The notes under the pieces: model-generated
What the model saw: only the letters and a program-made list of their open reading frames with translations
What the model was told of the DNA's origin: nothing
Databases searched by the model: none
Assembly (NCBI GenBank): GCA_964654765.1
Contig: CAZZKY010000074.1
Span: 1-62,477 of the forward strand
DNA length: 62,477 bases
Reading direction: 5' to 3'
Source: an uncultured bacterium
GTDB taxonomy: Bacteria; Hydrothermota; Hydrothermia; UBA1063
Program-made: the position numbers and the translations under genes
Shown here: positions 1 to 62,477 of the stretch, one piece after another
How the letters are laid out: every line of letters begins with the position of its first letter
Position numbering within the stretch: position 1 is the stretch's first letter

Positions 1-738
1 ATTGAGAGTGCAAAGAGCAAGAAACTGGAAGGAAAAGTCACAAAATTTCTTTATGAAGGACCAAGAGATAGGAGCAGTTTTGAAGTATTTAAAAATTACG
101 AGACTGCTTTAAAAAATGCAGGATATAAAATTTTATTTCAAGGAAGAGGAAGAGAAGAAATATATGGGATTTATGTATTTCTTGAAAGGAAGAATAAAGA
201 TTTTTTAGGTGGATGGGAAGATCCTGACAAAGGCTGGTACTATCTTTCAGCATCCTCCCCTGATGAAAAGTTATACATATCAATTTTTGTGTTAACATCT
301 TATAGAGGTCCTCGTGCTGCTGTTTCAATAGTAGAGCCAAAAGGAATGGAGGTTGGGCTTGTAACTGCAGAAATGATGGAAGAAAGTATCCAAAGAACTG
401 GTAAGGTCGCTTTATATACCATATATTTTGATTTCGATAAGGCGGATTTAAAACCAGAATCAAAACCAACGATTGAGGAAATAGCAAAACTTCTTAAAAA
501 GAATCCAAAATTAAGACTTTATGTCGTGGGTCATACTGATAATGTGGGAAGCTTTGATTACAATATGAATCTTTCTCAAAGAAGGGCTGATGCAGTTGTT
601 AAAGAACTTGTTGAGAAGTACGGAATCTCCAGAGAAAGATTAAAACCATATGGTGTTGGTCCCCTTTGTCCTGTTTCCAGTAATTTAACGGAAGAAGGTA
701 GAAGCAAAAATAGAAGAGTTGAACTTGTGGAACAATAA
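1..738 (+). CDS. OmpA-family protein, 5'-truncated by the window edge
   Basis: Frame 1 is open from base 1, upstream of the GTG at 289. C-terminal OmpA-like peptidoglycan-binding domain: YFDFDKADLKPESKPTIEEIAKLL...LYVVGHTDNVGSFDYNMNLSQRRADAVVKEL...NRRVELV. Confidence 0.85.
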   Translation: MESAKSKKLEGKVTKFLYEGPRDRSSFEVFKNYETALKNAGYKILFQGRGREEIYGIYVFLERKNKDFLGGWEDPDKGWYYLSASSPDEKLYISIFVLTSYRGPRAAVSIVEPKGMEVGLVTAEMMEESIQRTGKVALYTIYFDFDKADLKPESKPTIEEIAKLLKKNPKLRLYVVGHTDNVGSFDYNMNLSQRRADAVVKELVEKYGISRERLKPYGVGPLCPVSSNLTEEGRSKNRRVELVEQ

Positions 739-1282
739 AATACATTCTAATCTCTTTTATTTCATTTAATGCAAAACTTTCAGAAAAAGCACCTTTGCAA
801 AATTGCTGCACATAAAAATAAATGTGCAAGGTCATTAGCAGATAAAAGTTCTGGCAAAAATCAGTTAAAGTAAACTTTAGTGAAGTATTTTAGCAACGAT
901 CACAAAAACCTATTAGCCAAACTTTATTAAAAATATTATTTTGAGTCGAAAAAAGAGTTCGGAATCACCAAATAGCCGTTAAAAAGGAAACCGATGAGAA
1001 GAATTTTAAAAGAGAATTAACAAGTGAGCAACCACAGTTAAATATAAAAAAACAGGATTTCCAATTAGTTTACAAATCCTGGTTAGGCCTACCATCCAGA
1101 TTAATAAAAAGTGGACAATTTTACCACCACCTTTATGTACCCACATTAAAAACTAACCAAATCCTTGCAAACACAAAAACACGTGAACTCAACTCCCAAA
1201 TTACTTAGATAGCAAAGCATCAAATTAAATCTTCCATGTACCTAAACCTGGATTTATAATTTCATTAAAATAAGGAGGCCAT

Positions 1283-3493
1283 ATGAAAGTCGTGCGCATT
1301 TTATTCTTCTTTTTTGTACTACTCGGCTCTAACTTAATGGGTAGTACTCTCTCTATAGTAAGAGTTTACGTTCAAAATTACAAAGAACTTGAAGAAAGGG
1401 TTTTAAAATATTTCCAAAAGGGTGAATTTCCAGAAATAACGGGGGTTCGGCCTAAGGAATGGTACGACCTTCTGGTTGACGAAAAAGGACTTCAAAAGAT
1501 AAACTCGTTGAACATAAAATACGAAATAATAATACAGGATCTTGAAAACGAAAAGAAGAAGGTAAAAGACAGTTACCACTCTTACGAGCAAATCACAACT
1601 TTACTAAGGAACTATGCCCTGAGCTACCCATCAATTTGTAAAATCGAAAGTATAGGACCCACTTATGAAGGAAGGTGGATTTATGGAGTTAAGATTTCAG
1701 ACAACGTTTCAATAGATGAAGAAGAGCCAGAACAACTTTTTTCAGGTTGTCACCATGCAAGGGAATGGGCAAGTGTGGAAGTTCCAATTTTTATAATAGA
1801 CACTCTACTCCAAGGATACGGGGTTAACCAGACCATAACTGATATCGTTAATAACCGTGAAATATGGATTTTTCCCGTCATTAACGTAGATGGGTACATA
1901 TACGATTATTCTGGCGGTGGAAGAAGCTGGAGAAAGAACAGGGAACCTTACAGGAACGCTATTGGTACTGACCCGAACAGAAACTACAATGGAATATGTG
2001 ACAGTAATGCAATAGATGGATGGGGCGTTATAAATTCATCCGCCGTGACTCACTACCCAAGCCAAGAAACTTTTTGTGGAAAGCGACAGCACTCTGCTAG
2101 GGAAATTTCTGCCTACGCAGAATTTATAAAATCCCACAATTTTGTAACCATAGTTGACTACCACTCCTACTCTGAGTTAGTACTCGCACCCTGGGGACAC
2201 AAGTATGATGCAACACCTCACGAAAGTTGGTACAATGCAATAGGAAGTGCAATGGCAAATCTAATTGGCCGTCTCGAAGGAGGTACATATACTTTTGAGA
2301 AGTCTGTGGAGCTGTACCCCACATCAGGAAGCTCAACCGACTGGGAGTACGGTTGGTACACGTACGTTGATGGTACCCCCTGTTTAGCTTTCACAGTAGA
2401 AATAGGAACTGCGTTTTATCAGAACACATCCGATTTGCCTCACATAAAAAGAGAAAACTTCGAAGGCGCCCTATTCCTCCTCCAAAAAGGGGACTCTATA
2501 TATCAGTTCATGAAAACCATACCACCCGCACCCATGATTATCTCTCCTGCCGGTGACACCGTCTCAGATTCAATCCTATTGATATGGACTGTTCCCAACA
2601 GGGATTTTAGCCAACCTTCAGCATACGAGATTCAAATACTAAAAGGTTTTAATAAAATATCAGAAGACTTTGAAGGTAATATGGACCTTTGGGTAATCGA
2701 AAACTTTTCGGTTTCTACTCAGAGGTCCCATTCTGGCAGTAAATCTCTCCTATCTGCCCAGTCAAATTATGCTGCATGTCAGGCACGAACGAAGTATCCA
2801 TATTTTGTTGAAACCGGCGACAGCTTTTGCTTATGGACTTACTACGATATTGAAACCGATTACGATGCTGCAATAGTAGAAATATCTACCAATTTAAGAG
2901 AATGGCTTCCTCTCGAAACCGAAAGGATCACAGGACAAAGTTCAAGCTGGATCTACAAAAGGTATGACCTTACAAACTATGAAGGTAAAAGCGTGTATTT
3001 TAGAATCCGATATATGACCGATGGCGGCGTCCTTGGGGAAGGTATTTACATCGATGATGTTTACCCCGTTGCAAGGTGGGACTCTATCATAACACTCCCG
3101 CAGGTAACAGATACTCTTTATGTGCTTAAAGGACTTGATACAGGCACATACTACATTAGGGTAAGAGCTTATTCAAATCAGTTTGGATACGGGAATTACA
3201 GTACACTCAAAAAAGTTTACCTGACACAAACTCAAACCCTGACAAGGGATAATGAAACAAAACCTGAAATCTCAATAAAATATCTGGGAAGAGCAAACAT
3301 TAATATACATATTCAAGCGACGGACCCTGATTTAAAAATCTACGATGCCCAGGGTCGTTTGATCTGGCAAGTAAAACACAGTGGAAATGTAAAAACATCG
3401 TATCAATTGAGATTGCAAAAGAAAGGCATTTACTTCTACATTTTTGAGAGCGGAAACTATAAAACGAGAGGTAAAATTTTAAATCTGAACTAA
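1283..3493 (+). CDS. M14-family zinc carboxypeptidase with beta-sandwich extension and T9SS (Por) C-terminal sorting domain
   Basis: AAGGAGG SD 5 nt before the ATG. Signal peptide MKVVRILFFFFVLLGSNLMG. M14 motifs HHAREWAS, NVDGY, RKNR, DPNRNY, DYHSY. C-terminus DLKIYDAQGRLIWQV...KGIYFYIFESGNYKTRGKILNLN is typical of a T9SS CTD. Confidence 0.85.
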   Translation: MKVVRILFFFFVLLGSNLMGSTLSIVRVYVQNYKELEERVLKYFQKGEFPEITGVRPKEWYDLLVDEKGLQKINSLNIKYEIIIQDLENEKKKVKDSYHSYEQITTLLRNYALSYPSICKIESIGPTYEGRWIYGVKISDNVSIDEEEPEQLFSGCHHAREWASVEVPIFIIDTLLQGYGVNQTITDIVNNREIWIFPVINVDGYIYDYSGGGRSWRKNREPYRNAIGTDPNRNYNGICDSNAIDGWGVINSSAVTHYPSQETFCGKRQHSAREISAYAEFIKSHNFVTIVDYHSYSELVLAPWGHKYDATPHESWYNAIGSAMANLIGRLEGGTYTFEKSVELYPTSGSSTDWEYGWYTYVDGTPCLAFTVEIGTAFYQNTSDLPHIKRENFEGALFLLQKGDSIYQFMKTIPPAPMIISPAGDTVSDSILLIWTVPNRDFSQPSAYEIQILKGFNKISEDFEGNMDLWVIENFSVSTQRSHSGSKSLLSAQSNYAACQARTKYPYFVETGDSFCLWTYYDIETDYDAAIVEISTNLREWLPLETERITGQSSSWIYKRYDLTNYEGKSVYFRIRYMTDGGVLGEGIYIDDVYPVARWDSIITLPQVTDTLYVLKGLDTGTYYIRVRAYSNQFGYGNYSTLKKVYLTQTQTLTRDNETKPEISIKYLGRANINIHIQATDPDLKIYDAQGRLIWQVKHSGNVKTSYQLRLQKKGIYFYIFESGNYKTRGKILNLN

Positions 3494-4599
3494 TCTAAAT
3501 ATAATAACGGATTAACGGCCTTACCGCGGTCACGGATTTCAAAGTGGAGACGCGAGCCGAAATAGTGATCTGAAGTCCCCACTGAACCAATTACCTGACC
3601 TCTTAAAACTTTACTCCCAGTTGAAACATCCATTCTGTATAAATACGAGTACACTGAAAAGAACCCACCATGGTCAATAATTACGGTGTTCCCATACCCC
3701 GTCACGGTTCCAGTAAAAATTACCACCCCATCATCAATGGCCAGAACCGAACTCCCCGGTGTTGCCTCAATATCAATACCAGGATTGAATATCTTTGTTC
3801 CATACTTTGGATTTACTATAGTCCCGTACTCCATCACCACCCTCCCTTTTACGGGCCACGGGTATTTCCCTTTCGGACTCTTCGCAACGACGCGCTCTTC
3901 CCTCCTCTTCCTCTCCTGCTCCTTTTCAAGCCTTGTTATCAAAGCTTCCATCTCTTTGATAGCTTTTTCAAGGTCTGCCAGCCTCTTTTCCTCCATAAGT
4001 TTCCTTTGTTTCAAAGAAGCTAAAAGTTGCTCCTTTTGAACTTTTAAATACTCAAGGTTCTTCTTCTGATCAACAACCTCGTCCTTCATTGCCTGTACAA
4101 ATTCAAGATTTTCGTTTCTTAAATCCCTGTAAGCTTTAAGTTCGTTATAAATCTGCAAGGCCCTGTCTCTCTCCCTTTTTTCACTCTTAATAACATAATC
4201 AAGTAGATAAAAGACCTCCTTTTCTTCCTCGTCAGAAGGTAAATATTTCAAAATTTGGTTTTCAGGTGGAGTCTGATACAGCAAATTTAAACTGAACTTA
4301 ATTCTATCAGCGCGCTCGTAAAGCTCCTCCTCTTTTTGTTTAATCTGCACTTCCAATTTTGCAATCTCATTTTGAATGGAAGCCATATCTCTGTTTAGTT
4401 TTTCAATAAACCTCATTATCTCATCTTCCTTTTTAGTAATTCTCACGATCTCTTCCTCAGCACTTTTCATCCTTGTCTCCATCTGAGCAATCTTTTGCTT
4501 TGTCTCCTGAAACTCTTTTTTAAGCCTTTCCAGTTGCCGTCTGGATGTTTCTATATCGGCTACTTCAGTACAGAGTATAAAAATCAATAAAGCCTTCAT
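3490..4599 (-). CDS. envC: EnvC-like murein hydrolase activator (coiled coil + degenerate LytM/M23 domain)
   Basis: About 230 aa of K/E-rich coiled coil followed by an M23 fold (GIDIEA...GNTVIIDHGG...LHFEIR). Catalytic His residues are substituted: NPGID instead of HxxxD, RLH instead of HxH. Lies directly downstream of ftsEX with a 4-nt overlap. Confidence 0.75.
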   Translation of the reverse strand: MKALLIFILCTEVADIETSRRQLERLKKEFQETKQKIAQMETRMKSAEEEIVRITKKEDEIMRFIEKLNRDMASIQNEIAKLEVQIKQKEEELYERADRIKFSLNLLYQTPPENQILKYLPSDEEEKEVFYLLDYVIKSEKRERDRALQIYNELKAYRDLRNENLEFVQAMKDEVVDQKKNLEYLKVQKEQLLASLKQRKLMEEKRLADLEKAIKEMEALITRLEKEQERKRREERVVAKSPKGKYPWPVKGRVVMEYGTIVNPKYGTKIFNPGIDIEATPGSSVLAIDDGVVIFTGTVTGYGNTVIIDHGGFFSVYSYLYRMDVSTGSKVLRGQVIGSVGTSDHYFGSRLHFEIRDRGKAVNPLLYLD

Positions 4600-5420
4600 T
4601 TTTCAAGCACGTCAACGCTGAAAATCAGTTGAAGTAAAAGGAAAAACAATAGAAGAAGGTAAACGGGATAGAAGGGTATATGAAGCATCTTCGCGATCTG
4701 ATTAAAAACTGCTAATATTATAAAAGAAACAAGAACAAGTGGGATCGCTGAAGCGACAACAAAAGTTATTTCGAGTCCACGTTTTTCATAACCCAAATAC
4801 TCTACGAGGTCAAAGAGCTTCTTTTCCCTTGCAAAGATACTCCTCATAAAAGAAAGATTTAGCGGAATGTAGAGGATTAGAAAGGAGACAAAGATCCAGA
4901 ATCCCACAAGGATAATGGACTTTCTCAATCTGTAAATTTGTAAAGCAGATGTGTAATTATGCTGTACATTGGAGACAAAAGGAAATCTGGAAAAGAAATC
5001 TGTTAGGTCATTAATTAAATGGTTTCCAAGGCTTTTTTCGTTAAATCTTAACTCAATATTCTGTGGAAATGGGCTCTTCTGGAATATTGAAAGCAGTCCA
5101 GAATACTTGGGGAAGCGCTCGGCAAATTCAACCTTTGCCATTTCCTTACTAACATAGACCACCTTATCCACCGCCGGAAGACATTCTGCATAGACTTTGA
5201 TTGTGTTAATAACCTCAGGGGGTGCCTCGTCTTCGAAAAATATTTTCATAAAGCTAACCTTGAAGGATTCATTCTGAAGACCCGAAAGATAGACGTAAAA
5301 CTGTGTAAGGGTCGAAAAAATTAAAAGAGTAAGGAAGTAAATTACAGCGAGGAAGATAAAGTCGCTGATTGACTTTTTAAAAATGTGAATAAGTTCTTCA
5401 AGATAAAATCTAATTTTCAA
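4596..5420 (-). CDS. ftsX: Cell-division ABC transporter permease FtsX
   Basis: N-terminal TM helix, periplasmic domain and three C-terminal TM helices. Overlaps ftsE (11 nt) and envC (4 nt). Confidence 0.75.
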   Translation of the reverse strand: MKIRFYLEELIHIFKKSISDFIFLAVIYFLTLLIFSTLTQFYVYLSGLQNESFKVSFMKIFFEDEAPPEVINTIKVYAECLPAVDKVVYVSKEMAKVEFAERFPKYSGLLSIFQKSPFPQNIELRFNEKSLGNHLINDLTDFFSRFPFVSNVQHNYTSALQIYRLRKSIILVGFWIFVSFLILYIPLNLSFMRSIFAREKKLFDLVEYLGYEKRGLEITFVVASAIPLVLVSFIILAVFNQIAKMLHIPFYPVYLLLLFFLLLQLIFSVDVLEK

Positions 5421-6075
5421 TTTTTAATCTCCCTTCTTCAATTCTGAATACCCTCGCTTTTGGAACCTTCCCTATCACGTCCATATTATGAGTTGAAAGC
5501 AAAATCGTAACTCCAAGTTCGTTGTAAGCTTTCATTTTTTCAATCAACCATTCAATATCATTGGCGTGAAGGTTACTGAAGGGTTCATCTGCAAGTAATA
5601 GTTCAGGTTCGTTAATCATTGCCCTTGCAAGGGCAAGCCTCTGCTGTTCACCACGGGAAAGAGAAGAGACTAAATCGTTAGATTTATAGGTAAGTCCAAC
5701 ATCCTTTAGCCCAAATACTACTTTTTTCATCACATCTTCGTCACCTTTCAATCTCACTGGCAGTGCAAGATTTTCAAAGACAGTCCGATCTTCAAGAAGC
5801 ATCAAATCTTGAAACACAATCCCCATGCCTTTCCTTAGTTCAAGGAGCTTTTTCTTGCTAATCTTTTTGAGGGGATACCCATCCACTCTTACCTCTCCTT
5901 CGGCAGGAAATATATCCCCATAGATCAGCCTAAGTATAGTCGTTTTTCCAGCTCCCGTAGGTCCCACGAAGAAAACGAAGTCACCCTTTTTGATTGTGAA
6001 CGAAACATTACTAAGTGCATACCATCTTTCAGTGAATTTCACAGAAACCTTTTCAAATTCAACCTTGTTCGCCAT
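5410..6075 (-). CDS. ftsE: Cell-division ATP-binding protein FtsE
   Basis: Walker A GPTGAGKTT, ABC signature LSRGEQQRLALARA, Walker B LLLADEP. 221 aa, followed by ftsX. Confidence 0.9.
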   Translation of the reverse strand: MANKVEFEKVSVKFTERWYALSNVSFTIKKGDFVFFVGPTGAGKTTILRLIYGDIFPAEGEVRVDGYPLKKISKKKLLELRKGMGIVFQDLMLLEDRTVFENLALPVRLKGDEDVMKKVVFGLKDVGLTYKSNDLVSSLSRGEQQRLALARAMINEPELLLADEPFSNLHANDIEWLIEKMKAYNELGVTILLSTHNMDVIGKVPKARVFRIEEGRLKIEN

Positions 6076-7039
6076 AAACCTCCTTATTCACAACAGCAGG
6101 GGGAACCCTCCCACTGAAAAAAGCTTTCAAATTTTCAATTACCAGCTCGGCCATCCGTGTTCTCGCCTCAACAGTTGCACTTCCAATGTGGGGTAGCATC
6201 ACAACGTTATCAAGTTCAAAAAGCTCTTCAGAAACCTGTGGTTCAAACTCAAAAACATCGAGTCCCGCCCCATAAATACGCTTCTCTTTAAGGGCTTTTA
6301 TTAAAGCCTTCTCGTCCACTATTTTACCTCTCGCTGTATTAATGAAAATCGCATTAGGCTTCATCATATTAAATTCCCTCTCGCCGATGAGGTGATAGGT
6401 TTCAGGCGTAAGTGGTAAATGAAGAGAAATAATGTCAGAAACCTTCAGCAATTCATCGAGCTCAACCCTTTTCGCACTTACTTCCTTTTCCAGCACCTCA
6501 TTTTGCCTTCTGCTATAATAAACCACCTTCATTCCAAAACCTAAAGACTTAAGAGCAAAGGCCTGCCCTATTCTACCTGCACCCACAACACCAAGGGTCT
6601 TACCCTTAAGTTCAAGTCCAAGAAATAGCGTTGGAGACCACCCCTTCCATAAACGCCTCTCCACAAATTTGTGGGCTTCCACTACTCTTCTGGCCACAGC
6701 AAAAACAAGTGCCCAGGCGAGTTCAGCGGTGGCATCGGTGAGCACATCAGGGGTATTGGTAACGACAATTCCACGACGTGTACATTCTGTCACATCTATG
6801 TTGTCATACCCTACAGCATAATTCGCTACTATCTTGAGTTTTGGAGCGTTGTCAAGAATCTCTGAGTCAATTTTGTCAGTAAGAAGGACCACCAGTCCAT
6901 CTACATCCTTTACCTTTTCCTTTAAAACTTCCTTTGGAATGGGAGGCACACCATCATAAACTTCTACATCAAAATCTTCGAGGTATTCCCTCACATTAAT
7001 TACAAGATTGGATGTAAAGAAAATCTTTTTACGGGACAT
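6059..7039 (-). CDS. gyaR: Glyoxylate/hydroxypyruvate reductase (D-2-hydroxyacid dehydrogenase family)
   Basis: Near end-to-end resemblance to archaeal/thermophile GyaR: KIVANYAVGYDNIDV...VTNTPDVLTDATAE...GVVGAGRIGQAFA...HIGSAT...PPAVVNKEV. Confidence 0.85.
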   Translation of the reverse strand: MSRKKIFFTSNLVINVREYLEDFDVEVYDGVPPIPKEVLKEKVKDVDGLVVLLTDKIDSEILDNAPKLKIVANYAVGYDNIDVTECTRRGIVVTNTPDVLTDATAELAWALVFAVARRVVEAHKFVERRLWKGWSPTLFLGLELKGKTLGVVGAGRIGQAFALKSLGFGMKVVYYSRRQNEVLEKEVSAKRVELDELLKVSDIISLHLPLTPETYHLIGEREFNMMKPNAIFINTARGKIVDEKALIKALKEKRIYGAGLDVFEFEPQVSEELFELDNVVMLPHIGSATVEARTRMAELVIENLKAFFSGRVPPAVVNKEVYGEQG

Positions 7040-8093
7040 ACTTTTCTACCCCCGCAGGATCAACGTAAAGGTTTGTTCCCCTATACTTATCGAGCCTTTC
7101 TGAAAGATTACTAACAACCCTTAATATTTTCCCTTTTAAAGGCTTATCTTCAGTTACCTTTGATAGCTCGCTCTTACAAGCTTCCGCGTAAAACAAAGCC
7201 CTCCTTTTTTCTCCTACGATATAACTGGAAATTGCAAGGTAATAAAGCGAAACTCCAACATTATAGCTATTCCATGGTTGATCTCTTAAGGTCAAATAAA
7301 GAATAACCTCGTGATTTTTGAGTGCTTCTCTCCAAAGTCCCATTCGTCTTTGTATATAAGAAAGTGTCCACCTGAAGGTACGAGAAGTGGGATACATTTC
7401 CACGAGTCTTTCTGCAATTTTAAGGGCAGAATCGTTTTGATTGTCGTACGCAAGAACCCATACATAGGCATTTAAAGCAACTATACTAATATACTTTGAT
7501 TTTGTGGTGGAGAGTTCAATCTTCCTTAGCGCTTCCTCCTTGGAATATTCTCCAGGCAATAACCATTTAAAGGCAGGAGGAATTTTTGTCATCGCAAATT
7601 CAAAAACCCCGAGGGGTAGGTAAGCATCGTAAATAGAGGAGTCAATTTCAATACACTTTCTCAAAAGCTCAAGGCTTTTAAGCCCATATTTTATGGCAGA
7701 AATATATTCCCTGTTTCTACCCTTTCGTATAGCCCTATAGGCAAAGGCTGAACCTTCAGTAAAATAACTCCAGGCGACCAGCTGAGAATCTGAGTTAGCC
7801 CTTTCCCTTATCTTGCGTGACAACTCTACCGCTTTATCAAGAAGTTCATAAAAAGTCACCTCATAAATATCGGTTTCGAAATCTATCATGTACAGGTCCA
7901 GAAGCCCAGCTTTATAGAGATACCCTATAGGACTTGACGGGTAATTTTTAATGGCGAGGTCAAAATAGAAGGTGGCTTCTGTATATTTCTCAGCATAAGT
8001 GTACTCGAGGCCCTTCGAAATTAAGGAGTCCAGTGGTTCCCAGAATAAGGAATCTACCTCTCCAAGTATTGAAAATAAGAGGAAAAATTTCAT
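7029..8093 (-). CDS. TPR-like repeat protein, function unknown
   Basis: Helical-repeat composition (A/Y/L/E pattern; YAEKYTEATFYFDLAIKNYPSSPIGYLYKAG). Translationally coupled to sucC and gyaR. Confidence 0.5.
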   Translation of the reverse strand: MKFFLLFSILGEVDSLFWEPLDSLISKGLEYTYAEKYTEATFYFDLAIKNYPSSPIGYLYKAGLLDLYMIDFETDIYEVTFYELLDKAVELSRKIRERANSDSQLVAWSYFTEGSAFAYRAIRKGRNREYISAIKYGLKSLELLRKCIEIDSSIYDAYLPLGVFEFAMTKIPPAFKWLLPGEYSKEEALRKIELSTTKSKYISIVALNAYVWVLAYDNQNDSALKIAERLVEMYPTSRTFRWTLSYIQRRMGLWREALKNHEVILYLTLRDQPWNSYNVGVSLYYLAISSYIVGEKRRALFYAEACKSELSKVTEDKPLKGKILRVVSNLSERLDKYRGTNLYVDPAGVEKYVP

Positions 8094-9229
8094 TTGGAGG
8101 CGAGTTCGCTAACCAGCTTAGCCCCTTCTGCCATCCCTGAAACGCCATACAATGGAAGCCCAGACTTGTTAAGAATTTCCTTAGCCTTGTCTTCATTAGT
8201 GCCTGTAAGCCTAATTACTATGGGTAAGGTTATGTTTAGCTCCTTGTAAGCCTGCACAAGACCAGTTGCCACGTCATCACATCTTGTAATTCCTCCGAAG
8301 ATGTTTATAAAAATAGCCTTAACTCGCTTGTCCCTAAGTATAAGTTCCATAGCATTTTTAATCTTTTCAGGGCTTGAGCTTCCCCCAACATCAAGGAAAT
8401 TGGCCGGCTCACCCCCATAAAGTTTAATCACATCCATAGTGGCCATAGCAAGACCAGCCCCGTTAACGCAGCAACCAATATTTCCATCAAGTTTTACAAA
8501 GGATAGTCCCTTTGCCTTTGCTTCCAACTCCTCAGGATTTTCATAATCCATATCTCTCAAAGCTTCAAGCTCTGGGTGTCTATAAAGAGCATTATCATCT
8601 ATAATAATCTTCGCGTCAAGGGCAATCACATTACCATCCTCCTCTATAACCAGCGGGTTTATTTCGGCCAGCTGAGCATCGGTTTCCACATAAAGGCGGT
8701 ATAAAGATTTAATAAAAGATTGTATTCTTTTAGCAACATCTGGATTATCAGATAGTTTGAAGGCTAAGTATTTTGCCTCATAATCTTGAAGACCCAGATA
8801 TGGATGAAGTGGTAGTTTAACAATGGCCTCCGGATTCGTTCTTGCAACCTCTTCAATTTCAACACCACCTTCCTTAGAAACCATCACCACATTTCTCTTA
8901 CTCCCCCTATCGAGCACAATCCCAAGGTAAAGCTCCTCTTTAATTCTGGCCGCTTCTTCAACAAGCACCTTCTTAACGGGTAATCCTTTAATCTCCATAT
9001 TAAGAATTTGAGACGCAATATGAATCGCTTCTTCTTTGTTATTTGCAACCTTTATTCCACCCGCCTTTCCCCTTCCGCCAACAGGGACTTGGGCTTTTAT
9101 TACTACTGGAAAGCCAAACTCATCTAAAACAGCCTTAACTTCATCCAGGCTTTTGCACAATTTGTTCTTTTTCACCGGAACTCCATACTTAGAAAGGACC
9201 TCCTTAGAGGCATATTCTAACAATTTCAT
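8090..9229 (-). CDS. sucC: Succinyl-CoA synthetase beta subunit (ATP-grasp), no adjacent alpha subunit
   Basis: MKLLEYASKEVLSKYGVPV..., ...VVIKAQVPVGGRGKAGGIKVA..., ...NGAGLAMATMD..., ...PANFLDVGGSS..., ...INIFGGITRCDDVA. Confidence 0.85.
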   Translation of the reverse strand: MKLLEYASKEVLSKYGVPVKKNKLCKSLDEVKAVLDEFGFPVVIKAQVPVGGRGKAGGIKVANNKEEAIHIASQILNMEIKGLPVKKVLVEEAARIKEELYLGIVLDRGSKRNVVMVSKEGGVEIEEVARTNPEAIVKLPLHPYLGLQDYEAKYLAFKLSDNPDVAKRIQSFIKSLYRLYVETDAQLAEINPLVIEEDGNVIALDAKIIIDDNALYRHPELEALRDMDYENPEELEAKAKGLSFVKLDGNIGCCVNGAGLAMATMDVIKLYGGEPANFLDVGGSSSPEKIKNAMELILRDKRVKAIFINIFGGITRCDDVATGLVQAYKELNITLPIVIRLTGTNEDKAKEILNKSGLPLYGVSGMAEGAKLVSELASK

Positions 9230-10185
9230 CTTAAGACCTCCTTTGACCCAAAAAATTTACCATCCACTTTTCTCCCTGCAACAAAATCCCTCGCCAGCAT
9301 AATCCGTTTACTCGCTGGCTGTAACTCAATAATTTCCAGTATTCCATCTCCAGCACCCACGAAAAGGCTGCTGTCGGAAACTTTAATTTTCCCTGGAAGC
9401 AGGGAAAAAGCAGGATTTGAAATTTTAACTTTAAAAATTTTAACCAGCTCACCTTCTAAATAAGTCCTCGCCCCAGGAACAGGTGATAACGCCCTTACTT
9501 GATTAAAGATTTTAATGGCAGGCTCATGCCAGGAGATGAAGAGCTCCTCTTTTGAGATTTTGGGCGCATAGGTGGGCATCCCGCTTTGCGGCTTTGGGAA
9601 AACGTTATTATTTAAGTAACCGTAAAAGACCTTTCTCAGCATTTCTGGGACCGGTTTTGAAAGTTTCTCCAGTAATGTCCCCTTTGTATCGTCTTCCGTC
9701 ACAGGAATTACTTCACACAACACAATCGGACCTGCATCAACTTCCATGGTCATTTCAATAATTGTAACCCCAGTCATATTCACTCCATCCATTAAAGCTC
9801 TTTCAATGGGCGCGGGGCCTCTATAACGAGGTAGCAGAGATGGATGAATATTGAGGGTCGGAAACTTCGCAATCCTTAAAAAGGGCTCCTTCAAAATCTT
9901 GCCGAAGTCACAAACAACGAAAAAATCAAAATTCTTCGCTTTTATAATCTCATAGGTAGAGGGATCGTTTATTTTCTTGATTTCCATCAGACTGATCCCG
10001 GTGTTGAGAACAAAATCCTTCACAGGATTTGGGGTAGCTTTTCTTCCTCGGCCCGCAGGTTTATCAGGAGTTGTGACCACAAGGTCTGGGTTAAAGTTTG
10101 AATAATATAGTTCTTCTAATACTTCCCGAGCATAATACCCACTGCCAAGAAAACACCACCTATAAGGAGAAACGATTGTATTCAT
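9226..10185 (-). CDS. fmt: Methionyl-tRNA formyltransferase
   Basis: WCFLGSGYYA (Fmt N-terminus), ...NIHPSLLPRYRGPAPIERALMDG...TGVTIIEM...DAGPIV. The start is placed at the internal ATG (MNTIV...). The longer ORF to 10248 would overlap def by 89 nt. Confidence 0.85.
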   Translation of the reverse strand: MNTIVSPYRWCFLGSGYYAREVLEELYYSNFNPDLVVTTPDKPAGRGRKATPNPVKDFVLNTGISLMEIKKINDPSTYEIIKAKNFDFFVVCDFGKILKEPFLRIAKFPTLNIHPSLLPRYRGPAPIERALMDGVNMTGVTIIEMTMEVDAGPIVLCEVIPVTEDDTKGTLLEKLSKPVPEMLRKVFYGYLNNNVFPKPQSGMPTYAPKISKEELFISWHEPAIKIFNQVRALSPVPGARTYLEGELVKIFKVKISNPAFSLLPGKIKVSDSSLFVGAGDGILEIIELQPASKRIMLARDFVAGRKVDGKFFGSKEVLR

Positions 10186-10684
10186 TCCTCCATTTAGCCA
10201 GTAAAATTCTTCGCGTTTCTTCATCAAGATAATCAATGAAAAGAACACCGTCGAGGTGATCTATCTCATGAAGAAAGACCCTGGCAAGAAACCCTTCCGC
10301 TTTAATTTTCAAATCCTTAAATTTGCCGTTCGGTTTAATTTCTATCACTTCAATCTCTGCGTAATCCGGCCGACCGATTTCCGCATATAAACCTGGTATA
10401 GAGAGACAGCCCTCTTCATCAACCACAAGGCCTTCCACGTAGTTTATTTTAGGATTTAAGAAGACTCTGTAATCTGAGCCAAAGTCCAGTTCTTTTGAAT
10501 TGATAACAAACACTCTTTTTGTTATCCCTATCTGGTTAGCGGCAAGCCCAAGACCTCCCTGATTTTTAAGGGTCTCGATGAGGTCACCAGCAATTTCAAA
10601 CACTTCTTTACTGTTTATTTCCTTGATTTCTTCTGCCCTCAATCTCAAAACTGGGTCATCGAAAATTTTTATAGGCTTAATCAA
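10160..10684 (-). CDS. def: Peptide deformylase
   Basis: Motifs GLAANQIG, EGCLSIPG, HEIDHLDG. TTG start 1 nt after the yajC stop. Confidence 0.95.
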   Translation of the reverse strand: MIKPIKIFDDPVLRLRAEEIKEINSKEVFEIAGDLIETLKNQGGLGLAANQIGITKRVFVINSKELDFGSDYRVFLNPKINYVEGLVVDEEGCLSIPGLYAEIGRPDYAEIEVIEIKPNGKFKDLKIKAEGFLARVFLHEIDHLDGVLFIDYLDEETRRILLAKWRNEYNRFSL

Positions 10685-10685
10685 A

Positions 10686-11033
10686 CTAACCCTCCACTCC
10701 TTTCTCGAGGACAGCCCTTACCGCCTGCTTTTCAACCTTTATATTAACATTATCAGCAACTCTCAATGTAATAACATCTTCGTCTATCTTCTGAATTGTG
10801 CCAATTATCCCTCCTGTAGTGACAACCCTATCGCCTTTCCTCAAAGAAGCCAACATTTCTCTACGCTTTTTCTCATATCTGGATTGTGGTAAGATCAAAA
10901 GAAGGTAGAAAATTACAAAAATTAAAATAAGAGGTAAGAGAGAAACGATAAAACTTCCTCCGCTTTGAGGTTGTTGGGCAAATAAAAACCCAGGAAGTAG
11001 AATAGAAAGTGTTTCAAAAATCAAATTTTTCAT
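10686..11033 (-). CDS. yajC: Preprotein translocase subunit YajC
   Basis: Single TM helix + PQSRYEKKRREMLASLRKGDRVVTTGGIIGTIQKIDEDVITLRV. AAGGAGG SD. Confidence 0.85.
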   Translation of the reverse strand: MKNLIFETLSILLPGFLFAQQPQSGGSFIVSLLPLILIFVIFYLLLILPQSRYEKKRREMLASLRKGDRVVTTGGIIGTIQKIDEDVITLRVADNVNIKVEKQAVRAVLEKGVEG

Positions 11034-11050
11034 AAATCCTCCTTTTTGTA

Positions 11051-11079
11051 ATTGTAAACTTTAAGGCCTGTTCAATCAA
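11051..11079 (-). promoter_or_regulatory. Candidate sigma70-type promoter for the yajC-def-fmt-... string
   Basis: Minus strand: TTGATT (11079..11074), 17 nt, TACAAT (11056..11051), followed by AAGGAGG and the yajC ATG. Confidence 0.35.
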
Positions 11080-11087
11080 TTTAAGCC

Positions 11088-13868
11088 TCAGTAATCAAAC
11101 CCAAGGGAGATATTTACTTTTACAGGTTTGAAGACATTAACTAAATTTGTGTTGTAGGCAAAATCGACCTTCAATTTTGCAAAACCCAGCCACATCCTCA
11201 AACCATAACCAAAATCTGCTTTCAAATCTTTTAATTTGGGGAACTGCTCAAAAAGTTGAATTTCGCGATAACTCTTCAGAGTACATAAACCTGCATCGAA
11301 AAACAATACACCACCTATTCCCGAAATATCAATAGGTAAGGGGAAACCAAGGCTCAATCTCTTAACAAAGGGAAATCGAAACTCTGTGTTAAATATAAAA
11401 TACTTGTTGCCTATATATTCGGCAAACTCCGTACCCCTAAGGTCGGTTATTCCGTCAAAGGTGAAATAATATCTATCTTTTCCAAAAGAATTCATAACTT
11501 TTAGCCTTGTGGCAATTAAGTAATCTTCAGAAAAAGCAAAGTAACGCCTTAAATCTGCTACTAAGATTCCAAGATCCACATCAAGGGGTATCGTTCTGAA
11601 AACTCCTAAATAATAGCGCACACCATTAACAGGGTCTTGAATGTAATTGTAATAAACATTGTCAAATACGTGGGCACCGTAAAGACCAGTAAGTAATCTG
11701 TTTTCCTGTAAATCAGCTAATTCTATGATGTTCCCAAGTGGGGTCACCCAGAAGTAGTAATTGGTCTGACTCTCAATACTTAAACCAAACTCAAAACGAC
11801 GATTCCTCGAAAGGGGATAAATTTGCATCAACATTAGGCCTAAGGTTCTTGACACCAGAACTGTATCATAGGATATGTATCCAGCATCCCACAACTGGTA
11901 AAAGGAAAAGCCCTTATCGGTTCGTCCTTTGAGAATAAAATAATTCAGTTCAAAGTTGGAATTTACAACATCACCAGAAAGATCTGTAGCAAACTGAATT
12001 TGATGGTCACCCAGTTCATCAGAGATGCCAAAGGCGACAGTGCCTTGGAAACCGGTAATTGTCGCATAGGCCGCACTTCCGTAGATCCAGTCCAAGGAAA
12101 ATCTTGGCGTATATGTCTTTAAAGCAACCTTCAAAGTATCTTCAAAAGTGTAAAAAACATAAGAAGTTGAATCTTCAATTTTCACAAGGTTCCTCACTTC
12201 ATACACATCGTATCCGTTGCCAAAGAGAACAGATGCAATAATTTTACCCGTCCTTGATACTGTGTACCACTTAAGCTCCGTAGAAAAGTCTGTAATCCTG
12301 TGAACATCTCCACTTTTCAAGTTTTTAACAAAGAGGTTCAATGCAGATAAAGCGTCACGGGCTATAAAGTAGAGCAAAGTATCATCATGACATAGGGGTT
12401 GTAAAAGCTCACTGTAAAAATTGGTGATCCGCACAATTTCTTGCGTTTCCAGATTCAATCTATAAACTGCATATGCACCATATTTAAAAGAGTTCAATGA
12501 ATCTTCTAAAAATCTATCGGAAACAAAGAGTACATCCCCTTTACTATCAAAGCAAGGGTCCCTATCGTCCCAAGGGTCATCAGTCAATTTTGAAAGTTCA
12601 CCCTTCCTCCACTCGTACAAGTAAATATCAGAACGACCTTCAGTAAGTCCAACAAACACGATCTTCCGTCCATCCGCCGAAATAAAAGGGGTGTAAATGG
12701 CATCTACCTCGAAACCTATGCTCTTTATAATCCTATTTCTGCGTGTATCAAAGATGTAAATCTTGTCACCCTCGCCTGATTGAGCAGCAAAGACAATAAA
12801 CCTACCATCCCCACTTATAGAAAGGGAAGGCCTGAGAATGTGTATGTTTTCGAAATCAGGTATTTTGGAACTCTTAAATACAACCTTCAATCTCTCCCCT
12901 GTAGCAACGGAGTGCTTTACAATATAAAAATTACCCATCTTCTCCTGTATAAAGTAGAGTGACCCTCCATCAGGGCTTATAAGAGGGGCAACATTGTAAA
13001 AATTACCGAGTTTTTCGTGATCAGAATATTTCTTCAAATTAACTGGAGTCGTGGTAATTCCGAATATCGAATAGAAATTCCTTCGAATATAATCTTTGAA
13101 GCGTAAATCAAATTCTCTCTGGGATATTCCAAAAGATTTTTTAAAAGTGCGCTCCACAGAATTGGTGTAAACAAGAAGGGAATAGAATTCCGCTATTTTC
13201 TCTCTACCGTAAGTTTCCTGCAAATACTTGTAAAAAAGCTGTCCTAACTTGTAAACTATATAACCACCATAATAGTTTAGTTCAACAAGGGATGGTAGCT
13301 TATCAGAAAGTATAAGGTTTCTGATGTACCTTTCCGCATCAGGAGACCAACCTATGGAAAGGAACTCTGCCATTCCTTCTGTAGCCCAGAGCGGGATCTG
13401 AGAAGTCAGTATTCCTTCGAGCGTAGAGCGTTTTCCCCTTCTTAACATTGCATATTGGAACACGTGAACAAGCTCGTGTCTAAGAACGTGCTTAAAATCC
13501 ACATATGAACCGTTAAAGGGGACTACAATCCGCGTTTTAAATATTTCCGTAAATCCGCCGATACCCTCTTCTATTATGTCAGGTATGACGTTTGTCTCTG
13601 AAAAATGTTTCGGGGAGTTATATATAATGACTGGAATCTTTGATTCTAATGAAATCCCCAAGATCGAAACATATTCATTATAGGCTTCTTCCAATACTGT
13701 CCCCGCAAATTTGACAATAAAATCATCCTTAGAGTATGAGAATATCCTGAAGTTTTGGGTTTCGTAAATTCGAAATTCATACATCCTTGTCTGGAACTTG
13801 TTTTTGCCAAAAGAATAGGCGAATAGATTACCCCATAGCAAAAAAATGCAAGTCAATACCTTCTTCAT
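11088..13868 (-). CDS. Tripartite outer-membrane protein: MA-clan HExxH peptidase-like domain + TolB/PD40-like beta-propeller + Omp85/BamA-like beta-barrel
   Basis: Signal peptide. HELVH at residues 131-135 (nt 13464..13478) with a downstream E (WATEGMAEF). Middle region has PD40-like strands (ISPDGGSLYF, SISGDGRFIVF, ISADGRKIVFV, DSKGDVLFVSDR). C-terminus is aromatic-rich with alternating beta-strands, ending ...NISLGFDY. Confidence 0.6.
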   Translation of the reverse strand: MKKVLTCIFLLWGNLFAYSFGKNKFQTRMYEFRIYETQNFRIFSYSKDDFIVKFAGTVLEEAYNEYVSILGISLESKIPVIIYNSPKHFSETNVIPDIIEEGIGGFTEIFKTRIVVPFNGSYVDFKHVLRHELVHVFQYAMLRRGKRSTLEGILTSQIPLWATEGMAEFLSIGWSPDAERYIRNLILSDKLPSLVELNYYGGYIVYKLGQLFYKYLQETYGREKIAEFYSLLVYTNSVERTFKKSFGISQREFDLRFKDYIRRNFYSIFGITTTPVNLKKYSDHEKLGNFYNVAPLISPDGGSLYFIQEKMGNFYIVKHSVATGERLKVVFKSSKIPDFENIHILRPSLSISGDGRFIVFAAQSGEGDKIYIFDTRRNRIIKSIGFEVDAIYTPFISADGRKIVFVGLTEGRSDIYLYEWRKGELSKLTDDPWDDRDPCFDSKGDVLFVSDRFLEDSLNSFKYGAYAVYRLNLETQEIVRITNFYSELLQPLCHDDTLLYFIARDALSALNLFVKNLKSGDVHRITDFSTELKWYTVSRTGKIIASVLFGNGYDVYEVRNLVKIEDSTSYVFYTFEDTLKVALKTYTPRFSLDWIYGSAAYATITGFQGTVAFGISDELGDHQIQFATDLSGDVVNSNFELNYFILKGRTDKGFSFYQLWDAGYISYDTVLVSRTLGLMLMQIYPLSRNRRFEFGLSIESQTNYYFWVTPLGNIIELADLQENRLLTGLYGAHVFDNVYYNYIQDPVNGVRYYLGVFRTIPLDVDLGILVADLRRYFAFSEDYLIATRLKVMNSFGKDRYYFTFDGITDLRGTEFAEYIGNKYFIFNTEFRFPFVKRLSLGFPLPIDISGIGGVLFFDAGLCTLKSYREIQLFEQFPKLKDLKADFGYGLRMWLGFAKLKVDFAYNTNLVNVFKPVKVNISLGFDY

Positions 13869-13920
13869 GCGTTAATTCTAAACTAAACTTATGGGATTAT
13901 AAAACACGGATTTTTGAATT

Positions 13921-14829
13921 TTAATCGTAATAAACACCTGCAGGTATGATATAGTTAACGGGATTCACCGGTTTATCATTTAGTCTGACTTCGTAATGTA
14001 AGTGAGGAGCAGTTGACCTGCCACTATTACCTACATAGGCAATGACATCTCCCCTTTTAACATACTGTCCAGGGGAAACCCTTGCCCGTAGGAGGTGTGC
14101 ATATCTGGTTTTTACCCCAAAACCATGATCGATTTCCAACCAAAGGCCGTATCCCTGATCCCACCTTACGGCGGTGACAACCCCTGCAGCGGGTGCAATT
14201 ATAGGAGTTCCCGGCGGAGCAGAGATATCAATACCTTCATGGAAAGCAGGACGACCTGTGAAGGGGTCCCTTCTCATCCCAAAACCGGAAGTAAAATACC
14301 CGGCAACTGGAATAATCGACGGTGTATGATCCCTAATCCTCTGATCTTCTTCAAACTTCTTTGCTATTTCAGAAAAACTTTGAAGCTGAAAGCTGGCTAA
14401 ATTCAGAAGTCTTTCAATCTCCTGCTCAACATAATTTTTATCGTCTTCCTTTGTAACAGGCAACTCTTCAATGTTCCCACCCATACCCATGAGGGCAATC
14501 TCCTTAGGAACAGGATCAAGACCAACGGAAGCCCTGAGTCTGTTATTTTGCTGTAACAGGTCATTAAGCATTTTGTCGAGACGTTCAGTTTTACTTCTTA
14601 GTGCTTTTATCTCTTTTTTCAAAGTGGTATTTTCTTTTTCTAAGATTACATATTTGTGATAATCAATCTCGAGGCTTATATATCTGTAGAAGGCAAAACC
14701 AAAGACACAAACGCCTAAGGTTATAAAAGCAGAAAACAATTTTAATACCCACGGTCGGAATGTGATTTCGACTTCCCTGCGCTTGGTCGTAGGGAAAAAA
14801 ATTTTTAATTTTAAAGACCACTTCTGCAT
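13921..14829 (-). CDS. M23-family metallopeptidase (catalytically intact), membrane anchored with coiled coil
   Basis: TM helix WVLKLFSAFITLGVCVFGFAF. Intact HEGID (HxxxD) and PHLHYEV (HxH). Confidence 0.85.
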   Translation of the reverse strand: MQKWSLKLKIFFPTTKRREVEITFRPWVLKLFSAFITLGVCVFGFAFYRYISLEIDYHKYVILEKENTTLKKEIKALRSKTERLDKMLNDLLQQNNRLRASVGLDPVPKEIALMGMGGNIEELPVTKEDDKNYVEQEIERLLNLASFQLQSFSEIAKKFEEDQRIRDHTPSIIPVAGYFTSGFGMRRDPFTGRPAFHEGIDISAPPGTPIIAPAAGVVTAVRWDQGYGLWLEIDHGFGVKTRYAHLLRARVSPGQYVKRGDVIAYVGNSGRSTAPHLHYEVRLNDKPVNPVNYIIPAGVYYD

Positions 14830-14916
14830 AGGTTAAATATAAATTATACGGTTTAAAATGTCAAATCTTAAAGGTTTTAACAACATTATTAAGAGCTACT
14901 ATAATTTAACTTTGTT

Positions 14917-14942
14917 GGGGGGTCCCCCGAAGGGGGACCCCC
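14917..14942 (-). terminator. GC-rich hairpin, candidate intrinsic terminator of the secreted-protein operon
   Basis: GGGGGTCCCCC-GAA-GGGGGACCCCC: perfect 11-bp stem, 3-nt loop, 8 nt after the stop of the 14950..15555 gene. No clear U-tract. Confidence 0.5.
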
Positions 14943-14949
14943 ATTTCCC

Positions 14950-15555
14950 CTATTTCATTTCCAACAACTCTGTAACCCGGTTCACCCTCTCATTCAGTGG
15001 CTTCTTCTTATCAAAGACTGTGAAAGTCTTCTGAACCACATCGGTAGTAATTTCCTGCTTTACAAGGAGCCCCGTTTCTTCGTCGTAATAATCTTTTTTG
15101 GTAGAATTAACAACTGTTTGCATAATTAGATGGCCTTTCGTATCCTCCTGAGAATGATCCCTGACAGAGGTAACAACAAGAACACTTTTGCCTTTGTAGC
15201 TTTCAGACTTCCTCTCAATCTCCTTATACTCAGGCATCGTGCCTTTAAGCTCCAGGTTAACTCCTTCGTAAACTTTACCCTGAAACTCTTGCTTCACAAC
15301 CCTGCCACTGTTATCATAATAAATCGTGCCAAGCACTTTCTCACCATCGAAAATCGCCAAAGTGGTTGGATTACCCAGAGTGTAGTACACCTTCAAATCC
15401 TTCTCCTCAGAAATGTGTCTTGAATTTCTCGTATAGTGGTAATTGACCTCCAAAGAGGCATCCTTGGTCTTTGGAACAACAAGGAGGGACCTGAGGTCAA
15501 AGCCAAAGGCAAAGCCTGAAAGCAAGAATATTGATATTAAAATGTATTTTTTCAT
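14950..15555 (-). CDS. Secreted protein of unknown function (201 aa), last gene of the giant-cargo operon
   Basis: AAGGAGG SD. Signal peptide MKKYILISIFLLSGFAFG. No T9SS CTD. Starts 12 nt after the giant gene. Confidence 0.5.
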   Translation of the reverse strand: MKKYILISIFLLSGFAFGFDLRSLLVVPKTKDASLEVNYHYTRNSRHISEEKDLKVYYTLGNPTTLAIFDGEKVLGTIYYDNSGRVVKQEFQGKVYEGVNLELKGTMPEYKEIERKSESYKGKSVLVVTSVRDHSQEDTKGHLIMQTVVNSTKKDYYDEETGLLVKQEITTDVVQKTFTVFDKKKPLNERVNRVTELLEMK

Positions 15556-15567
15556 AGCCTGCCTCCT

Positions 15568-18500
15568 TTATCTTACCTTTAAAAACTTCTTTGATTCAAT
15601 CTCTTTACCATCTTCGTCATAAACCCTCAAGAAGAACACACCGGAAGAGAGTTTTGAAATATCCACGTCAAGAGACCTCGTCTCCTTATTTACAAAGTAA
15701 TTACCAGAGGCTACGGAACGACCGAGGACGTCGTAGATTACCACCTTTATATTGCCATCAGTGGAATTAATTGACAGTCGAAGAACATTCCCTCTGATAA
15801 CATTCCCTACTTCTGTACCCTGAGCTAAAGGTTTATCATATACGCCTGTATAGTCGTCTGTAATGTAAGCTACATACAGAACCCTAAATCCCTGAGACTC
15901 AATGGTATTGTCGGTTTTTACTCTTATATTTACAGTATTGCCGGGAATAGCTACTGCGAAGAAAGTACCGAGGTTACCAGTATAGGAAGCATACCTGTAT
16001 CCACTGACATCGTAGAGAATAACCGAATCGGCGCTTAAAGAATCAGTTACACTCATGTTGAAATCAGTGAAACACACCTTAATAGCTTTGGCATCAGGAA
16101 TGCTTACCATATAAGTATGATCCCAGTTGTTGGGAACTGGAGAAGGAGTGGAAATATACCACTCTGCACTATAGAAGTAAGGAATATCCTTTTTCGATCT
16201 TACATAATCAACCTTAAAGCCGAAATCATTGACTGCATTATCGGAATGGAATTCAAGGATAACCCTTTTAGAAGGAATTGGCGGTGTGGAAAAGCTTCCA
16301 AGATCAGGACCGTTATAGGTGTACCAGACCCTGCCTAAGTGGTCCTTTATATAAAGCGTATCCCAATAGTCCGTACTAAAGTTCTCAAAGTGAAGTCTTA
16401 TAAAGGAGGCTGAGGTATCCTCAATGGTCCAAGTAAACCTGGCGTTATGAGGGTATGGATGGGGCGTTTCAATACTCACCATTGTGGTTTTCCAATCATG
16501 TCTCACTGCATAATTATCCAGGTAAAGGACGTTGTCGTCGCCTCCTACACTGGCGTAGAAAGCAGGATCCCAATCATCGGCAAGTTTAAATGAGAACAAA
16601 GGTCTAATAGGCCTACATCTACTGAACTCATATGTATACAGATAGAGGGATTCAGGTTCAAAAACAAACTCAATGGTATACCACTTACCAATTTCAAAAC
16701 TGGTCTTTACACCAGTTTTTACGCCTGCACCAAGGATTTCACCCTCAATTAAGTCTCCCTTGGAAGGATAGTAGAAGAGAACGCCATAATACCTTTGAAG
16801 TGTAGAATCGGTCATCAATATAAGGGTTGAATCGTTCCTTGCAACACCATTTAGCATAAAGTTAACTTTGAAAGAAGGAAAGTCAATTCTTGGATAGTGG
16901 ACTTTGTCTTTCATGTAAGTTAATCTCAAAGGCCTACCCTCTGCCCTCAGGACGAACTTTCCTCCTTCAACGGTTACGTTGTTTTGCCTCTCGAACCTAT
17001 AAACATCCCAAGAGAGTGCTCTATCATGATAATCAACGACCTGATCAGGTCTATTGGGCTGGTATGATACACCGTCAATGATATTCCCGTTAGCATCGGT
17101 CACTCTAAGGTAAAGACCCCATTGGTTAAATACCTTCCTTATCTTGAACATAACAAATTTCCACCCAGACTGGTCAAAATTCAAAGGCTGTGTAAACTGG
17201 TCTGGCTGTGCATAGCCATTACTACCAGAATTGACGACTATTCCATCTTCAAAGAGTTTGTACTCTCCAGCAATCCCGTATTTCAGATAGACAGTTTGAG
17301 CCACAGAAGAATTAATATAGAGTCCTACGTATACAATTCCCGAGTTCCCAAAATAGTTGAAGTCGAAGTATCCAGTATTATCAGCCCCTGTATTAACCCA
17401 CATATATCCACCGGGAACCTCATAAGTATCATATGGCCTTATATATTGCTCTCCGCCAACATAATCAAAATCGAGACCCAAATCGGGATATGGTCCTACA
17501 AATACCATGTCGCTTACAAAGGGAGCGTTTCCTGGATTTTGCTCATCAACTGGACCCCACCATACATCGTAGTCAAAGCGGTGCCTTGCAGGGTTCCAGG
17601 TTACATTAATCCCCGCCAGATACCCAAGAGCCAAGCCGGACGCACCAATCCCACTATTATATAACCTTTGCCTCCAATATGGACCGTATATAAATGGCCA
17701 TTCCGACAGGTCATAGGCAAAGCCGAACCATGCATCGAAACTGACAAACCATACACTTACGCTCAGATTCCCTTTACCCCAGGCATCGACGTTAATCCAG
17801 TTGTAATACACGGAATCTTGACCACGAATGTAGCACCCCCAAAAAGAGATGCCCTCTGACGGATCTTCACCAAGCCAACCGAAGGCATCAAGATATCCCT
17901 GGGTTGTATAAACATCAAATCCTGCAGTGGCCCATGTGTATTGTGCAATCATGAGATGTCCAAGGCCAGAAACTCTACCATCCGTTGTGATTTCAATCGT
18001 TGCATCAAGAGCCAGTGCCCTTACCGGATCAGATACAAGGCCCCAAAGGACAAACATCCAATATTCATAAGGGGTAGTGTAATGGTAAACACCTCCACCT
18101 AAACCATTGATGAACAGACCCGTACTACCGATAGGAATGTTCATACCAGTAGCAGCAAGATAAGCGTAATTGAAAGTACCATCCCAATTAAAGGACAATC
18201 TCAGTTCAACCTCACAAACTTCGGGTACATTTATCCTGGCTGTTCCTTCCACGCCAATCGAATCGAAGGCAAAGGCCCCACCAAGGAAGTGGTAACCGCC
18301 CATTTCAAATTCAGGGATGGAAAGTGAACCAGCAAGGACGTTGTATCCAAGGCCGAGTACCCCGCCCGTGCCGTCGGGCGTTCTTTCAAGAAGAATTGAG
18401 CCTGATGCATCTCCGCTCAAGAAAACCGGAAGGTGAACGCTTCCCTCGAAATAAATCCTATTATTTGCTGGAAAGCTTAAACTGCCAGTGAATCCATAAC

Positions 18501-21198
18501 CTCCAATGGTAAAGCTGCAACCTGCCTCTCCAAGACCAAGAATATTGCCCTCCGCATCGACCAGTAAATCTACAACGTATGCATAACCAATATTATCAAG
18601 CTCCACTCTACCCGTAACACTTACTCCACTGTTTACAAAGTATATCCATCCTGAAGCATGGAAAATACCTACATTCAAATAATCAAGACCAATAGCAGAG
18701 GCGTACACTATGTGCCCATCATAGGAAATTGCAATATTATGGAAAGTAACCCTTCCATTCACGTTGGAGAGATTGGAAAAGTCAATTTGAGCATAGTAGA
18801 TAACTAAGTAATTTTCAAAGAATCCAAACTCACCTGAAAAAGCAAAGAAATCACCGATATGGAAGTTCTGAACGCCAACAAGCTCACACCCGAGAAACCT
18901 TCCATCGGAAGATATCATCAGATTGTTGAAATAAACGTTGTCGACGCCGATAAAGCCAGAAAGATTGGAAAGGTCAAAGTTTCCACTAAGAATGATTCTG
19001 CCAGGATTGGAGGCAAACCTTCCGTTAGCATAGACAATACGGAACCCATTTATATAGATATTCTGCAAGGTGATTGAACAACTATCTATTCCGCGAGATG
19101 TCGCATACAAGTAGTCTACACTACCTGCGCCGCCCCCAGGCATTTCAACACCACCGCTGAAGTAAAGCACACCATTTACATACTGGAAGTTACCATAAAT
19201 ATGGAAACCATTCACGTAGAAGTCAAAGCCCGGCACATAAAAGCTCAAACCACCATTTCCATTGGCCTTCAAAATCACATAGATACCTCCCTGGAACTCA
19301 GGAATGTAGACAAAGCCTGAGGCAGTGAAGGGGTAAAGATGCATGGTAATGTCTTTGATTACAATATTTCCGAGATTAATGTAACCATCTCTTACGGTGG
19401 CATCTACATATCCGTTGTATAAGGCAGTAAATTCAATATAGAAGCTTATATTCTCAAGATTAACTTGGCCATATCCCGTAATTCCATCTTCTGTAATAGT
19501 AACATTTATACCGTAAATATTCACCGTTATACCTTGACCATCAGGCAATGAGAGGTAATTGGGAAATACACCGTAAAGCTTTCCATTGGGATTAGATCTA
19601 AATTCAATGGGTATCTCAACATAATTGTTCTCGTCTCCAATCCTCACATAACCCTGTCCAATAAATCCGGAATCAGCATAAATAGTACCTGTTAGGTTGT
19701 AAACCATAACGTTACCGTACATAAAGGTACCAGGGTAGACGACTTGTGCAAACCTTTGAGCCCAATTTATTTCAAAATAAAGTGAATCATCTGGTGAAAT
19801 AATCCACCAGGCATAGGCCCGTCCGTCTGACCCAACATAGTAGTGTCTCAACAATATGTTTCCGAAGACTATCGCATCACCATAAATCTGCCAAAATACA
19901 CTGCCATTCTGAGACTTGAATACCACCGTTACATCGCTGCCTCCACTCCTGTAGGTTCCATAACCAAAGAATCCATCCCTTGTGATATAAGCGGTCAGAT
20001 TCTCTATTGTTGCCCCGTTGTTTAAAACAACATAACCCTCTTCAATTCCTATAAAGACATTTCCACTCCAATCAGTGGAGAAGGACACCTTAACTTTTCC
20101 ATTTGCAGGATAGCTCACGTTATTAAAGTATACATATCCTGAACCGTAAAGACCTGCTGTCTTAGAGAGTATCAAAGTCAAATCGTAGATAGTAACAGAA
20201 CCAATCGTTATCTCTGTTGAAACTACTGAGAGTCTAAACTCAGGCTCGTTAAGATTATCAATGTAATAGACCGATACAGTCAATTCAGAACCATAAATAT
20301 TGATTTTGCCCCTAATATCGTAAAGGCCATTACCTATATAACCTGTAAAGTCACTGACCTCTATACCGTGAATTACAAAGTATCCATCATTTATAGCAAG
20401 ATAAGAGTTCGAAGATATACTCAGCTCAATGTCAGCATAGGAGTTGTAAAGTAAAAACTTTCCTTTGCCGAAAAAGCCAGAAGAACTCGAGATCAAAAGG
20501 TAAAAGTCATAAATGGTCAGCTCATTATAAGTGAAGATATTACCATAGCTTTCAGCATATAGTTCGTAACCGTTAAATCCTATGTTGAGATGAAAAACAT
20601 TGCCCAGAAGATTTACATCAGCGCCACCGGTGATCATTCCATTCTCTAAATGAAGGAATAGGTTTGTAAGAACCACATTGTAAACTGTAATCTGTGAATA
20701 GGTTGCGTGAGCCACGAGATTATTTAATGAATCGATTTCAAGAAGTAATGTCAAAGTCCTGTCTCCAAAGGCCACATCTCCGTATCCGTAAAATCCACTC
20801 TGATTGAGAGTGAGGGAGACGTTTCTTATGATTACACCATTTAGTTCAATGTTCCCACCATCGGCGTAAATATTTCCGTAGCTATATACAGTTATGTTTC
20901 CGTTAGTAAAGGCTGAAAGGCTTATCTTCATGTCATCAATGCGAACGTTGAAAACGTTGTTCATTACGACGATTCCGTCAACTGTAATGGTATCCCCTGA
21001 TATAGCTTGGATTACCGCAGCAATCTGAACATTACCAACACTAAACCGGATAGTGTCTCCTATAAAGGCCTTGGTCGACACCTCAAAGGCGGTTTCCGGG
21101 GATGAACCCTTGACACCGCCAGAGAGGTTGACCTCTCTTTCTTTATAGGAGACATTTTGCATTGCACTTAACAGTGATAACACCAACAACCACTGCAT
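15568..21198 (-). CDS. Giant (1876 aa) secreted protein: signal peptide, ~1000-aa degenerate repeat region, beta-sandwich modules, two Cys-free CUB-like domains, T9SS C-terminal sorting domain
   Basis: GGAGG SD overlapping the upstream stop. N-terminus MQWLLVLSLLSAMQ. C-terminus IKVVIYDVLGRSVASG...SGVFFLRVYDEDGKEIESKKFLKVR. See the findings for the repeats and CUB-like modules. Confidence 0.7.
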   Translation of the reverse strand: MQWLLVLSLLSAMQNVSYKEREVNLSGGVKGSSPETAFEVSTKAFIGDTIRFSVGNVQIAAVIQAISGDTITVDGIVVMNNVFNVRIDDMKISLSAFTNGNITVYSYGNIYADGGNIELNGVIIRNVSLTLNQSGFYGYGDVAFGDRTLTLLLEIDSLNNLVAHATYSQITVYNVVLTNLFLHLENGMITGGADVNLLGNVFHLNIGFNGYELYAESYGNIFTYNELTIYDFYLLISSSSGFFGKGKFLLYNSYADIELSISSNSYLAINDGYFVIHGIEVSDFTGYIGNGLYDIRGKINIYGSELTVSVYYIDNLNEPEFRLSVVSTEITIGSVTIYDLTLILSKTAGLYGSGYVYFNNVSYPANGKVKVSFSTDWSGNVFIGIEEGYVVLNNGATIENLTAYITRDGFFGYGTYRSGGSDVTVVFKSQNGSVFWQIYGDAIVFGNILLRHYYVGSDGRAYAWWIISPDDSLYFEINWAQRFAQVVYPGTFMYGNVMVYNLTGTIYADSGFIGQGYVRIGDENNYVEIPIEFRSNPNGKLYGVFPNYLSLPDGQGITVNIYGINVTITEDGITGYGQVNLENISFYIEFTALYNGYVDATVRDGYINLGNIVIKDITMHLYPFTASGFVYIPEFQGGIYVILKANGNGGLSFYVPGFDFYVNGFHIYGNFQYVNGVLYFSGGVEMPGGGAGSVDYLYATSRGIDSCSITLQNIYINGFRIVYANGRFASNPGRIILSGNFDLSNLSGFIGVDNVYFNNLMISSDGRFLGCELVGVQNFHIGDFFAFSGEFGFFENYLVIYYAQIDFSNLSNVNGRVTFHNIAISYDGHIVYASAIGLDYLNVGIFHASGWIYFVNSGVSVTGRVELDNIGYAYVVDLLVDAEGNILGLGEAGCSFTIGGYGFTGSLSFPANNRIYFEGSVHLPVFLSGDASGSILLERTPDGTGGVLGLGYNVLAGSLSIPEFEMGGYHFLGGAFAFDSIGVEGTARINVPEVCEVELRLSFNWDGTFNYAYLAATGMNIPIGSTGLFINGLGGGVYHYTTPYEYWMFVLWGLVSDPVRALALDATIEITTDGRVSGLGHLMIAQYTWATAGFDVYTTQGYLDAFGWLGEDPSEGISFWGCYIRGQDSVYYNWINVDAWGKGNLSVSVWFVSFDAWFGFAYDLSEWPFIYGPYWRQRLYNSGIGASGLALGYLAGINVTWNPARHRFDYDVWWGPVDEQNPGNAPFVSDMVFVGPYPDLGLDFDYVGGEQYIRPYDTYEVPGGYMWVNTGADNTGYFDFNYFGNSGIVYVGLYINSSVAQTVYLKYGIAGEYKLFEDGIVVNSGSNGYAQPDQFTQPLNFDQSGWKFVMFKIRKVFNQWGLYLRVTDANGNIIDGVSYQPNRPDQVVDYHDRALSWDVYRFERQNNVTVEGGKFVLRAEGRPLRLTYMKDKVHYPRIDFPSFKVNFMLNGVARNDSTLILMTDSTLQRYYGVLFYYPSKGDLIEGEILGAGVKTGVKTSFEIGKWYTIEFVFEPESLYLYTYEFSRCRPIRPLFSFKLADDWDPAFYASVGGDDNVLYLDNYAVRHDWKTTMVSIETPHPYPHNARFTWTIEDTSASFIRLHFENFSTDYWDTLYIKDHLGRVWYTYNGPDLGSFSTPPIPSKRVILEFHSDNAVNDFGFKVDYVRSKKDIPYFYSAEWYISTPSPVPNNWDHTYMVSIPDAKAIKVCFTDFNMSVTDSLSADSVILYDVSGYRYASYTGNLGTFFAVAIPGNTVNIRVKTDNTIESQGFRVLYVAYITDDYTGVYDKPLAQGTEVGNVIRGNVLRLSINSTDGNIKVVIYDVLGRSVASGNYFVNKETRSLDVDISKLSSGVFFLRVYDEDGKEIESKKFLKVR

Positions 21199-21202
21199 AA
21201 AA

Positions 21203-22699
21203 TTACCTCCAGTAAATTACTTTCTTAACTTTGCTTTTAAAACCCTTTTGTCTTAAAAAGTAAACACCAGAGGGAAGGTTTAGAGCTTTTAAATCCGAAG
21301 GGGAGCTTACCCTCCCTACAAATCTTCCAACCACATCGAATACCTCAAAATCACCTCCCTGAGTAACGGTTTCTCCAACTCCACTCTGTAGAACAACTGG
21401 TCCATCCAGTGCATCTGTCTCGGGATATTTAAATGCACCCTTATAGTTATAGGCTATGTAAAAATGTTTATAATGCCCAATACTTAAAGATAAGGTCTTC
21501 TCATAGGTTCCCTGAAGCCCACTTCCAGAAACCAAATCCATCATAACCTCTAAAGTATCCTGTTTTGTGGAATCAAAGGGTTCATATAAGAAGTAGAACA
21601 ACTTTACACTGTCACAAGATGTAAATCTTGAGTAATATTCGATGTGAAAGGTGAAAGGTGTGGAATTGGTTCCGGTATCAGCGCTCACTGCAGGATTATA
21701 GAGATAAATCGTGTCTATCATTACATAAGGTCCAGTTAAATAGCCACTTTCAGGAACCCTGCAATACACTCCTTGGGAATTGACAGCATAAAAGTAAACA
21801 TAATATTGGCCTTCGTTACTAAGCGGAACTCTAACCCCATAGACCCCATCATAAGCCTGACCCTGAAGCAAGGAAAGGCTAAACGTATCCTCTACAGAAT
21901 CGGGTTTCAAAACCACAGCGTCGATGGCATAAGGGGGATAGTTGTAATTATCGTAGTAACGAACTAAGAAACTAAAAAGGGAACCAACTTCGCCGGTATC
22001 AGGGACAACCCGTGGATCGTACAACACGGGCTGATTTGGCATCCGATACGAAACGTAAAGGTAAGTCTTTTCTCCAAAAAAGTTGACTCCTGCGTCAGAG
22101 CCCTCTTCATCATATTTAACAATCCCGAGGCCAACCCATGTGATTCCCTGGGCTAAACGGCTATTTAGGTAATCTACAAAGGCTTGATTAAGGGGAAGGA
22201 ACGTGGAATCAGAAGGGTAGTACACATTATACTGGGGATCCATTTCAACATAAAAAGGATTATCTACAAAAAGATAGCCATCGTATGCATCATTAAAGAG
22301 CGTACTGCTTTCACCTCCGCTGTAGGGATACCAATCTGCTAAGTTTTGTTCCATACTGTAAAGTAAAAGAGAACTCCAACTGCCATCCCACTCATCAGAC
22401 CACTGACCATCGTACGCCACATATAACCTTAACCCTGCACTTTGAATAGTTGCACCCGACGGTATAAAAGAAAGGTCAAATTGGATGTAACCTCTTCCCC
22501 ATTCGTCGATCCAGTCATCATCGTAACCGACCATAATCGGATAACTAAGTGGATCATCGTCAGTAAGATAAACATAAAAGTAAGTCTCCTCCGACACCCA
22601 CCACTCATCTGTTCTATATGAATAACCATAGTACTGAACCTGGACTGTTGAGTCGCTAATCTGGCCCATTATTGCAAGCAGAAGAATTACAACCTTCAT
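21203..22699 (-). CDS. Secreted protein: DNRLRE-like N-domain, two ~95-aa beta-sandwich repeats, T9SS C-terminal sorting domain
   Basis: Start placed at ATG 22699 (MKVVILLLAIMG signal peptide). The TTG at 22735 coincides with a -35 box. GRGYIQFDLSFIPSGATIQSAGLRLYV resembles the DNRLRE domain. Repeats: DTGEVGSLFSFLVRYYD... and DTGTNSTPFTFHIEYYS.... CTD: FEVFDVVGRFVGRV...SGVYFLRQKGFKSKVKKVIYWR. Confidence 0.65.
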   Translation of the reverse strand: MKVVILLLAIMGQISDSTVQVQYYGYSYRTDEWWVSEETYFYVYLTDDDPLSYPIMVGYDDDWIDEWGRGYIQFDLSFIPSGATIQSAGLRLYVAYDGQWSDEWDGSWSSLLLYSMEQNLADWYPYSGGESSTLFNDAYDGYLFVDNPFYVEMDPQYNVYYPSDSTFLPLNQAFVDYLNSRLAQGITWVGLGIVKYDEEGSDAGVNFFGEKTYLYVSYRMPNQPVLYDPRVVPDTGEVGSLFSFLVRYYDNYNYPPYAIDAVVLKPDSVEDTFSLSLLQGQAYDGVYGVRVPLSNEGQYYVYFYAVNSQGVYCRVPESGYLTGPYVMIDTIYLYNPAVSADTGTNSTPFTFHIEYYSRFTSCDSVKLFYFLYEPFDSTKQDTLEVMMDLVSGSGLQGTYEKTLSLSIGHYKHFYIAYNYKGAFKYPETDALDGPVVLQSGVGETVTQGGDFEVFDVVGRFVGRVSSPSDLKALNLPSGVYFLRQKGFKSKVKKVIYWR

Positions 22700-22706
22700 A
22701 GTTATT

Positions 22707-22735
22707 ATTATATATAAAAGACCACTTTTAGTCAA
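22707..22735 (-). promoter_or_regulatory. Consensus sigma70-type promoter abutting the start codon (leaderless-type)
   Basis: Minus strand: TTGACT (22735..22730), 17 nt, TATAAT (22712..22707), then 7 nt and ATG (22699). No SD. Confidence 0.45.
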
Positions 22736-22818
22736 GTGTCAATTTTTTTTAACAGTGATTATTCCATTAGAAATGCCAACGATCTCAAAACTTTTCTGTT
22801 CTAAAGGATGAGGATTTA

Positions 22819-23568
22819 TTAGACTAAAATACGCCAATCGTGAGAGTAAACATTACATTTTTTACCTCTGAGAAATCCAATAAGGGTAAGGCCATATGTT
22901 TGTGCAAGGTCAATGGCAAAGGTTGTGGGAGCGGAATGGGAAACAATTACCGGAATCCTTACTAACACTGCCTTTCTGACTATTTCACTGGATATTCTAC
23001 CGCTTGTAAGTAAAAAGGTGCCTGAAAGTTCTTTCCCCTCAAGCAAGGCTTTGCCTATAACCTTATCAACCGCATTATGCCTTGCTACGTCTTCAGAAAA
23101 ATAAATTATTCCCAACTCGTCACAAATCGCGGATGAATGGAGAGATCCTGCTAATTTGAAATTCACAGATTTCTTATTAAACTCTTCGAAAATTTCGAAA
23201 ATCTTTGATACCCTAAAGTAAACTCTCTCTTCAACAAGAACAGGAAGGTCAGTTAAGCAGAAATTTTCCACTGAAGAACCGCATCCAGAGGTAAAACCCC
23301 AGAAAGCACCTGGTTCAAAGTTAACTTCTCCATCTAAAAAGATTTTGCCATTTTCTTCCCACACTTTAACCTTTGAAAGATCCTTTATCACTCGATTAGT
23401 GTAAAGATAACCTACTGCCCATTCATAAAGCTCTGAAGGGGAAACAGTGTGCCTGAAAAGCACTCTGCCGCTATGGATAACTTCAACAAACTCTTCTTGC
23501 GCAATATAATCATCAACGGGTACAGCCTTTCCACCCGAAACTTTTATTACTTTTCTTATCTCAATCAC
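22819..23568 (-). CDS. fdhD: Formate dehydrogenase accessory sulfurtransferase FdhD
   Basis: FdhD/NarQ-like C-terminus: RHNAVDKVIGKALLEG...LLTSGRISSEIVRKAVLVRIPVIVSHSAPTTFAIDLAQTYGLTLIGFLRG. Only one Cys in the TSGCGSS loop. Confidence 0.85.
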   Translation of the reverse strand: MIEIRKVIKVSGGKAVPVDDYIAQEEFVEVIHSGRVLFRHTVSPSELYEWAVGYLYTNRVIKDLSKVKVWEENGKIFLDGEVNFEPGAFWGFTSGCGSSVENFCLTDLPVLVEERVYFRVSKIFEIFEEFNKKSVNFKLAGSLHSSAICDELGIIYFSEDVARHNAVDKVIGKALLEGKELSGTFLLTSGRISSEIVRKAVLVRIPVIVSHSAPTTFAIDLAQTYGLTLIGFLRGKKCNVYSHDWRILV

Positions 23569-24169
23569 GGAAAAAAGCCCTTAAATCTTCTCTGGTGTTT
23601 ATATTGACAAAACTTTGAAATTCCGGATCAAAAATTCTTATCTTTTCTTCTGGAACCACTTCGAGATTAACACCTGAATAAAATCCTGTAATTTTCAGAC
23701 TGCCCTTCTTAATTTCTTTTTCAATAGCATAAATGCAGGACTTACTGTAAACAGCCAAAAGTGGCTCAAAATACCCCTTTACCAACGGGACAGTTACATC
23801 CGCCATACACTCCTCGGCCTTTGCGAGTAAAAATTCTACTAATCCCCTTTTAATAAAAGGCATGTCACAAGCAATAACCAGGTTAATAAAACTCTTTGAA
23901 GCCTTTAAACCGGCATAAAGGCCGAAAATGGGGGCATATACACGAGAATTATCCAAAATGCAGGTGAAAGGCTCAATACATTGCTCCCGTTCCTTGACTA
24001 CGACCAAAACTTCATCAAAAAGGTCTTTTATTCTTTCAACAGAATAGTCAATTAACCTTTTTTGATTTACCAGGAGGATGGGCTTTGGCTCACCCATCCT
24101 CCTGGACTGGCCACCAGCAAGAATTATAAGGCTTCTATTTTTGCTCTTTTGGTTTTCTAACATACACAA
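23561..24169 (-). CDS. mobA: Molybdenum cofactor guanylyltransferase MobA
   Basis: LIILAGGQSRRMGEPKPIL N-terminal motif, ~200 aa, embedded in the FDH accessory set. Confidence 0.8.
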   Translation of the reverse strand: MCMLENQKSKNRSLIILAGGQSRRMGEPKPILLVNQKRLIDYSVERIKDLFDEVLVVVKEREQCIEPFTCILDNSRVYAPIFGLYAGLKASKSFINLVIACDMPFIKRGLVEFLLAKAEECMADVTVPLVKGYFEPLLAVYSKSCIYAIEKEIKKGSLKITGFYSGVNLEVVPEEKIRIFDPEFQSFVNINTREDLRAFFRD

Positions 24170-25013
24170 GCCAGTAGAGAGTGGCCACTAACCCAGCACC
24201 ACCGAGTATGTTCCCAAGAGTAACGGGGATAAGATTCTTTACGAAGAAACCGTACCAAGTAAGATTTGTGAGGTTAGGCATTCCTGTCTCTTCAATAACC
24301 TTAACGAGGCCTGCATTAACTGCGGCATTAACTACCTCGGGTACGTTCTTCAAGAAAATACCCATAGGAATAAAATACATATTGGCAATCGAGTGTTCAA
24401 AGCCTGATGCGACGAATGCCATAATCGGGAAGAAAATCGCAAATATTTTACCAATTACGTCCCGGGACGCTATAGCCATCCAAACCGCAAGACAAACAAG
24501 CCAGTTACACAAAATACCCCGAGCAAAAGCGGGGAGGAAAGCCAAGCTTGCTTTGGAATTTGCAATGGAAAGGGCGTAGGCACCGACGAGATTTCCGTTC
24601 ATTTTCCAAAGTTCTGTCCAGTACATTAAAACAACCAGAAGAAGGGACCCAATGAGGTTTGCAATATAAACAACACTCCAGTTATAAAGCAGTTTACCAA
24701 CGGAGGCCTTGCCGTCAAGAACGGATAGCATTATGAGGTTATTTCCCGTGAATAATTCGGCACCAGCAATTACTACCAGCATTAGTCCCACGGAAAATAC
24801 CGCTCCTTGCATGAACCTCGCGAAACCAACTCCAAGATACTTTGCCAAATCATGTCCAACCATCGTAGAAAGCTGTGCACCAAATCCGATATATACACCA
24901 GCAAGAATACCGAGTACGAGGAGCTTTGTAAAGCTCGCAGTTACCTTTTTAATACACACATCATTTGTTAATTGATCCGCTACATTAGCCGGGGCTCTGC
25001 ATTCAAACTCCAT
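24135..25013 (-). CDS. focA: Formate/nitrite transporter family channel (FocA-like)
   Basis: Six-TM FNT pattern: GAELFTGN...; FEHSIANMYFIP.... AAGGAGG SD. Confidence 0.85.
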   Translation of the reverse strand: MEFECRAPANVADQLTNDVCIKKVTASFTKLLVLGILAGVYIGFGAQLSTMVGHDLAKYLGVGFARFMQGAVFSVGLMLVVIAGAELFTGNNLIMLSVLDGKASVGKLLYNWSVVYIANLIGSLLLVVLMYWTELWKMNGNLVGAYALSIANSKASLAFLPAFARGILCNWLVCLAVWMAIASRDVIGKIFAIFFPIMAFVASGFEHSIANMYFIPMGIFLKNVPEVVNAAVNAGLVKVIEETGMPNLTNLTWYGFFVKNLIPVTLGNILGGAGLVATLYWLVYVRKPKEQK

Positions 25014-25028
25014 ACTTACACCTCCTTT

Positions 25029-27740
25029 TTAATTTATTTTTTCAATTTTACATGAACAAACCTTTAATTCTGGAATTTTTGCTATGGGATCTAAAGCATC
25101 ATTTGTTAAAATATTTGCTGCTGCCTCACTGAAATGGAATGGAATGAACACAAGTCCGGGGAATACCCTATCACTGGCAACTGCTTTAATCTCAATAGAG
25201 CCTCTGCGAGAAGATACTTTAACCTTTTCGCCATCTTTTATACCAAGCTTTTCCATGTCATCGGGGTTCATCTCCATGTAAGGTTCGTTGCTATACTTGA
25301 TTAGGGAGTTACTTCTTCTCGTCATCGTCGCAGTGTGATAGTGATAAAGCATTCTTCCTGTAGATAATATAAAGGGATAATTTTCATCGGGGAGCTCAGC
25401 AGGTGGAATAAAATCTACGGGATGGAACTTCCCAAGACCGCGAGAGAATTTCTCTTTGTGGAGATACTGAGTTCCAGGATGTTCAGGCGTTGGGCAAGGC
25501 CACTGTAGTTTTTCACCTCTATTAACTCTTTCCGGGGTTATACCACCATAGATTGGTGTTAGTCTGTTGATTTCTCTGAGAATATCTTCCCATGAAGCGT
25601 AATTCATTTCATAACCCATTCTCCTTGCGATTTCCTGTATTATCTCCCAGTCTGCCCTGATTCCGGGAAGTGGTTCTATTGCCTTATTAACTTTCAATAT
25701 GCGCCTTTCTGTATTAGTGAAAGTTCCCTCTTTTTCAGCAAAGGAAGCCACAGGGAGAATAACATCGGCAAACTGGGTGGTTTCTGTCATAAAAATGTCC
25801 TGGCAAACTATAAATTCTACCTTCTCCAGTGCTTCTTTTACGTGAGGGATATTTGGATCCGACATCATTGGATTCTCACCCATCATATAGAAAGCCTTAA
25901 CTTTGCCTTCGGTAGCCGCATACATCATCTCTACAACTGTGAGTCCCGGTTTATCAGGTAGTTTAACGCCCCATGCCTCCTCAAATTTCTTCCTTGCCTG
26001 TTCATCTACAACCTTTTGGTAGCCTGAATACACATCGGGGAGACCTCCCATGTCACAAGCACCCTGGACGTTATTTTGACCTCTCAAAGGATTTACACCC
26101 GTTGATTCCCTACCTATATGACCAGTTATCATTGCCAAGTTTGCAAGAGAGAGAACGTTATCAACCCCGGTTGTGTGCTGGGTAATTCCCATGGAGTAAA
26201 CTATTGACGCCTTCTCAGCTTTGGCATAAAGCCTGGCTGCCTCAATAAGTTTTTCCTTTGGAATTCCAGTAATTTCTTCGACTTTTTCGGGGGTATACTT
26301 CTCAATTATCGGTATGATTGAATCAAAATCTTCGGTCCTGCTTTTAATGAATTCCTCATTGTAAAGCTTCTCTTTCCAAATTATGTGCAGCATCCCATTA
26401 ATCCACGCAACATCAGTACCATTTCTTTGCTGAAGGTGAAGGGTTGCGTATTTTACTAAATCAATCTTTCTCGGATCTACTACAATCAACTTCGCACCGT
26501 GGAAGACTACAGCCCTCTTTATATAGGTGGCTATGACTGGGTGTGTCTCCGTAGTGTTGGAACCCGTAACGAGGATTACATCTGCGTACTCAAGTTCTTT
26601 AATAGAATTAGTCATCGCACCAGAACCAAAGGCTCTCGCAAGTCCTGCTACCGTTGATGCATGGCAGAGCCTCGCACAGTGGTCCACATTGTTAGTCCCA
26701 ATAACTGCTCTCATGAACTTCTGGAATACGTAGTTTTCTTCATTAGTGCATTTTGCAGAGGCAAGGCCTGCAATCGCATCAGGACCGTATTTTTCTTTAA
26801 TTTCGGTCAATTTTTTGGCAACAAAGTCAAGGGCTTCATCCCACTCAACTTCTTCAAATTTACCGTTTTTCTTAATAAGAGGCTTAGTCAATCTATCAGG
26901 TTTATGGACAAAATCAAGCCCAAAGCGGCCCTTAACACAAGTTTTTCCTTCATTTGGAATCTCATTAGCACCAAGAACTTTTACAATTCTGTTATCTTTG
27001 ATCCAAAGCTCAAGCTGGCACCCAACACCGCAGTAAGGGCATGTAGTAACCACTTTCTTGTCCACATCCTTTGCTCTGACTTTAACTCCGTAAGTCTCCC
27101 ACTTTTCTACCAGTGCTCCGGTCGGACACGCCTGGACACACTGACCACAGCCATCACATTCAGATTCGGACCACTTGCCAAGCCCCGCAACCACATAAGA
27201 TTCAATACCTCTTTCAGCAAAGCTCAAAACATTTTTAACCTGAAGCTCAGCACATGCTTTTATACAACGCATACATTTTATACATTTGGAGGAATCGTAA
27301 TACAGTACTGGTGAAGAGGCATCAATCTTTCTCTCGAGCTCCTGCCATATTGAGGCAAACATCCTATTATCTCTTCCAAGATTGTACCTGTAAGCCAGAT
27401 CCTGTAATTCGCAATTACCATCCCTATCACAATTTATACAATCATCATTGTGTTCAGAAAGAATATTATCAAGCAGAATTTTCCTGGTGTTCTCAAGTTC
27501 TTCATCAAAAGCAGTGATCTTCATCCCCTCCTGAACGGTCAAAAGGCAGGAGGGCACCATTCCCGATCTGCCTTCAACCTTAACTATACAGAGTCTGCAT
27601 AACCCACTGGGAGATAGCTCCTTTAAGAAACACAGAGATGGGATATCGATTCCGTTTTCCTTTGCTACCTTTAATACAGGCTCCCCTTCGGGAGCAACTA
27701 TTTCCCTACCATCTATTGTTATTTTAACCAACCTACTCAT
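25029..27740 (-). CDS. fdhA: Formate dehydrogenase catalytic subunit (FdsA/FdhA type) with NuoG-like N-terminal Fe-S module; Cys (not Sec) at the Mo ligand position
   Basis: Start at ATG 27740 (GGGGAGG SD, 6-nt spacer; overlaps the hydF stop). N-terminal [2Fe-2S] (CFLKELSPSGLCRLC), HNDDCINCDRDGNC, two CxxCxxCxxxCP motifs. MopB cluster CPYCGVGCQ. HCARLCHASTVAG and RGQNNVQGACDMG. Confidence 0.9.
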   Translation of the reverse strand: MSRLVKITIDGREIVAPEGEPVLKVAKENGIDIPSLCFLKELSPSGLCRLCIVKVEGRSGMVPSCLLTVQEGMKITAFDEELENTRKILLDNILSEHNDDCINCDRDGNCELQDLAYRYNLGRDNRMFASIWQELERKIDASSPVLYYDSSKCIKCMRCIKACAELQVKNVLSFAERGIESYVVAGLGKWSESECDGCGQCVQACPTGALVEKWETYGVKVRAKDVDKKVVTTCPYCGVGCQLELWIKDNRIVKVLGANEIPNEGKTCVKGRFGLDFVHKPDRLTKPLIKKNGKFEEVEWDEALDFVAKKLTEIKEKYGPDAIAGLASAKCTNEENYVFQKFMRAVIGTNNVDHCARLCHASTVAGLARAFGSGAMTNSIKELEYADVILVTGSNTTETHPVIATYIKRAVVFHGAKLIVVDPRKIDLVKYATLHLQQRNGTDVAWINGMLHIIWKEKLYNEEFIKSRTEDFDSIIPIIEKYTPEKVEEITGIPKEKLIEAARLYAKAEKASIVYSMGITQHTTGVDNVLSLANLAMITGHIGRESTGVNPLRGQNNVQGACDMGGLPDVYSGYQKVVDEQARKKFEEAWGVKLPDKPGLTVVEMMYAATEGKVKAFYMMGENPMMSDPNIPHVKEALEKVEFIVCQDIFMTETTQFADVILPVASFAEKEGTFTNTERRILKVNKAIEPLPGIRADWEIIQEIARRMGYEMNYASWEDILREINRLTPIYGGITPERVNRGEKLQWPCPTPEHPGTQYLHKEKFSRGLGKFHPVDFIPPAELPDENYPFILSTGRMLYHYHTATMTRRSNSLIKYSNEPYMEMNPDDMEKLGIKDGEKVKVSSRRGSIEIKAVASDRVFPGLVFIPFHFSEAAANILTNDALDPIAKIPELKVCSCKIEKIN

Positions 27741-28956
27741 TAAAAACCTCCCCGTTTTTTTCAAAGGGTTTCAAAACCCTCTCCAAAACTCCCTGGACTT
27801 TACAAATAGTTACACCGTAGTTTGTTATTGGTACGCCTCTTCTCAAACACTCCCTTATTTTACTTCTCATTTCAGAAGGATTCAACATGCAAGCACCACA
27901 ATGAATAACAAGCTTATAATCTTCAAGGTTATCAGGAAAATCGCTACCTGAAACCACATCAAATTTTATATCCTTTCCAGTATATTGAGTTATCCAGCGC
28001 GGTATCTTAACCCTTCCGATATCATCAGCCTGTACATGGTGAGAGCAGGCTTCAGAAATTAAAACCTTGTCGCCATCTTTCAGTTTGTCAATCTGTTTAA
28101 GTCCATCCACCAATGTTTTAAGGTCGCCACTCTTGTACCGGGCAAAAAGTATGGAAAAAGTGGTAAGAGAAATGTCCTTCGGTACATCACCAGCAACCTT
28201 CAAAATTACTTGAGAATCAGTAATTACAAGCGCAGGCTTCTTATTGAGCGAGCGCAGGGCTTCTTCCAGTTCCCGCTCCTTAACGATAATACCGATAGCA
28301 TCATTGTCAAGAATATCCCTTAAAACCTGTACTTGTGGGAGAATAAGCCTGCCTTTAGGAGCCGCAAGGTCTATCGGAACGACGAGAATAACTATGTCTC
28401 CTCCCTTTATAAGGTCCCCAACCAGCACCTGCTCCCTTTTCAAATAATCAGGCGCGAGTTTGATAATCAGTTCTTTCAGCTTCAATACACCGTCACCGTT
28501 TTTTGCCGAGACAGAAACAAAGTGTATACTCTTTGAAGTACAAAAATTTATGTCCTCTTGACGTGGTGCACTTAGATCCCTCTTGTTAAAAACGAGAATA
28601 AACGGAATCTTCTTTTCCTCAAGTTCTTTTATAATTTTGAACTCTTCCTCACCCAATCCTCTTTCATCTGTAACGAGAAGAGCTAAATCGGCTTTCATTA
28701 AAACTTTCCTGGTAGCTTTAATCCTCATTTCACCCAATTCGCCGACATCGTCGAGCCCAGCAGTATCGTAGAAAGTAACAGGACCCAAGGGCAGAAGCTC
28801 ATAATGTTTATCCACAGGATCAGTTGTAGTACCTGGAATATCCGAAACAAGGGCAATCTCCTGACCCACCAAGGCATTTATCAAACTTGATTTACCAACA
28901 TTTCTTCTGCCCAGTAATACGATTATCAATCTCTCTCCCTTAGGAGCCTTTTGCAT
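27733..28956 (-). CDS. hydF: [FeFe]-hydrogenase H-cluster maturation GTPase HydF
   Basis: Start at ATG 28956 (AGGAGG SD). G1 GRRNVGKSSLINAL, DIPGTTTDPV, DTAGLDD, NKRD. C-terminal cluster motif EACSHH...IHCGACM. Confidence 0.9.
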   Translation of the reverse strand: MQKAPKGERLIIVLLGRRNVGKSSLINALVGQEIALVSDIPGTTTDPVDKHYELLPLGPVTFYDTAGLDDVGELGEMRIKATRKVLMKADLALLVTDERGLGEEEFKIIKELEEKKIPFILVFNKRDLSAPRQEDINFCTSKSIHFVSVSAKNGDGVLKLKELIIKLAPDYLKREQVLVGDLIKGGDIVILVVPIDLAAPKGRLILPQVQVLRDILDNDAIGIIVKERELEEALRSLNKKPALVITDSQVILKVAGDVPKDISLTTFSILFARYKSGDLKTLVDGLKQIDKLKDGDKVLISEACSHHVQADDIGRVKIPRWITQYTGKDIKFDVVSGSDFPDNLEDYKLVIHCGACMLNPSEMRSKIRECLRRGVPITNYGVTICKVQGVLERVLKPFEKNGEVFNE

Positions 28957-30001
28957 AAAACCTCCTGGGTGAATAGCCCTTAGAAATCTCAACCATTAAA
29001 TTGCATGATTCCACAATCTGTCTCAAGTAATTGACCTCCTCTATTGTACAGGCACATCTAACGTTCTTGCCAGGATAGATATTGTATAATACCCTTACAT
29101 CTGAGGGCGTAATAGAGGGCATTAATACATTGGCACCTACCAAAAGGCCGGCAGCTCGCCAATCTAAGAATGTCAAACCCAACAAATCTTTTAAGGACTC
29201 TGAAAACTCACTGTAATCGTTAATTGAGGCAAGGGCACTGGTAGATGGGATATTCGCATATGGATTCAATATTCTCAATATAGCTATGCATCTCAATGTA
29301 ATGAGTGGGCTTCCAGCTGGATAGTTTCCAAGTGGGGTATTGGGGTGTGGAATAAACGGGCCAACAGCGATCATCTCCAACTCAAGTTCTGTCAACCTCA
29401 TTAAATCCATAGCTAAGCTTTCAATCGACTGCCCTGGTAGTCCCACAATAATTCCAGAACCCGCCTCATAGCCGAGTTCTTTAAGCCAGTAAATCATTTT
29501 AATTCTTTCTTCCAAACTCCTTCCTGGACGGTATTTCCTATAAAGCTCCGGGTCAAATGTCTCAACTTTTATTAGATACCTCTCCGCACCTGCTTCTCTC
29601 CATTCTACAAGATCTTCGTAACTTCGCTCTCCCAAGGACAAAGTTACTACAACATCAACACGCGAGAGTATCTCTCTAATTAACTTGGAGATCTTGTCCT
29701 TTTTATAAAAGTAATCGTTTCCAGACTGTAAAACTATTGTTCTAAGACCTTCAAAATACCCTATTTCAGCAACCTCTAAAATCTTTTCAAAGGGAATTCT
29801 GTATCTTTCTAACTTCCTATTCTCACATCTCAATCCACAGTATAAGCAATTATCATGGCAGTAATTAGAAAACTCGATAACACCCCTCATGAACACAGAT
29901 TTGCCGAATACTCTCTCCTTTATTCTGCCTGCTTCAGAAAAGAGCCATTTATCGTCTTTTCCAGACAACAATTCCTTAACCTCTTTAAGACTTAAACTCA
30001 T
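28940..30001 (-). CDS. hydE: [FeFe]-hydrogenase H-cluster radical SAM maturase HydE
   Basis: Radical SAM CHDNCLYCGLR, BioB-like fold, located between aspA and hydF. GGAGGAGG SD. Confidence 0.85.
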   Translation of the reverse strand: MSLSLKEVKELLSGKDDKWLFSEAGRIKERVFGKSVFMRGVIEFSNYCHDNCLYCGLRCENRKLERYRIPFEKILEVAEIGYFEGLRTIVLQSGNDYFYKKDKISKLIREILSRVDVVVTLSLGERSYEDLVEWREAGAERYLIKVETFDPELYRKYRPGRSLEERIKMIYWLKELGYEAGSGIIVGLPGQSIESLAMDLMRLTELELEMIAVGPFIPHPNTPLGNYPAGSPLITLRCIAILRILNPYANIPSTSALASINDYSEFSESLKDLLGLTFLDWRAAGLLVGANVLMPSITPSDVRVLYNIYPGKNVRCACTIEEVNYLRQIVESCNLMVEISKGYSPRRFYAKGS

Positions 30002-31397
30002 TAAGATCCTCCTCCGTAAATCCGAGTTTGTACATCCTTTTAGGGCTTAAGAGATCCCTTACTTTTTTTTCGTCCATAAGCTTATCTTGTATTAACACAT
30101 CAATAACAGTGCAACCCCGCCTTTTCGCCTCTTCGACGATCTCCTTTACCTTCTCGTATCCAAAAATTGGAACCAGAACTGTAGCAATGGTCTTACTTTT
30201 TTCAACATATTCTCTGCATTTTGTTTCATCTGGGGTGATTCCCTCTACACACCTTTCAGCAAAAACTCTGGTAATGTTTTTAAGAATCATAAGACTTTCA
30301 AGCATGGAATAGGTTAAAATAGGATGAAACTGGTTGAGTTCCAGCTGTCCGAGTCCCGCCGCGTAACTCACAATTTCGTCATTGGCTATCACCCTCAGAG
30401 AAACTTGGCCTACAGCTTCGGGAATAACAGGATTCACCTTACCGGGCATTATAGTAGAACCAGGCTGAACAGCAGGTAGTCTTATTTCTCCGATTCCACC
30501 ATCCGGACCGCTGCTTAAGAATCTCAGATCACTGGAAATTTTTAGAAGGTTTACTGCATAAGCCTTTAAAAGCCCAGAAACCTCTACATATGAATCAAGA
30601 TTCTGAGTAGCATCCACCAAATTCTCAGAGCGTGCAATATTAAGCCCAGTTAAATCCCTTAAAACATCTGTAACCCTGAAGATATAGTCTCTGGGTGCTC
30701 CAAGTCCAGTACCAACGGCAGTTCCTCCAAGGTTTACAACTTTTATGCGTTCCCGTGCCTTAAAGATCCTCCACCTATCTCTTGCAATTGCCTCTGCGTA
30801 AGCACTAAACTCCATACCTAAGGTAATAGGGACTGCATCTTGAAGCTCCGTTCTTCCAAGTTTAACTATGTTCCGAAACTCACTTTCCTTTTTTTGAAAG
30901 ACTTCTTGCAAACGGGCAATCTCTGCTTCCAGTTCTTTAAGCTCGAAGAGGATCGCAACCTTTGAGGCAGTGGGAAAGACATCGTTTGTGGACTGATGTT
31001 TGTTTACGTGTTCAAGAGGATGAACATAATCATACTCTCCTTTTCTTTTACCTAAAAGTTCAAGGGCCCTATTGGCGATAACTTCATTGAAATTCATATT
31101 AGTCGACGTTCCAGCACCTCCTTGAAATGGATCAACCACTATCTGATCGTGCAATTTACCATCGATAAGTTCATCGCAGGCCTTGACGATCGCATTTCCC
31201 CTATCTCTGTCAAGGTAACCGAGCTCCATATTGACAAGAGTACATGCCTTTTTAACCAAAGCAAAACTTTTTATAAATATAGAAGGCCAGCGAAAACCCG
31301 AAATGGGAAAATTTTCCAATGCTCTCAGAGTCTGAATACCGTAATAAACATCGTCGGCTAAAACTCTTTCACCAAGAAGGTCACGTTCGACTCTCAT
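29985..31397 (-). CDS. aspA: Aspartate ammonia-lyase (class II fumarase/aspartase superfamily)
   Basis: Signature GSTIMPGKVNPVIPE (aspartase-type NPV(I/V)PE), TNMNFNEVIAN, HQSTNDVFPT. 470 aa. Confidence 0.85.
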   Translation of the reverse strand: MRVERDLLGERVLADDVYYGIQTLRALENFPISGFRWPSIFIKSFALVKKACTLVNMELGYLDRDRGNAIVKACDELIDGKLHDQIVVDPFQGGAGTSTNMNFNEVIANRALELLGKRKGEYDYVHPLEHVNKHQSTNDVFPTASKVAILFELKELEAEIARLQEVFQKKESEFRNIVKLGRTELQDAVPITLGMEFSAYAEAIARDRWRIFKARERIKVVNLGGTAVGTGLGAPRDYIFRVTDVLRDLTGLNIARSENLVDATQNLDSYVEVSGLLKAYAVNLLKISSDLRFLSSGPDGGIGEIRLPAVQPGSTIMPGKVNPVIPEAVGQVSLRVIANDEIVSYAAGLGQLELNQFHPILTYSMLESLMILKNITRVFAERCVEGITPDETKCREYVEKSKTIATVLVPIFGYEKVKEIVEEAKRRGCTVIDVLIQDKLMDEKKVRDLLSPKRMYKLGFTEEDLNEFKS

Positions 31398-31653
31398 ACA
31401 ACATCTCCCTAAGTTTCGTTCTGATCAATTCCCAATCCTTTCTTAATAAGGTTTCATCCTCGCAAAAAAGTGCAAAATTATTGTCTATTTCAAGGAAACA
31501 GGGAGGAGAAGTTAGTTCGGGCTCAAACCCAATATAAAAGGACCAGCGCCTGCCCAACCTCTTTGAGATCCAAATACCCCCAGTCTGATACTTCCCTTTG
31601 ATCTCCTTTAAAAAGTCAAGCATGACATCAGAAGAAAAGGTCTCTCTCTCCAT
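31381..31653 (-). CDS. Unknown 90-aa protein embedded between hydG and aspA
   Basis: Fills the only gap in the maturase string. The ATG is preceded by AAGAGG inside the hydG 3' end. Overlaps hydG by 26 nt and aspA by 17 nt. No motif recognised. Confidence 0.45.
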   Translation of the reverse strand: MERETFSSDVMLDFLKEIKGKYQTGGIWISKRLGRRWSFYIGFEPELTSPPCFLEIDNNFALFCEDETLLRKDWELIRTKLREMLYESRT

Positions 31654-33112
31654 TTTCCAGCCTCTTCAAATATTCGAGAACCTTATCGTAGGCTCTGGGC
31701 ATTTTTTCTTTTATCTCCATAAGCTCTTTTTCGATTAGCCTCTCACCTATAGCTCGAGTCTCATCAGAGGCAAAGTCAAGAAGCCACTCTTTAAAGGTTA
31801 GAACAGCATTTAATTTACAGAACTGTCCTTCTTTTCCAGTTCTTAAAAGTTTCATTATAAGGTCGCCGGTACGCCCACATCTATATCCCGCTGTACAAAA
31901 GGAAGTAATGTAACCAAATTTTGCCAAATCTCTGATAAGCTCATCAAGGCTCCTGGTATCTCCTATTAAGAACTGCTGCCTTTCCAGTTCTTGTTCTGTG
32001 TAGCGGTCACTGTAAGCTCCTATGCCTATTTTCGTTGATGCGTCCATCTGGGTAATTCCATAATGCACAAGTTTATCCCTTATCTCCTTGGGTTCCCTTG
32101 CCGTTAGAATCATTCCAGCGTAAGGTATGGCGAGCCTTAAGACCAGTATCACCTTCTCAAAGTCTTTGTCGCTAACTTTGTACTTCGTCTCCTGAACAAA
32201 GGGTGTGTTCGCAGCTGGCTCGAGTCGAGGGAAAGAAACCGTGTGTGGTCCCACACCGAACTTTTTTTCAAGTTCCCTTGCATGATAAAGAAGCCCCATA
32301 ACCTCAAATCTCCAGTCATATAGTCCAAAAAGAGCACCTATCCCAACATCGTCCACTCCTGCCTCTAATGCACGGTGCATAGAGTACAATCTCCAGCGGT
32401 AATTGCCCTTTATAGTTTCTTTCGGGTGAACCATTTCATAGGTCTCGTGATGGTACGTTTCTTGAAAGACCTGGTAGGTTCCAATTCCTACTTCCACAAG
32501 TCTTTTCAATTCCTCTATTTGAAGAGGAGGCGCATTGACGTTACACCTTCTAATCTGACCATAACCGTTCCTTACCTTCACCTTTACATCGTAAATAAGC
32601 TGCAGACTCCTTTCGATATAATCAACGTTCATAGTAGGATGCTCACCGTATACTGTAATTAGCCGTTTGTGTCCGATCTCCCCTGCTAATACCTCAACTT
32701 CCCTTTTAATCTCCTCTTCCGTAAGGACCTTCCTTTTTATAACTCTATTACCTCTTCTAAAACCACAATAAAGGCAGTTATTGACACAGTAATTCCCTAA
32801 ATAAAGAGGAGCGAAAGTAACTATCCTGTTGTCGTAAACTTTTTTCTTTATTTTATGCGCTACCTGCCTCATCTCCTCTATAAGGTCCTCATCCTCAACG
32901 TTTATAAGGGCCGCCGTCTCATCAGGAGTTAAGGTTTCGATTCGCAAAGCCTTATCAAAAATTTCCTTAATCCAGTTCTTATCCGGATTCTTGTGACGAT
33001 TTATTTTTTCCCAGATCTCTTCGTCGTTAATAAAATCTCTACCATCTTCAAGATATTTCTCAATTTCATCTTCTTTAATCCTATTTTTGACCCAACTTTC
33101 AACTTGTAACAT
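31628..33112 (-). CDS. hydG: [FeFe]-hydrogenase H-cluster radical SAM maturase HydG (tyrosine lyase)
   Basis: Radical SAM CVNNCLYCGF. ThiH-like core. C-terminal auxiliary cluster region SFCTAGYRCGRTG...C. Confidence 0.9.
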   Translation of the reverse strand: MLQVESWVKNRIKEDEIEKYLEDGRDFINDEEIWEKINRHKNPDKNWIKEIFDKALRIETLTPDETAALINVEDEDLIEEMRQVAHKIKKKVYDNRIVTFAPLYLGNYCVNNCLYCGFRRGNRVIKRKVLTEEEIKREVEVLAGEIGHKRLITVYGEHPTMNVDYIERSLQLIYDVKVKVRNGYGQIRRCNVNAPPLQIEELKRLVEVGIGTYQVFQETYHHETYEMVHPKETIKGNYRWRLYSMHRALEAGVDDVGIGALFGLYDWRFEVMGLLYHARELEKKFGVGPHTVSFPRLEPAANTPFVQETKYKVSDKDFEKVILVLRLAIPYAGMILTAREPKEIRDKLVHYGITQMDASTKIGIGAYSDRYTEQELERQQFLIGDTRSLDELIRDLAKFGYITSFCTAGYRCGRTGDLIMKLLRTGKEGQFCKLNAVLTFKEWLLDFASDETRAIGERLIEKELMEIKEKMPRAYDKVLEYLKRLENGERDLFF

Positions 33113-33123
33113 TGTTTCACCCC

Positions 33124-33384
33124 CTAAATTTCTTTTTTTAAAAGGGTTTTTACCTGAACCCCTTTTATTTTCCCAATTTTGCCTGTAAAAGCACCAAGTT
33201 CGTCGGTATTCCCCTTAAAAAGGAGAACAATAACGGTAGCTTCTGGAACGTTAAAACCGGCCCTTCCAAGAATTTTTGAAGAATAGGCGGAAATAATTTC
33301 CTGGAGAGGCTTTACAGCCTCTTTATTGTTTACAAAAATACCTATTAAACCTAATCTATCCGAATTTTCGCTTAGTTTTTCCAT
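33124..33384 (-). CDS. TM1266-like small ACT/NikR-C-like protein (putative iron-only hydrogenase system regulator), copy 1
   Basis: 86 aa directly upstream of hydG. The pattern LIGIFVNN...LQEIISAYSSKILGRAGFNV...VIVLLFKGNTDELGAFTGKIGKIKGVQVK fits my recollection of the TM1266 family. Confidence 0.55.
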   Translation of the reverse strand: MEKLSENSDRLGLIGIFVNNKEAVKPLQEIISAYSSKILGRAGFNVPEATVIVLLFKGNTDELGAFTGKIGKIKGVQVKTLLKKEI

Positions 33385-33445
33385 TTTCCCCTCCTTGGTT
33401 CAGGTATTCCCCTCCCCTCAGAGTAGGGAAGAAGCGGTCTACTCT

Positions 33446-33694
33446 TTATAGACTGCTAATTCCCACTCTTACTTCCGGAACTTCCTTTTTTATAGTTTCC
33501 ACAAGTTCTAACGCCTTTTCCTCTGCTCCTAAAAATATCACTGATATGATAAAAAATCTCGCACATTTAGATGGTAGTCCAATTCTTCCATAAATGTAGT
33601 CCGAGTAGCGATGAAGAATGTCCTGTATCTTTAAAGCATAAGCGTTGTCCGTCATTGCAATTGTTATGGTGTTTATTCCCCATTTGTCACTCAT
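33446..33694 (-). CDS. TM1266-like small ACT-like protein, divergent copy 2
   Basis: 82 aa with the same layout: ITIAMTDN...IQDILHRYSDYIYGRIGLPS...ISVIFLGAEEKALELVETIKKEVPEVRV. AAGGAGG SD. Confidence 0.45.
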   Translation of the reverse strand: MSDKWGINTITIAMTDNAYALKIQDILHRYSDYIYGRIGLPSKCARFFIISVIFLGAEEKALELVETIKKEVPEVRVGISSL

Positions 33695-33705
33695 AATTCA
33701 CCTCC

Positions 33706-35496
33706 TTAATGATGTCCAACATGTTTTTCTGTTACAGCCTCGAGTGTGCATCCAGTTTGATCACAACGTTTGTAATAATAAGTGTGAAGTAACCTATGTG
33801 CAACTTCAGAACCTGGCTTACCAAGGAACTTTTCATAAACTCTCTTTATAGCTGGATTCTCATGGGATCTGCGGATCGGTAAAGATTTATCTTCTTTGTA
33901 CAATCCCTCACCTCTTCTGGCCCTCATTGCAAAGGTGCTTCCCTTAGGCTGTCCACCGCCACCCACGCAGCCACCTGGACATGCCATAATTTCGATGAAT
34001 GCATATTCGCTCTTTCCAGTCTCTTCTATTTGCTTTCTTACTTTGGTCAAAAGTTCTCTTGCATTTCCAAGACCATGGGCAACAGCAACTTTAACCTTAA
34101 GCCCATTTATGTCAAGCTCCGCCTCTTTAATTCCCGCCATCCCTCTCACAGCGGTTACATCAAGATTTTCAAGCTCCTTACCTGTAATCATCCAGTATGC
34201 GGTTCTAACTGCAGCCTCCATCACTCCACCAGTCGCCCCGAAGATAGTCGCAGCACCGGAGTACATTCCCATCAGCTCATCGGGCTTCTCATCCGGCAGT
34301 TCTTTCAGATCTATACCGGCGGACTTCAGCATCCTCACAAACTCCCTCGTTGTGAGAACGTAGTCCACATCTTGATAACCGGAATCTCTCATCTCCGGCC
34401 TTCTCGCTTCAAACTTTTTGGCAGTGCACGGCATTATTGAAACACTGACGATTTTTGAAGGATCAATACCTGCTTCTTTAGCGAAATAAGTCTTTGCAAG
34501 GGCGCCGAACATCTGTTGAGGAGATTTACAGGTTGAAACGTGCTCTGCAAGATCGGGGAAGAAGGTTTCCATAAATTTAATCCAACCAGGAGAACAAGAG
34601 GTAATAAGAGGTAATGGTTTTCCGGTTTTAATCCTTTCAACAAGCTCGTTGGCCTCTTCCATAATTGTTAAATCTGCTGCAAAGTTCGTATCGAATACGT
34701 AATCAAAACCGAGCTTCCTTAAAGCAGCATACATCTTTCCAACGGTAACTGTTCCAATCTCCATACCGAATTCCTCACCCAACGTAGCCCTTATAGAGGG
34801 AGCCTCCTGAACTACAACAACTTTGTCTGGGTCAAGAAGTGCGTCCCACACAAGGTCAATTTCACTTCTTTCACTGAGGGCACCAGTGGGACAAAAGACA
34901 GTGCATTGTCCACAATTCACGCAAGGGCTATTCCCAAGTCCCTGGGAGAAAAATGTGTCTACCTCTGCTTCAAATCCTCTATTCGCTATAGTTATAGCAG
35001 AAACTGTTTGTAATTCATTGCAAACAATAACACATCTACCGCAAAGAATACACTTATTGGGGTCTTTAACAATAGATATACTTGTTTCATCGATTGGTTT
35101 CCTCTCAAGTATTGCCGGGAGTCCGTTCATATCCACACCGAGATAGTTTGCCAAGGACTGAAGTTCGCACTTCTCGTTGGCAGGGCAGGTTGGACAGGTA
35201 ACATCATGATCAGAAAGTAAGAGCTGAACAATTGTCTTTCTCACTTCTCTAAGAGCCTTCGAGTTTGTAGTGACTTTCATTCCTGGAGCAACGGGTGTAC
35301 AGCAGGATCTCTTTGGCGTTGGAGAGCCTTCTATCTCAACAACACAAACGCCACAAGCACCGGTGGGTGGAAGATCAGGATGGTAGCACAAGGTAGGAAT
35401 GTGAATTCCTGCTTTTTTGGCAGCTTCTAAGATAGTTGAACCTTGTTCAACTTCTACTTCTCTACCATCTATAAATAATTTAACCATTTCTGCCAT
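33706..35496 (-). CDS. hydA: [FeFe]-hydrogenase catalytic subunit HydA (M3-type with NuoG-like N-terminus and C-terminal SSU-like tail)
   Basis: Start ATG 35496, 8 nt after GGAGG. [2Fe-2S] CYHPDLPPTGACGVC; HDVTCPTCPANEKC; two 4Fe-4S motifs. H-cluster motifs TSCSPGW (variant), MPCTAKKFE, EIMACPGGCVGGGGQP. Confidence 0.9.
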   Translation of the reverse strand: MAEMVKLFIDGREVEVEQGSTILEAAKKAGIHIPTLCYHPDLPPTGACGVCVVEIEGSPTPKRSCCTPVAPGMKVTTNSKALREVRKTIVQLLLSDHDVTCPTCPANEKCELQSLANYLGVDMNGLPAILERKPIDETSISIVKDPNKCILCGRCVIVCNELQTVSAITIANRGFEAEVDTFFSQGLGNSPCVNCGQCTVFCPTGALSERSEIDLVWDALLDPDKVVVVQEAPSIRATLGEEFGMEIGTVTVGKMYAALRKLGFDYVFDTNFAADLTIMEEANELVERIKTGKPLPLITSCSPGWIKFMETFFPDLAEHVSTCKSPQQMFGALAKTYFAKEAGIDPSKIVSVSIMPCTAKKFEARRPEMRDSGYQDVDYVLTTREFVRMLKSAGIDLKELPDEKPDELMGMYSGAATIFGATGGVMEAAVRTAYWMITGKELENLDVTAVRGMAGIKEAELDINGLKVKVAVAHGLGNARELLTKVRKQIEETGKSEYAFIEIMACPGGCVGGGGQPKGSTFAMRARRGEGLYKEDKSLPIRRSHENPAIKRVYEKFLGKPGSEVAHRLLHTYYYKRCDQTGCTLEAVTEKHVGHH

Positions 35497-35500
35497 AAAA

Positions 35501-37108
35501 TTACCTCCTACATTTTTCACACTTATAATTTTTATCAAGGTGTGCTAAGAAATCTTCTCTGAAGTTTTCAATTGCACTTTTTACTGGCATAACCAGAGAC
35601 TGCCCAAGTGGGCAGAAGGATGATTTAAACATCGCCTCGGAGAGGCTGATCATTTTGTCTAAGTCTTCTTCCTTTGCCTCTCCTTCCCTGACTTTATTAA
35701 TTAGAGCATAAAGTTCGTAAGTGCCGATCCTACAGGGGGTGCATTGACCGCACGATTCATGTTTGAAGAACCTTATTATGGAAAAGAGCATATCCACCAT
35801 ACAGGTATCTTCGTTCATAACGAGAATCGCACCAGAACCAAGAACCGCACTATACTGCTTTAGGTTATCAAAGTCCATTCTCACGGATAGTAAACTCTCG
35901 GGTAGAAAAACACCCGCTGCACCACCCACAAGCGCAGCCTTAAATCTCTTGCCATCCTTTATTCCACCACCGTAATTGAAGATTATGTCTCTTAGGGGAG
36001 TTCCCATCTCCACTTCTATAAGCCCAGGGTAAACTACATGTCCAAGAATTGTGAAGACTTTGGTCCCCGGGCATTTTTCTGTACCCATTGTCCTGTACCA
36101 TTCGGCACCGTTTTTGATTATGGACGGAACATTAGCAAGAGTCTCTACATTGTTAACTACCGTAGGTTTCATCCATAAACCATGAGTAACCGGATAAGGA
36201 GGCTTGTTACGCGGTTGACCCCTCTTTCCTTCAAGAGATTCAATGAGGGCCGTTTCCTCACCACATACGTAAGCACCAGCACCTTTCTTTATTTCCAAGT
36301 CGAAATTCACATTGGTCCCAAGAATATTTTTACCAAGGATGTTATAACTGTATGCATCCTGAATGGCTTTCTGCAATCTCCTTATGGAAAGTTCGTACTC
36401 TCCTCTTACATATATGTACCCCTTCTCAGCACCAATCGCATAACCGGCAATAATCATTCCCTCAATCAACTTGTGAGGATCGCCTTCAAGGATCAACCTA
36501 TCCTTAAATGTTCCGGGTTCGCCTTCATCAGCATTACAAATTACAAACTTCTCGTCCCCTGGAGCCTTCTTAGCGGATTCCCACTTAATTCCCGTTGGAA
36601 AGCCCGCTCCTCCTCTACCCCTCAAACCAGATTTCTTAATCTCCTCAATTACATCTTCTGGCTTCATCGAAGAGAGAACCTTTTCTAACGCTTCATAACC
36701 ACCAGCGGCGATATAATCGTCTATGTTTTCAGGATCTATAATGCCCACGTTTTCGAGAACAACCCTTTTCTGTTCCCTTGTGAGGCCAACTTTTTCTTTT
36801 TTCACAAATCTTGCAGGTACTTCACCAAGAAGTAAATCCTTAACTGGTCTTCCCTTCAAGAAGTGTTCCTCAACAATTCTCGGTATATCAGTGACCTTCA
36901 AATTAGCATAGTAAATACCTTCAGGGTAAACTACCATCAGAATGCCTTTTCCCGTAATCCCAATCGATCCAGTCTCTAAAACTTTAATCTCCTCTTCCAG
37001 ATTCCTCTTTCTCAGTTCTTCAAGAAGGGCCTTTTGAAACTCCATTACACCCGCAAGAACCGTATCAGGGTCCACAGGCAGGAGAACATGCATTCTTGCT
37101 ATCTTCAT
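35501..37108 (-). CDS. NuoF-like FMN/NAD(P)H diaphorase subunit, paralogue 2 (Cys-less N-terminal Trx-like domain)
   Basis: [13 protein letters not shown] (FMN), NADEGEPGTFKDR, ESCGQCTPCR...C (N3 cluster). The first ~190 aa contain no Cys. Ends ...KCEKCRR with no C-terminal 2x[4Fe-4S] domain. Confidence 0.85.
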   Translation of the reverse strand: MKIARMHVLLPVDPDTVLAGVMEFQKALLEELRKRNLEEEIKVLETGSIGITGKGILMVVYPEGIYYANLKVTDIPRIVEEHFLKGRPVKDLLLGEVPARFVKKEKVGLTREQKRVVLENVGIIDPENIDDYIAAGGYEALEKVLSSMKPEDVIEEIKKSGLRGRGGAGFPTGIKWESAKKAPGDEKFVICNADEGEPGTFKDRLILEGDPHKLIEGMIIAGYAIGAEKGYIYVRGEYELSIRRLQKAIQDAYSYNILGKNILGTNVNFDLEIKKGAGAYVCGEETALIESLEGKRGQPRNKPPYPVTHGLWMKPTVVNNVETLANVPSIIKNGAEWYRTMGTEKCPGTKVFTILGHVVYPGLIEVEMGTPLRDIIFNYGGGIKDGKRFKAALVGGAAGVFLPESLLSVRMDFDNLKQYSAVLGSGAILVMNEDTCMVDMLFSIIRFFKHESCGQCTPCRIGTYELYALINKVREGEAKEEDLDKMISLSEAMFKSSFCPLGQSLVMPVKSAIENFREDFLAHLDKNYKCEKCRR

Positions 37109-37566
37109 TTCGACTCCCTCCTTTTCTCCTCGATTATTTGTTTGACCTTTTCGGGAGTTAGATTGCCATAAACTTCCTCATTGATCATCATGGCAGGTGC
37201 AACACCGCACACACCTATGCAGGAAGTCAGCTCTAAGGTAAAGAGTTCGTCTTTTGTAGTTTCTCCGATCCCAATCCCGAGGGTTTTAACAAGCTCCACA
37301 ATCACGTCGCTGGAACCCATAAGGTGACAAGTGGGTGACTCACATACCCTGATTATGTATTTTCCCCGGGGTTTCAAGCTGAACATACTGTAAAAAGTAG
37401 CAACTCCATGAACATAGCTGTAAGGGAGGTTTAACCAGTTCGCAACTGCTCTTAAATCCTCCTCCGTCAGATAATGCCGGGGATTATTGTCCTGGATATC
37501 ATGCAGAATATAAAGGAGGTTGTCCTTTGACTTTCCGTATTTGTTCAAAATTTCTTCCCTTGTCAT
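37105..37566 (-). CDS. NuoE-like [2Fe-2S] subunit, paralogue 2
   Basis: RVCESPTCHLMGS ... SCIGVCGVAPAMMINEE (CxxxxC...CxxxC). ATGA overlap with NuoF-like 2. Confidence 0.85.
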   Translation of the reverse strand: MTREEILNKYGKSKDNLLYILHDIQDNNPRHYLTEEDLRAVANWLNLPYSYVHGVATFYSMFSLKPRGKYIIRVCESPTCHLMGSSDVIVELVKTLGIGIGETTKDELFTLELTSCIGVCGVAPAMMINEEVYGNLTPEKVKQIIEEKRRESK

Positions 37567-37578
37567 AGTCCCCCCAAA

Positions 37579-39243
37579 TTAAATGATGCCTTTTAACTTT
37601 TCTTCCAATGAAACTTCCTCTTCTTTTACCTCAAACTGGCAAACACCTGCCCTGCATTTTTTATCCTTGATGTGCTCAATATACTCATCCCGGAAATAGC
37701 GCAATGTTGAAAGGACAGGATTAGGCGCAGATTGACCAAGTCCACAGAGAGAGGTTCTCCTTATTTCCTCCCCAAGTTTTTCAAGGGTTTCAAGGTCTTC
37801 CATCTTACCATGACCCTTAGTTATCCTATCAAGAATATCGTAAAGGTGTTTCAAGCCAATCCGACAAGGTACACACTGACCACAGGACTCTTCCACTGTA
37901 AAATCTAAGAAGAACTTAGCGAGATTTACCATACAGGTATCTTCATCCAAAACAATTACACCACCGGAGCCCATTATCGTACCAAGTTTTTTAAGCGACT
38001 CATAATCAATTGGAGTATCAGCATATTCTGCAGGTACACACCCACCTGATGGTCCCCCTATCTGAACCGCTTTAAACTTTTTGTTATCAGGAATACCACC
38101 ACCTATATCAAAAACGAGTTCTCTTATGGTAATTCCCATTGGAACCTCAACAAGCCCTGTATTATTAACCTTTCCGGAGAGGGCAAATACCTTGGTGCCT
38201 TTGCTGGTTTCCGTTCCAATGCTGGCAAACCACTTAGATCCATTAAGGATTATATGCCTTACATTTGCGAAAGTTTCCACGTTATTGATTAAAGTGGGTT
38301 TACCCCACAAACCCTTTTGTGCTGGGAACGGAGGTTTTGGCCTTGGCTGACCTCGTTTCCCTTCAATTGATGCAATTAGTGCTGTCTCTTCTCCACAGAC
38401 AAAGGCGCCAGCACCAATCCTTATCTCTATATCAAAACTAAAGGAAGTTTCAAAAATATTGTTTCCGAGAAGTCCGTATTTCCTCGCCTGCTGAATGGCT
38501 TTTTCCAACCTCTTTATTGCAAGGGGATATTCTGCTCTCACATAAACATAACCCTGTTTCGCTCCAATAGCATAGGCAGCAATTGCCATACCTTCAATTA
38601 CAGAATGGGGATCACCTTCAAGAATTGCTCTATCCATAAAGGCACCTGGGTCACCCTCATCACCATTGCAAACAACAAACTTCTCGTCACCAGCGGATTC
38701 CCTTGTCACTTTCCACTTTATTCCTGTTGGGAAACCGGCACCGCCTCTCCCCCTTAAGCCAGAATTAATCATTTCCTCAATAACCTGTTCCGGTGTCATT
38801 TCAGTCAGAACCTTTGCGAGAGCTTCATATCCACCAACGGCAATGTATTCCTCAATATTTTCTGGATCAATCTTACCACAGTTAGAAAGTACTATCTTAA
38901 GCTGTTTTTCGAAGAAGGGAATCTGCTTTTTCTCTTCAACAATCCTTCTTGCTTCAGGTGTAGTCCACTGCAAACGTTTTACCGGTCTTCCCTTAATGAC
39001 GTGTTCCTTAACGATCTCTTCAACATCGCTCTCTTTGAGCTTTATGTAAAAAACACCATCGGGGTAAACGAGCATAACGGGACCGAGCTCGCATGGTCCC
39101 ATGCAGCCTGTTTCCACTATCGCAACTTCATCTTCGAGATTGTGTTCTTTCAACACCGCCTGTAATTTATTCTTGATAGTGGTGCTATCATTAGATATAC
39201 AGGCGGCACCAGAACAAACAAGGATATCAAGCCTCTTTGGCAT
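37579..39243 (-). CDS. NuoF-like FMN/NAD(P)H diaphorase subunit, paralogue 1 (intact N-terminal Trx-like [2Fe-2S] domain)
   Basis: N-terminus [11 protein letters not shown]...[12 protein letters not shown] (4 Cys). [36 protein letters not shown]. Ends shortly after KCRAGVC, with no 2x[4Fe-4S] ferredoxin domain. Confidence 0.9.
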
Positions 39244-39609
39244 TTATGCCTCCTTGACCTCTATTACGTATTCCGTTACAGGATTTCCATTGACAATATG
39301 TTCGGCCACAATCCTTCTCGCTGCATCAGGTGTAAGATTTCCGTAAACCACAATTGGTTTACCCTCTTCCCAGACCTCTGCTATTGGCTCATGGGAAGAA
39401 AGTCCCTTTTCCCCGCTCTGCGTCACAATAACATCCTGCAAGTTTCTTTTCTCAACCTCATCAATGAATGCTTTCAAAACTTCTCTGGCTCCAGCAGCTA
39501 TGCCGCTGGTTCCCATCCCTACTACAATTTTTACTCTCGCCTTACCTTCCCTTAACTTGAGCTCTTTTTCAGCTTTTTCTCTAATTTTTCTAAGGTCTTC
39601 CAACTTCAT
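39244..39609 (-). CDS. Thioredoxin-like ferredoxin-fold protein lacking all cysteines (HydD-like position)
   Basis: 121 aa with zero Cys. GMGTSGIAAGA and VTQSGEKGLSSHEP sit where homologous [2Fe-2S] proteins have, as I recall, GTCG and TGC..C. Lies between the GHKL ATPase and NuoF-like 1. Confidence 0.6.
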   Translation of the reverse strand: MKLEDLRKIREKAEKELKLREGKARVKIVVGMGTSGIAAGAREVLKAFIDEVEKRNLQDVIVTQSGEKGLSSHEPIAEVWEEGKPIVVYGNLTPDAARRIVAEHIVNGNPVTEYVIEVKEA

Positions 39610-40157
39610 GATACTACCTCCATTGCTTTCAAATTTTCGTCAATGTATTCTTTTAAAAATCTAATTACTTCAGGATGGTTTATGGGCACATCCTGAAGTT
39701 CTTTTTTAATTTCCCGTGTGTCCAGTACAAAGGACACGCCATCCTTATAGATTTCAAATAAGAAATCAATTTCAGGTTTTCCAACAACAAGGGCGATAAT
39801 TGTATCTCTCATGTTACCGATGGGGGGCAAGTCAATGTGGGACATTTTAAATTTTGCTTTTATTAACGTTCCCTTCCCAGGCGTACTTATAATTTCAAAA
39901 CTGCCGTCACAGTGCTCCGCAATTTGTTTGAACAGTGGAATTCCAAGTCCCACTTTTTTATAGGATTTAGTTGTGTAAAATGGGTCCTGGACTTTTTTAA
40001 TTTCTTCTGCTGTCATACCTTTACCGTCATCTTCGATCTCTATGGTCAATGTGTCAAGGGAAAAGTTTTGTTCTAATCTCACCCTTACAAGTTTGGCACC
40101 TGCACTTATCGAATTTTGGACGATATCCATTATATGCATGGAGAGCTCAGCCAGCAA
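39606..40157 (-). CDS. Stand-alone GHKL (histidine-kinase-like) ATPase without a DHp/phosphoacceptor domain
   Basis: N-box DIVQNSISAGA, G1 EDDGKGM, G2 GLGIPL, GKGT. Inserted between NuoE-like 1 and the Trx-like protein. Start uncertain (TTG 40157 or ATG 40139). Confidence 0.7.
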   Translation of the reverse strand: MLAELSMHIMDIVQNSISAGAKLVRVRLEQNFSLDTLTIEIEDDGKGMTAEEIKKVQDPFYTTKSYKKVGLGIPLFKQIAEHCDGSFEIISTPGKGTLIKAKFKMSHIDLPPIGNMRDTIIALVVGKPEIDFLFEIYKDGVSFVLDTREIKKELQDVPINHPEVIRFLKEYIDENLKAMEVVS

Positions 40158-40674
40158 CCTCGCTCTGCTCCTCTTTTCCTTCCGTCTCTTTCTGTCTCCT
40201 ATATTCTCTTATAACTTCTTTTACCTTTTCTGGTGTTAGTTTGCCAAAAACATCCTCATTGATCATTATCACGGGCGCAAGCCCACAAGCACCAAAACAC
40301 CTCGCTGTGGAAAGGGTAAAGAATTTATCTTTTGTGGTTTCTCCGACTTTTATCCCAAGTTCTTCCGAAATAGCCTTCACAATAGCCTCTGCACCCTTTA
40401 CGTGGCACGCAGTACCCATGCACACATTAATCACGTGCTTAGCGACAGGTTCTGTCCGGAAAAAGTTGTAGAACGTAACAACGCCGTAAACCTGCGAAAG
40501 AGGAACATTCAATTCCTTTGCTACAAAATACTGAACTTCCGGTGGAAGGTAACCGAAGATTTCCTGGGCCCTATGTAAAACCTGAATCAAGGGACCAGGC
40601 TTTCTCTTGTACCTTGCAATATCCCTTTTCAACATCTGATATTGTGGGTTATCCTCAGGTATGTGAAGTTTCAT
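40147..40674 (-). CDS. NuoE-like [2Fe-2S] subunit, paralogue 1
   Basis: NVCMGTACHVKGA ... RCFGACGLAPVIMINED. ATGA overlap with the upstream PHP gene. Confidence 0.85.
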   Translation of the reverse strand: MKLHIPEDNPQYQMLKRDIARYKRKPGPLIQVLHRAQEIFGYLPPEVQYFVAKELNVPLSQVYGVVTFYNFFRTEPVAKHVINVCMGTACHVKGAEAIVKAISEELGIKVGETTKDKFFTLSTARCFGACGLAPVIMINEDVFGKLTPEKVKEVIREYRRQKETEGKEEQSEVAG

Positions 40675-41423
40675 AAAATCCTCCCTTTTTCACCATAAAC
40701 TTCATAACTTCTACCATCTAACCCCTTCAAAGCCTTTCTTACCTCTTCTAAAGTGGGCTTTGCAATATTAAACACCACATACCCTCTTCCTATCTCTTCA
40801 GGGTAGTGGGCATCAGAGAATGTTACCACTGGATAGTTTGAAATACCTGGAATTTCTCTATCATTTAGTCTGGAAGGTTCTGTGTTATAAATAACCTCTA
40901 CACCGTCAATGTTAAGATTTTCAGGTATAAATCCCAGTTGTGAAACGATACTAAAATGGGGAGAGTTGACATGAGAAAGAATAGAGATACCCCCGTAGTG
41001 AGCAATCAGAGACAGCACCTCATCCAGATTCAAAGTAATAGAATTCACAAGAAGTTTCTCTTCAAACCTGATTATCTCCTCATCCTCATCTACAACTACC
41101 TGATCCCCAAAATATTCAGGATTATTAGGAATATCAGGCAGGTGTTCATAAATGATTTCTCCAAACCCCTTTAAATTTTCAATAGAATCAAAAAGGGCAA
41201 GTAGATGTACTTCTTCAGAGGTCTGGACTTCCATCCCGTAAAGTGCCGAAATAAGGTTTCTCTCAACAAATTTAGAAATCTGTATCGAATTTTCATAAGA
41301 ATTGTGGTCTGTAACGGCGATAAAATTTATCCCCTTTTCCAAAGCAAATTCAACGATTTTCTTGGGAGACATCTCTAAGCTCCCGCAAGGGGAGAGAGTT
41401 GAGTGAATATGAAAATCTGCCAT
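40671..41423 (-). CDS. PHP-domain metal-dependent phosphoesterase
   Basis: Start at ATG 41423 (MADFHIHSTLSPCG...). FIAVTDHNS, later SHVNSPH and FSDAHYPEE. Confidence 0.75.
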   Translation of the reverse strand: MADFHIHSTLSPCGSLEMSPKKIVEFALEKGINFIAVTDHNSYENSIQISKFVERNLISALYGMEVQTSEEVHLLALFDSIENLKGFGEIIYEHLPDIPNNPEYFGDQVVVDEDEEIIRFEEKLLVNSITLNLDEVLSLIAHYGGISILSHVNSPHFSIVSQLGFIPENLNIDGVEVIYNTEPSRLNDREIPGISNYPVVTFSDAHYPEEIGRGYVVFNIAKPTLEEVRKALKGLDGRSYEVYGEKGRIL

Positions 41424-41427
41424 AAAT

Positions 41428-41781
41428 CTACCGAATTTCACCGTATTTAAGTAAATTGTAAAGTTTTCCACAAAATTCAAAGGTATTCATTTCAGTTCCA
41501 AGTAAAACTACACCTTCCTCAGTCGCTTTTTTTATCGTAGCATCGTCAGGAATTATACCCTTTGTTATAACAATTCCAGCCCCATCCTTTAACTTCGCAA
41601 CGGCAACAACATTGAGGTGTCTTTGAATGGTAACCCAAAGCTCATCCTTAGAAAGTCCAGCAATCACATCAGAGAGGAGATCTGAGGCATATCCCCAGGA
41701 CACCTCAATCATCTCCCAGCCTTCCACTTCGGGGTTGAATATTTTCAAACCCATTACTTTAACAACTTCACTTAGCTTCAT
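41428..41781 (-). CDS. DRTGG-domain protein, copy 2
   Basis: YASDLLSDVIAGL...VTIQRHLNVVAVAKL...GIVITKGIIPDDATIKKATEEGVVLLGT. Confidence 0.65.
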   Translation of the reverse strand: MKLSEVVKVMGLKIFNPEVEGWEMIEVSWGYASDLLSDVIAGLSKDELWVTIQRHLNVVAVAKLKDGAGIVITKGIIPDDATIKKATEEGVVLLGTEMNTFEFCGKLYNLLKYGEIR

Positions 41782-42214
41782 TTTCTTTTCTCCTGTAAAT
41801 TATTGCGTGGATCTTTGTCCCTACGCCCGGTGCAGATTCCACTTCAAAGACATCAGAGTTCTGCTTCATATTGGGAAATCCCATACCTGCACCGAAGCCG
41901 TAATCCTGTGCCCAAGGGGGCGCAGTGGAATAACCAGGTTGCATAGCCTTTTCAAGGTCCTCTATCCCAGGGCCATTATCTTCAGCAAAAATCTCTACTG
42001 AATTACTGTTGGCTTCAACTTTGAGTTTTCCTCCAACAGAATAAAGGATCATATTCATTTCCGCCTCAAAACATATTATACCTACCCTCTTTACAACCTC
42101 TTCTTCAATACCGTATTTCTGAAGTTCGCTTTTTACGTGCGAGGAGGCAGCACCGGCATTTGCGAGATCCATCGCCTTTATTCTATAGACCAATCTGACC
42201 TTTTCGTTACCCAT
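41768..42214 (-). CDS. RsbW/SpoIIAB-like anti-sigma-type Ser/Thr kinase (GHKL ATPase)
   Basis: 148 aa. N-box CFEAEMNMILY, G1 EDNGPGIED, G2 GFGAGMGFPNM, APGVGT. Confidence 0.7.
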   Translation of the reverse strand: MGNEKVRLVYRIKAMDLANAGAASSHVKSELQKYGIEEEVVKRVGIICFEAEMNMILYSVGGKLKVEANSNSVEIFAEDNGPGIEDLEKAMQPGYSTAPPWAQDYGFGAGMGFPNMKQNSDVFEVESAPGVGTKIHAIIYRRKENEAK

Positions 42215-42610
42215 TTAGTCAACATTTAAACAAGTGTTTGTATCTTCACCACCCTGAAGTATTTTAATTTTACAGGGTTTAACTCCATTCGTATACAAGA
42301 TTCCACAGGTTTCAAAGACTGTTTTTTGAGTTAATACTACAGGTATGCCGGAAAGTTTCGCTGCTTCGACAAGCGCTTTTGAAGGCTGTTTACCCCTAGC
42401 AATTATAATGAGTGGTATATCCAAAACTTCCGCAACCCTTATTACCTGGGGACCAGTTATTCCAGTAATTAAACAGGCTTTTTCTTCAGTCAATGCAAGA
42501 ACATCAGAAAGGAGGTCAGCGGCGAAACCCCTTTCCACTTCCACATCCAACTTATCTTGGCCTGAAATAATTTTGCCATCTATTTTTTCAACAATCTCTC
42601 GTATCTTCAT
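42215..42610 (-). CDS. DRTGG-domain protein, copy 1 (first gene of the supercluster)
   Basis: FAADLLSDVLALTEEKACLITGITGPQVIRVAEVLDIPLIIIARGKQP...AAKLSGIPVVLT. Confidence 0.7.
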   Translation of the reverse strand: MKIREIVEKIDGKIISGQDKLDVEVERGFAADLLSDVLALTEEKACLITGITGPQVIRVAEVLDIPLIIIARGKQPSKALVEAAKLSGIPVVLTQKTVFETCGILYTNGVKPCKIKILQGGEDTNTCLNVD

Positions 42611-42622
42611 AGAACTATCTTA

Positions 42623-42651
42623 ATTATACAACTTTGTGAAAATGCGTTCAA
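42623..42651 (-). promoter_or_regulatory. Consensus sigma70-type promoter of the hydrogenase/FDH supercluster
   Basis: Minus strand: TTGAAC (42651..42646), 17 nt, TATAAT (42628..42623), 12 nt, ATG (42610). No SD. Confidence 0.5.
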
Positions 42652-42672
42652 GCCCTATAAAATTTGTAGGAT

Positions 42673-42701
42673 TTGAAGTTTTGAACTCAATGAGGTATAA
42701 T
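42673..42701 (+). promoter_or_regulatory. Candidate sigma70-type promoter of mgtE
   Basis: TTGAAG (42673..42678), 17 nt, TATAAT (42696..42701). It lies inside the long ORF-track version of mgtE, which argues for the ATG at 42729. Confidence 0.45.
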
Positions 42702-42728
42702 TTTGAATGCACTAAGGGACGATGGAGG

Positions 42729-44102
42729 ATGCTCGAAAGGAACGAATTCATAGAGTTTATACTTCCAGATGTAGAAGAATTCATCGAACAGAAAAATTGG
42801 CACGAATTAAAAATCGCCCTTTCTGAATGGCCTCCCCAAGATCTCGCATATTTAATCCAGTCCCTTAAAGATGAGTACAAAATAATCGTCTTTAGATTAC
42901 TTCCAAAAGACCTACAGGTCGAGGTTTTCAGTGAATTGGATTTTGAAGTTCAAGAGCAATTGATTCACAAACTTGCTGACGAAGAAGTCAGAGCAATTAT
43001 AGAAGAACTTGAACCAGATGACAGGGCTGGACTCTTTGAAGAATTACCTGGACAAATAGTTCAGAAACTCCTTCAATTCCTTTCCCCGGAAGAAAGAAAA
43101 GTTACTTTAAAACTTCTGGGATATCCTGAAAACACCGTCGGAAGATTGATGACACCTTACTACATTGCCGTGAGGTCTCACTGGACCTGCCAGGAGGCGA
43201 TAGAGCACGTCAGGAAATATGGAAAAGAAGCGGAGACTATCGATGTTATTTACGTAGTAGATCAAATTGGACACCTTATAGACGATATAACATTGAGAGA
43301 CATAATACTTGCCGAACCAACTGAAAAAATTGAAGGATTAATGGATGGACAAGTTGTTTATGTAGATGCTTATACTGACCAGGAAGAAGCAGTCAAAATA
43401 ATGAAAAAGTATAATCTCAACGTTTTGCCCGTAGTTGACAAGGACAACATTCTCCTTGGAATCGTCACTATTGACGATATGATCGACGTTCTTGACGAAG
43501 AGCAAACAGAAGACCTTGCAAAAATATCAGGTGTTAGTCCAGAAGTAGTAGGCGCAGAATTTCTCACCCATCTTAAAGAAGTACCTATTTCAGAGGTATA
43601 CCGAAGTAGAATTAAATGGCTGGTGTTTCTTTTAATAATGGACTTAGCAACCGGGGGAATTATTGCAGGTTTTCAAGAACTTATTGCAAAATATGCGATC
43701 TTAGTCTCTTTCCTTCCCGTACTTATTGATACAGCAGGAAACGCGGGTTCTCAGGCAGCTACGCTGCTTATAAGAGCCCTCGCCCTTGGCACCGTAAAGC
43801 CAAAGGACTGGCTATTACTCTTTGGTAGGGAATTCCTCGTTGCAAGCCTTCTTGGCCTTACTATGGCACTGGGAATCTCTCTCATGGGTTTCCTAAGGGG
43901 TGGGGCAGAAATCGCTAAGGTTGTAATCACTGCAATGTTTGTTAACGTTGTTCTTGGATCCCTTATAGGACTTGCCCTACCATTCATTTTTCTCAAACTC
44001 AGGCAGGATCCCGCATCGGCAAGCACTCCTCTAATCACTACCTTAGCCGACATTCTTGGAACAGGTGTTTACTTAGCCTTAGCCACCCTAATGCTCCGTT
44101 AA
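42729..44102 (+). CDS. mgtE: Magnesium transporter MgtE
   Basis: N-domain, tandem CBS (VGRLMTP...; LPVVDKDNILLGIVTIDD), TM domain with IDTAGNAGSQAATLLIRAL. Start chosen downstream of the promoter. Confidence 0.9.
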   Translation: MLERNEFIEFILPDVEEFIEQKNWHELKIALSEWPPQDLAYLIQSLKDEYKIIVFRLLPKDLQVEVFSELDFEVQEQLIHKLADEEVRAIIEELEPDDRAGLFEELPGQIVQKLLQFLSPEERKVTLKLLGYPENTVGRLMTPYYIAVRSHWTCQEAIEHVRKYGKEAETIDVIYVVDQIGHLIDDITLRDIILAEPTEKIEGLMDGQVVYVDAYTDQEEAVKIMKKYNLNVLPVVDKDNILLGIVTIDDMIDVLDEEQTEDLAKISGVSPEVVGAEFLTHLKEVPISEVYRSRIKWLVFLLIMDLATGGIIAGFQELIAKYAILVSFLPVLIDTAGNAGSQAATLLIRALALGTVKPKDWLLLFGREFLVASLLGLTMALGISLMGFLRGGAEIAKVVITAMFVNVVLGSLIGLALPFIFLKLRQDPASASTPLITTLADILGTGVYLALATLMLR

Positions 44103-44119
44103 AGAACCCATTGTATTCC

Positions 44120-44148
44120 TTTACTTTCCGAGGTTTTCAAATTATAAT
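44120..44148 (+). promoter_or_regulatory. Candidate promoter of tig-clpP-clpX-lon-hflX
   Basis: TTTACT (44120..44125), 17 nt, TATAAT (44143..44148). GGAGG at 44173..44177, ATG at 44183. Confidence 0.4.
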
Positions 44149-44182
44149 AAAAACAAACAAAGAACACATTTTGGAGGTATGA

Positions 44183-45400
44183 ATGGCAAAATTAATTGGA
44201 AACGTCAATCCAAAGGCTTTGAGAGAATTGACCATTACAATCACGGAAGAAGAAGTTAAAGCCAATATTGACAAGATTTCCCAGATCTATCAGAGGAAAG
44301 CCAAAATTCAGGGATTCCGACCTGGAAAAGCCCCTCTGGAACTGGTAAGGAAAGTCTACGAAAAGGAAATTCTATTGGATGCTCAGGATGAAGCTATCAA
44401 AACCAAAATTTATGACGAAATTAAAGCAAGGAAAGAAGAAGTAGTCTCTGAAATCTACATCAAAGACCGTAAGGACGATGAAAATGGTATAACGGTGACG
44501 GTAGAATATGAGGCAATCCCAACCTTTCTCTTTCCAAATCTCGGTTCTATAAAAGTACAGAAAAAAATCAAGAGAGTATCAGAAATTGACGTAGAAGATG
44601 AAATTGAAAAATATCAGAAGAAACTCGGCAAGCTTGTTCCTGTCAACAGAGAGAGCAAAGAAGGCGATTACCTTATCGTAGACTACAAGGAGATAGAAAA
44701 CGGCAAAGTTACTAAAACCAGACCTAATCTTACCCTTCAAATTTCCCCTGAAACCATAAACCCTGATGTCCTTGATAAATTCTTAAACAAGAAGAAGGGC
44801 GATACAGTGGAAATCGATTTTATTGATCAAGATAAAAACAAACCGATAAAGCTCACTTACGTAATTAAAGAAGTAGCAGAGCTTCAACTACCAGAACTGA
44901 ACGACGAATTTGCTAAAAGCCTTGGTTACGAAAACCTTGAAAAGATGAAGGAAGAAATAAGAGAATATTTGATTAAACAAAACGAGAAAGCCTCCGAAGA
45001 TGAATTGGAATGGCAAATCATAGACGAAATATATAATAGGGTTCAGTTCGAGCTGCCCCGTTCATTAGTTGAAGAAAAAATTACACGAATTGCTCAAAGC
45101 TTTAGATATGATCCCAAAAATGAAGAAGTCAGAAATTCATTTAGACGAATCGCTGAAGATCTTGTCAAAAAAGAGATAATTTTAAAGAACTATATTGACC
45201 AGGAAGGTCTGGAGGCCACGGAGGAAGAAATAACCAAAGCCATTGAAGAAAAGGCAAAAATTTATCGTATGGACTCTCAAACTTACAGGAAAGAACTGGA
45301 AAAACGTGGTTTGATGGACGATGTAGTGGACGAGATATTAAGAAACAAGGCTATGGAAAACTTAAAAAATGCCGTTAAAGTGGAGGTTATTATAGAATGA
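44183..45400 (+). CDS. tig: Trigger factor
   Basis: N-terminal ribosome-binding motif GFRPGKAP, ~400 aa K/E-rich, immediately upstream of clpP-clpX. Confidence 0.9.
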
Positions 45401-46020
45401 GCATAGACATAAAGAAAGTTATTGATCAATACGTTCCTTACGTTATTGAGGTAACTGGAAGGGGTGAAAGGGTTTATGACATTTACTCAAGGCTTTTAAA
45501 AGATAGAATAATTTTTCTCGGTTCGCCGATAAATGGACATGTGGCCAACCTTGTAGTTGCCCAGATGCTTTTCCTTGAAGCAGAAAACCCTGAAAGGGAC
45601 ATTAACCTTTATATAAACTCCCCAGGAGGCGAAGTGACTGCAGGTCTCGCTATTTACGATACGATGCAATACATAAAACCTGATGTAGCTACAATATGCG
45701 TCGGAATGGCCGCATCTATGGGGGCTGTGCTCCTTGCTGCAGGTAAAAAAGGCAAGAGGTATGCCCTTCCACACTCCAGGATAATGATCCACCAACCCTG
45801 GGGCGGAGTTGAGGGACAGGCTATTGACATAAAAATTCACGCAGAAGAGATTATGAAAATGAGAGATATATTAAACAATATTCTCTCAAAGCACACAGGG
45901 CAACCTATTGAAAAAATTGAGAAGGATACCGATAGAGAATTCTTTATGTCAGCCCTCGAAGCAAAGGAATACGGCATTATAGACGAGGTAATTTACAGCC
46001 GTAAGGAGGAAAAGAAGTAA
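45397..46020 (+). CDS. clpP: ATP-dependent Clp protease proteolytic subunit
   Basis: [17 protein letters not shown] (Ser), MIHQP (His), catalytic Asp region [10 protein letters not shown]. Confidence 0.97.
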
Positions 46021-46021
46021 A

Positions 46022-47275
46022 ATGCCCAGGAAAAAAATAACGAAAGAGAGACACATTCACTGTTCCTTTTGTGGAAGACCAAAATCAGAAAACTTGAGAT
46101 TAATTGCAGGTATTGATGCATATATCTGCGAAGATTGCGTGAAAATTGCTTATGACATCATACGTGATGAAGAAAAGACAAAGAGAGAATTTAAAACCTT
46201 TACACTCCCAACACCTGAAGAAATCAAGGCCTACCTTGATGACTACGTTATAGGACAGGAGCTTGCCAAAAAAGTCCTTTCTGTTGCAGTCTACAATCAT
46301 TATAAAAGGATCTTAAACCCTAAAAAAGACATTGAATTACAGAAGACAAACGTACTACTTATCGGACCCACCGGCTCTGGTAAAACGCTTCTTGCAAAGA
46401 CCCTCGCAAAACTCCTGGATGTTCCCTTTGCAATCTTTGATGTAACTTCTTTAACTGAATCGGGGTATGTGGGTGAAGATGTAGAGATGATTCTCCTCAG
46501 GCTCATTCAAAACGCAGGCGGGGATATTGAAAAGGCTTCATATGGAATCGTCTATCTGGACGAAATTGATAAAATAGCGTACAAACATACCACTGGTAGA
46601 GATGTTTCGGGTGAAGGCGTTCAGGAAGAACTACTTAAACTCCTTGAAGGTCATGTAGTAAACGTTCCTATGAAATCAAACAAAAAAATGTCTGAACAGC
46701 CAACCTACCAGATTGACACTTCAAATATTCTTTTCATCCTCGGCGGTGCTTTTGTTGGAATTGAAGACATAATAAGGTCAAGACTTGGGTCTACAGAAAT
46801 GGGCTTTAAATCAATTCAAAGAGACGTAAGCAAATTAACTTATAACGAGATAATATCAAAGGTAGAGCCTGAAGATGTGATAAAATACGGCTTCCTGCCA
46901 GAATTTGTTGGAAGAATACCCGTTATCGTTCCACTTCATTCCCTTGGAAAGGAAGAACTGATCAGGATTCTTACGGAACCTCGAGATGCGGTAATAAAGC
47001 AGTATCAGAGATTTTTTGAAATGGAAAATGTGAAATTGTCATTTACAGAAGATGCACTCGAAGCCATTGCTGATATAGCAATTCAAACAAAAACCGGAGC
47101 AAGAGGATTGAGAAATATCATCGAAAAAGCGCTTCTTGAAACAATGTTTAAATTACCTACTCTGAGGCAAAAAAGACCCATTGAAGAGGTAATAGTGGAT
47201 AAAGAGGTCATAACCTCTGGCAAAGAACCTGTAATTATCTTTTCAGAATACAAAAAAAGAAAAGAGAGCTTTTAA
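46022..47275 (+). CDS. clpX: ATP-dependent Clp protease ATP-binding subunit ClpX
   Basis: Zinc finger CSFCGR...CEDC, Walker [24 protein letters not shown]. Confidence 0.97.
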
Positions 47276-47281
47276 TAGGCT

Positions 47282-49579
47282 ATGGAAAACAGACTTCCTG
47301 TAGTAATAACAAGAGAACTGATAATTTACCCTTCCGTCGTTTCTCCAGTAATTATCGGGAGGCCTTTCTCTCTCAAAGCGGCAAGAGAAGCTCTTACCCT
47401 GAACAAGCAAGCTATTTTCGTTGCCCAATTAAATCCTGAACAGGAAATCCCTTCAAGCATTTCCGATATACTGGAATACGGAACGATAGGACTATTTCTC
47501 CAGCATCTGGCACCGCCCGATGGGACAATTAGGGCTGTTGTTGAAGGTCTGAAAAAAGTTAAAATTGTCGATTTAGTTTACCAAGATGACACATTTTATG
47601 CCTACTACGAGGAGATAGAACCCGCCGTTCCAGAATCCCCAGATATAGAAAAATATTTGAGGCTTCTGAGGGAGTATTTTGCAAAATACATTGAGTACGT
47701 TAAAACCGTACCCGAAACCGCCTTCAATGTCTTCGATGAATCACAAGATCCTTGGAGCATTGCATACAGAGTGCTGACCGCACTCAGGCTAAAATTCAGT
47801 GAGCAGATTGAATTATTTAAAATAAATAACCTGGAAGAGCTGCTGAAGAAACTTGTAGAAATTTTAATACGGGAAATCGAATTCATTAACCTGAAAATTA
47901 ATATTGAAACAAGGGTATCTGAGGAAATCAAAAAATATCAGAAGCAATTCTTTCTCCAGCAGGAAATGAAAGAAATCCAAAAAGAACTCGGGGTCACAGA
48001 AGAAGATGAATATGAAAATCTCGAAAAGACAATCCAGCAATCCAAAATGCCAGAAGAAGTTAAGAAAAAAGCCCTGGGTGAAGTAGCGAAACTAAGGAGA
48101 ATGCCTACGAACTCACCTGACGCAGCAGTGATCAGAAATTACCTCGACTGGCTTATCAACCTGCCCTGGGGTATCTACACTGAAGATAATCTGGACATTT
48201 CCAACGCGAGAAAAATTCTTGATGAAGACCACTATGGACTTGAAGAGCAAAAAGAAAGAATTCTGGAATATTTAGCAGTGCTAAAATTAAAGGGCGAAAT
48301 CAGGGGTCAGGTAATTTGTTTCGTTGGCCCTCCCGGTGTTGGAAAGACTTCTCTCGCAAAATCCATTGCAAGGGCCCTAAACAGGAAATTCGTTAGAATT
48401 TCTCTTGGTGGTTTGAGGGATGAAGCGGAAATAAAAGGACACAGAAGGACATATGTAGGGGCAATGCCGGGTAAAATAATTCAGCAAATAAGAAGAGCGG
48501 GAAGTTCGAACCCTGTATTTCTGTTAGATGAAATTGACAAAGTGGGTCAGGACTGGCGCGGGGACCCTCAGGCTGCCCTTATGGAAGTTCTTGACCCTGA
48601 GGTAAATAAATCATTCCAGGATCACTATTTAGAAGTTGAATTCGACCTCTCTCAAGTTCTCTTTATTACCACCGCCAACACAACATATACCATCCCCAAA
48701 CCGCTCTTAGACAGGATGGAAGTTATCCCCATAAGAGGATACCTGGAAAACGAAAAATATCACATTGCAAAGAAGTTTTTAATTCCCAAGCAGATAAAGT
48801 CTGCTGGCCTTCCTGAAGATACTTTAAAAATAACGCGACCTGCAATATACAGAATAATAAATGAATACTCGAGAGAAGCTGGGTTGAGAGAACTGGAAAG
48901 ACAAATTGCTAAAATAACCAGAAAAGCGGCAAAGAACTACGCCGATAAAGCCAAAAAGACAACGGTTACTGCCAAAAATCTGGAAAAATTCTTAGGTCCA
49001 CCTCGTTACAGACTGAGAGAACTAAATGAGACCCTTCCAGAAGGCGTTGCTTACGGCCTTGCCTGGACAGAGTATGGTGGAGACATTTTAAGAATAGAAG
49101 TTGCCAAGATGGAAGGAAGCGGAAAACTCGAATTAACAGGACAACTGGGAGATGTGATGAAAGAATCTGCAAAAGCAGCTCTTACATACATCAGAGCGAA
49201 TTACCAGGAATTTGAACTTGAGAGGGATTTTTACAACAAGTTAGACCTCCACTTGCATGTTCCAGAAGGTGCTATTCCCAAAGATGGGCCTTCCGCTGGT
49301 GTTACAATATTAACCGCAATGGTTTCCAGTTTGACTGGAAAAAAGGTTCCAAGTAACATTGCGATGACTGGAGAAATAACCATCACGGGTCAGGTGCTTG
49401 CTGTGGGTGGTCTGGAAGAAAAACTTCTGGCAGCTAAAAGATATGGCATTGCCACCGTTTACCTTCCATTAGAAAACAAAAGAGACGTTGAAGAAATGAA
49501 AAAGGATATAACTGAGAAGCTGGAAATCAGGTACATTTCACATGTTAGCGAACTTATAAAGGATGTATTCAATTTCTGA
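47282..49579 (+). CDS. lon: Lon protease (LonA)
   Basis: LON N-domain, Walker A GPPGVGKTS, FLLDEIDK, catalytic DGPSAG and a downstream Lys. Confidence 0.95.
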   Translation: MENRLPVVITRELIIYPSVVSPVIIGRPFSLKAAREALTLNKQAIFVAQLNPEQEIPSSISDILEYGTIGLFLQHLAPPDGTIRAVVEGLKKVKIVDLVYQDDTFYAYYEEIEPAVPESPDIEKYLRLLREYFAKYIEYVKTVPETAFNVFDESQDPWSIAYRVLTALRLKFSEQIELFKINNLEELLKKLVEILIREIEFINLKINIETRVSEEIKKYQKQFFLQQEMKEIQKELGVTEEDEYENLEKTIQQSKMPEEVKKKALGEVAKLRRMPTNSPDAAVIRNYLDWLINLPWGIYTEDNLDISNARKILDEDHYGLEEQKERILEYLAVLKLKGEIRGQVICFVGPPGVGKTSLAKSIARALNRKFVRISLGGLRDEAEIKGHRRTYVGAMPGKIIQQIRRAGSSNPVFLLDEIDKVGQDWRGDPQAALMEVLDPEVNKSFQDHYLEVEFDLSQVLFITTANTTYTIPKPLLDRMEVIPIRGYLENEKYHIAKKFLIPKQIKSAGLPEDTLKITRPAIYRIINEYSREAGLRELERQIAKITRKAAKNYADKAKKTTVTAKNLEKFLGPPRYRLRELNETLPEGVAYGLAWTEYGGDILRIEVAKMEGSGKLELTGQLGDVMKESAKAALTYIRANYQEFELERDFYNKLDLHLHVPEGAIPKDGPSAGVTILTAMVSSLTGKKVPSNIAMTGEITITGQVLAVGGLEEKLLAAKRYGIATVYLPLENKRDVEEMKKDITEKLEIRYISHVSELIKDVFNF

Positions 49580-50690
49580 AAAAAAGCCTGAAAAAGCCCT
49601 TCTTGTAGGTGTCTGTACCTCTTCTCAAGAACGCTGGCATGAACTGGATCGTCTTGAAGAACTTCAAAAGCTTGCAGAAGCAGCAGGTGCAAACGTTTTT
49701 GAAAAAATCCTCCAAATTAGGCCTTCCTACGATCCTGCATATCTCATAGGGAAGGGAAAAGCCTTTGAAATTCAAAACATTTGCGAGCAATTTGGTATTG
49801 ATGTTGTAATCTTTGACCAGGATTTATCACCCTCACAGGTAAGAAACCTGGAGCAAATAATCAAGTGCAAAATTATAGATAGAACGGAATTGATTCTGGA
49901 TATCTTCGCCCAACACGCCGAAACCCTTGAAGCAAAGATCCAGGTTGAGCTGGCTCAACTGCTTTACCGATTACCAAGGCTTGCAGGTAAGGGTATTGAC
50001 CTTTCAAGACTCGGTGGAGGCATAGGAACAAGAGGCCCCGGCGAGAAGAAACTGGAAGTAGACAGGAGAAAAATTAAAGATAGGATAAATCACCTAAAAA
50101 GAGAGCTGGAAGAGATTGAAAAAACAAGAGAGCTCCACTACCGCAGGAGACGGGAGATTTACAAAGTAACCCTTGTAGGTTACACCAATTCAGGGAAGTC
50201 TTCTATAATGAACCTCCTCACAAAATCCAACCTCCCTGTTGAAGATAAACCCTTCTCTACCCTTGATGCCACGACAAGGATCATGTATCAGAAAGTTCTC
50301 CCCAAACCCGTCGTAGTTTCAGACACGGTAGGATTCATTGAAGATATCCCCCATCACCTTATTGCCTCCTTTAAGGCTACACTTGGAGTTGCAAGGGAAG
50401 CAGATGTGCTGATCCACGTAATTGATATTACTAACGAACCAATAGATAAAAAAATTCAGACCGTAGAGTCTGTCTTAAGCGATATCGGATGCGGCGACAA
50501 ACCGATTATAAAAGTTTTTAACAAAACCGACCTTGTAATAGAAAAAAACGTTATAGAAAGATTGCGATCTAACTATCCCGACGCCCTATTTGTCTCAGCA
50601 AAACTGAAAACGGGGATCGAAGAACTGAAAAATGAGATAATAAGAAGATTTCAAAAATTTGAGGAACTCTCTGAAAGCTGGAAAAAGTAG
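49563..50690 (+). CDS. hflX: GTPase HflX
   Basis: HflX N-domain (RTELILDIFAQHA, LAQLLYRLPRL), G1 GYTNSGKSS, DTVGF, NKTD. Confidence 0.9.
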   Translation: MYSISEKKPEKALLVGVCTSSQERWHELDRLEELQKLAEAAGANVFEKILQIRPSYDPAYLIGKGKAFEIQNICEQFGIDVVIFDQDLSPSQVRNLEQIIKCKIIDRTELILDIFAQHAETLEAKIQVELAQLLYRLPRLAGKGIDLSRLGGGIGTRGPGEKKLEVDRRKIKDRINHLKRELEEIEKTRELHYRRRREIYKVTLVGYTNSGKSSIMNLLTKSNLPVEDKPFSTLDATTRIMYQKVLPKPVVVSDTVGFIEDIPHHLIASFKATLGVAREADVLIHVIDITNEPIDKKIQTVESVLSDIGCGDKPIIKVFNKTDLVIEKNVIERLRSNYPDALFVSAKLKTGIEELKNEIIRRFQKFEELSESWKK

Positions 50691-51409
50691 TAAAGTCCCC
50701 ATAAAACAGCATGTTTTTCATATTCACCAATATTTGTTATATTCCTCAAAATTTCACCGTCCCCACCAGTTATGATGACCCTATCTTCACCCGTTAATTT
50801 AACTGCGCCTTCAACAAGACCTTTCAACGCATCAACAATACCTTTTATAATACAATCTTCTGAAGATTCTGGAAAGAAACGGGAATAATTCCTAATACTC
50901 TTTTCACCCAAAAACCGCTCGCCTTTAGCAAGTTCGTAAGTGATTATGGAAGAATAACTTTTCAGCCTCGTCCCTTTTTTAAAGCTATCGGCGAGGATTT
51001 TAAGACCCGGAAATATTGCTATTGGATAGTGGGTCTGGTTATTTACCCATTCAATATTGATAAAAGTCCCCGCATCAATTCCAAGGCCCTTGCCATGCCT
51101 TCTCCAGATATAATAAGCCAGCGCCAGCCTGTCATCACCTAATTGAAAGGGATTCTTATAGTGAACTTTTAAAAATTTCTGAGTTTTTGAAGATAAACGC
51201 AAAACTTTACCCTTATATTGGGCCTCAAACAGCCTTTCGCTTAATTTCTTAAAATTCCTCGAAGAAACTGAACTATAAACTAATGCCTTAGCCTCTCGGA
51301 GGTCCACCAGTTTTGGCAGACCATCAAAAGCCTGAATTAGTTTCCCATCACTAAAAAGCCCTGTATGAATGTTAACATTACCAACATCAACACAAATCAA
51401 TAAATCCAT
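50651..51409 (-). CDS. coaX: Type III pantothenate kinase
   Basis: LICVDVGNVNIHTGLF, ...GIDAGT..., ...ITGGDGE. The 3' end overlaps the hflX 3' end by 40 nt (convergent). Confidence 0.85.
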   Translation of the reverse strand: MDLLICVDVGNVNIHTGLFSDGKLIQAFDGLPKLVDLREAKALVYSSVSSRNFKKLSERLFEAQYKGKVLRLSSKTQKFLKVHYKNPFQLGDDRLALAYYIWRRHGKGLGIDAGTFINIEWVNNQTHYPIAIFPGLKILADSFKKGTRLKSYSSIITYELAKGERFLGEKSIRNYSRFFPESSEDCIIKGIVDALKGLVEGAVKLTGEDRVIITGGDGEILRNITNIGEYEKHAVLWGLYYFFQLSESSSNF

Positions 51410-52071
51410 TCGATCCAGACAATATCATTAAAATTAAAAAAACCCGCCGTGGTATCTAAATCCAGTTCCTCATCTATGTCCTTTATCTCACACGCCACCT
51501 CTCGACCGCCCCTTAAATGCAAAAAGCATTTTCCACGAAGAGATACGACCTTATAGTACTCCTGAAATATTTTTTCATAATCCAGTCTCTCAAGGTCCTC
51601 AACCTCACAAATTAAAATGTCTGCAATTTCCGATACAGGCTTCTTAGCTCCTGTTTCGAGGAACAAACTGGTTGCAATTCCTTTTATTTCTTCAGGGAAC
51701 GCTTCTTGGTTTACGTTAATACCGATACCTATTATTGTCGCTCCACTAGTCTGCTCTACAAGAACACCCCCAATTTTCCTTTTCCCTACGAGAATATCAT
51801 TAGGAAACCTAATTTTTACCGGAAGAAAACTTATAAGAGTTTTATAAGCGGCAAGAGCACCAATGATTAAAGCCCTTTTTGAATCAATTCTTTTTAACAC
51901 AAAGGAAGAATAAAGGCCACCTTTTTGGGAAATCCATTTCCTCCCCTGCTGACCCCTTCCTCTCGTCTGCTCTTCAGAAATAACCACAAAAGGAATTTCT
52001 ACACCACTCTCAATAAAAAATTTAGCTGTATCATTTGTAGAGTTGCAAATTTTTATGTAATACCTATCCAC
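51397..52071 (-). CDS. birA: Biotin--[acetyl-CoA-carboxylase] ligase (no N-terminal HTH)
   Basis: GRGQQGRKWISQKGGLYSS, KIRFPNDILVGKRKIGGVLVE. Confidence 0.85.
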   Translation of the reverse strand: MDRYYIKICNSTNDTAKFFIESGVEIPFVVISEEQTRGRGQQGRKWISQKGGLYSSFVLKRIDSKRALIIGALAAYKTLISFLPVKIRFPNDILVGKRKIGGVLVEQTSGATIIGIGINVNQEAFPEEIKGIATSLFLETGAKKPVSEIADILICEVEDLERLDYEKIFQEYYKVVSLRGKCFLHLRGGREVACEIKDIDEELDLDTTAGFFNFNDIVWIEWIY

Positions 52072-52957
52072 AGGCTGCTACTGCAAAGGCTATGGAATAA
52101 TACTTTAGCTCTGGTTCATCAGCCCTTGAGAGAAGTACTACTGGAACTTTCGCACCGTAAATTAACCCACCAGCCTTTGCCTTAGCAATATATATCAACG
52201 CCTTTGCAAGAATATTACCCGATGCTACATCCGGGACCATCCACAAATCTGCATCACCGCTTACGACAGAAGTAACGCCTTTTAGCTCTGCCGCCCTCTT
52301 TGAAACCGCTATATCAAACCCCATCGGCCCATCAAGGTATACCTTAACCCCTTTAAAGAAACTCCTATCTTGAAGTTTCGAGATCGCGGCGAATTCAACA
52401 GTTTCAGGCATATCTTCATGGAGAGTTTCAAGGGAGGCAAGAAAAGCCACCTTTATCTCCTCGTAGCCCATAATCTTCATAATTTCAACGGCATTTTGAA
52501 GAATACTGATCTTCATTTTAAGATCCGGCCTGATATTCATTCCAGCATCGGTGAGGAAGACTAATTTGTGATAGTTAGGAATTTCAAGAAGGGTTATATG
52601 GGAAAATACTTTATCTGTCCTAATACCTTTTTCCTTATCAAGTAGGCTTCGTAAAAAAGTCGGGGTGTCTATCTTACCCTTCATTACGAAATCTGCTTCT
52701 CCCTTTTTTACGAGTTCACAAGCCTTAAAGGCAGAATCTACGGGGGAGGTCGAACTTATTATTTCGAACTCTGAAATTCCGTGTGTTTCAACAAATTTCT
52801 TAATCTTATCTTCATCTCCAATTAAAATAGGAAAAGCCAAGTCCTTAGCCAGCTTTAGACCCTCAACAATTTCCTCTGATGCACCCTCAACAACAGCTAT
52901 TCTTCTCTTTCCCTTTCTCTTCGCAAGTGCAACAATATCTTCAAAGGTCCTAAACAT
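52064..52957 (-). CDS. Phosphate acyltransferase (phosphate butyryl-/acetyltransferase family)
   Basis: Start at the internal ATG (MFRTFEDIVALAKRKGKRRIAVVEGASEE). ...FVMKGKIDT..., ...FLTDAGMNI..., ...VPVVLLSRAD. Confidence 0.75.
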   Translation of the reverse strand: MFRTFEDIVALAKRKGKRRIAVVEGASEEIVEGLKLAKDLAFPILIGDEDKIKKFVETHGISEFEIISSTSPVDSAFKACELVKKGEADFVMKGKIDTPTFLRSLLDKEKGIRTDKVFSHITLLEIPNYHKLVFLTDAGMNIRPDLKMKISILQNAVEIMKIMGYEEIKVAFLASLETLHEDMPETVEFAAISKLQDRSFFKGVKVYLDGPMGFDIAVSKRAAELKGVTSVVSGDADLWMVPDVASGNILAKALIYIAKAKAGGLIYGAKVPVVLLSRADEPELKYYSIAFAVAACG

Positions 52958-53047
52958 AATACCTCTCCTGTTTGAGATTATTTTATAGGAAAAGTAAAGT
53001 AAAATCAGCTCTATGGCTGAGGAATACTCCACATCGCAAAACAACGT

Positions 53048-55378
53048 CTACTTAAGTCTTAATACATAGATGTAATCTTCTGTGGAAGTGAAAGCATAAT
53101 TTCCATTACTCACAATCTTAATGCCATTTCTATTGGGTCTGTAGAAACCCAGCAAATTAGGAACTTGTGGATTGCTTAAACCTATAATGGAAATAAAGTT
53201 ATTAGTTCCCGTGGTCAAAACAGCACCATCATAACCGTAGACTGATTTCACATTAATCCCCGAATAAGTTCCCACAATAGATGGACTTTGTTGATTTGAG
53301 ACATCAACCACAACAAGGCCGTTAGAACCATCGGCAACGAGGAGATAGTTACTCCACACATATGAATTAGTCGCATAGCCAGGAGTATCCAGAGTTGTTT
53401 GAATACTCATATTCCTTACATCCACTATAGTAATACCAGACTGTCCCCTCGATACATAGGCATAATTGCCACTAACAAAGACGCTTATTGCGTAAGAGAT
53501 ATCAACACTGCCCACTACACGCAAATTATTAGGATCAGTAATGTCAAACTTTGTCAGGGTTCTGTAAGATGGACCTCCATGGATCACATAGAGAAAATTG
53601 CCACTCGCGAAAACAGAAAAAGTGGAACTCGGGTAAAACTCTAAGTAGCTTACCTTTCTAATCTGATTTCCAGAAAACTCGAAAACCTTGAGTCCCCAAA
53701 TGCTGTCAGCTATAAATATGTAATTCCCGTTAGCCGAGACCGAAACGTATTTTGTCGAGAAGGAACCATTTTCGGAATAATTTGCAATTGAGACGGGTGA
53801 TTGTGGGTTGGAGAAATTTACAACCGAAAGTGCCCCTTGTGATAATAACCCGGCGTAAGAGTTGGAAACTAAATAAATTAGATTTCCGCTTTTATAAAAA
53901 TCTTCCAAACCATACGCTGCATAAGAGCTAATTTCGAAGGGACATAAGGAAAAGCTTAAAACATCTGAAAAAAAACCAGTTGCATTTATCTTCTCCGCTC
54001 TTACCCGCCAGTAAAACTTTCCATTAAAGCTCAAAGGAAGCCACCTGAACTGAGTGTCTGTGACAGCTTTATCTATTAAATAGTTTCGAAAGTCCGAAAA
54101 CTCAGAGACTTGAATTCTGTATGAATCAGCCATAGGAACGTGCCTCCAGCCAAAGTTCAGTGTCTCCGCATTCCAGTGCAGGTAATTGTCAGGCGGCGAT
54201 AACACAACGGGTTTAGAATCAAGTGAAGTAAAAGTTACCTCAAGAGACCAGAGGGTATAAATTGTTCCTCTCCTTGCTCTGACCCTGGCCTTTAGCTCGC
54301 CTGTATTGGAATATCCGGGAGTCCAGTTGTAATAGTTATATTGAGTATATACGGTTATAATACTACCATAGCCTGGTTTGAATACTTCTAAATCGTAGCC
54401 TTCAGCTCCACTCACACTATTCCAGCTAAACCGAATATACTCGCTGTTCCAGAACATACTCCCATCTGCGGGATTGTAAACTTGAGGAGGTGACGGGACT
54501 TCTATAATGTCGAACGTTCCTGTTTCAGACCATGGTGTCCAGGTTGAACCCTTACCTGCTCTTACCCTCCAGTAAAATCTTCCCAATCTATTCTCCGAAG
54601 GCCAGGATATTGACGTGCCAGAAGTGATACTATCTAAAATCACAGAAATAAACAAGCTGTCAGAAGAAAGATGTATCTCATATTGGTCTGCACATTCCTT
54701 TTCAAACCAGCTAAAATTCACAATTTCATTTTTCCAACAGGAATCATTGATTGGTTCCCTAAGACCAGGAGCTGTAAGATCAACTACTTTTAAGTACAAG
54801 ATTTCACTCCATTCCCCCTGAATAGACCCTTTTAGGCCTCTCACTCTCCAATAAAAACCACCCCTTTCATTAAAACGAAAAGTAAAACAGGTGTCACTAA
54901 TCAAAGTATCAAGAACGAGATTCAAATCCCACTCGTAAGAAGATCTTGAAATTTGCAATTCAAACCACTCAGCTCCAGCTAAGGGTGTCCAACAAAAGTT
55001 AACGTCTTCAACGGTCCAGGTGCAAAAACCGTTCCAGTAAGTTAAAGGAGGCGGAGCAAAAGTAAAGGGATACTCTTTGTGTCTAATATTTCCCCTTTCA
55101 TCGAAGGCTTCAATTCTAATGTTATACGAATTGAACGGTAACACCCCCTTGATGGTGTCCACCACATAACTACTCGAATACCTCTTGTAAAAATTACCAT
55201 TTAAATACAACTTCGAATACTCAAAATCTTCGTCAACGACTTCAAATTCAAGAGCAATACCGTAATAAGTACTTTTTAACTGGTTTAACTTTATCTCAGG
55301 TGGGGCACCAAGGTCTTTTTTACAGGAACACACTAAAATTGCACACGCTGTAATAAAGCCAAGCTTTTTAAAATTCAT
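53048..55378 (-). CDS. Lipoprotein with four FN3-like repeats and a C-terminal LVIVD-repeat beta-propeller
   Basis: Start ATG 55378 after GGAGAGGGG. Lipobox-like ILVCSC. Four repeats ending in (F)YWRVRA/G. LVIVD-type strands GNYIFIADSIWGLKVFEF, GNYAYVSRGQSGITIVDV, NYLLVADGSNGLVVVDV. Confidence 0.7.
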   Translation of the reverse strand: MNFKKLGFITACAILVCSCKKDLGAPPEIKLNQLKSTYYGIALEFEVVDEDFEYSKLYLNGNFYKRYSSSYVVDTIKGVLPFNSYNIRIEAFDERGNIRHKEYPFTFAPPPLTYWNGFCTWTVEDVNFCWTPLAGAEWFELQISRSSYEWDLNLVLDTLISDTCFTFRFNERGGFYWRVRGLKGSIQGEWSEILYLKVVDLTAPGLREPINDSCWKNEIVNFSWFEKECADQYEIHLSSDSLFISVILDSITSGTSISWPSENRLGRFYWRVRAGKGSTWTPWSETGTFDIIEVPSPPQVYNPADGSMFWNSEYIRFSWNSVSGAEGYDLEVFKPGYGSIITVYTQYNYYNWTPGYSNTGELKARVRARRGTIYTLWSLEVTFTSLDSKPVVLSPPDNYLHWNAETLNFGWRHVPMADSYRIQVSEFSDFRNYLIDKAVTDTQFRWLPLSFNGKFYWRVRAEKINATGFFSDVLSFSLCPFEISSYAAYGLEDFYKSGNLIYLVSNSYAGLLSQGALSVVNFSNPQSPVSIANYSENGSFSTKYVSVSANGNYIFIADSIWGLKVFEFSGNQIRKVSYLEFYPSSTFSVFASGNFLYVIHGGPSYRTLTKFDITDPNNLRVVGSVDISYAISVFVSGNYAYVSRGQSGITIVDVRNMSIQTTLDTPGYATNSYVWSNYLLVADGSNGLVVVDVSNQQSPSIVGTYSGINVKSVYGYDGAVLTTGTNNFISIIGLSNPQVPNLLGFYRPNRNGIKIVSNGNYAFTSTEDYIYVLRLK

Positions 55379-55517
55379 ATCTCTCACCCCTCTCCAATTT
55401 TACTTCTATTTTGGTAAAATGTCAAGATTTGCAATAAGCCTTCCCGGACATTTCTCATCATTCTCCGAAAACAAAACTTCCAAACGACCGAGAAACAAGT
55501 CGTGTACTGTATATTTT

Positions 55518-55546
55518 TTGAAAAGTTCAATCCCTATTCTTATAAT
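55518..55546 (+). promoter_or_regulatory. Consensus sigma70-type promoter abutting the GTPase start codon (leaderless-type)
   Basis: TTGAAA (55518..55523), 17 nt, TATAAT (55541..55546), 6 nt, ATG (55553). No SD. Confidence 0.5.
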
Positions 55547-55552
55547 TCTAAT

Positions 55553-56542
55553 ATGCCTGCAAATTTACCGCCACAATATTTCGAGGCCGAAAAAGAGTAC
55601 AGGAACGCTAAAACTATTGAAGAAAAAATCCAGGCACTCAGAAAGATGTTGGCAGTAATGCCAAAGCATAAAGGTACTGATAAGCTACAGGCAGAGATTA
55701 GAGCAAAGATTTCAAAGCTTCAAGAAGAGCTTGAAAACCAGAAAAAGGGTAAAAGGACTGGTGCACACTGGTACATAAAAAAGGAAGGAGCCGGGCAGGT
55801 AATCCTTCTGGGTCTACCCAATTCAGGAAAGACGACCCTTGTCAACGCCCTTTGTAATACAAATTTTGAGACCGCAGATTATCCCTTTACAACACAACAG
55901 CCCCACGCTGCCATGATGGACTTTGAAGATATTAAAATACAGCTGATTGATACTCCACCTCTAAAAGAGGAAAATGATTACAGGATTTTTGAGCTGATAA
56001 GAAACGCAGACCTTTTGGCCATTGTCCTGAGCCTTGAAGGTGACCCTATCCTTGACTTTACTTTTATTGAAGAAAAACTATCGGAGAGAAACATTACCCT
56101 GAAGGGGACAGGTACAGGAGAGTATGAACTTTTTGGACCTATAACAAAAAGAGCAATAATAATTTTAAACAAACTTGACCTTGCCAAGGACACAAAACAT
56201 CTGGAATATTTGGAAAATCACTTTAAAGAGACATATGGAATTATTACTTTTCCCCTCTCTGCACTTTACGGAACGGGCACAGAAGAAGTTAAGAAAGAAA
56301 TCTTTAAAGAGCTGGGCATTATAAGAGTTTATACAAAAGAGCCTGGAAAACAGCCCGTTCTTGAAGATCCCCTGATTCTAAAGAAAGGTAGTACAGTACT
56401 CGATGCAGCGAGAGAAATTCATAAAGACTTTGAAAAGAAGCTTAAATATGCAAAAGTTTGGGGTTCAACAAAATTTGGAGGACAACGGGTAGAAAGAGAT
56501 TACAAACTCCAAGATAGAGACATCGTCGAATTTCACATTTAA
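55553..56542 (+). CDS. DRG/Rbg-type OBG-family GTPase with C-terminal TGS domain
   Basis: N-terminal helical region KHKGTDKLQAEIRAKISKLQEEL (DRG-like), G1 GLPNSGKTT, YPFTT, DTPP, NKLD. TGS-like C-terminus (VYTKEPGK...GSTVLDAAREIHKD...AKVWG...GQRV...L.D.DIVE). Confidence 0.8.
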   Translation: MPANLPPQYFEAEKEYRNAKTIEEKIQALRKMLAVMPKHKGTDKLQAEIRAKISKLQEELENQKKGKRTGAHWYIKKEGAGQVILLGLPNSGKTTLVNALCNTNFETADYPFTTQQPHAAMMDFEDIKIQLIDTPPLKEENDYRIFELIRNADLLAIVLSLEGDPILDFTFIEEKLSERNITLKGTGTGEYELFGPITKRAIIILNKLDLAKDTKHLEYLENHFKETYGIITFPLSALYGTGTEEVKKEIFKELGIIRVYTKEPGKQPVLEDPLILKKGSTVLDAAREIHKDFEKKLKYAKVWGSTKFGGQRVERDYKLQDRDIVEFHI

Positions 56543-56562
56543 AGCCTTAAACTTTATTCCTG

Positions 56563-57819
56563 ATGAAGTACATCAAAGTATACGGACCTGTGCGTCTTGA
56601 AGGCGAAGTAAAAGCCCAGGGAGCGAAAAATGCTGTCCTTCCTGTAATGTCAGCCATTATACTTCATGACAAGCCCGTTTTACTGAAAAACGTACCACGG
56701 GTCCAGGATGTCTTCACAATGATAGAGCTTCTAAAACTGTTGGGAGCCAGAGTTGAATGGAAGGGGCATAACGAGCTTATTGTTGATCCATCTGCTATCA
56801 GTAATTACACTGCGCCTTACGAAATTGTTAGTAAGATGAGGGCTTCCATTTATGTTCTCGGCCCACTTCTCGCAAAATTTGGAAGAGCAGAAGTCTCTTT
56901 TCCGGGGGGATGTGCTTTTGGTCCAAGGCCTGTGGATTTTCATATAAAGGGGTTATCACTCCTCGGCGCAGAACTCACCGTAGAACGTGGGTACATTAAA
57001 GCCACGCTGAAGAAACCAAACCCATGCGAAATTCCATTGAACTTTAAATCCGTGGGAACTACAATTCATTTGATGACAACCGCATCAATGATCGAGGGTG
57101 AAACAACAATTCTCAACTGTGCCCAAGAACCAGAAGTGGTGGCAACCGCGGAATTCCTTTCAAAGTCTGGTGTCAAAATAGAGGGGGCAGGGACTGATGT
57201 TATACAAATTAAAGGTGTTAAAAAATTGAAACCAGTTCCAGAGTTCGAAATCATACCGGACCGCATCGAAGCGGGTACCTACCTTGTGGCTGGCTTTATG
57301 ACAGGCGGAAATGTAAGGGTATCGGGTTGCATACCCGAACACCTTGAACCTGTCATCTTGAAACTAAAAGAAGCAGGGGCAGTTATAAATAGAGGGAAAG
57401 ACTTTTTAGAAGTAGAAAGGCGAAATAAAGATATCAAAAGTCTTCAAATTGAAACTCAACCCTTCCCGGGATTTCCCACCGATATGCAACCCCAGTTTAT
57501 GAGCATGCTCACGATAGCAAAAGGTACCAGCATGATAAAGGAAAATATCTACCCCAATCGATTCGCCCATGCCTTTGAATTACAAAGACTTGGAGCCAAC
57601 ATAAAGGTGATTGAACCAATGGCCTTCGTTGAAGGTGTAAGTAAACTAACAGGAGCTGAAGTCACAGGAAATGACCTCAGAGGGGCTGCTGCACTTGCCC
57701 TTGCAGGTCTAATAGCTGAAGGGGAAACAACGGTTTTCGGGTTAGAACACTTAGAGAGAGGATACGAGGATTTCAGTGGGAAGCTTAGCACATTGGGAGC
57801 AAAAATAAAAGTAACTTAA
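56563..57819 (+). CDS. murA: UDP-N-acetylglucosamine 1-carboxyvinyltransferase
   Basis: GAKNAVLP, catalytic loop FPGGCAFGPRPVD, FPGFPTDMQPQ, DLRGAAALALAGL. Confidence 0.95.
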   Translation: MKYIKVYGPVRLEGEVKAQGAKNAVLPVMSAIILHDKPVLLKNVPRVQDVFTMIELLKLLGARVEWKGHNELIVDPSAISNYTAPYEIVSKMRASIYVLGPLLAKFGRAEVSFPGGCAFGPRPVDFHIKGLSLLGAELTVERGYIKATLKKPNPCEIPLNFKSVGTTIHLMTTASMIEGETTILNCAQEPEVVATAEFLSKSGVKIEGAGTDVIQIKGVKKLKPVPEFEIIPDRIEAGTYLVAGFMTGGNVRVSGCIPEHLEPVILKLKEAGAVINRGKDFLEVERRNKDIKSLQIETQPFPGFPTDMQPQFMSMLTIAKGTSMIKENIYPNRFAHAFELQRLGANIKVIEPMAFVEGVSKLTGAEVTGNDLRGAAALALAGLIAEGETTVFGLEHLERGYEDFSGKLSTLGAKIKVT

Positions 57820-57926
57820 CAACTCACCTGAAAAATTAGTTAAAAGGCAAACCAAGTCATACCAGAAAGAGGGTAACATTTAGATGTCCTTAGAATAAAC
57901 GCATTCAGTGTTTTAAAATTCTCACA

Positions 57927-58931
57927 ATGGAAAAGATTTTCGAAAGAGTGGTCTCTGAGAAGATGGATGGTACTCGTCTTGATATATATCTTGTTGTCAG
58001 CGGTATTGGATTATCGCGTTCACAGGTATTAAAACTGATAAAAGAAGGTAAGGTTCTTGTCAACGACAAACCTCAAAAACCCAGTTACAAGGTAAAGGCA
58101 AATGACCACATTTTCGCAAAATTTACCGTTCAGGAAAAGTTGCCAGTGATTGCTGAAGACCTACCCATTCCAGTTATTTACGAAGACGAAGATATAATTG
58201 TTATAAATAAGCCAAAGGGGATGGTAGTCCATCCAGCAAGGGGGAATGTCACCGGCACCCTTGTCAATGCACTTGTAGCAAAATATAAAGAACTTCCTAA
58301 AATTGATGATAAAACCCGCCCAGGAATTGTTCATAGACTTGACAAAGACACCACAGGGCTTTTAGTAGTGGCAAAGAGTGAAAAAGCCCTAAGAAGCCTG
58401 GCAAGGCAAATGGAAGAAAAAACTGCAAAGAGAATCTATTGGGCTGTAGTCTGGGGTAGGATTGTAGGTCCAGAAGGGACTATAGATGCACCTATTGGAA
58501 GACACACCGTTGACAGGACAAGAATGGCGGTAACCTTTTTCAATTCAAGAAGTGCAATAACGCATTATAAAGTTTTAGAAAACTTCGGAAACTTAGCTAC
58601 CCTACTCGAAATTTCCTTAGAGACGGGAAGAACCCATCAGATTAGGGTTCATATGGAATATATTGGCCATCCTGTTGTGGGAGACGAGGTATATTCTGGA
58701 CGGGATGTAAGAAAAATCTTCCGTGTAGTGCCTTCGGAATTAAACCAGTATGTAGCAAAAGTTCTTGAAATTATGGACAGACAGGCTCTTCATGCTAAGA
58801 AGCTATCCTTCTATCACCCTGGAAAAGGTATGAACGTTGAGTTTGAGGTTGACATTCCCGAGGACTTCCGAAATCTTCTTGAATACTTAAGAAGTGTTAA
58901 GAGCGAATTGGAGACAGTTTTTAAAAAGTGA
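57927..58931 (+). CDS. rluD: RluA-family 23S rRNA pseudouridine synthase (RluD-like) with S4 domain
   Basis: S4 region RLDIYL...SRSQVLKLIKEGKVLVN. Catalytic HRLDKDTTGLLVVAK. GRTHQIRVH. Confidence 0.9.
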   Translation: MEKIFERVVSEKMDGTRLDIYLVVSGIGLSRSQVLKLIKEGKVLVNDKPQKPSYKVKANDHIFAKFTVQEKLPVIAEDLPIPVIYEDEDIIVINKPKGMVVHPARGNVTGTLVNALVAKYKELPKIDDKTRPGIVHRLDKDTTGLLVVAKSEKALRSLARQMEEKTAKRIYWAVVWGRIVGPEGTIDAPIGRHTVDRTRMAVTFFNSRSAITHYKVLENFGNLATLLEISLETGRTHQIRVHMEYIGHPVVGDEVYSGRDVRKIFRVVPSELNQYVAKVLEIMDRQALHAKKLSFYHPGKGMNVEFEVDIPEDFRNLLEYLRSVKSELETVFKK

Positions 58932-58980
58932 TTTGAACAAAATGGAAACCTTTATCGACAGGTATATTAGGAGGTGAGTT

Positions 58981-59898
58981 ATGAGAAATTTTAGGTACTT
59001 AATACCAATAGTTATAATCATGTCAATGTTCGCTTCTTCTTGCACCAGAATAGAAGAATTGAGAGACGAAGAAGCCATTGACGAACTCATCAATACCACC
59101 TACAGTGTAGACCTCGGTTTTGAAAGAGAGTACGAGGATGCCTCGTTAATACCCGATACCTTCAATATTTCCAATACGAAAGAACCCGCTCTAATTGTAG
59201 GATGGTGGAGAAAAATTCTCTCCGTAAGCTCAAATAAAGATATCACAATCGAAAGGGACACAGCATGGGTAACCATAAAACACCACATTTACGGACTCTT
59301 CAACATAGTTTACTATGAACCAGACAGCGATACCGTTTTTACCCGTAGTAAAAACTTCCACGACCTCGCTCGAAGAAAAGCTCTTTTCGTAAGAGAAGGT
59401 GATATAAACGACCCTCACCGTGGATGGGTCTTAAAGAAAGTCTCGCTGGGTGAAGTTACTTCACAAGACGTTCCGGATTCAGTTCTTATTAATGGGACCT
59501 ACATACCGGTTCAGCAAAACCACATAGATTCCATTAAGATCACATACGTTGACACTCTAAACAACATGATTACAAAGGTCTTCACAAACTATTTAGACCT
59601 AATCGACCTCGAAGAAGTTCCGTTAGTTAAAAACGGCACTGAAATAAGATTCGACCTCTATGCAAATGTTTCTGAAAACTTCGCTTTCTTCTACAAACTC
59701 GCCACATGGGGTACACCAAGACGGATGAGAATGATTAGAGATCCTGAAAACCCAACGCACTTCTATACCATTTTGCATGTCCCCTCTAACGTTGTTAGGG
59801 GGAGTTTTGCCCTTAGCATAATTTCTCTCCCGTCTTTCAGACCTGACAATTATCCCTATGTGCACCACGGAGTTCTTTTGCGAGTGAGGGTTCGTTAA
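58981..59898 (+). CDS. Lipoprotein of unknown function
   Basis: AGGAGG SD. Signal/lipobox IIMSMFASSC. Confidence 0.5.
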   Translation: MRNFRYLIPIVIIMSMFASSCTRIEELRDEEAIDELINTTYSVDLGFEREYEDASLIPDTFNISNTKEPALIVGWWRKILSVSSNKDITIERDTAWVTIKHHIYGLFNIVYYEPDSDTVFTRSKNFHDLARRKALFVREGDINDPHRGWVLKKVSLGEVTSQDVPDSVLINGTYIPVQQNHIDSIKITYVDTLNNMITKVFTNYLDLIDLEEVPLVKNGTEIRFDLYANVSENFAFFYKLATWGTPRRMRMIRDPENPTHFYTILHVPSNVVRGSFALSIISLPSFRPDNYPYVHHGVLLRVRVR

Positions 59899-59914
59899 AA
59901 TTTCACGAACAAAT

Positions 59915-59941
59915 GGGCTGGAGGCTTAAATCCTCCAGCCC
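59915..59941. terminator. Bidirectional hairpin terminator between convergent genes
   Basis: GGGCTGGAGG-cttaaat-CCTCCAGCCC: 10-bp perfect stem between the stops at 59898 (+) and 59992 (-). Confidence 0.55.
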
Positions 59942-59991
59942 CATTATAATGCAAAAAGATTGGGCTGAGTAGTCAGGTTTCCGAGTACTTT

Positions 59992-60396
59992 TTATATTAA
60001 CCCTTTTTCCTTGGCAAAAATTCCGTAATCTTTGTCTACGGTTGCAATATGATTGAAAAGCCAAGACCAAGTTAGTGAAAGAGCTTCTCTGAAAGCCTCA
60101 ATATCACCTTCTTTCAACGAATTCACATATTCATAAACTTGCTTCCTAAAGGCCTCGTGAATTTTTCTGTGCGACTCTAACTTGGGAAACCCAATACTTT
60201 CCATAAATTTCTCTTCGGCATCGAAGTGAGTATCAACGTATGCCTTTAATTCTTTCGAGAGAATATCCATAGCGGTCTTTGTGTCACCCAGCTTTAATAG
60301 GTCTGATACTTTGTTTACCAACTCCACTAATTTTTTATGCTGGTTATCCATTTCTGGAACATAAGTTAGTAGTTCGTCTGTGAATTCAATCTTCAT
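59992..60396 (-). CDS. Hemerythrin-like (bacteriohemerythrin) protein
   Basis: IDNQHK-type start (MDNQHKKLVELVN), HFDAEEKFM, HRKIHEAF, WLFNHIATVDKDY. Confidence 0.85.
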   Translation of the reverse strand: MKIEFTDELLTYVPEMDNQHKKLVELVNKVSDLLKLGDTKTAMDILSKELKAYVDTHFDAEEKFMESIGFPKLESHRKIHEAFRKQVYEYVNSLKEGDIEAFREALSLTWSWLFNHIATVDKDYGIFAKEKGLI

Positions 60397-60433
60397 TTTA
60401 CCCTCCTTTTGAATTAAAAGTTACTTTGTAATA

Positions 60434-60462
60434 ATTTTAAAATTCAAATTGAGAAAAGTCAA
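60434..60462 (-). promoter_or_regulatory. Candidate promoter of the hemerythrin gene
   Basis: Minus strand: TTGACT (60462..60457), 17 nt, TAAAAT (60439..60434), then a leader with AAGGAGGG. Confidence 0.45.
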
Positions 60463-60546
60463 GCGGGTGCTACTTCAATTCCAGTACATGCCAATTTTTT
60501 GTGCAGACTTACACATTGCGTTAAAATATTCAATAAGGAGGTTCTT

Positions 60547-61515
60547 ATCAGTAAGTTAGTTGTAGTTACTGGAGCGTCCGGACACCTTGGAGCAAATATT
60601 GTAAGGAATTTGCTTAAAAAAGGATATAAAGTAAGGGCCATTGTTAAAACCGATACAAGGGCTGTTACAGGTCTTCCTTGCGAAGTCGTAAAAGCTGATA
60701 TTATAAACAAAGAAGAACTTTTAGAAGCCTTCAAAAATGCCCACGCCATAATCCACTCTGCAGCCTATATCAGTATAACGAGTTTTGAAAAAGACACTAT
60801 ATGGAAAACAAATGTTGAAGGGACAAAGAACGTAATAGATGCTGCATTGTTAAGCAATGTTGAAAAACTCATATACATTGGTTCCATCCATGCCTTCAAA
60901 GACGCCAATAATACCGTTGACGAAACTTCCCCACTTTTAGATAAAAATGGATCAATCTACGATATCACTAAAGCCGAAGGCATAAGAGCAGTACAAGAGG
61001 CGAAAAAGTACGGTTTAAACGCAATTATAATATGCCCTACAGCCCTTATTGGACCCCACGATTACAAACCTTCTTTAATGGGAAGGTTCCTGATTTCTTT
61101 AGTCCAGCAACGAGTCCCAGCATTGGTTGACGGAGGTTTTGACTGGGTTGATTCAAGGGATGTAGCGGAGGCGGTTTCAAGAGCACTTACAAAAGGAAAT
61201 GGAACTTACATTATTTCGGGGCAATATCTGAAAATCGCTGAGCTTTCCCAAATCTGGTGCAAAATAGTAGGTGTAAAATGCCCGAGCCTTGTTTTTCCTT
61301 TGAAATTAGCAAAAACGGGGGCTCAAATCGCTCTATTTTTAAGCAGGGTATTCAAATTTTCACCTCTATATACTCCTGAAGCACTTAAAGCCCTAACTTG
61401 GAAAAGTCCTATATCTCGAAAAAAAGCAGAGAAAGAACTGGACTATAAACCACGACCAATAGAGGAAACCCTAAATGACACATATAGATGGTTCAAAGAG
61501 CATGGATACCTTTAA
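60547..61515 (+). CDS. NAD(P)-dependent extended SDR (dihydroflavonol-4-reductase / 3-beta-HSD-like); probable non-canonical ATC start
   Basis: Rossmann VVVTGASGHLGANIV 4 residues after the proposed start. AAGGAGG at 60535..60541. YxxxK (YDITKAEG). The alternative TTG at 60499 coincides with a -35 box. Confidence 0.7.
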   Translation: MSKLVVVTGASGHLGANIVRNLLKKGYKVRAIVKTDTRAVTGLPCEVVKADIINKEELLEAFKNAHAIIHSAAYISITSFEKDTIWKTNVEGTKNVIDAALLSNVEKLIYIGSIHAFKDANNTVDETSPLLDKNGSIYDITKAEGIRAVQEAKKYGLNAIIICPTALIGPHDYKPSLMGRFLISLVQQRVPALVDGGFDWVDSRDVAEAVSRALTKGNGTYIISGQYLKIAELSQIWCKIVGVKCPSLVFPLKLAKTGAQIALFLSRVFKFSPLYTPEALKALTWKSPISRKKAEKELDYKPRPIEETLNDTYRWFKEHGYL

Positions 61516-62251
61516 TTTCATCGTTCGGTGCTGGATTGTTTTTTCTGCTCTAATTTTTATAATTTTACTTAAGATAACCGCACCTTATGGTAGGCATGCG
61601 AGAAAGGGTTGGGGGCCTATAGTGTCCAACAGAATCGGCTGGATTCTAATGGAAATTCCATCACTTTTGATTCCCGCCTTCTACGTTTTCAAATACCAAG
61701 CTTATCTTATTCTGAGCCCCCAGATCATTTTTGTTAGCTTATGGATTTTTCATTACTTTTATAGAGCCATTCTTTTCCCCTTCAGGTTGAAATTAAGAAA
61801 GGATATTCCTCTTTCAATCATAGGAATGGGTATATTTTTCAATGTTGTTAACAGTCACCTCAATATGTTCTCTATCGCCTTTATTAAAAAATATAACCCG
61901 AGTTGGATAAGAGACCCGCGATTCCTCGTTGGCATAATCTTATTTATAATGGGCTTCTTCATCCACTACACTTCAGATTCAAAATTGATAAACTTGAGAG
62001 AAAATGGTAACTCAGTATATAAAATTCCAGAAGGAGGAATGTTCAATCTTGTTTCCTCCCCTAACTATCTTGGCGAAATCTTGGAATGGACAGGTTGGGC
62101 AATTGCTACGTGGAGTCTGGCGGGGCTCTCCTTCGCACTCTGGACTTTTGCAAACCTCGCTCCAAGAGCCTTAGCCAACCACCGCTGGTATAAAGCCAAC
62201 TTTCCCCTCTACCCCAAAAACAGAAAAGCATTGATTCCATACCTGCTTTAA
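61502..62251 (+). CDS. Steroid 5-alpha-reductase-family membrane protein (SRD5A/DUF1295-like)
   Basis: Multi-TM protein. C-terminal signature SPNYLGEILEWTGWA...RALANHRWYKANFPLYPKNRKALIPYLL. The start ATG overlaps the SDR stop by 14 nt. Confidence 0.75.
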   Translation: MDTFNFIVRCWIVFSALIFIILLKITAPYGRHARKGWGPIVSNRIGWILMEIPSLLIPAFYVFKYQAYLILSPQIIFVSLWIFHYFYRAILFPFRLKLRKDIPLSIIGMGIFFNVVNSHLNMFSIAFIKKYNPSWIRDPRFLVGIILFIMGFFIHYTSDSKLINLRENGNSVYKIPEGGMFNLVSSPNYLGEILEWTGWAIATWSLAGLSFALWTFANLAPRALANHRWYKANFPLYPKNRKALIPYLL

Positions 62252-62324
62252 AAACAGAAATAAATCTAATTTCGTTGATAGTTCTTTAAAAATCCTTTAT
62301 TCTAAAAGAAAAGGAAGGTGGCCT

Positions 62325-62477
62325 ATGAAATTAGTAGATGAAATCTTCAGAATGTATGATATCAGAGGTATTTATGATAAGGAGTTGAATGAAGAGATTG
62401 CCTATCTTATTGGCAGAGCCTTTGGTACAATTATTAAAGAAAAGGGAGGATCAAAGGTAACAGTCGGAATGGATGCA
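62325..62477 (+). CDS. Phosphomannomutase/phosphoglucomutase-family protein, 3'-truncated by the window edge
   Basis: AAGGAAGG SD. N-terminus IFRMYDIRGIY...LIGRAFG...VTVGMDA, typical of the alpha-D-phosphohexomutase family. Confidence 0.7.
   Translation, partial: MKLVDEIFRMYDIRGIYDKELNEEIAYLIGRAFGTIIKEKGGSKVTVGMDA

Follow-up and report, generated by a model that had tools for sequence, protein, structure and literature searches.

The locus described here encodes a [FeFe]-hydrogenase and a formate dehydrogenase together with two flavoprotein pairs, and it raises the question of whether each enzyme has a pair of its own or whether both pairs belong to one enzyme system. The locus lies in the window, the whole 62,477-nt stretch of DNA that was analysed, from a thermophilic WOR-3 bacterium of Great Boiling Spring. 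An unbroken run of minus-strand genes was observed from position 42610 down to 22819 (19,792 nt), in agreement with the first-pass annotation. The earlier count of 24 open reading frames had to be corrected to 22, which is also the number of names in the gene list of that annotation, and none of the gaps between the 22 has room for an extra gene. The packing is as tight as described earlier (overlaps of at most 35 nt, gaps of at most 61 nt); with refined starts the intergenic distances range from -29 nt to +61 nt, the lower value being -35 nt if MobA starts at TTG 24169. Identical FdhA was found on 13 contigs, and gene order did not differ between the loci inspected, one from each of four samples (two from JGI and two from ENA); the locus is therefore not an assembly artefact. 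The protein names given earlier were all upheld by Pfam and NCBIfam, the cofactor motifs are intact across the cluster, and HydG, HydE, HydF, FdhA and FdhD scored above NCBIfam equivalog cut-offs. From front to end the features are:

42623..42651, minus strand: promoter-like box TTGAAC-17-TATAAT, a candidate from the sequence
42215..42610, minus strand: DRTGG-domain protein 1 of the signalling module, 131 aa (Pfam PF07085, E 6e-8)
41768..42214, minus strand: RsbW/SpoIIAB-like GHKL serine-kinase-type ATPase, 148 aa (Pfam HATPase_c and HATPase_c_2)
41428..41781, minus strand: DRTGG-domain protein 2, 117 aa (weak Pfam matches)
40671..41423, minus strand: PHP-family phosphoesterase, 250 aa from ATG 41423 (Pfam PHP and PHP_C)
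40147..40674, minus strand: NuoE1, HydC/BfuC-type [2Fe-2S] subunit, 175 aa (Pfam PF01257, E 2e-55)
39606..40157, minus strand: GHKL ATPase-b, 183 aa (Pfam HATPase_c, E 7e-17)
39244..39609, minus strand: HydD/HndB-like thioredoxin-fold protein, 121 aa (PDB sequence matches)
37579..39243, minus strand: NuoF1, HydB/BfuB-type flavoprotein, 554 aa (Pfam; alignment to 7t2r_B)
37105..37566, minus strand: NuoE2, [2Fe-2S] subunit, 153 aa (Pfam PF01257, E 9e-51)
35501..37108, minus strand: NuoF2, stripped BfuB paralogue, 535 aa (Pfam; 51% identity to NuoF1)
33706..35496, minus strand: HydA, [FeFe]-hydrogenase catalytic subunit, 596 aa from ATG 35496 (Pfam, NCBIfam)
33446..33694, minus strand: TM1266-like small protein a, 82 aa (Pfam PF21699; TIGR03959 under cut-off)
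33124..33384, minus strand: TM1266-like small protein b, 86 aa (Pfam PF21699, E 3e-18; TIGR03959 over cut-off, 71 bits)
31628..33112, minus strand: HydG, radical-SAM H-cluster maturase (TIGR03955, 482 bits, cut-off 312)
31381..31653, minus strand: orf90, conserved small protein, overlapping the hydG end by 26 nt
29985..31397, minus strand: aspartate ammonia-lyase-family protein within the maturase block (NF008909, 659 bits, cut-off 510)
28940..30001, minus strand: HydE, radical-SAM maturase (TIGR03956, 292 bits, cut-off 255)
27733..28956, minus strand: HydF, maturation GTPase/scaffold, 407 aa from ATG 28956 (TIGR03918, 571 bits)
25029..27740, minus strand: FdhA, FdsA-type Mo/W-bisPGD formate dehydrogenase, 903 aa (TIGR01591, 925 bits)
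24135..25013, minus strand: FocA-type formate/nitrite channel (Pfam PF01226, E 2e-83; NCBIfam 'fnt' subfamily model over cut-off)
23561..24163, minus strand: MobA-like molybdenum cofactor guanylyltransferase (Pfam PF12804; NCBIfam MobA models under their cut-offs)
22819..23568, minus strand: FdhD sulfurtransferase, the final cluster gene (TIGR00129, 179 bits, cut-off 141)

HydA combines a NuoG-like N-terminal module with the H-cluster motifs TSCSPGW, MPCTAKK and EIMACPGGCVGGGGQ. It scored 859 bits against the NCBIfam model 'NADH-dependent [FeFe] hydrogenase, group A6' (cut-off 765). Among solved structures it matches two HydA1 subunits best: 8a6t_A (628 bits), which has the molecule name 'electron bifurcating hydrogenase subunit HydA1', and, with 611 bits, 7q4v_A of A. 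woodii, in which the P1 motif TSCSPGW is also present. FdhA has the active site residues Cys359-His360 and Arg553, contains no selenocysteine and could be aligned over its full length to the NAD-dependent formate dehydrogenase alpha subunits 7vw6_A and 6tg9_A. It also has a NuoG-like N-terminal module and, as claimed earlier, the module is shared by the two proteins: the two versions are 41% identical across 236 aa, their Cys numbering matches through the [2Fe-2S] and His-ligated [4Fe-4S] sites, the HxxxCxxCxxxxxC site is retained in both, and the spacing CxxCxxCxxxC is common to both ferredoxin-type [4Fe-4S] sites. Modules of this kind dock on NuoEF-type flavoproteins.

As was stated before, the cluster has two genes for NuoE and two for NuoF, and no more. 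Each NuoE has four Cys (85, 90, 126 and 130 in NuoE1; 75, 80, 116 and 120 in NuoE2, which is 44% identical to NuoE1), and the B1 [4Fe-4S] cysteines and the FMN/NADH motifs are intact in both NuoF proteins. NuoF1 has in addition an N-terminal [2Fe-2S] site (Cys 10, 15, 47, 51) and the Zn/'B2' ligands C437, H524, C530 and C535. The C-terminal 2x[4Fe-4S] (B3/B4) ferredoxin-side domain is absent from NuoF1, whose alignment to 7t2r_B covers residues 5-541 of 597 and ends where the ferredoxin domain starts. In NuoF2 the Trx-like N-terminal domain is free of Cys and B3/B4 is likewise missing; the alignment of its orthologues shows no conservation of the Zn-site residues. Its PDB matches were stronger to HydB-type proteins (594 bits) than to FdsB (404 bits), and the alignment to FdsB 6vw7_B is full-length. 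The HydD-like protein has no Cys and no Pfam match; its PDB matches were the N-terminal [2Fe-2S] domain of NfnB/HydB and Trx-like [2Fe-2S] ferredoxins. The intact FMN/NADH motifs, together with homology, predict a pyridine-nucleotide-linked chemistry for the cluster. Since these motifs, CGEETAL included, are identical in NuoF1 and NuoF2, they give no hint of different nucleotides at the two flavin sites.

The ferredoxin-side domain is found in all characterised bifurcating [FeFe]-hydrogenases and is missing in the non-bifurcating NAD-dependent ones (PMC9499530; PMC9304861; PMC11406978). With B3/B4 missing from NuoF1 and all extra clusters missing from NuoF2, an NADH-dependent, non-bifurcating WOR-3 enzyme is the likelier case, which would be plausible at ~77 C and low H2; judged by the published criteria, the predicted chemistry is linked to NAD(H) and is not ferredoxin-bifurcating. 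NuoF1 is not of a clean non-bifurcating type, however, since the N-terminal [2Fe-2S] site and the Zn/'B2' ligands that it retains are missing from non-bifurcating HydB homologues (PMC9304861; PMC9499530). An enzyme that still bifurcates or confurcates, with the second pair or an unlinked ferredoxin/flavodoxin site in place of the missing B3/B4 branch, would be in keeping with these ligands and with the fact that the closest PDB matches of NuoF1 are bifurcating-type HydB subunits (7t2r_B, 802 bits; 7q4v_B, 781 bits). It would also fit the Rnf operon beside L091 and the NuoF1 orthologues of sister lineages in other phyla, which in L089 and L092 have a ferredoxin domain and in L003, L091 and L174 a GltD-like NAD(P)H/FAD domain; the module may thus be suited to three-substrate chemistry. 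This explanation is nevertheless unlikely, in view of the occurrence of B3/B4 in every characterised bifurcating member, the identical flavin-site motifs and the lack of a 2x[4Fe-4S] ferredoxin gene within the cluster.

The order NuoE1-(ATPase-b)-HydD-like-NuoF1-NuoE2-NuoF2 was found at 15 distinct loci in several phyla (the window, L002, L003, L004, L010, L085, L087, L088, L089, L091, L092, L094, L097, L174 and L175). Downstream of this double module HydA alone was present at six loci (L002, L003, L004, L010, L092, L094), FdhA alone in the cluster at four (L085, L089, L091, L174), both at three and neither at two. HydA and FdhA together were observed only in WOR-3; the synteny search proposed earlier recovered the combined arrangement, the overlap of hydF and fdhA included, in L087 and L088. 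In the window the hydrogenase and maturase block is located exactly between nuoF2 and fdhA, and at L001 no fdhA follows hydF. The FdhA-only L085, L087 with both subunits and the window have upstream or downstream neighbours in common (MgtE; LplA/Pyr_redox/RtcB), so that L085 and L087 differ by the presence or absence of the hyd block. The five module genes in the L085 cluster of this WOR-3 relative are under strong purifying selection (pN 0.06-0.09 against a saturated pS of 0.71-0.90), and across the loci F1 and F2 rise and fall together in their identity to the window (r = 0.94). Given the recurrence at 15 loci and the selection at L085, the two pairs seem to form a single conserved module, in which the part that is swapped is the NuoG-like catalytic subunit.

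We give a little better than even chances to a soluble redox system of the HydABC/Bfu family in which one two-flavoprotein module serves a NuoG-type catalytic subunit, either HydA or FdhA. NuoE1, the HydD-like protein and NuoF1 would form this module with NuoE2 and NuoF2, and in related genomes the docked subunit would be the [FeFe]-hydrogenase or the FdsA-type formate dehydrogenase. The WOR-3 lineage has both, because the block hydA-TM1266x2-hydG-orf90-(aspA)-hydE-hydF lies between nuoF2 and fdhA. Both pairs would thus be part of one enzyme system and not be split one per enzyme, and HydA and FdhA would share or compete for the module. NAD(H) oxidation could then be routed to H2 or to formate, the latter leaving through FocA, and H2 and formate could be interconverted via the shared module. 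One tight cluster thus holds both enzymes, the factors for their assembly and two NADH-binding flavoprotein pairs that differ from each other, and in related genomes both pairs accompany either enzyme. Genes that lie side by side and are inherited together need not, however, encode one complex.

An alternative, which we regard as rather improbable, is that the enzyme is a non-bifurcating NADH-dependent trimer of NuoE2F2 with the adjacent NuoG-type subunit, and that NuoE1-D-NuoF1 is a separate enzyme lacking a NuoG-type subunit or a redox sensor inherited along with the trimer. The catalytic gene always follows nuoF2 and never nuoF1 in double loci, E2-F2 stands alone in Dictyoglomus (L172), and each pair of L173 (Syntrophorhabdaceae) has a HydA of its own behind it, E2-F2 in the order D-E2-F2-HydA; the pairs can therefore probably work separately. 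Rare Bfu enzymes without a BfuA subunit were described by Schut et al. (PMC9304861), and the F1-GltD fusions bear an extra nucleotide site of their own. In other phyla the GltD-like fusion could make a transhydrogenase-like unit of a separate NuoE1-D-NuoF1. In this clade, however, E1-D-F1 was always seen with E2-F2 directly downstream and co-varies with it as given above, and WOR-3 NuoF1, without ferredoxin or GltD domain, has no obvious second substrate. Usual single-pair clusters, moreover, place HydA or FdhA directly after E1-D-F1, which suggests that E1-D-F1 is built to dock a NuoG-type subunit. That two heterotrimers with private diaphorases are merely co-transcribed (e.g. a HydABCD-like NuoE1F1(+D)-HydA and an FdsABG-like NuoE2F2-FdhA), one pair per enzyme, as the earlier count of exactly two pairs may imply, is decidedly improbable: two pairs for two catalytic subunits, the usual position of NuoE1-ATPase-D-NuoF1 ahead of hydA and the FdsB layout of NuoF2 (Cys-free Trx-like N-terminus and NuoF core) would fit it, but both pairs precede, in the same order, a single HydA or FdhA in 10 loci of several phyla, the 'hydrogenase' pair E1-D-F1 is kept under purifying selection in FdhA-only L085 (89-91% identity to that of the window, pN ~0.06-0.08, pS saturated), and HydA adjoins nuoF2, the exact place occupied by FdhA where hydA is missing.

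In the shared-module reading, the DRTGG, kinase-like ATPase and PHP genes would be the regulatory genes common to HydABC clusters, though without the HydS sensor in this case, and would accompany the flavoprotein module whatever catalytic subunit is present. The DRTGG1 gene has an identical position in L002, L085, L094 and the usual single-pair (HydABC-type) clusters, which also have ATPase-b between nuoE1 and the hydD-like gene. DRTGG2 is 33% identical to DRTGG1; directly upstream of its gene the single-pair clusters have a HydS-like sensory hydrogenase, which is absent from this position in the window. The RsbW-like ATPase reached 53 bits against the NCBIfam anti-sigma F factor model, under the cut-off.

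The promoter box noted before was located at 42651..42623, its -10 ending 12 nt ahead of the first ATG, and no Shine-Dalgarno sequence precedes this ATG. Matches in the region were at the level of shuffled sequence, both promoter-like (27 vs 24.3 +/- 5.7; 22 vs 19.3 +/- 5.4) and terminator-like (14 vs 10.1; 11 vs 9.3). The front box is thus a candidate only, and the claim of one promoter with no internal promoter or terminator fits the sequence but is not demonstrated by it. The single regulon and the HydA-FdhA supercomplex suggested earlier are putative. The 119-nt gap beyond fdhD contains a box TTGACT-17-TATAAT ahead of the next gene.

The reported overlap of the hydF stop with the fdhA ATG was recovered (8 nt, ATGAGTAG), and FocA bears out the formate channel. 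Orthologues of orf90 are found at the corresponding place in six or more phylum-level groups; the protein had no Pfam or NCBIfam match, and its AlphaFold2 model (pLDDT 86; helix, four strands, helix) gave no significant match in a fold search. The aspA-type gene adjoins hydEFG in many unrelated loci and is missing from L001, L087 and L088.

No published description of the doubled module or of the combined hydrogenase/formate dehydrogenase arrangement was found in a literature search, and the text of PMC9304861, searched for duplication, does not mention a double-module form. The closest PDB matches of HydA and NuoF1 are in the bifurcating HydABC(D)/Bfu [FeFe]-hydrogenases (T. maritima, A. woodii, T. 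kivui), a family with which NiFe-HydABCSL of A. mobile is grouped. NuoE1 and the cofactor-less HydD-like protein are further shared features, as are the DRTGG/ATPase/PHP genes upstream and the ATPase gene that separates hydC from hydD in the usual clusters of this kind. Unlike this family, the window has a NuoF1 without B3/B4, and a diverged NuoE2-NuoF2 separates nuoF1 from hydA; the HydS sensor gene is missing, and the same cluster encodes a formate dehydrogenase. FdhA can be aligned from end to end (762-766 bits) to the alpha subunits of the NAD+-dependent FdsABG(D) formate dehydrogenases (R. capsulatus 6tg9, C. necator 6vw7, M. extorquens FoDH1 7vw6), which have a NuoG-like module and an active site with Cys-His and Arg as well; the NuoF2 layout is that of FdsB, and FdhD, the FdsC equivalent, is present. 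In contrast to FdsABG(D), NuoF2 is nearer to HydB-type sequences, no FdsD-type protein was matched by Pfam or NCBIfam in the cluster, and a HydB-type pair with HydD-like protein, regulatory genes and the FocA channel are added.

The lack of B3/B4 is shared with the non-bifurcating S. wolfei Hyd1ABC and S. aciditrophicus HydAB (PMC7311640), as is the predicted chemistry, H2 formation from NADH with no need of ferredoxin. Their only flavoprotein, of ~400 aa, has no Trx-like N-terminal domain, whereas the window has two with this domain, of which NuoF1 keeps the [2Fe-2S] and Zn/'B2' sites. The gene set differs, as noted earlier, from both HDCR and Hyt-Fdh. HDCR (7qv7) likewise has a [FeFe]-hydrogenase and a formate dehydrogenase at one locus, and HydA (H-cluster domain) and FdhA (pterin domain) both match its subunits, but it uses HycB-type polyferredoxin connectors, of which Pfam found none among the 22 proteins, and is without NuoEF, NuoG-like modules or nucleotide coupling. 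The Clostridium autoethanogenum Hyt-Fdh complex ('FdhFeFe-Bfu', Type 2 of Schut et al.) also joins hydrogenase and formate dehydrogenase to a NuoEF-type core; it interconverts H2 + CO2 and formate and couples this to pyridine nucleotide (PMC9304861). It has a single HytB/C pair and a full bifurcating core, with the H-cluster (HytA) and pterin (FdhA) on additional subunits feeding into a reduced BfuA, HytD (PMC9304861), whereas HydA and FdhA of the window are both full BfuA-type proteins beside two flavoprotein pairs. In the predicted Type 1 Fdh-Bfu, for example of Carboxydothermus hydrogenoformans (PMC9304861), FdhA is, as here, a BfuA with a pterin domain, and fdhA directly follows the flavoprotein genes in L085, L089, L103, L106 and L160 in the same way; Type 1 has a single complete BfuBC core (PMC9304861), unlike the double module of the window.

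The window was found to derive from a WOR-3 bacterium of the 77 C cellulolytic enrichments of Great Boiling Spring, and its nearest genome records were WOR-3 and Hydrothermota MAGs. The cluster consisted of 22 consecutive minus-strand genes; the first-pass annotation had counted 24 reading frames, while its own list held 22 names. After refinement of the starts, neighbouring genes overlapped by up to 29 nt or were separated by at most 61 nt; overlaps occurred at 11 of the 21 junctions. The overlap proposed between the hydF stop and the fdhA start was found to be 8 nt long, and it recurred in the relatives that carry both genes (1 nt in locus L087 and 4 nt in locus L088; L-numbers denote genome and metagenome loci compared with the window). 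A chimeric assembly was considered and rejected: an identical FdhA was present on 13 contigs, including JGI 3300000085, JGI 3300000106 and two ENA assemblies, and the gene order was alike in all four of the loci inspected. The features discussed are as follows.

Features of the cluster and its surroundings.
42610-22819, minus strand: cluster of 22 genes
42611-42651, minus strand: sigma-70-like box before the first gene of the cluster
41428-42214, minus strand: region without a HydS-like gene
33706-33765, minus strand: C-terminal 18-20 residues of HydA
31381-31653, minus strand: orf90
29985-31397, minus strand: aspartate ammonia-lyase-family gene (aspA)
22700-22735, minus strand: sigma-70-like box before the next gene
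15568-22699, minus strand: two large proteins of unknown function

All gene names assigned from the sequence were confirmed by Pfam and NCBIfam. HydG, HydE, HydF, FdhA and FdhD scored above the NCBIfam equivalog cut-offs, and HydA matched the NCBIfam family 'NADH-dependent [FeFe] hydrogenase, group A6'. The cluster encodes an [FeFe]-hydrogenase together with its own maturation system, HydE, HydF and HydG. Other products were AspA, a FocA-type channel, a MobA-like protein, two TM1266-like proteins, two DRTGG proteins, two GHKL ATPases and a PHP protein, along with two NuoE and two NuoF. Downstream of the cluster lay two proteins of about 498 and about 1,876 residues, the larger with weak CUB and Por_Secre_tail (type IX secretion) matches; behind them came an M23 peptidase and then a Tricorn/Omp85-like protein. 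The same order was found in L088.

Both catalytic subunits, HydA and FdhA, carried the cysteines of a BfuA subunit for a [2Fe-2S], a His-ligated [4Fe-4S] and two further [4Fe-4S] clusters, in addition to an H-cluster or a Mo/W-bisPGD domain. Their N-terminal modules were 41% identical. In both, the cysteines up to the end of the [2Fe-2S] and the His-ligated [4Fe-4S] site had the same residue numbers, and those of the two ferredoxin-type clusters followed the same CxxCxxCxxxC pattern. The solved structures nearest to HydA were the HydA1 subunits 8a6t_A and 7q4v_A, and the H-cluster motifs P1-P3 were present as TSCSPGW, MPCTAKK and EIMACPGGCVGGGGQ. P1 has a serine where most model enzymes have the proton-relay cysteine, which could be taken as the mark of an inactive or sensory hydrogenase; this was rejected, as the same variant occurs in 35 of 60 related HydA and in chain 7q4v_A, the HydA1 of A. 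woodii. An apparent loss of P2 in the population variants L082 and L084 was due to ambiguous bases only. FdhA corresponded to the alpha subunit of FdsABG, being a Mo/W enzyme of FdsA type that has an active-site Cys as well as the catalytic His and Arg (RLC359H, R553GQNNVQG); it aligned over its full length with 6tg9_A and 7vw6_A and scored 925 bits with TIGR01591.

The HydA proteins of the double-module clade, that is, those encoded beside two NuoE-NuoF pairs, ended in an extra tail (...KRCDQTGCTLEAVTEKHVGHH; ...LTHKH in Aminicenantes), which was not seen in the other HydA of the sample and could be a metal-binding or docking tail. A conserved small gene, orf90, overlapped the 3' end of hydG. 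Its orthologues (e.g. L035 11478-11732, L006 3299-3559 and L055 4731-4988) were distributed over WOR-3, Hydrothermota, Aminicenantes, Thermotogota (the cultured Athalassotoga saccharophila), Thermodesulfobacterium, Syntrophales and an Archaeoglobaceae MAG, and had the motif W[IV][AS]E..G[RK]RWS[YF]..G in common. No Pfam or NCBIfam family matched orf90. The AlphaFold2 model (pLDDT 86) had a helix, four strands and a helix, and the fold search gave nothing significant, only a non-significant likeness to MglB/roadblock proteins (TM 0.60-0.65). orf90 may be an undescribed accessory of H-cluster maturation. The aspA gene within the hydG-hydE-hydF block was also found beside the maturases in many unrelated HydEFG loci (e.g. 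L005, L018, L023, L038, L052) and was absent from the close relatives L001, L087 and L088, and it is thus a frequent but dispensable companion.

NuoE1 and NuoE2 each had the four [2Fe-2S] cysteines of BfuC (C1), and NuoF1 and NuoF2, 51% identical to each other, both retained the FMN/NADH motifs and the B1 [4Fe-4S] cysteines of BfuB (CNxDEGxPG, ESCGQCxPCR, CxLGQ). NuoF1 was of HydB/BfuB type, with 802 bits to 7t2r_B and 781 bits to 7q4v_B. It alone had the N-terminal [2Fe-2S] site (B5; C10, C15, C47, C51) and a Cys3-His site (C437, H524, C530, C535 with Thr475), a site that some models fill with a fifth cluster ('B2') and others with zinc. In NuoF2 the N-terminal Trx-like domain was without cysteines and the residues of the Cys/His site were not kept among orthologues; NuoF2 was laid out like FdsB and aligned with 6vw7_B over its whole length, yet by sequence it stood closer to the HydB type (594 versus 404 bits). 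The C-terminal ferredoxin domain with clusters B3/B4 was absent from both NuoF proteins, in which neither a Fer4 Pfam match nor a CxxCxxCxxxCP motif was found. NuoF1 terminated 14 residues past its last aligned residue, 540 (541 of 597 in 7t2r_B), precisely where the B3/B4 domain starts in 7t2r_B and 7q4v_B. Reports place these clusters in every bifurcating [FeFe]-hydrogenase characterised so far, while the non-bifurcating NADH-dependent enzymes are without them (PMC9499530, PMC9304861, PMC11406978, PMC7311640). orf121, a Cys-less Trx-fold protein, was HydD-like; the HydD of A. woodii has been described as cofactor-less (PMC6288185).

The presence of two NuoEF pairs and two catalytic subunits had been taken to mean one pair for each enzyme. 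This was not supported by a comparison that took in 80 genome loci around HydG relatives, 80 metagenome NuoF loci and the surroundings of FdhA and NuoF2 homologues. The order NuoE1-(ATPase-b)-HydD-like-NuoF1-NuoE2-NuoF2 was found in 15 distinct loci, in ten of which both pairs preceded a single catalytic gene. The metagenome scan with the NuoF2 alignment picked generic NuoF patterns and, among the matches listed, gave mostly the usual single-pair clusters; its yield of four tandem double-module or NuoF2-type loci in 80 (L092, L093, L094 and L097) describes a background sample and not a census.

Catalytic genes following the double module.
HydA only: 6 loci; L002 (Hydrothermota), L003, L004, L010 (Aminicenantes and others), L092, L094
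FdhA only: 4 loci; L085 (WOR-3), L089, L091, L174
Both HydA and FdhA: 3 loci; the window, L087, L088 (all WOR-3)
Neither: 2 loci; L097, L175 (Caldisericia)

L085 had its upstream neighbours in common with the window and its downstream neighbours in common with L087, and the genomes therefore differ by the presence or absence of the hydA-hydF block of about 10 kb, placed exactly between nuoF2 and fdhA. In the closest genome record, L001 (WOR-3 UBA1063), hydA-hydF was followed by focA-mobA without fdhA or fdhD, and no fdhA remnant was found in the 225-nt hydF-focA gap (8378-8601). Synonymous sites were saturated (pS about 0.8) and most genes gave no computable dN/dS, for which reason pN and pS were used instead. 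In the FdhA-only cluster of L085, all five module genes had a pN of 0.06-0.09 against saturated pS, and from locus to locus NuoF1 and NuoF2 co-varied in their identity to the window (r = 0.94). Together these observations indicate that the two pairs behave as one inherited unit serving either catalytic subunit. Two loci ran counter to this: in L173 (Syntrophorhabdaceae, 8599-18682) the order was ATPase-D-E2-F2-HydA and, immediately after it, E1-F1(GltD)-HydA', so that each pair had its own HydA, and in L172 (Dictyoglomus, 9543-11632) a lone E2-F2 pair stood with no NuoG-type gene nearby. At L091, a complete Rnf operon (15734-20249) adjoined the FdhA-type double-module cluster, hinting that the system of this lineage may be connected to the ferredoxin pool.

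Clusters that were otherwise identical differed by lineage in the C-terminus of NuoF1. The GltD-fused form corresponds to 'sub-type I' of PMC11406978.

C-terminal forms of NuoF1.
None (554 aa): WOR-3, Hydrothermota, L094
Ferredoxin domain (596 aa): L089 (6117-7907), L092
GltD-like Fer4_20 + Pyr_redox_2 NAD(P)H/FAD domain (about 1,020 aa): L003 (2368-5445), L004, L010, L091 (4789-7863), L174 (4855-7929), L175 (6488-9535)

Expression of the cluster from a single promoter had been proposed. The box TTGAAC-17-TATAAT was present ahead of the first gene, and a better one, TTGACT-17-TATAAT, was located in the 119-nt gap between the end of the cluster and the next gene. Promoter-like and terminator-like matches in the cluster region were as frequent as in shuffled sequence, and the scans consequently weigh neither for nor against a single transcript. 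The two sigma-70-like boxes ended 12 and 7 nt before an ATG without a Shine-Dalgarno sequence, while the internal genes had clear GGAGG-type sites; this placement suggests that the first genes behind both boxes are leaderless or near-leaderless. Rfam and tRNA scans of the whole window gave no matches, and no Moco or other riboswitch accounts for the regulation. The DRTGG / RsbW-like ATPase / DRTGG / PHP genes and the ATPase between nuoE1 and hydD-like are the usual companions of HydABC clusters, and they remained with the module in the FdhA-only clusters. In the usual single-pair HydABC clusters (e.g. L096, L101, L107, L113), a HydS-like sensory hydrogenase of about 450 residues is found between the RsbW-like ATPase and the second DRTGG gene, but this gene was absent from the window and the other double-module loci, with L175 as the exception.

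The most likely mechanism builds on the docking of a NuoG-type subunit on NuoEF-type flavoproteins, an interaction already established in complex I, in FdsABG and in HydABC. The T. maritima enzyme has two HydABC protomers that meet via HydA, with the His-ligated [4Fe-4S] clusters 8.8 A apart (PMC9499530). One catalytic gene per two flavoprotein pairs fits a dimer of the catalytic subunit, which would then carry two different NADH modules. Where hydA and fdhA are both present, the module could be used by the two enzymes alternately or a mixed dimer could be formed; in either case H2 and formate would both be coupled to NAD(H) and could be converted into each other, and FocA would carry formate out of the cell or into it. 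No ferredoxin branch is expected in the WOR-3 form because B3/B4 are missing. The retained N-terminal cluster, the Cys3-His site and the richer NuoF1 of sister lineages would nevertheless be compatible with a three-substrate mechanism. The most far-reaching reading, to which we give only a small chance of being correct, is that the double module (BfuB1-C1-D with a stripped BfuB2-C2) would define an undescribed and widespread subclass of the HydABC/Bfu family, a NuoG-type dimer with two different NADH modules. In WOR-3 this would become a HydA-FdhA heterodimer wired via the two His-ligated [4Fe-4S] clusters, acting as a soluble, NAD-buffered formate-hydrogen lyase / CO2 reductase of new architecture, under kinase/phosphatase regulation without a HydS sensor.

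There is still debate on how a single FMN suffices for the splitting of electron pairs in the HydABC/Bfu enzymes, in particular on whether B2 is a cluster or a zinc site and on the roles of B3/B4 and B5. The clusters described here form a graded natural series on one scaffold, in which the main flavoprotein has a ferredoxin domain, a GltD-type domain or nothing, is always joined by a second minimal pair and is combined with a hydrogenase, a formate dehydrogenase or both. Expression of these variants would directly test which parts are needed for bifurcation and what the second NADH site contributes. If HydA and FdhA do share the module or form a mixed dimer, a third route of coupling H2 to formate/CO2 would stand beside HDCR and Hyt-Fdh, and coming from a thermophile it would be of interest for hydrogen storage and CO2 reduction. 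The metabolic models of WOR-3, Aminicenantes, Caldisericia and other uncultured fermenters, in which the module genes are currently annotated 'complex I subunit NuoF', would also be refined. In the literature, within incomplete coverage that gives absence of evidence only, no description was found of a doubled NuoEF/BfuBC module or of the combined cluster; within the same coverage, none was found of DRTGG proteins with hydrogenases or of hydrogenase/FDH clusters of WOR-3 or Aminicenantes. In a recent survey of WOR-3, nothing beyond group A [FeFe]-hydrogenases and FDH is mentioned (PMC12542636).

The original observation holds in its essentials. Of the early interpretation, a shared nucleotide-linked H2/formate system different from both HDCR and Hyt-Fdh is probably right, unlike the assignment of one pair to each enzyme. 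In HDCR, HycB-type polyferredoxins link HydA2 and FdhF into filaments without a flavoprotein, whereas none of the 22 products here was a HycB-like 4x[4Fe-4S] protein and two NuoEF pairs were present. Hyt-Fdh (FdhFeFe-Bfu, Type 2) has one complete BfuBC, with the H-cluster and the pterin on extra subunits that feed a reduced BfuA (HytD), and HytE ferredoxin-like subunits (PMC9304861). Here, in contrast, both catalytic subunits carried the full NuoG-like module, no HytD- or HytE-like genes were found and the two BfuB proteins were incomplete. One defining feature of the bifurcating Bfu/HydABC family (Schut et al. 2022), B3/B4, was lacking. The non-bifurcating NADH-dependent HydABC of the S. wolfei type is without B2-B5 and has one NuoE, one NuoF and one HydA; NuoF2 fits it in its clusters, but NuoF1 still has both B5 and the Zn/'B2' site, and the locus has two pairs instead of one. 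FdsABG has a single dedicated pair and NAD+ as its acceptor, and NuoE2/NuoF2 have the FdsG/FdsB layout, but the second pair was always alongside in the FdhA-only clusters. In Bfu terms, Type 1 FeFe-Bfu and Type 1 Fdh-Bfu are brought together here on a flavoprotein core that is doubled and in part stripped.
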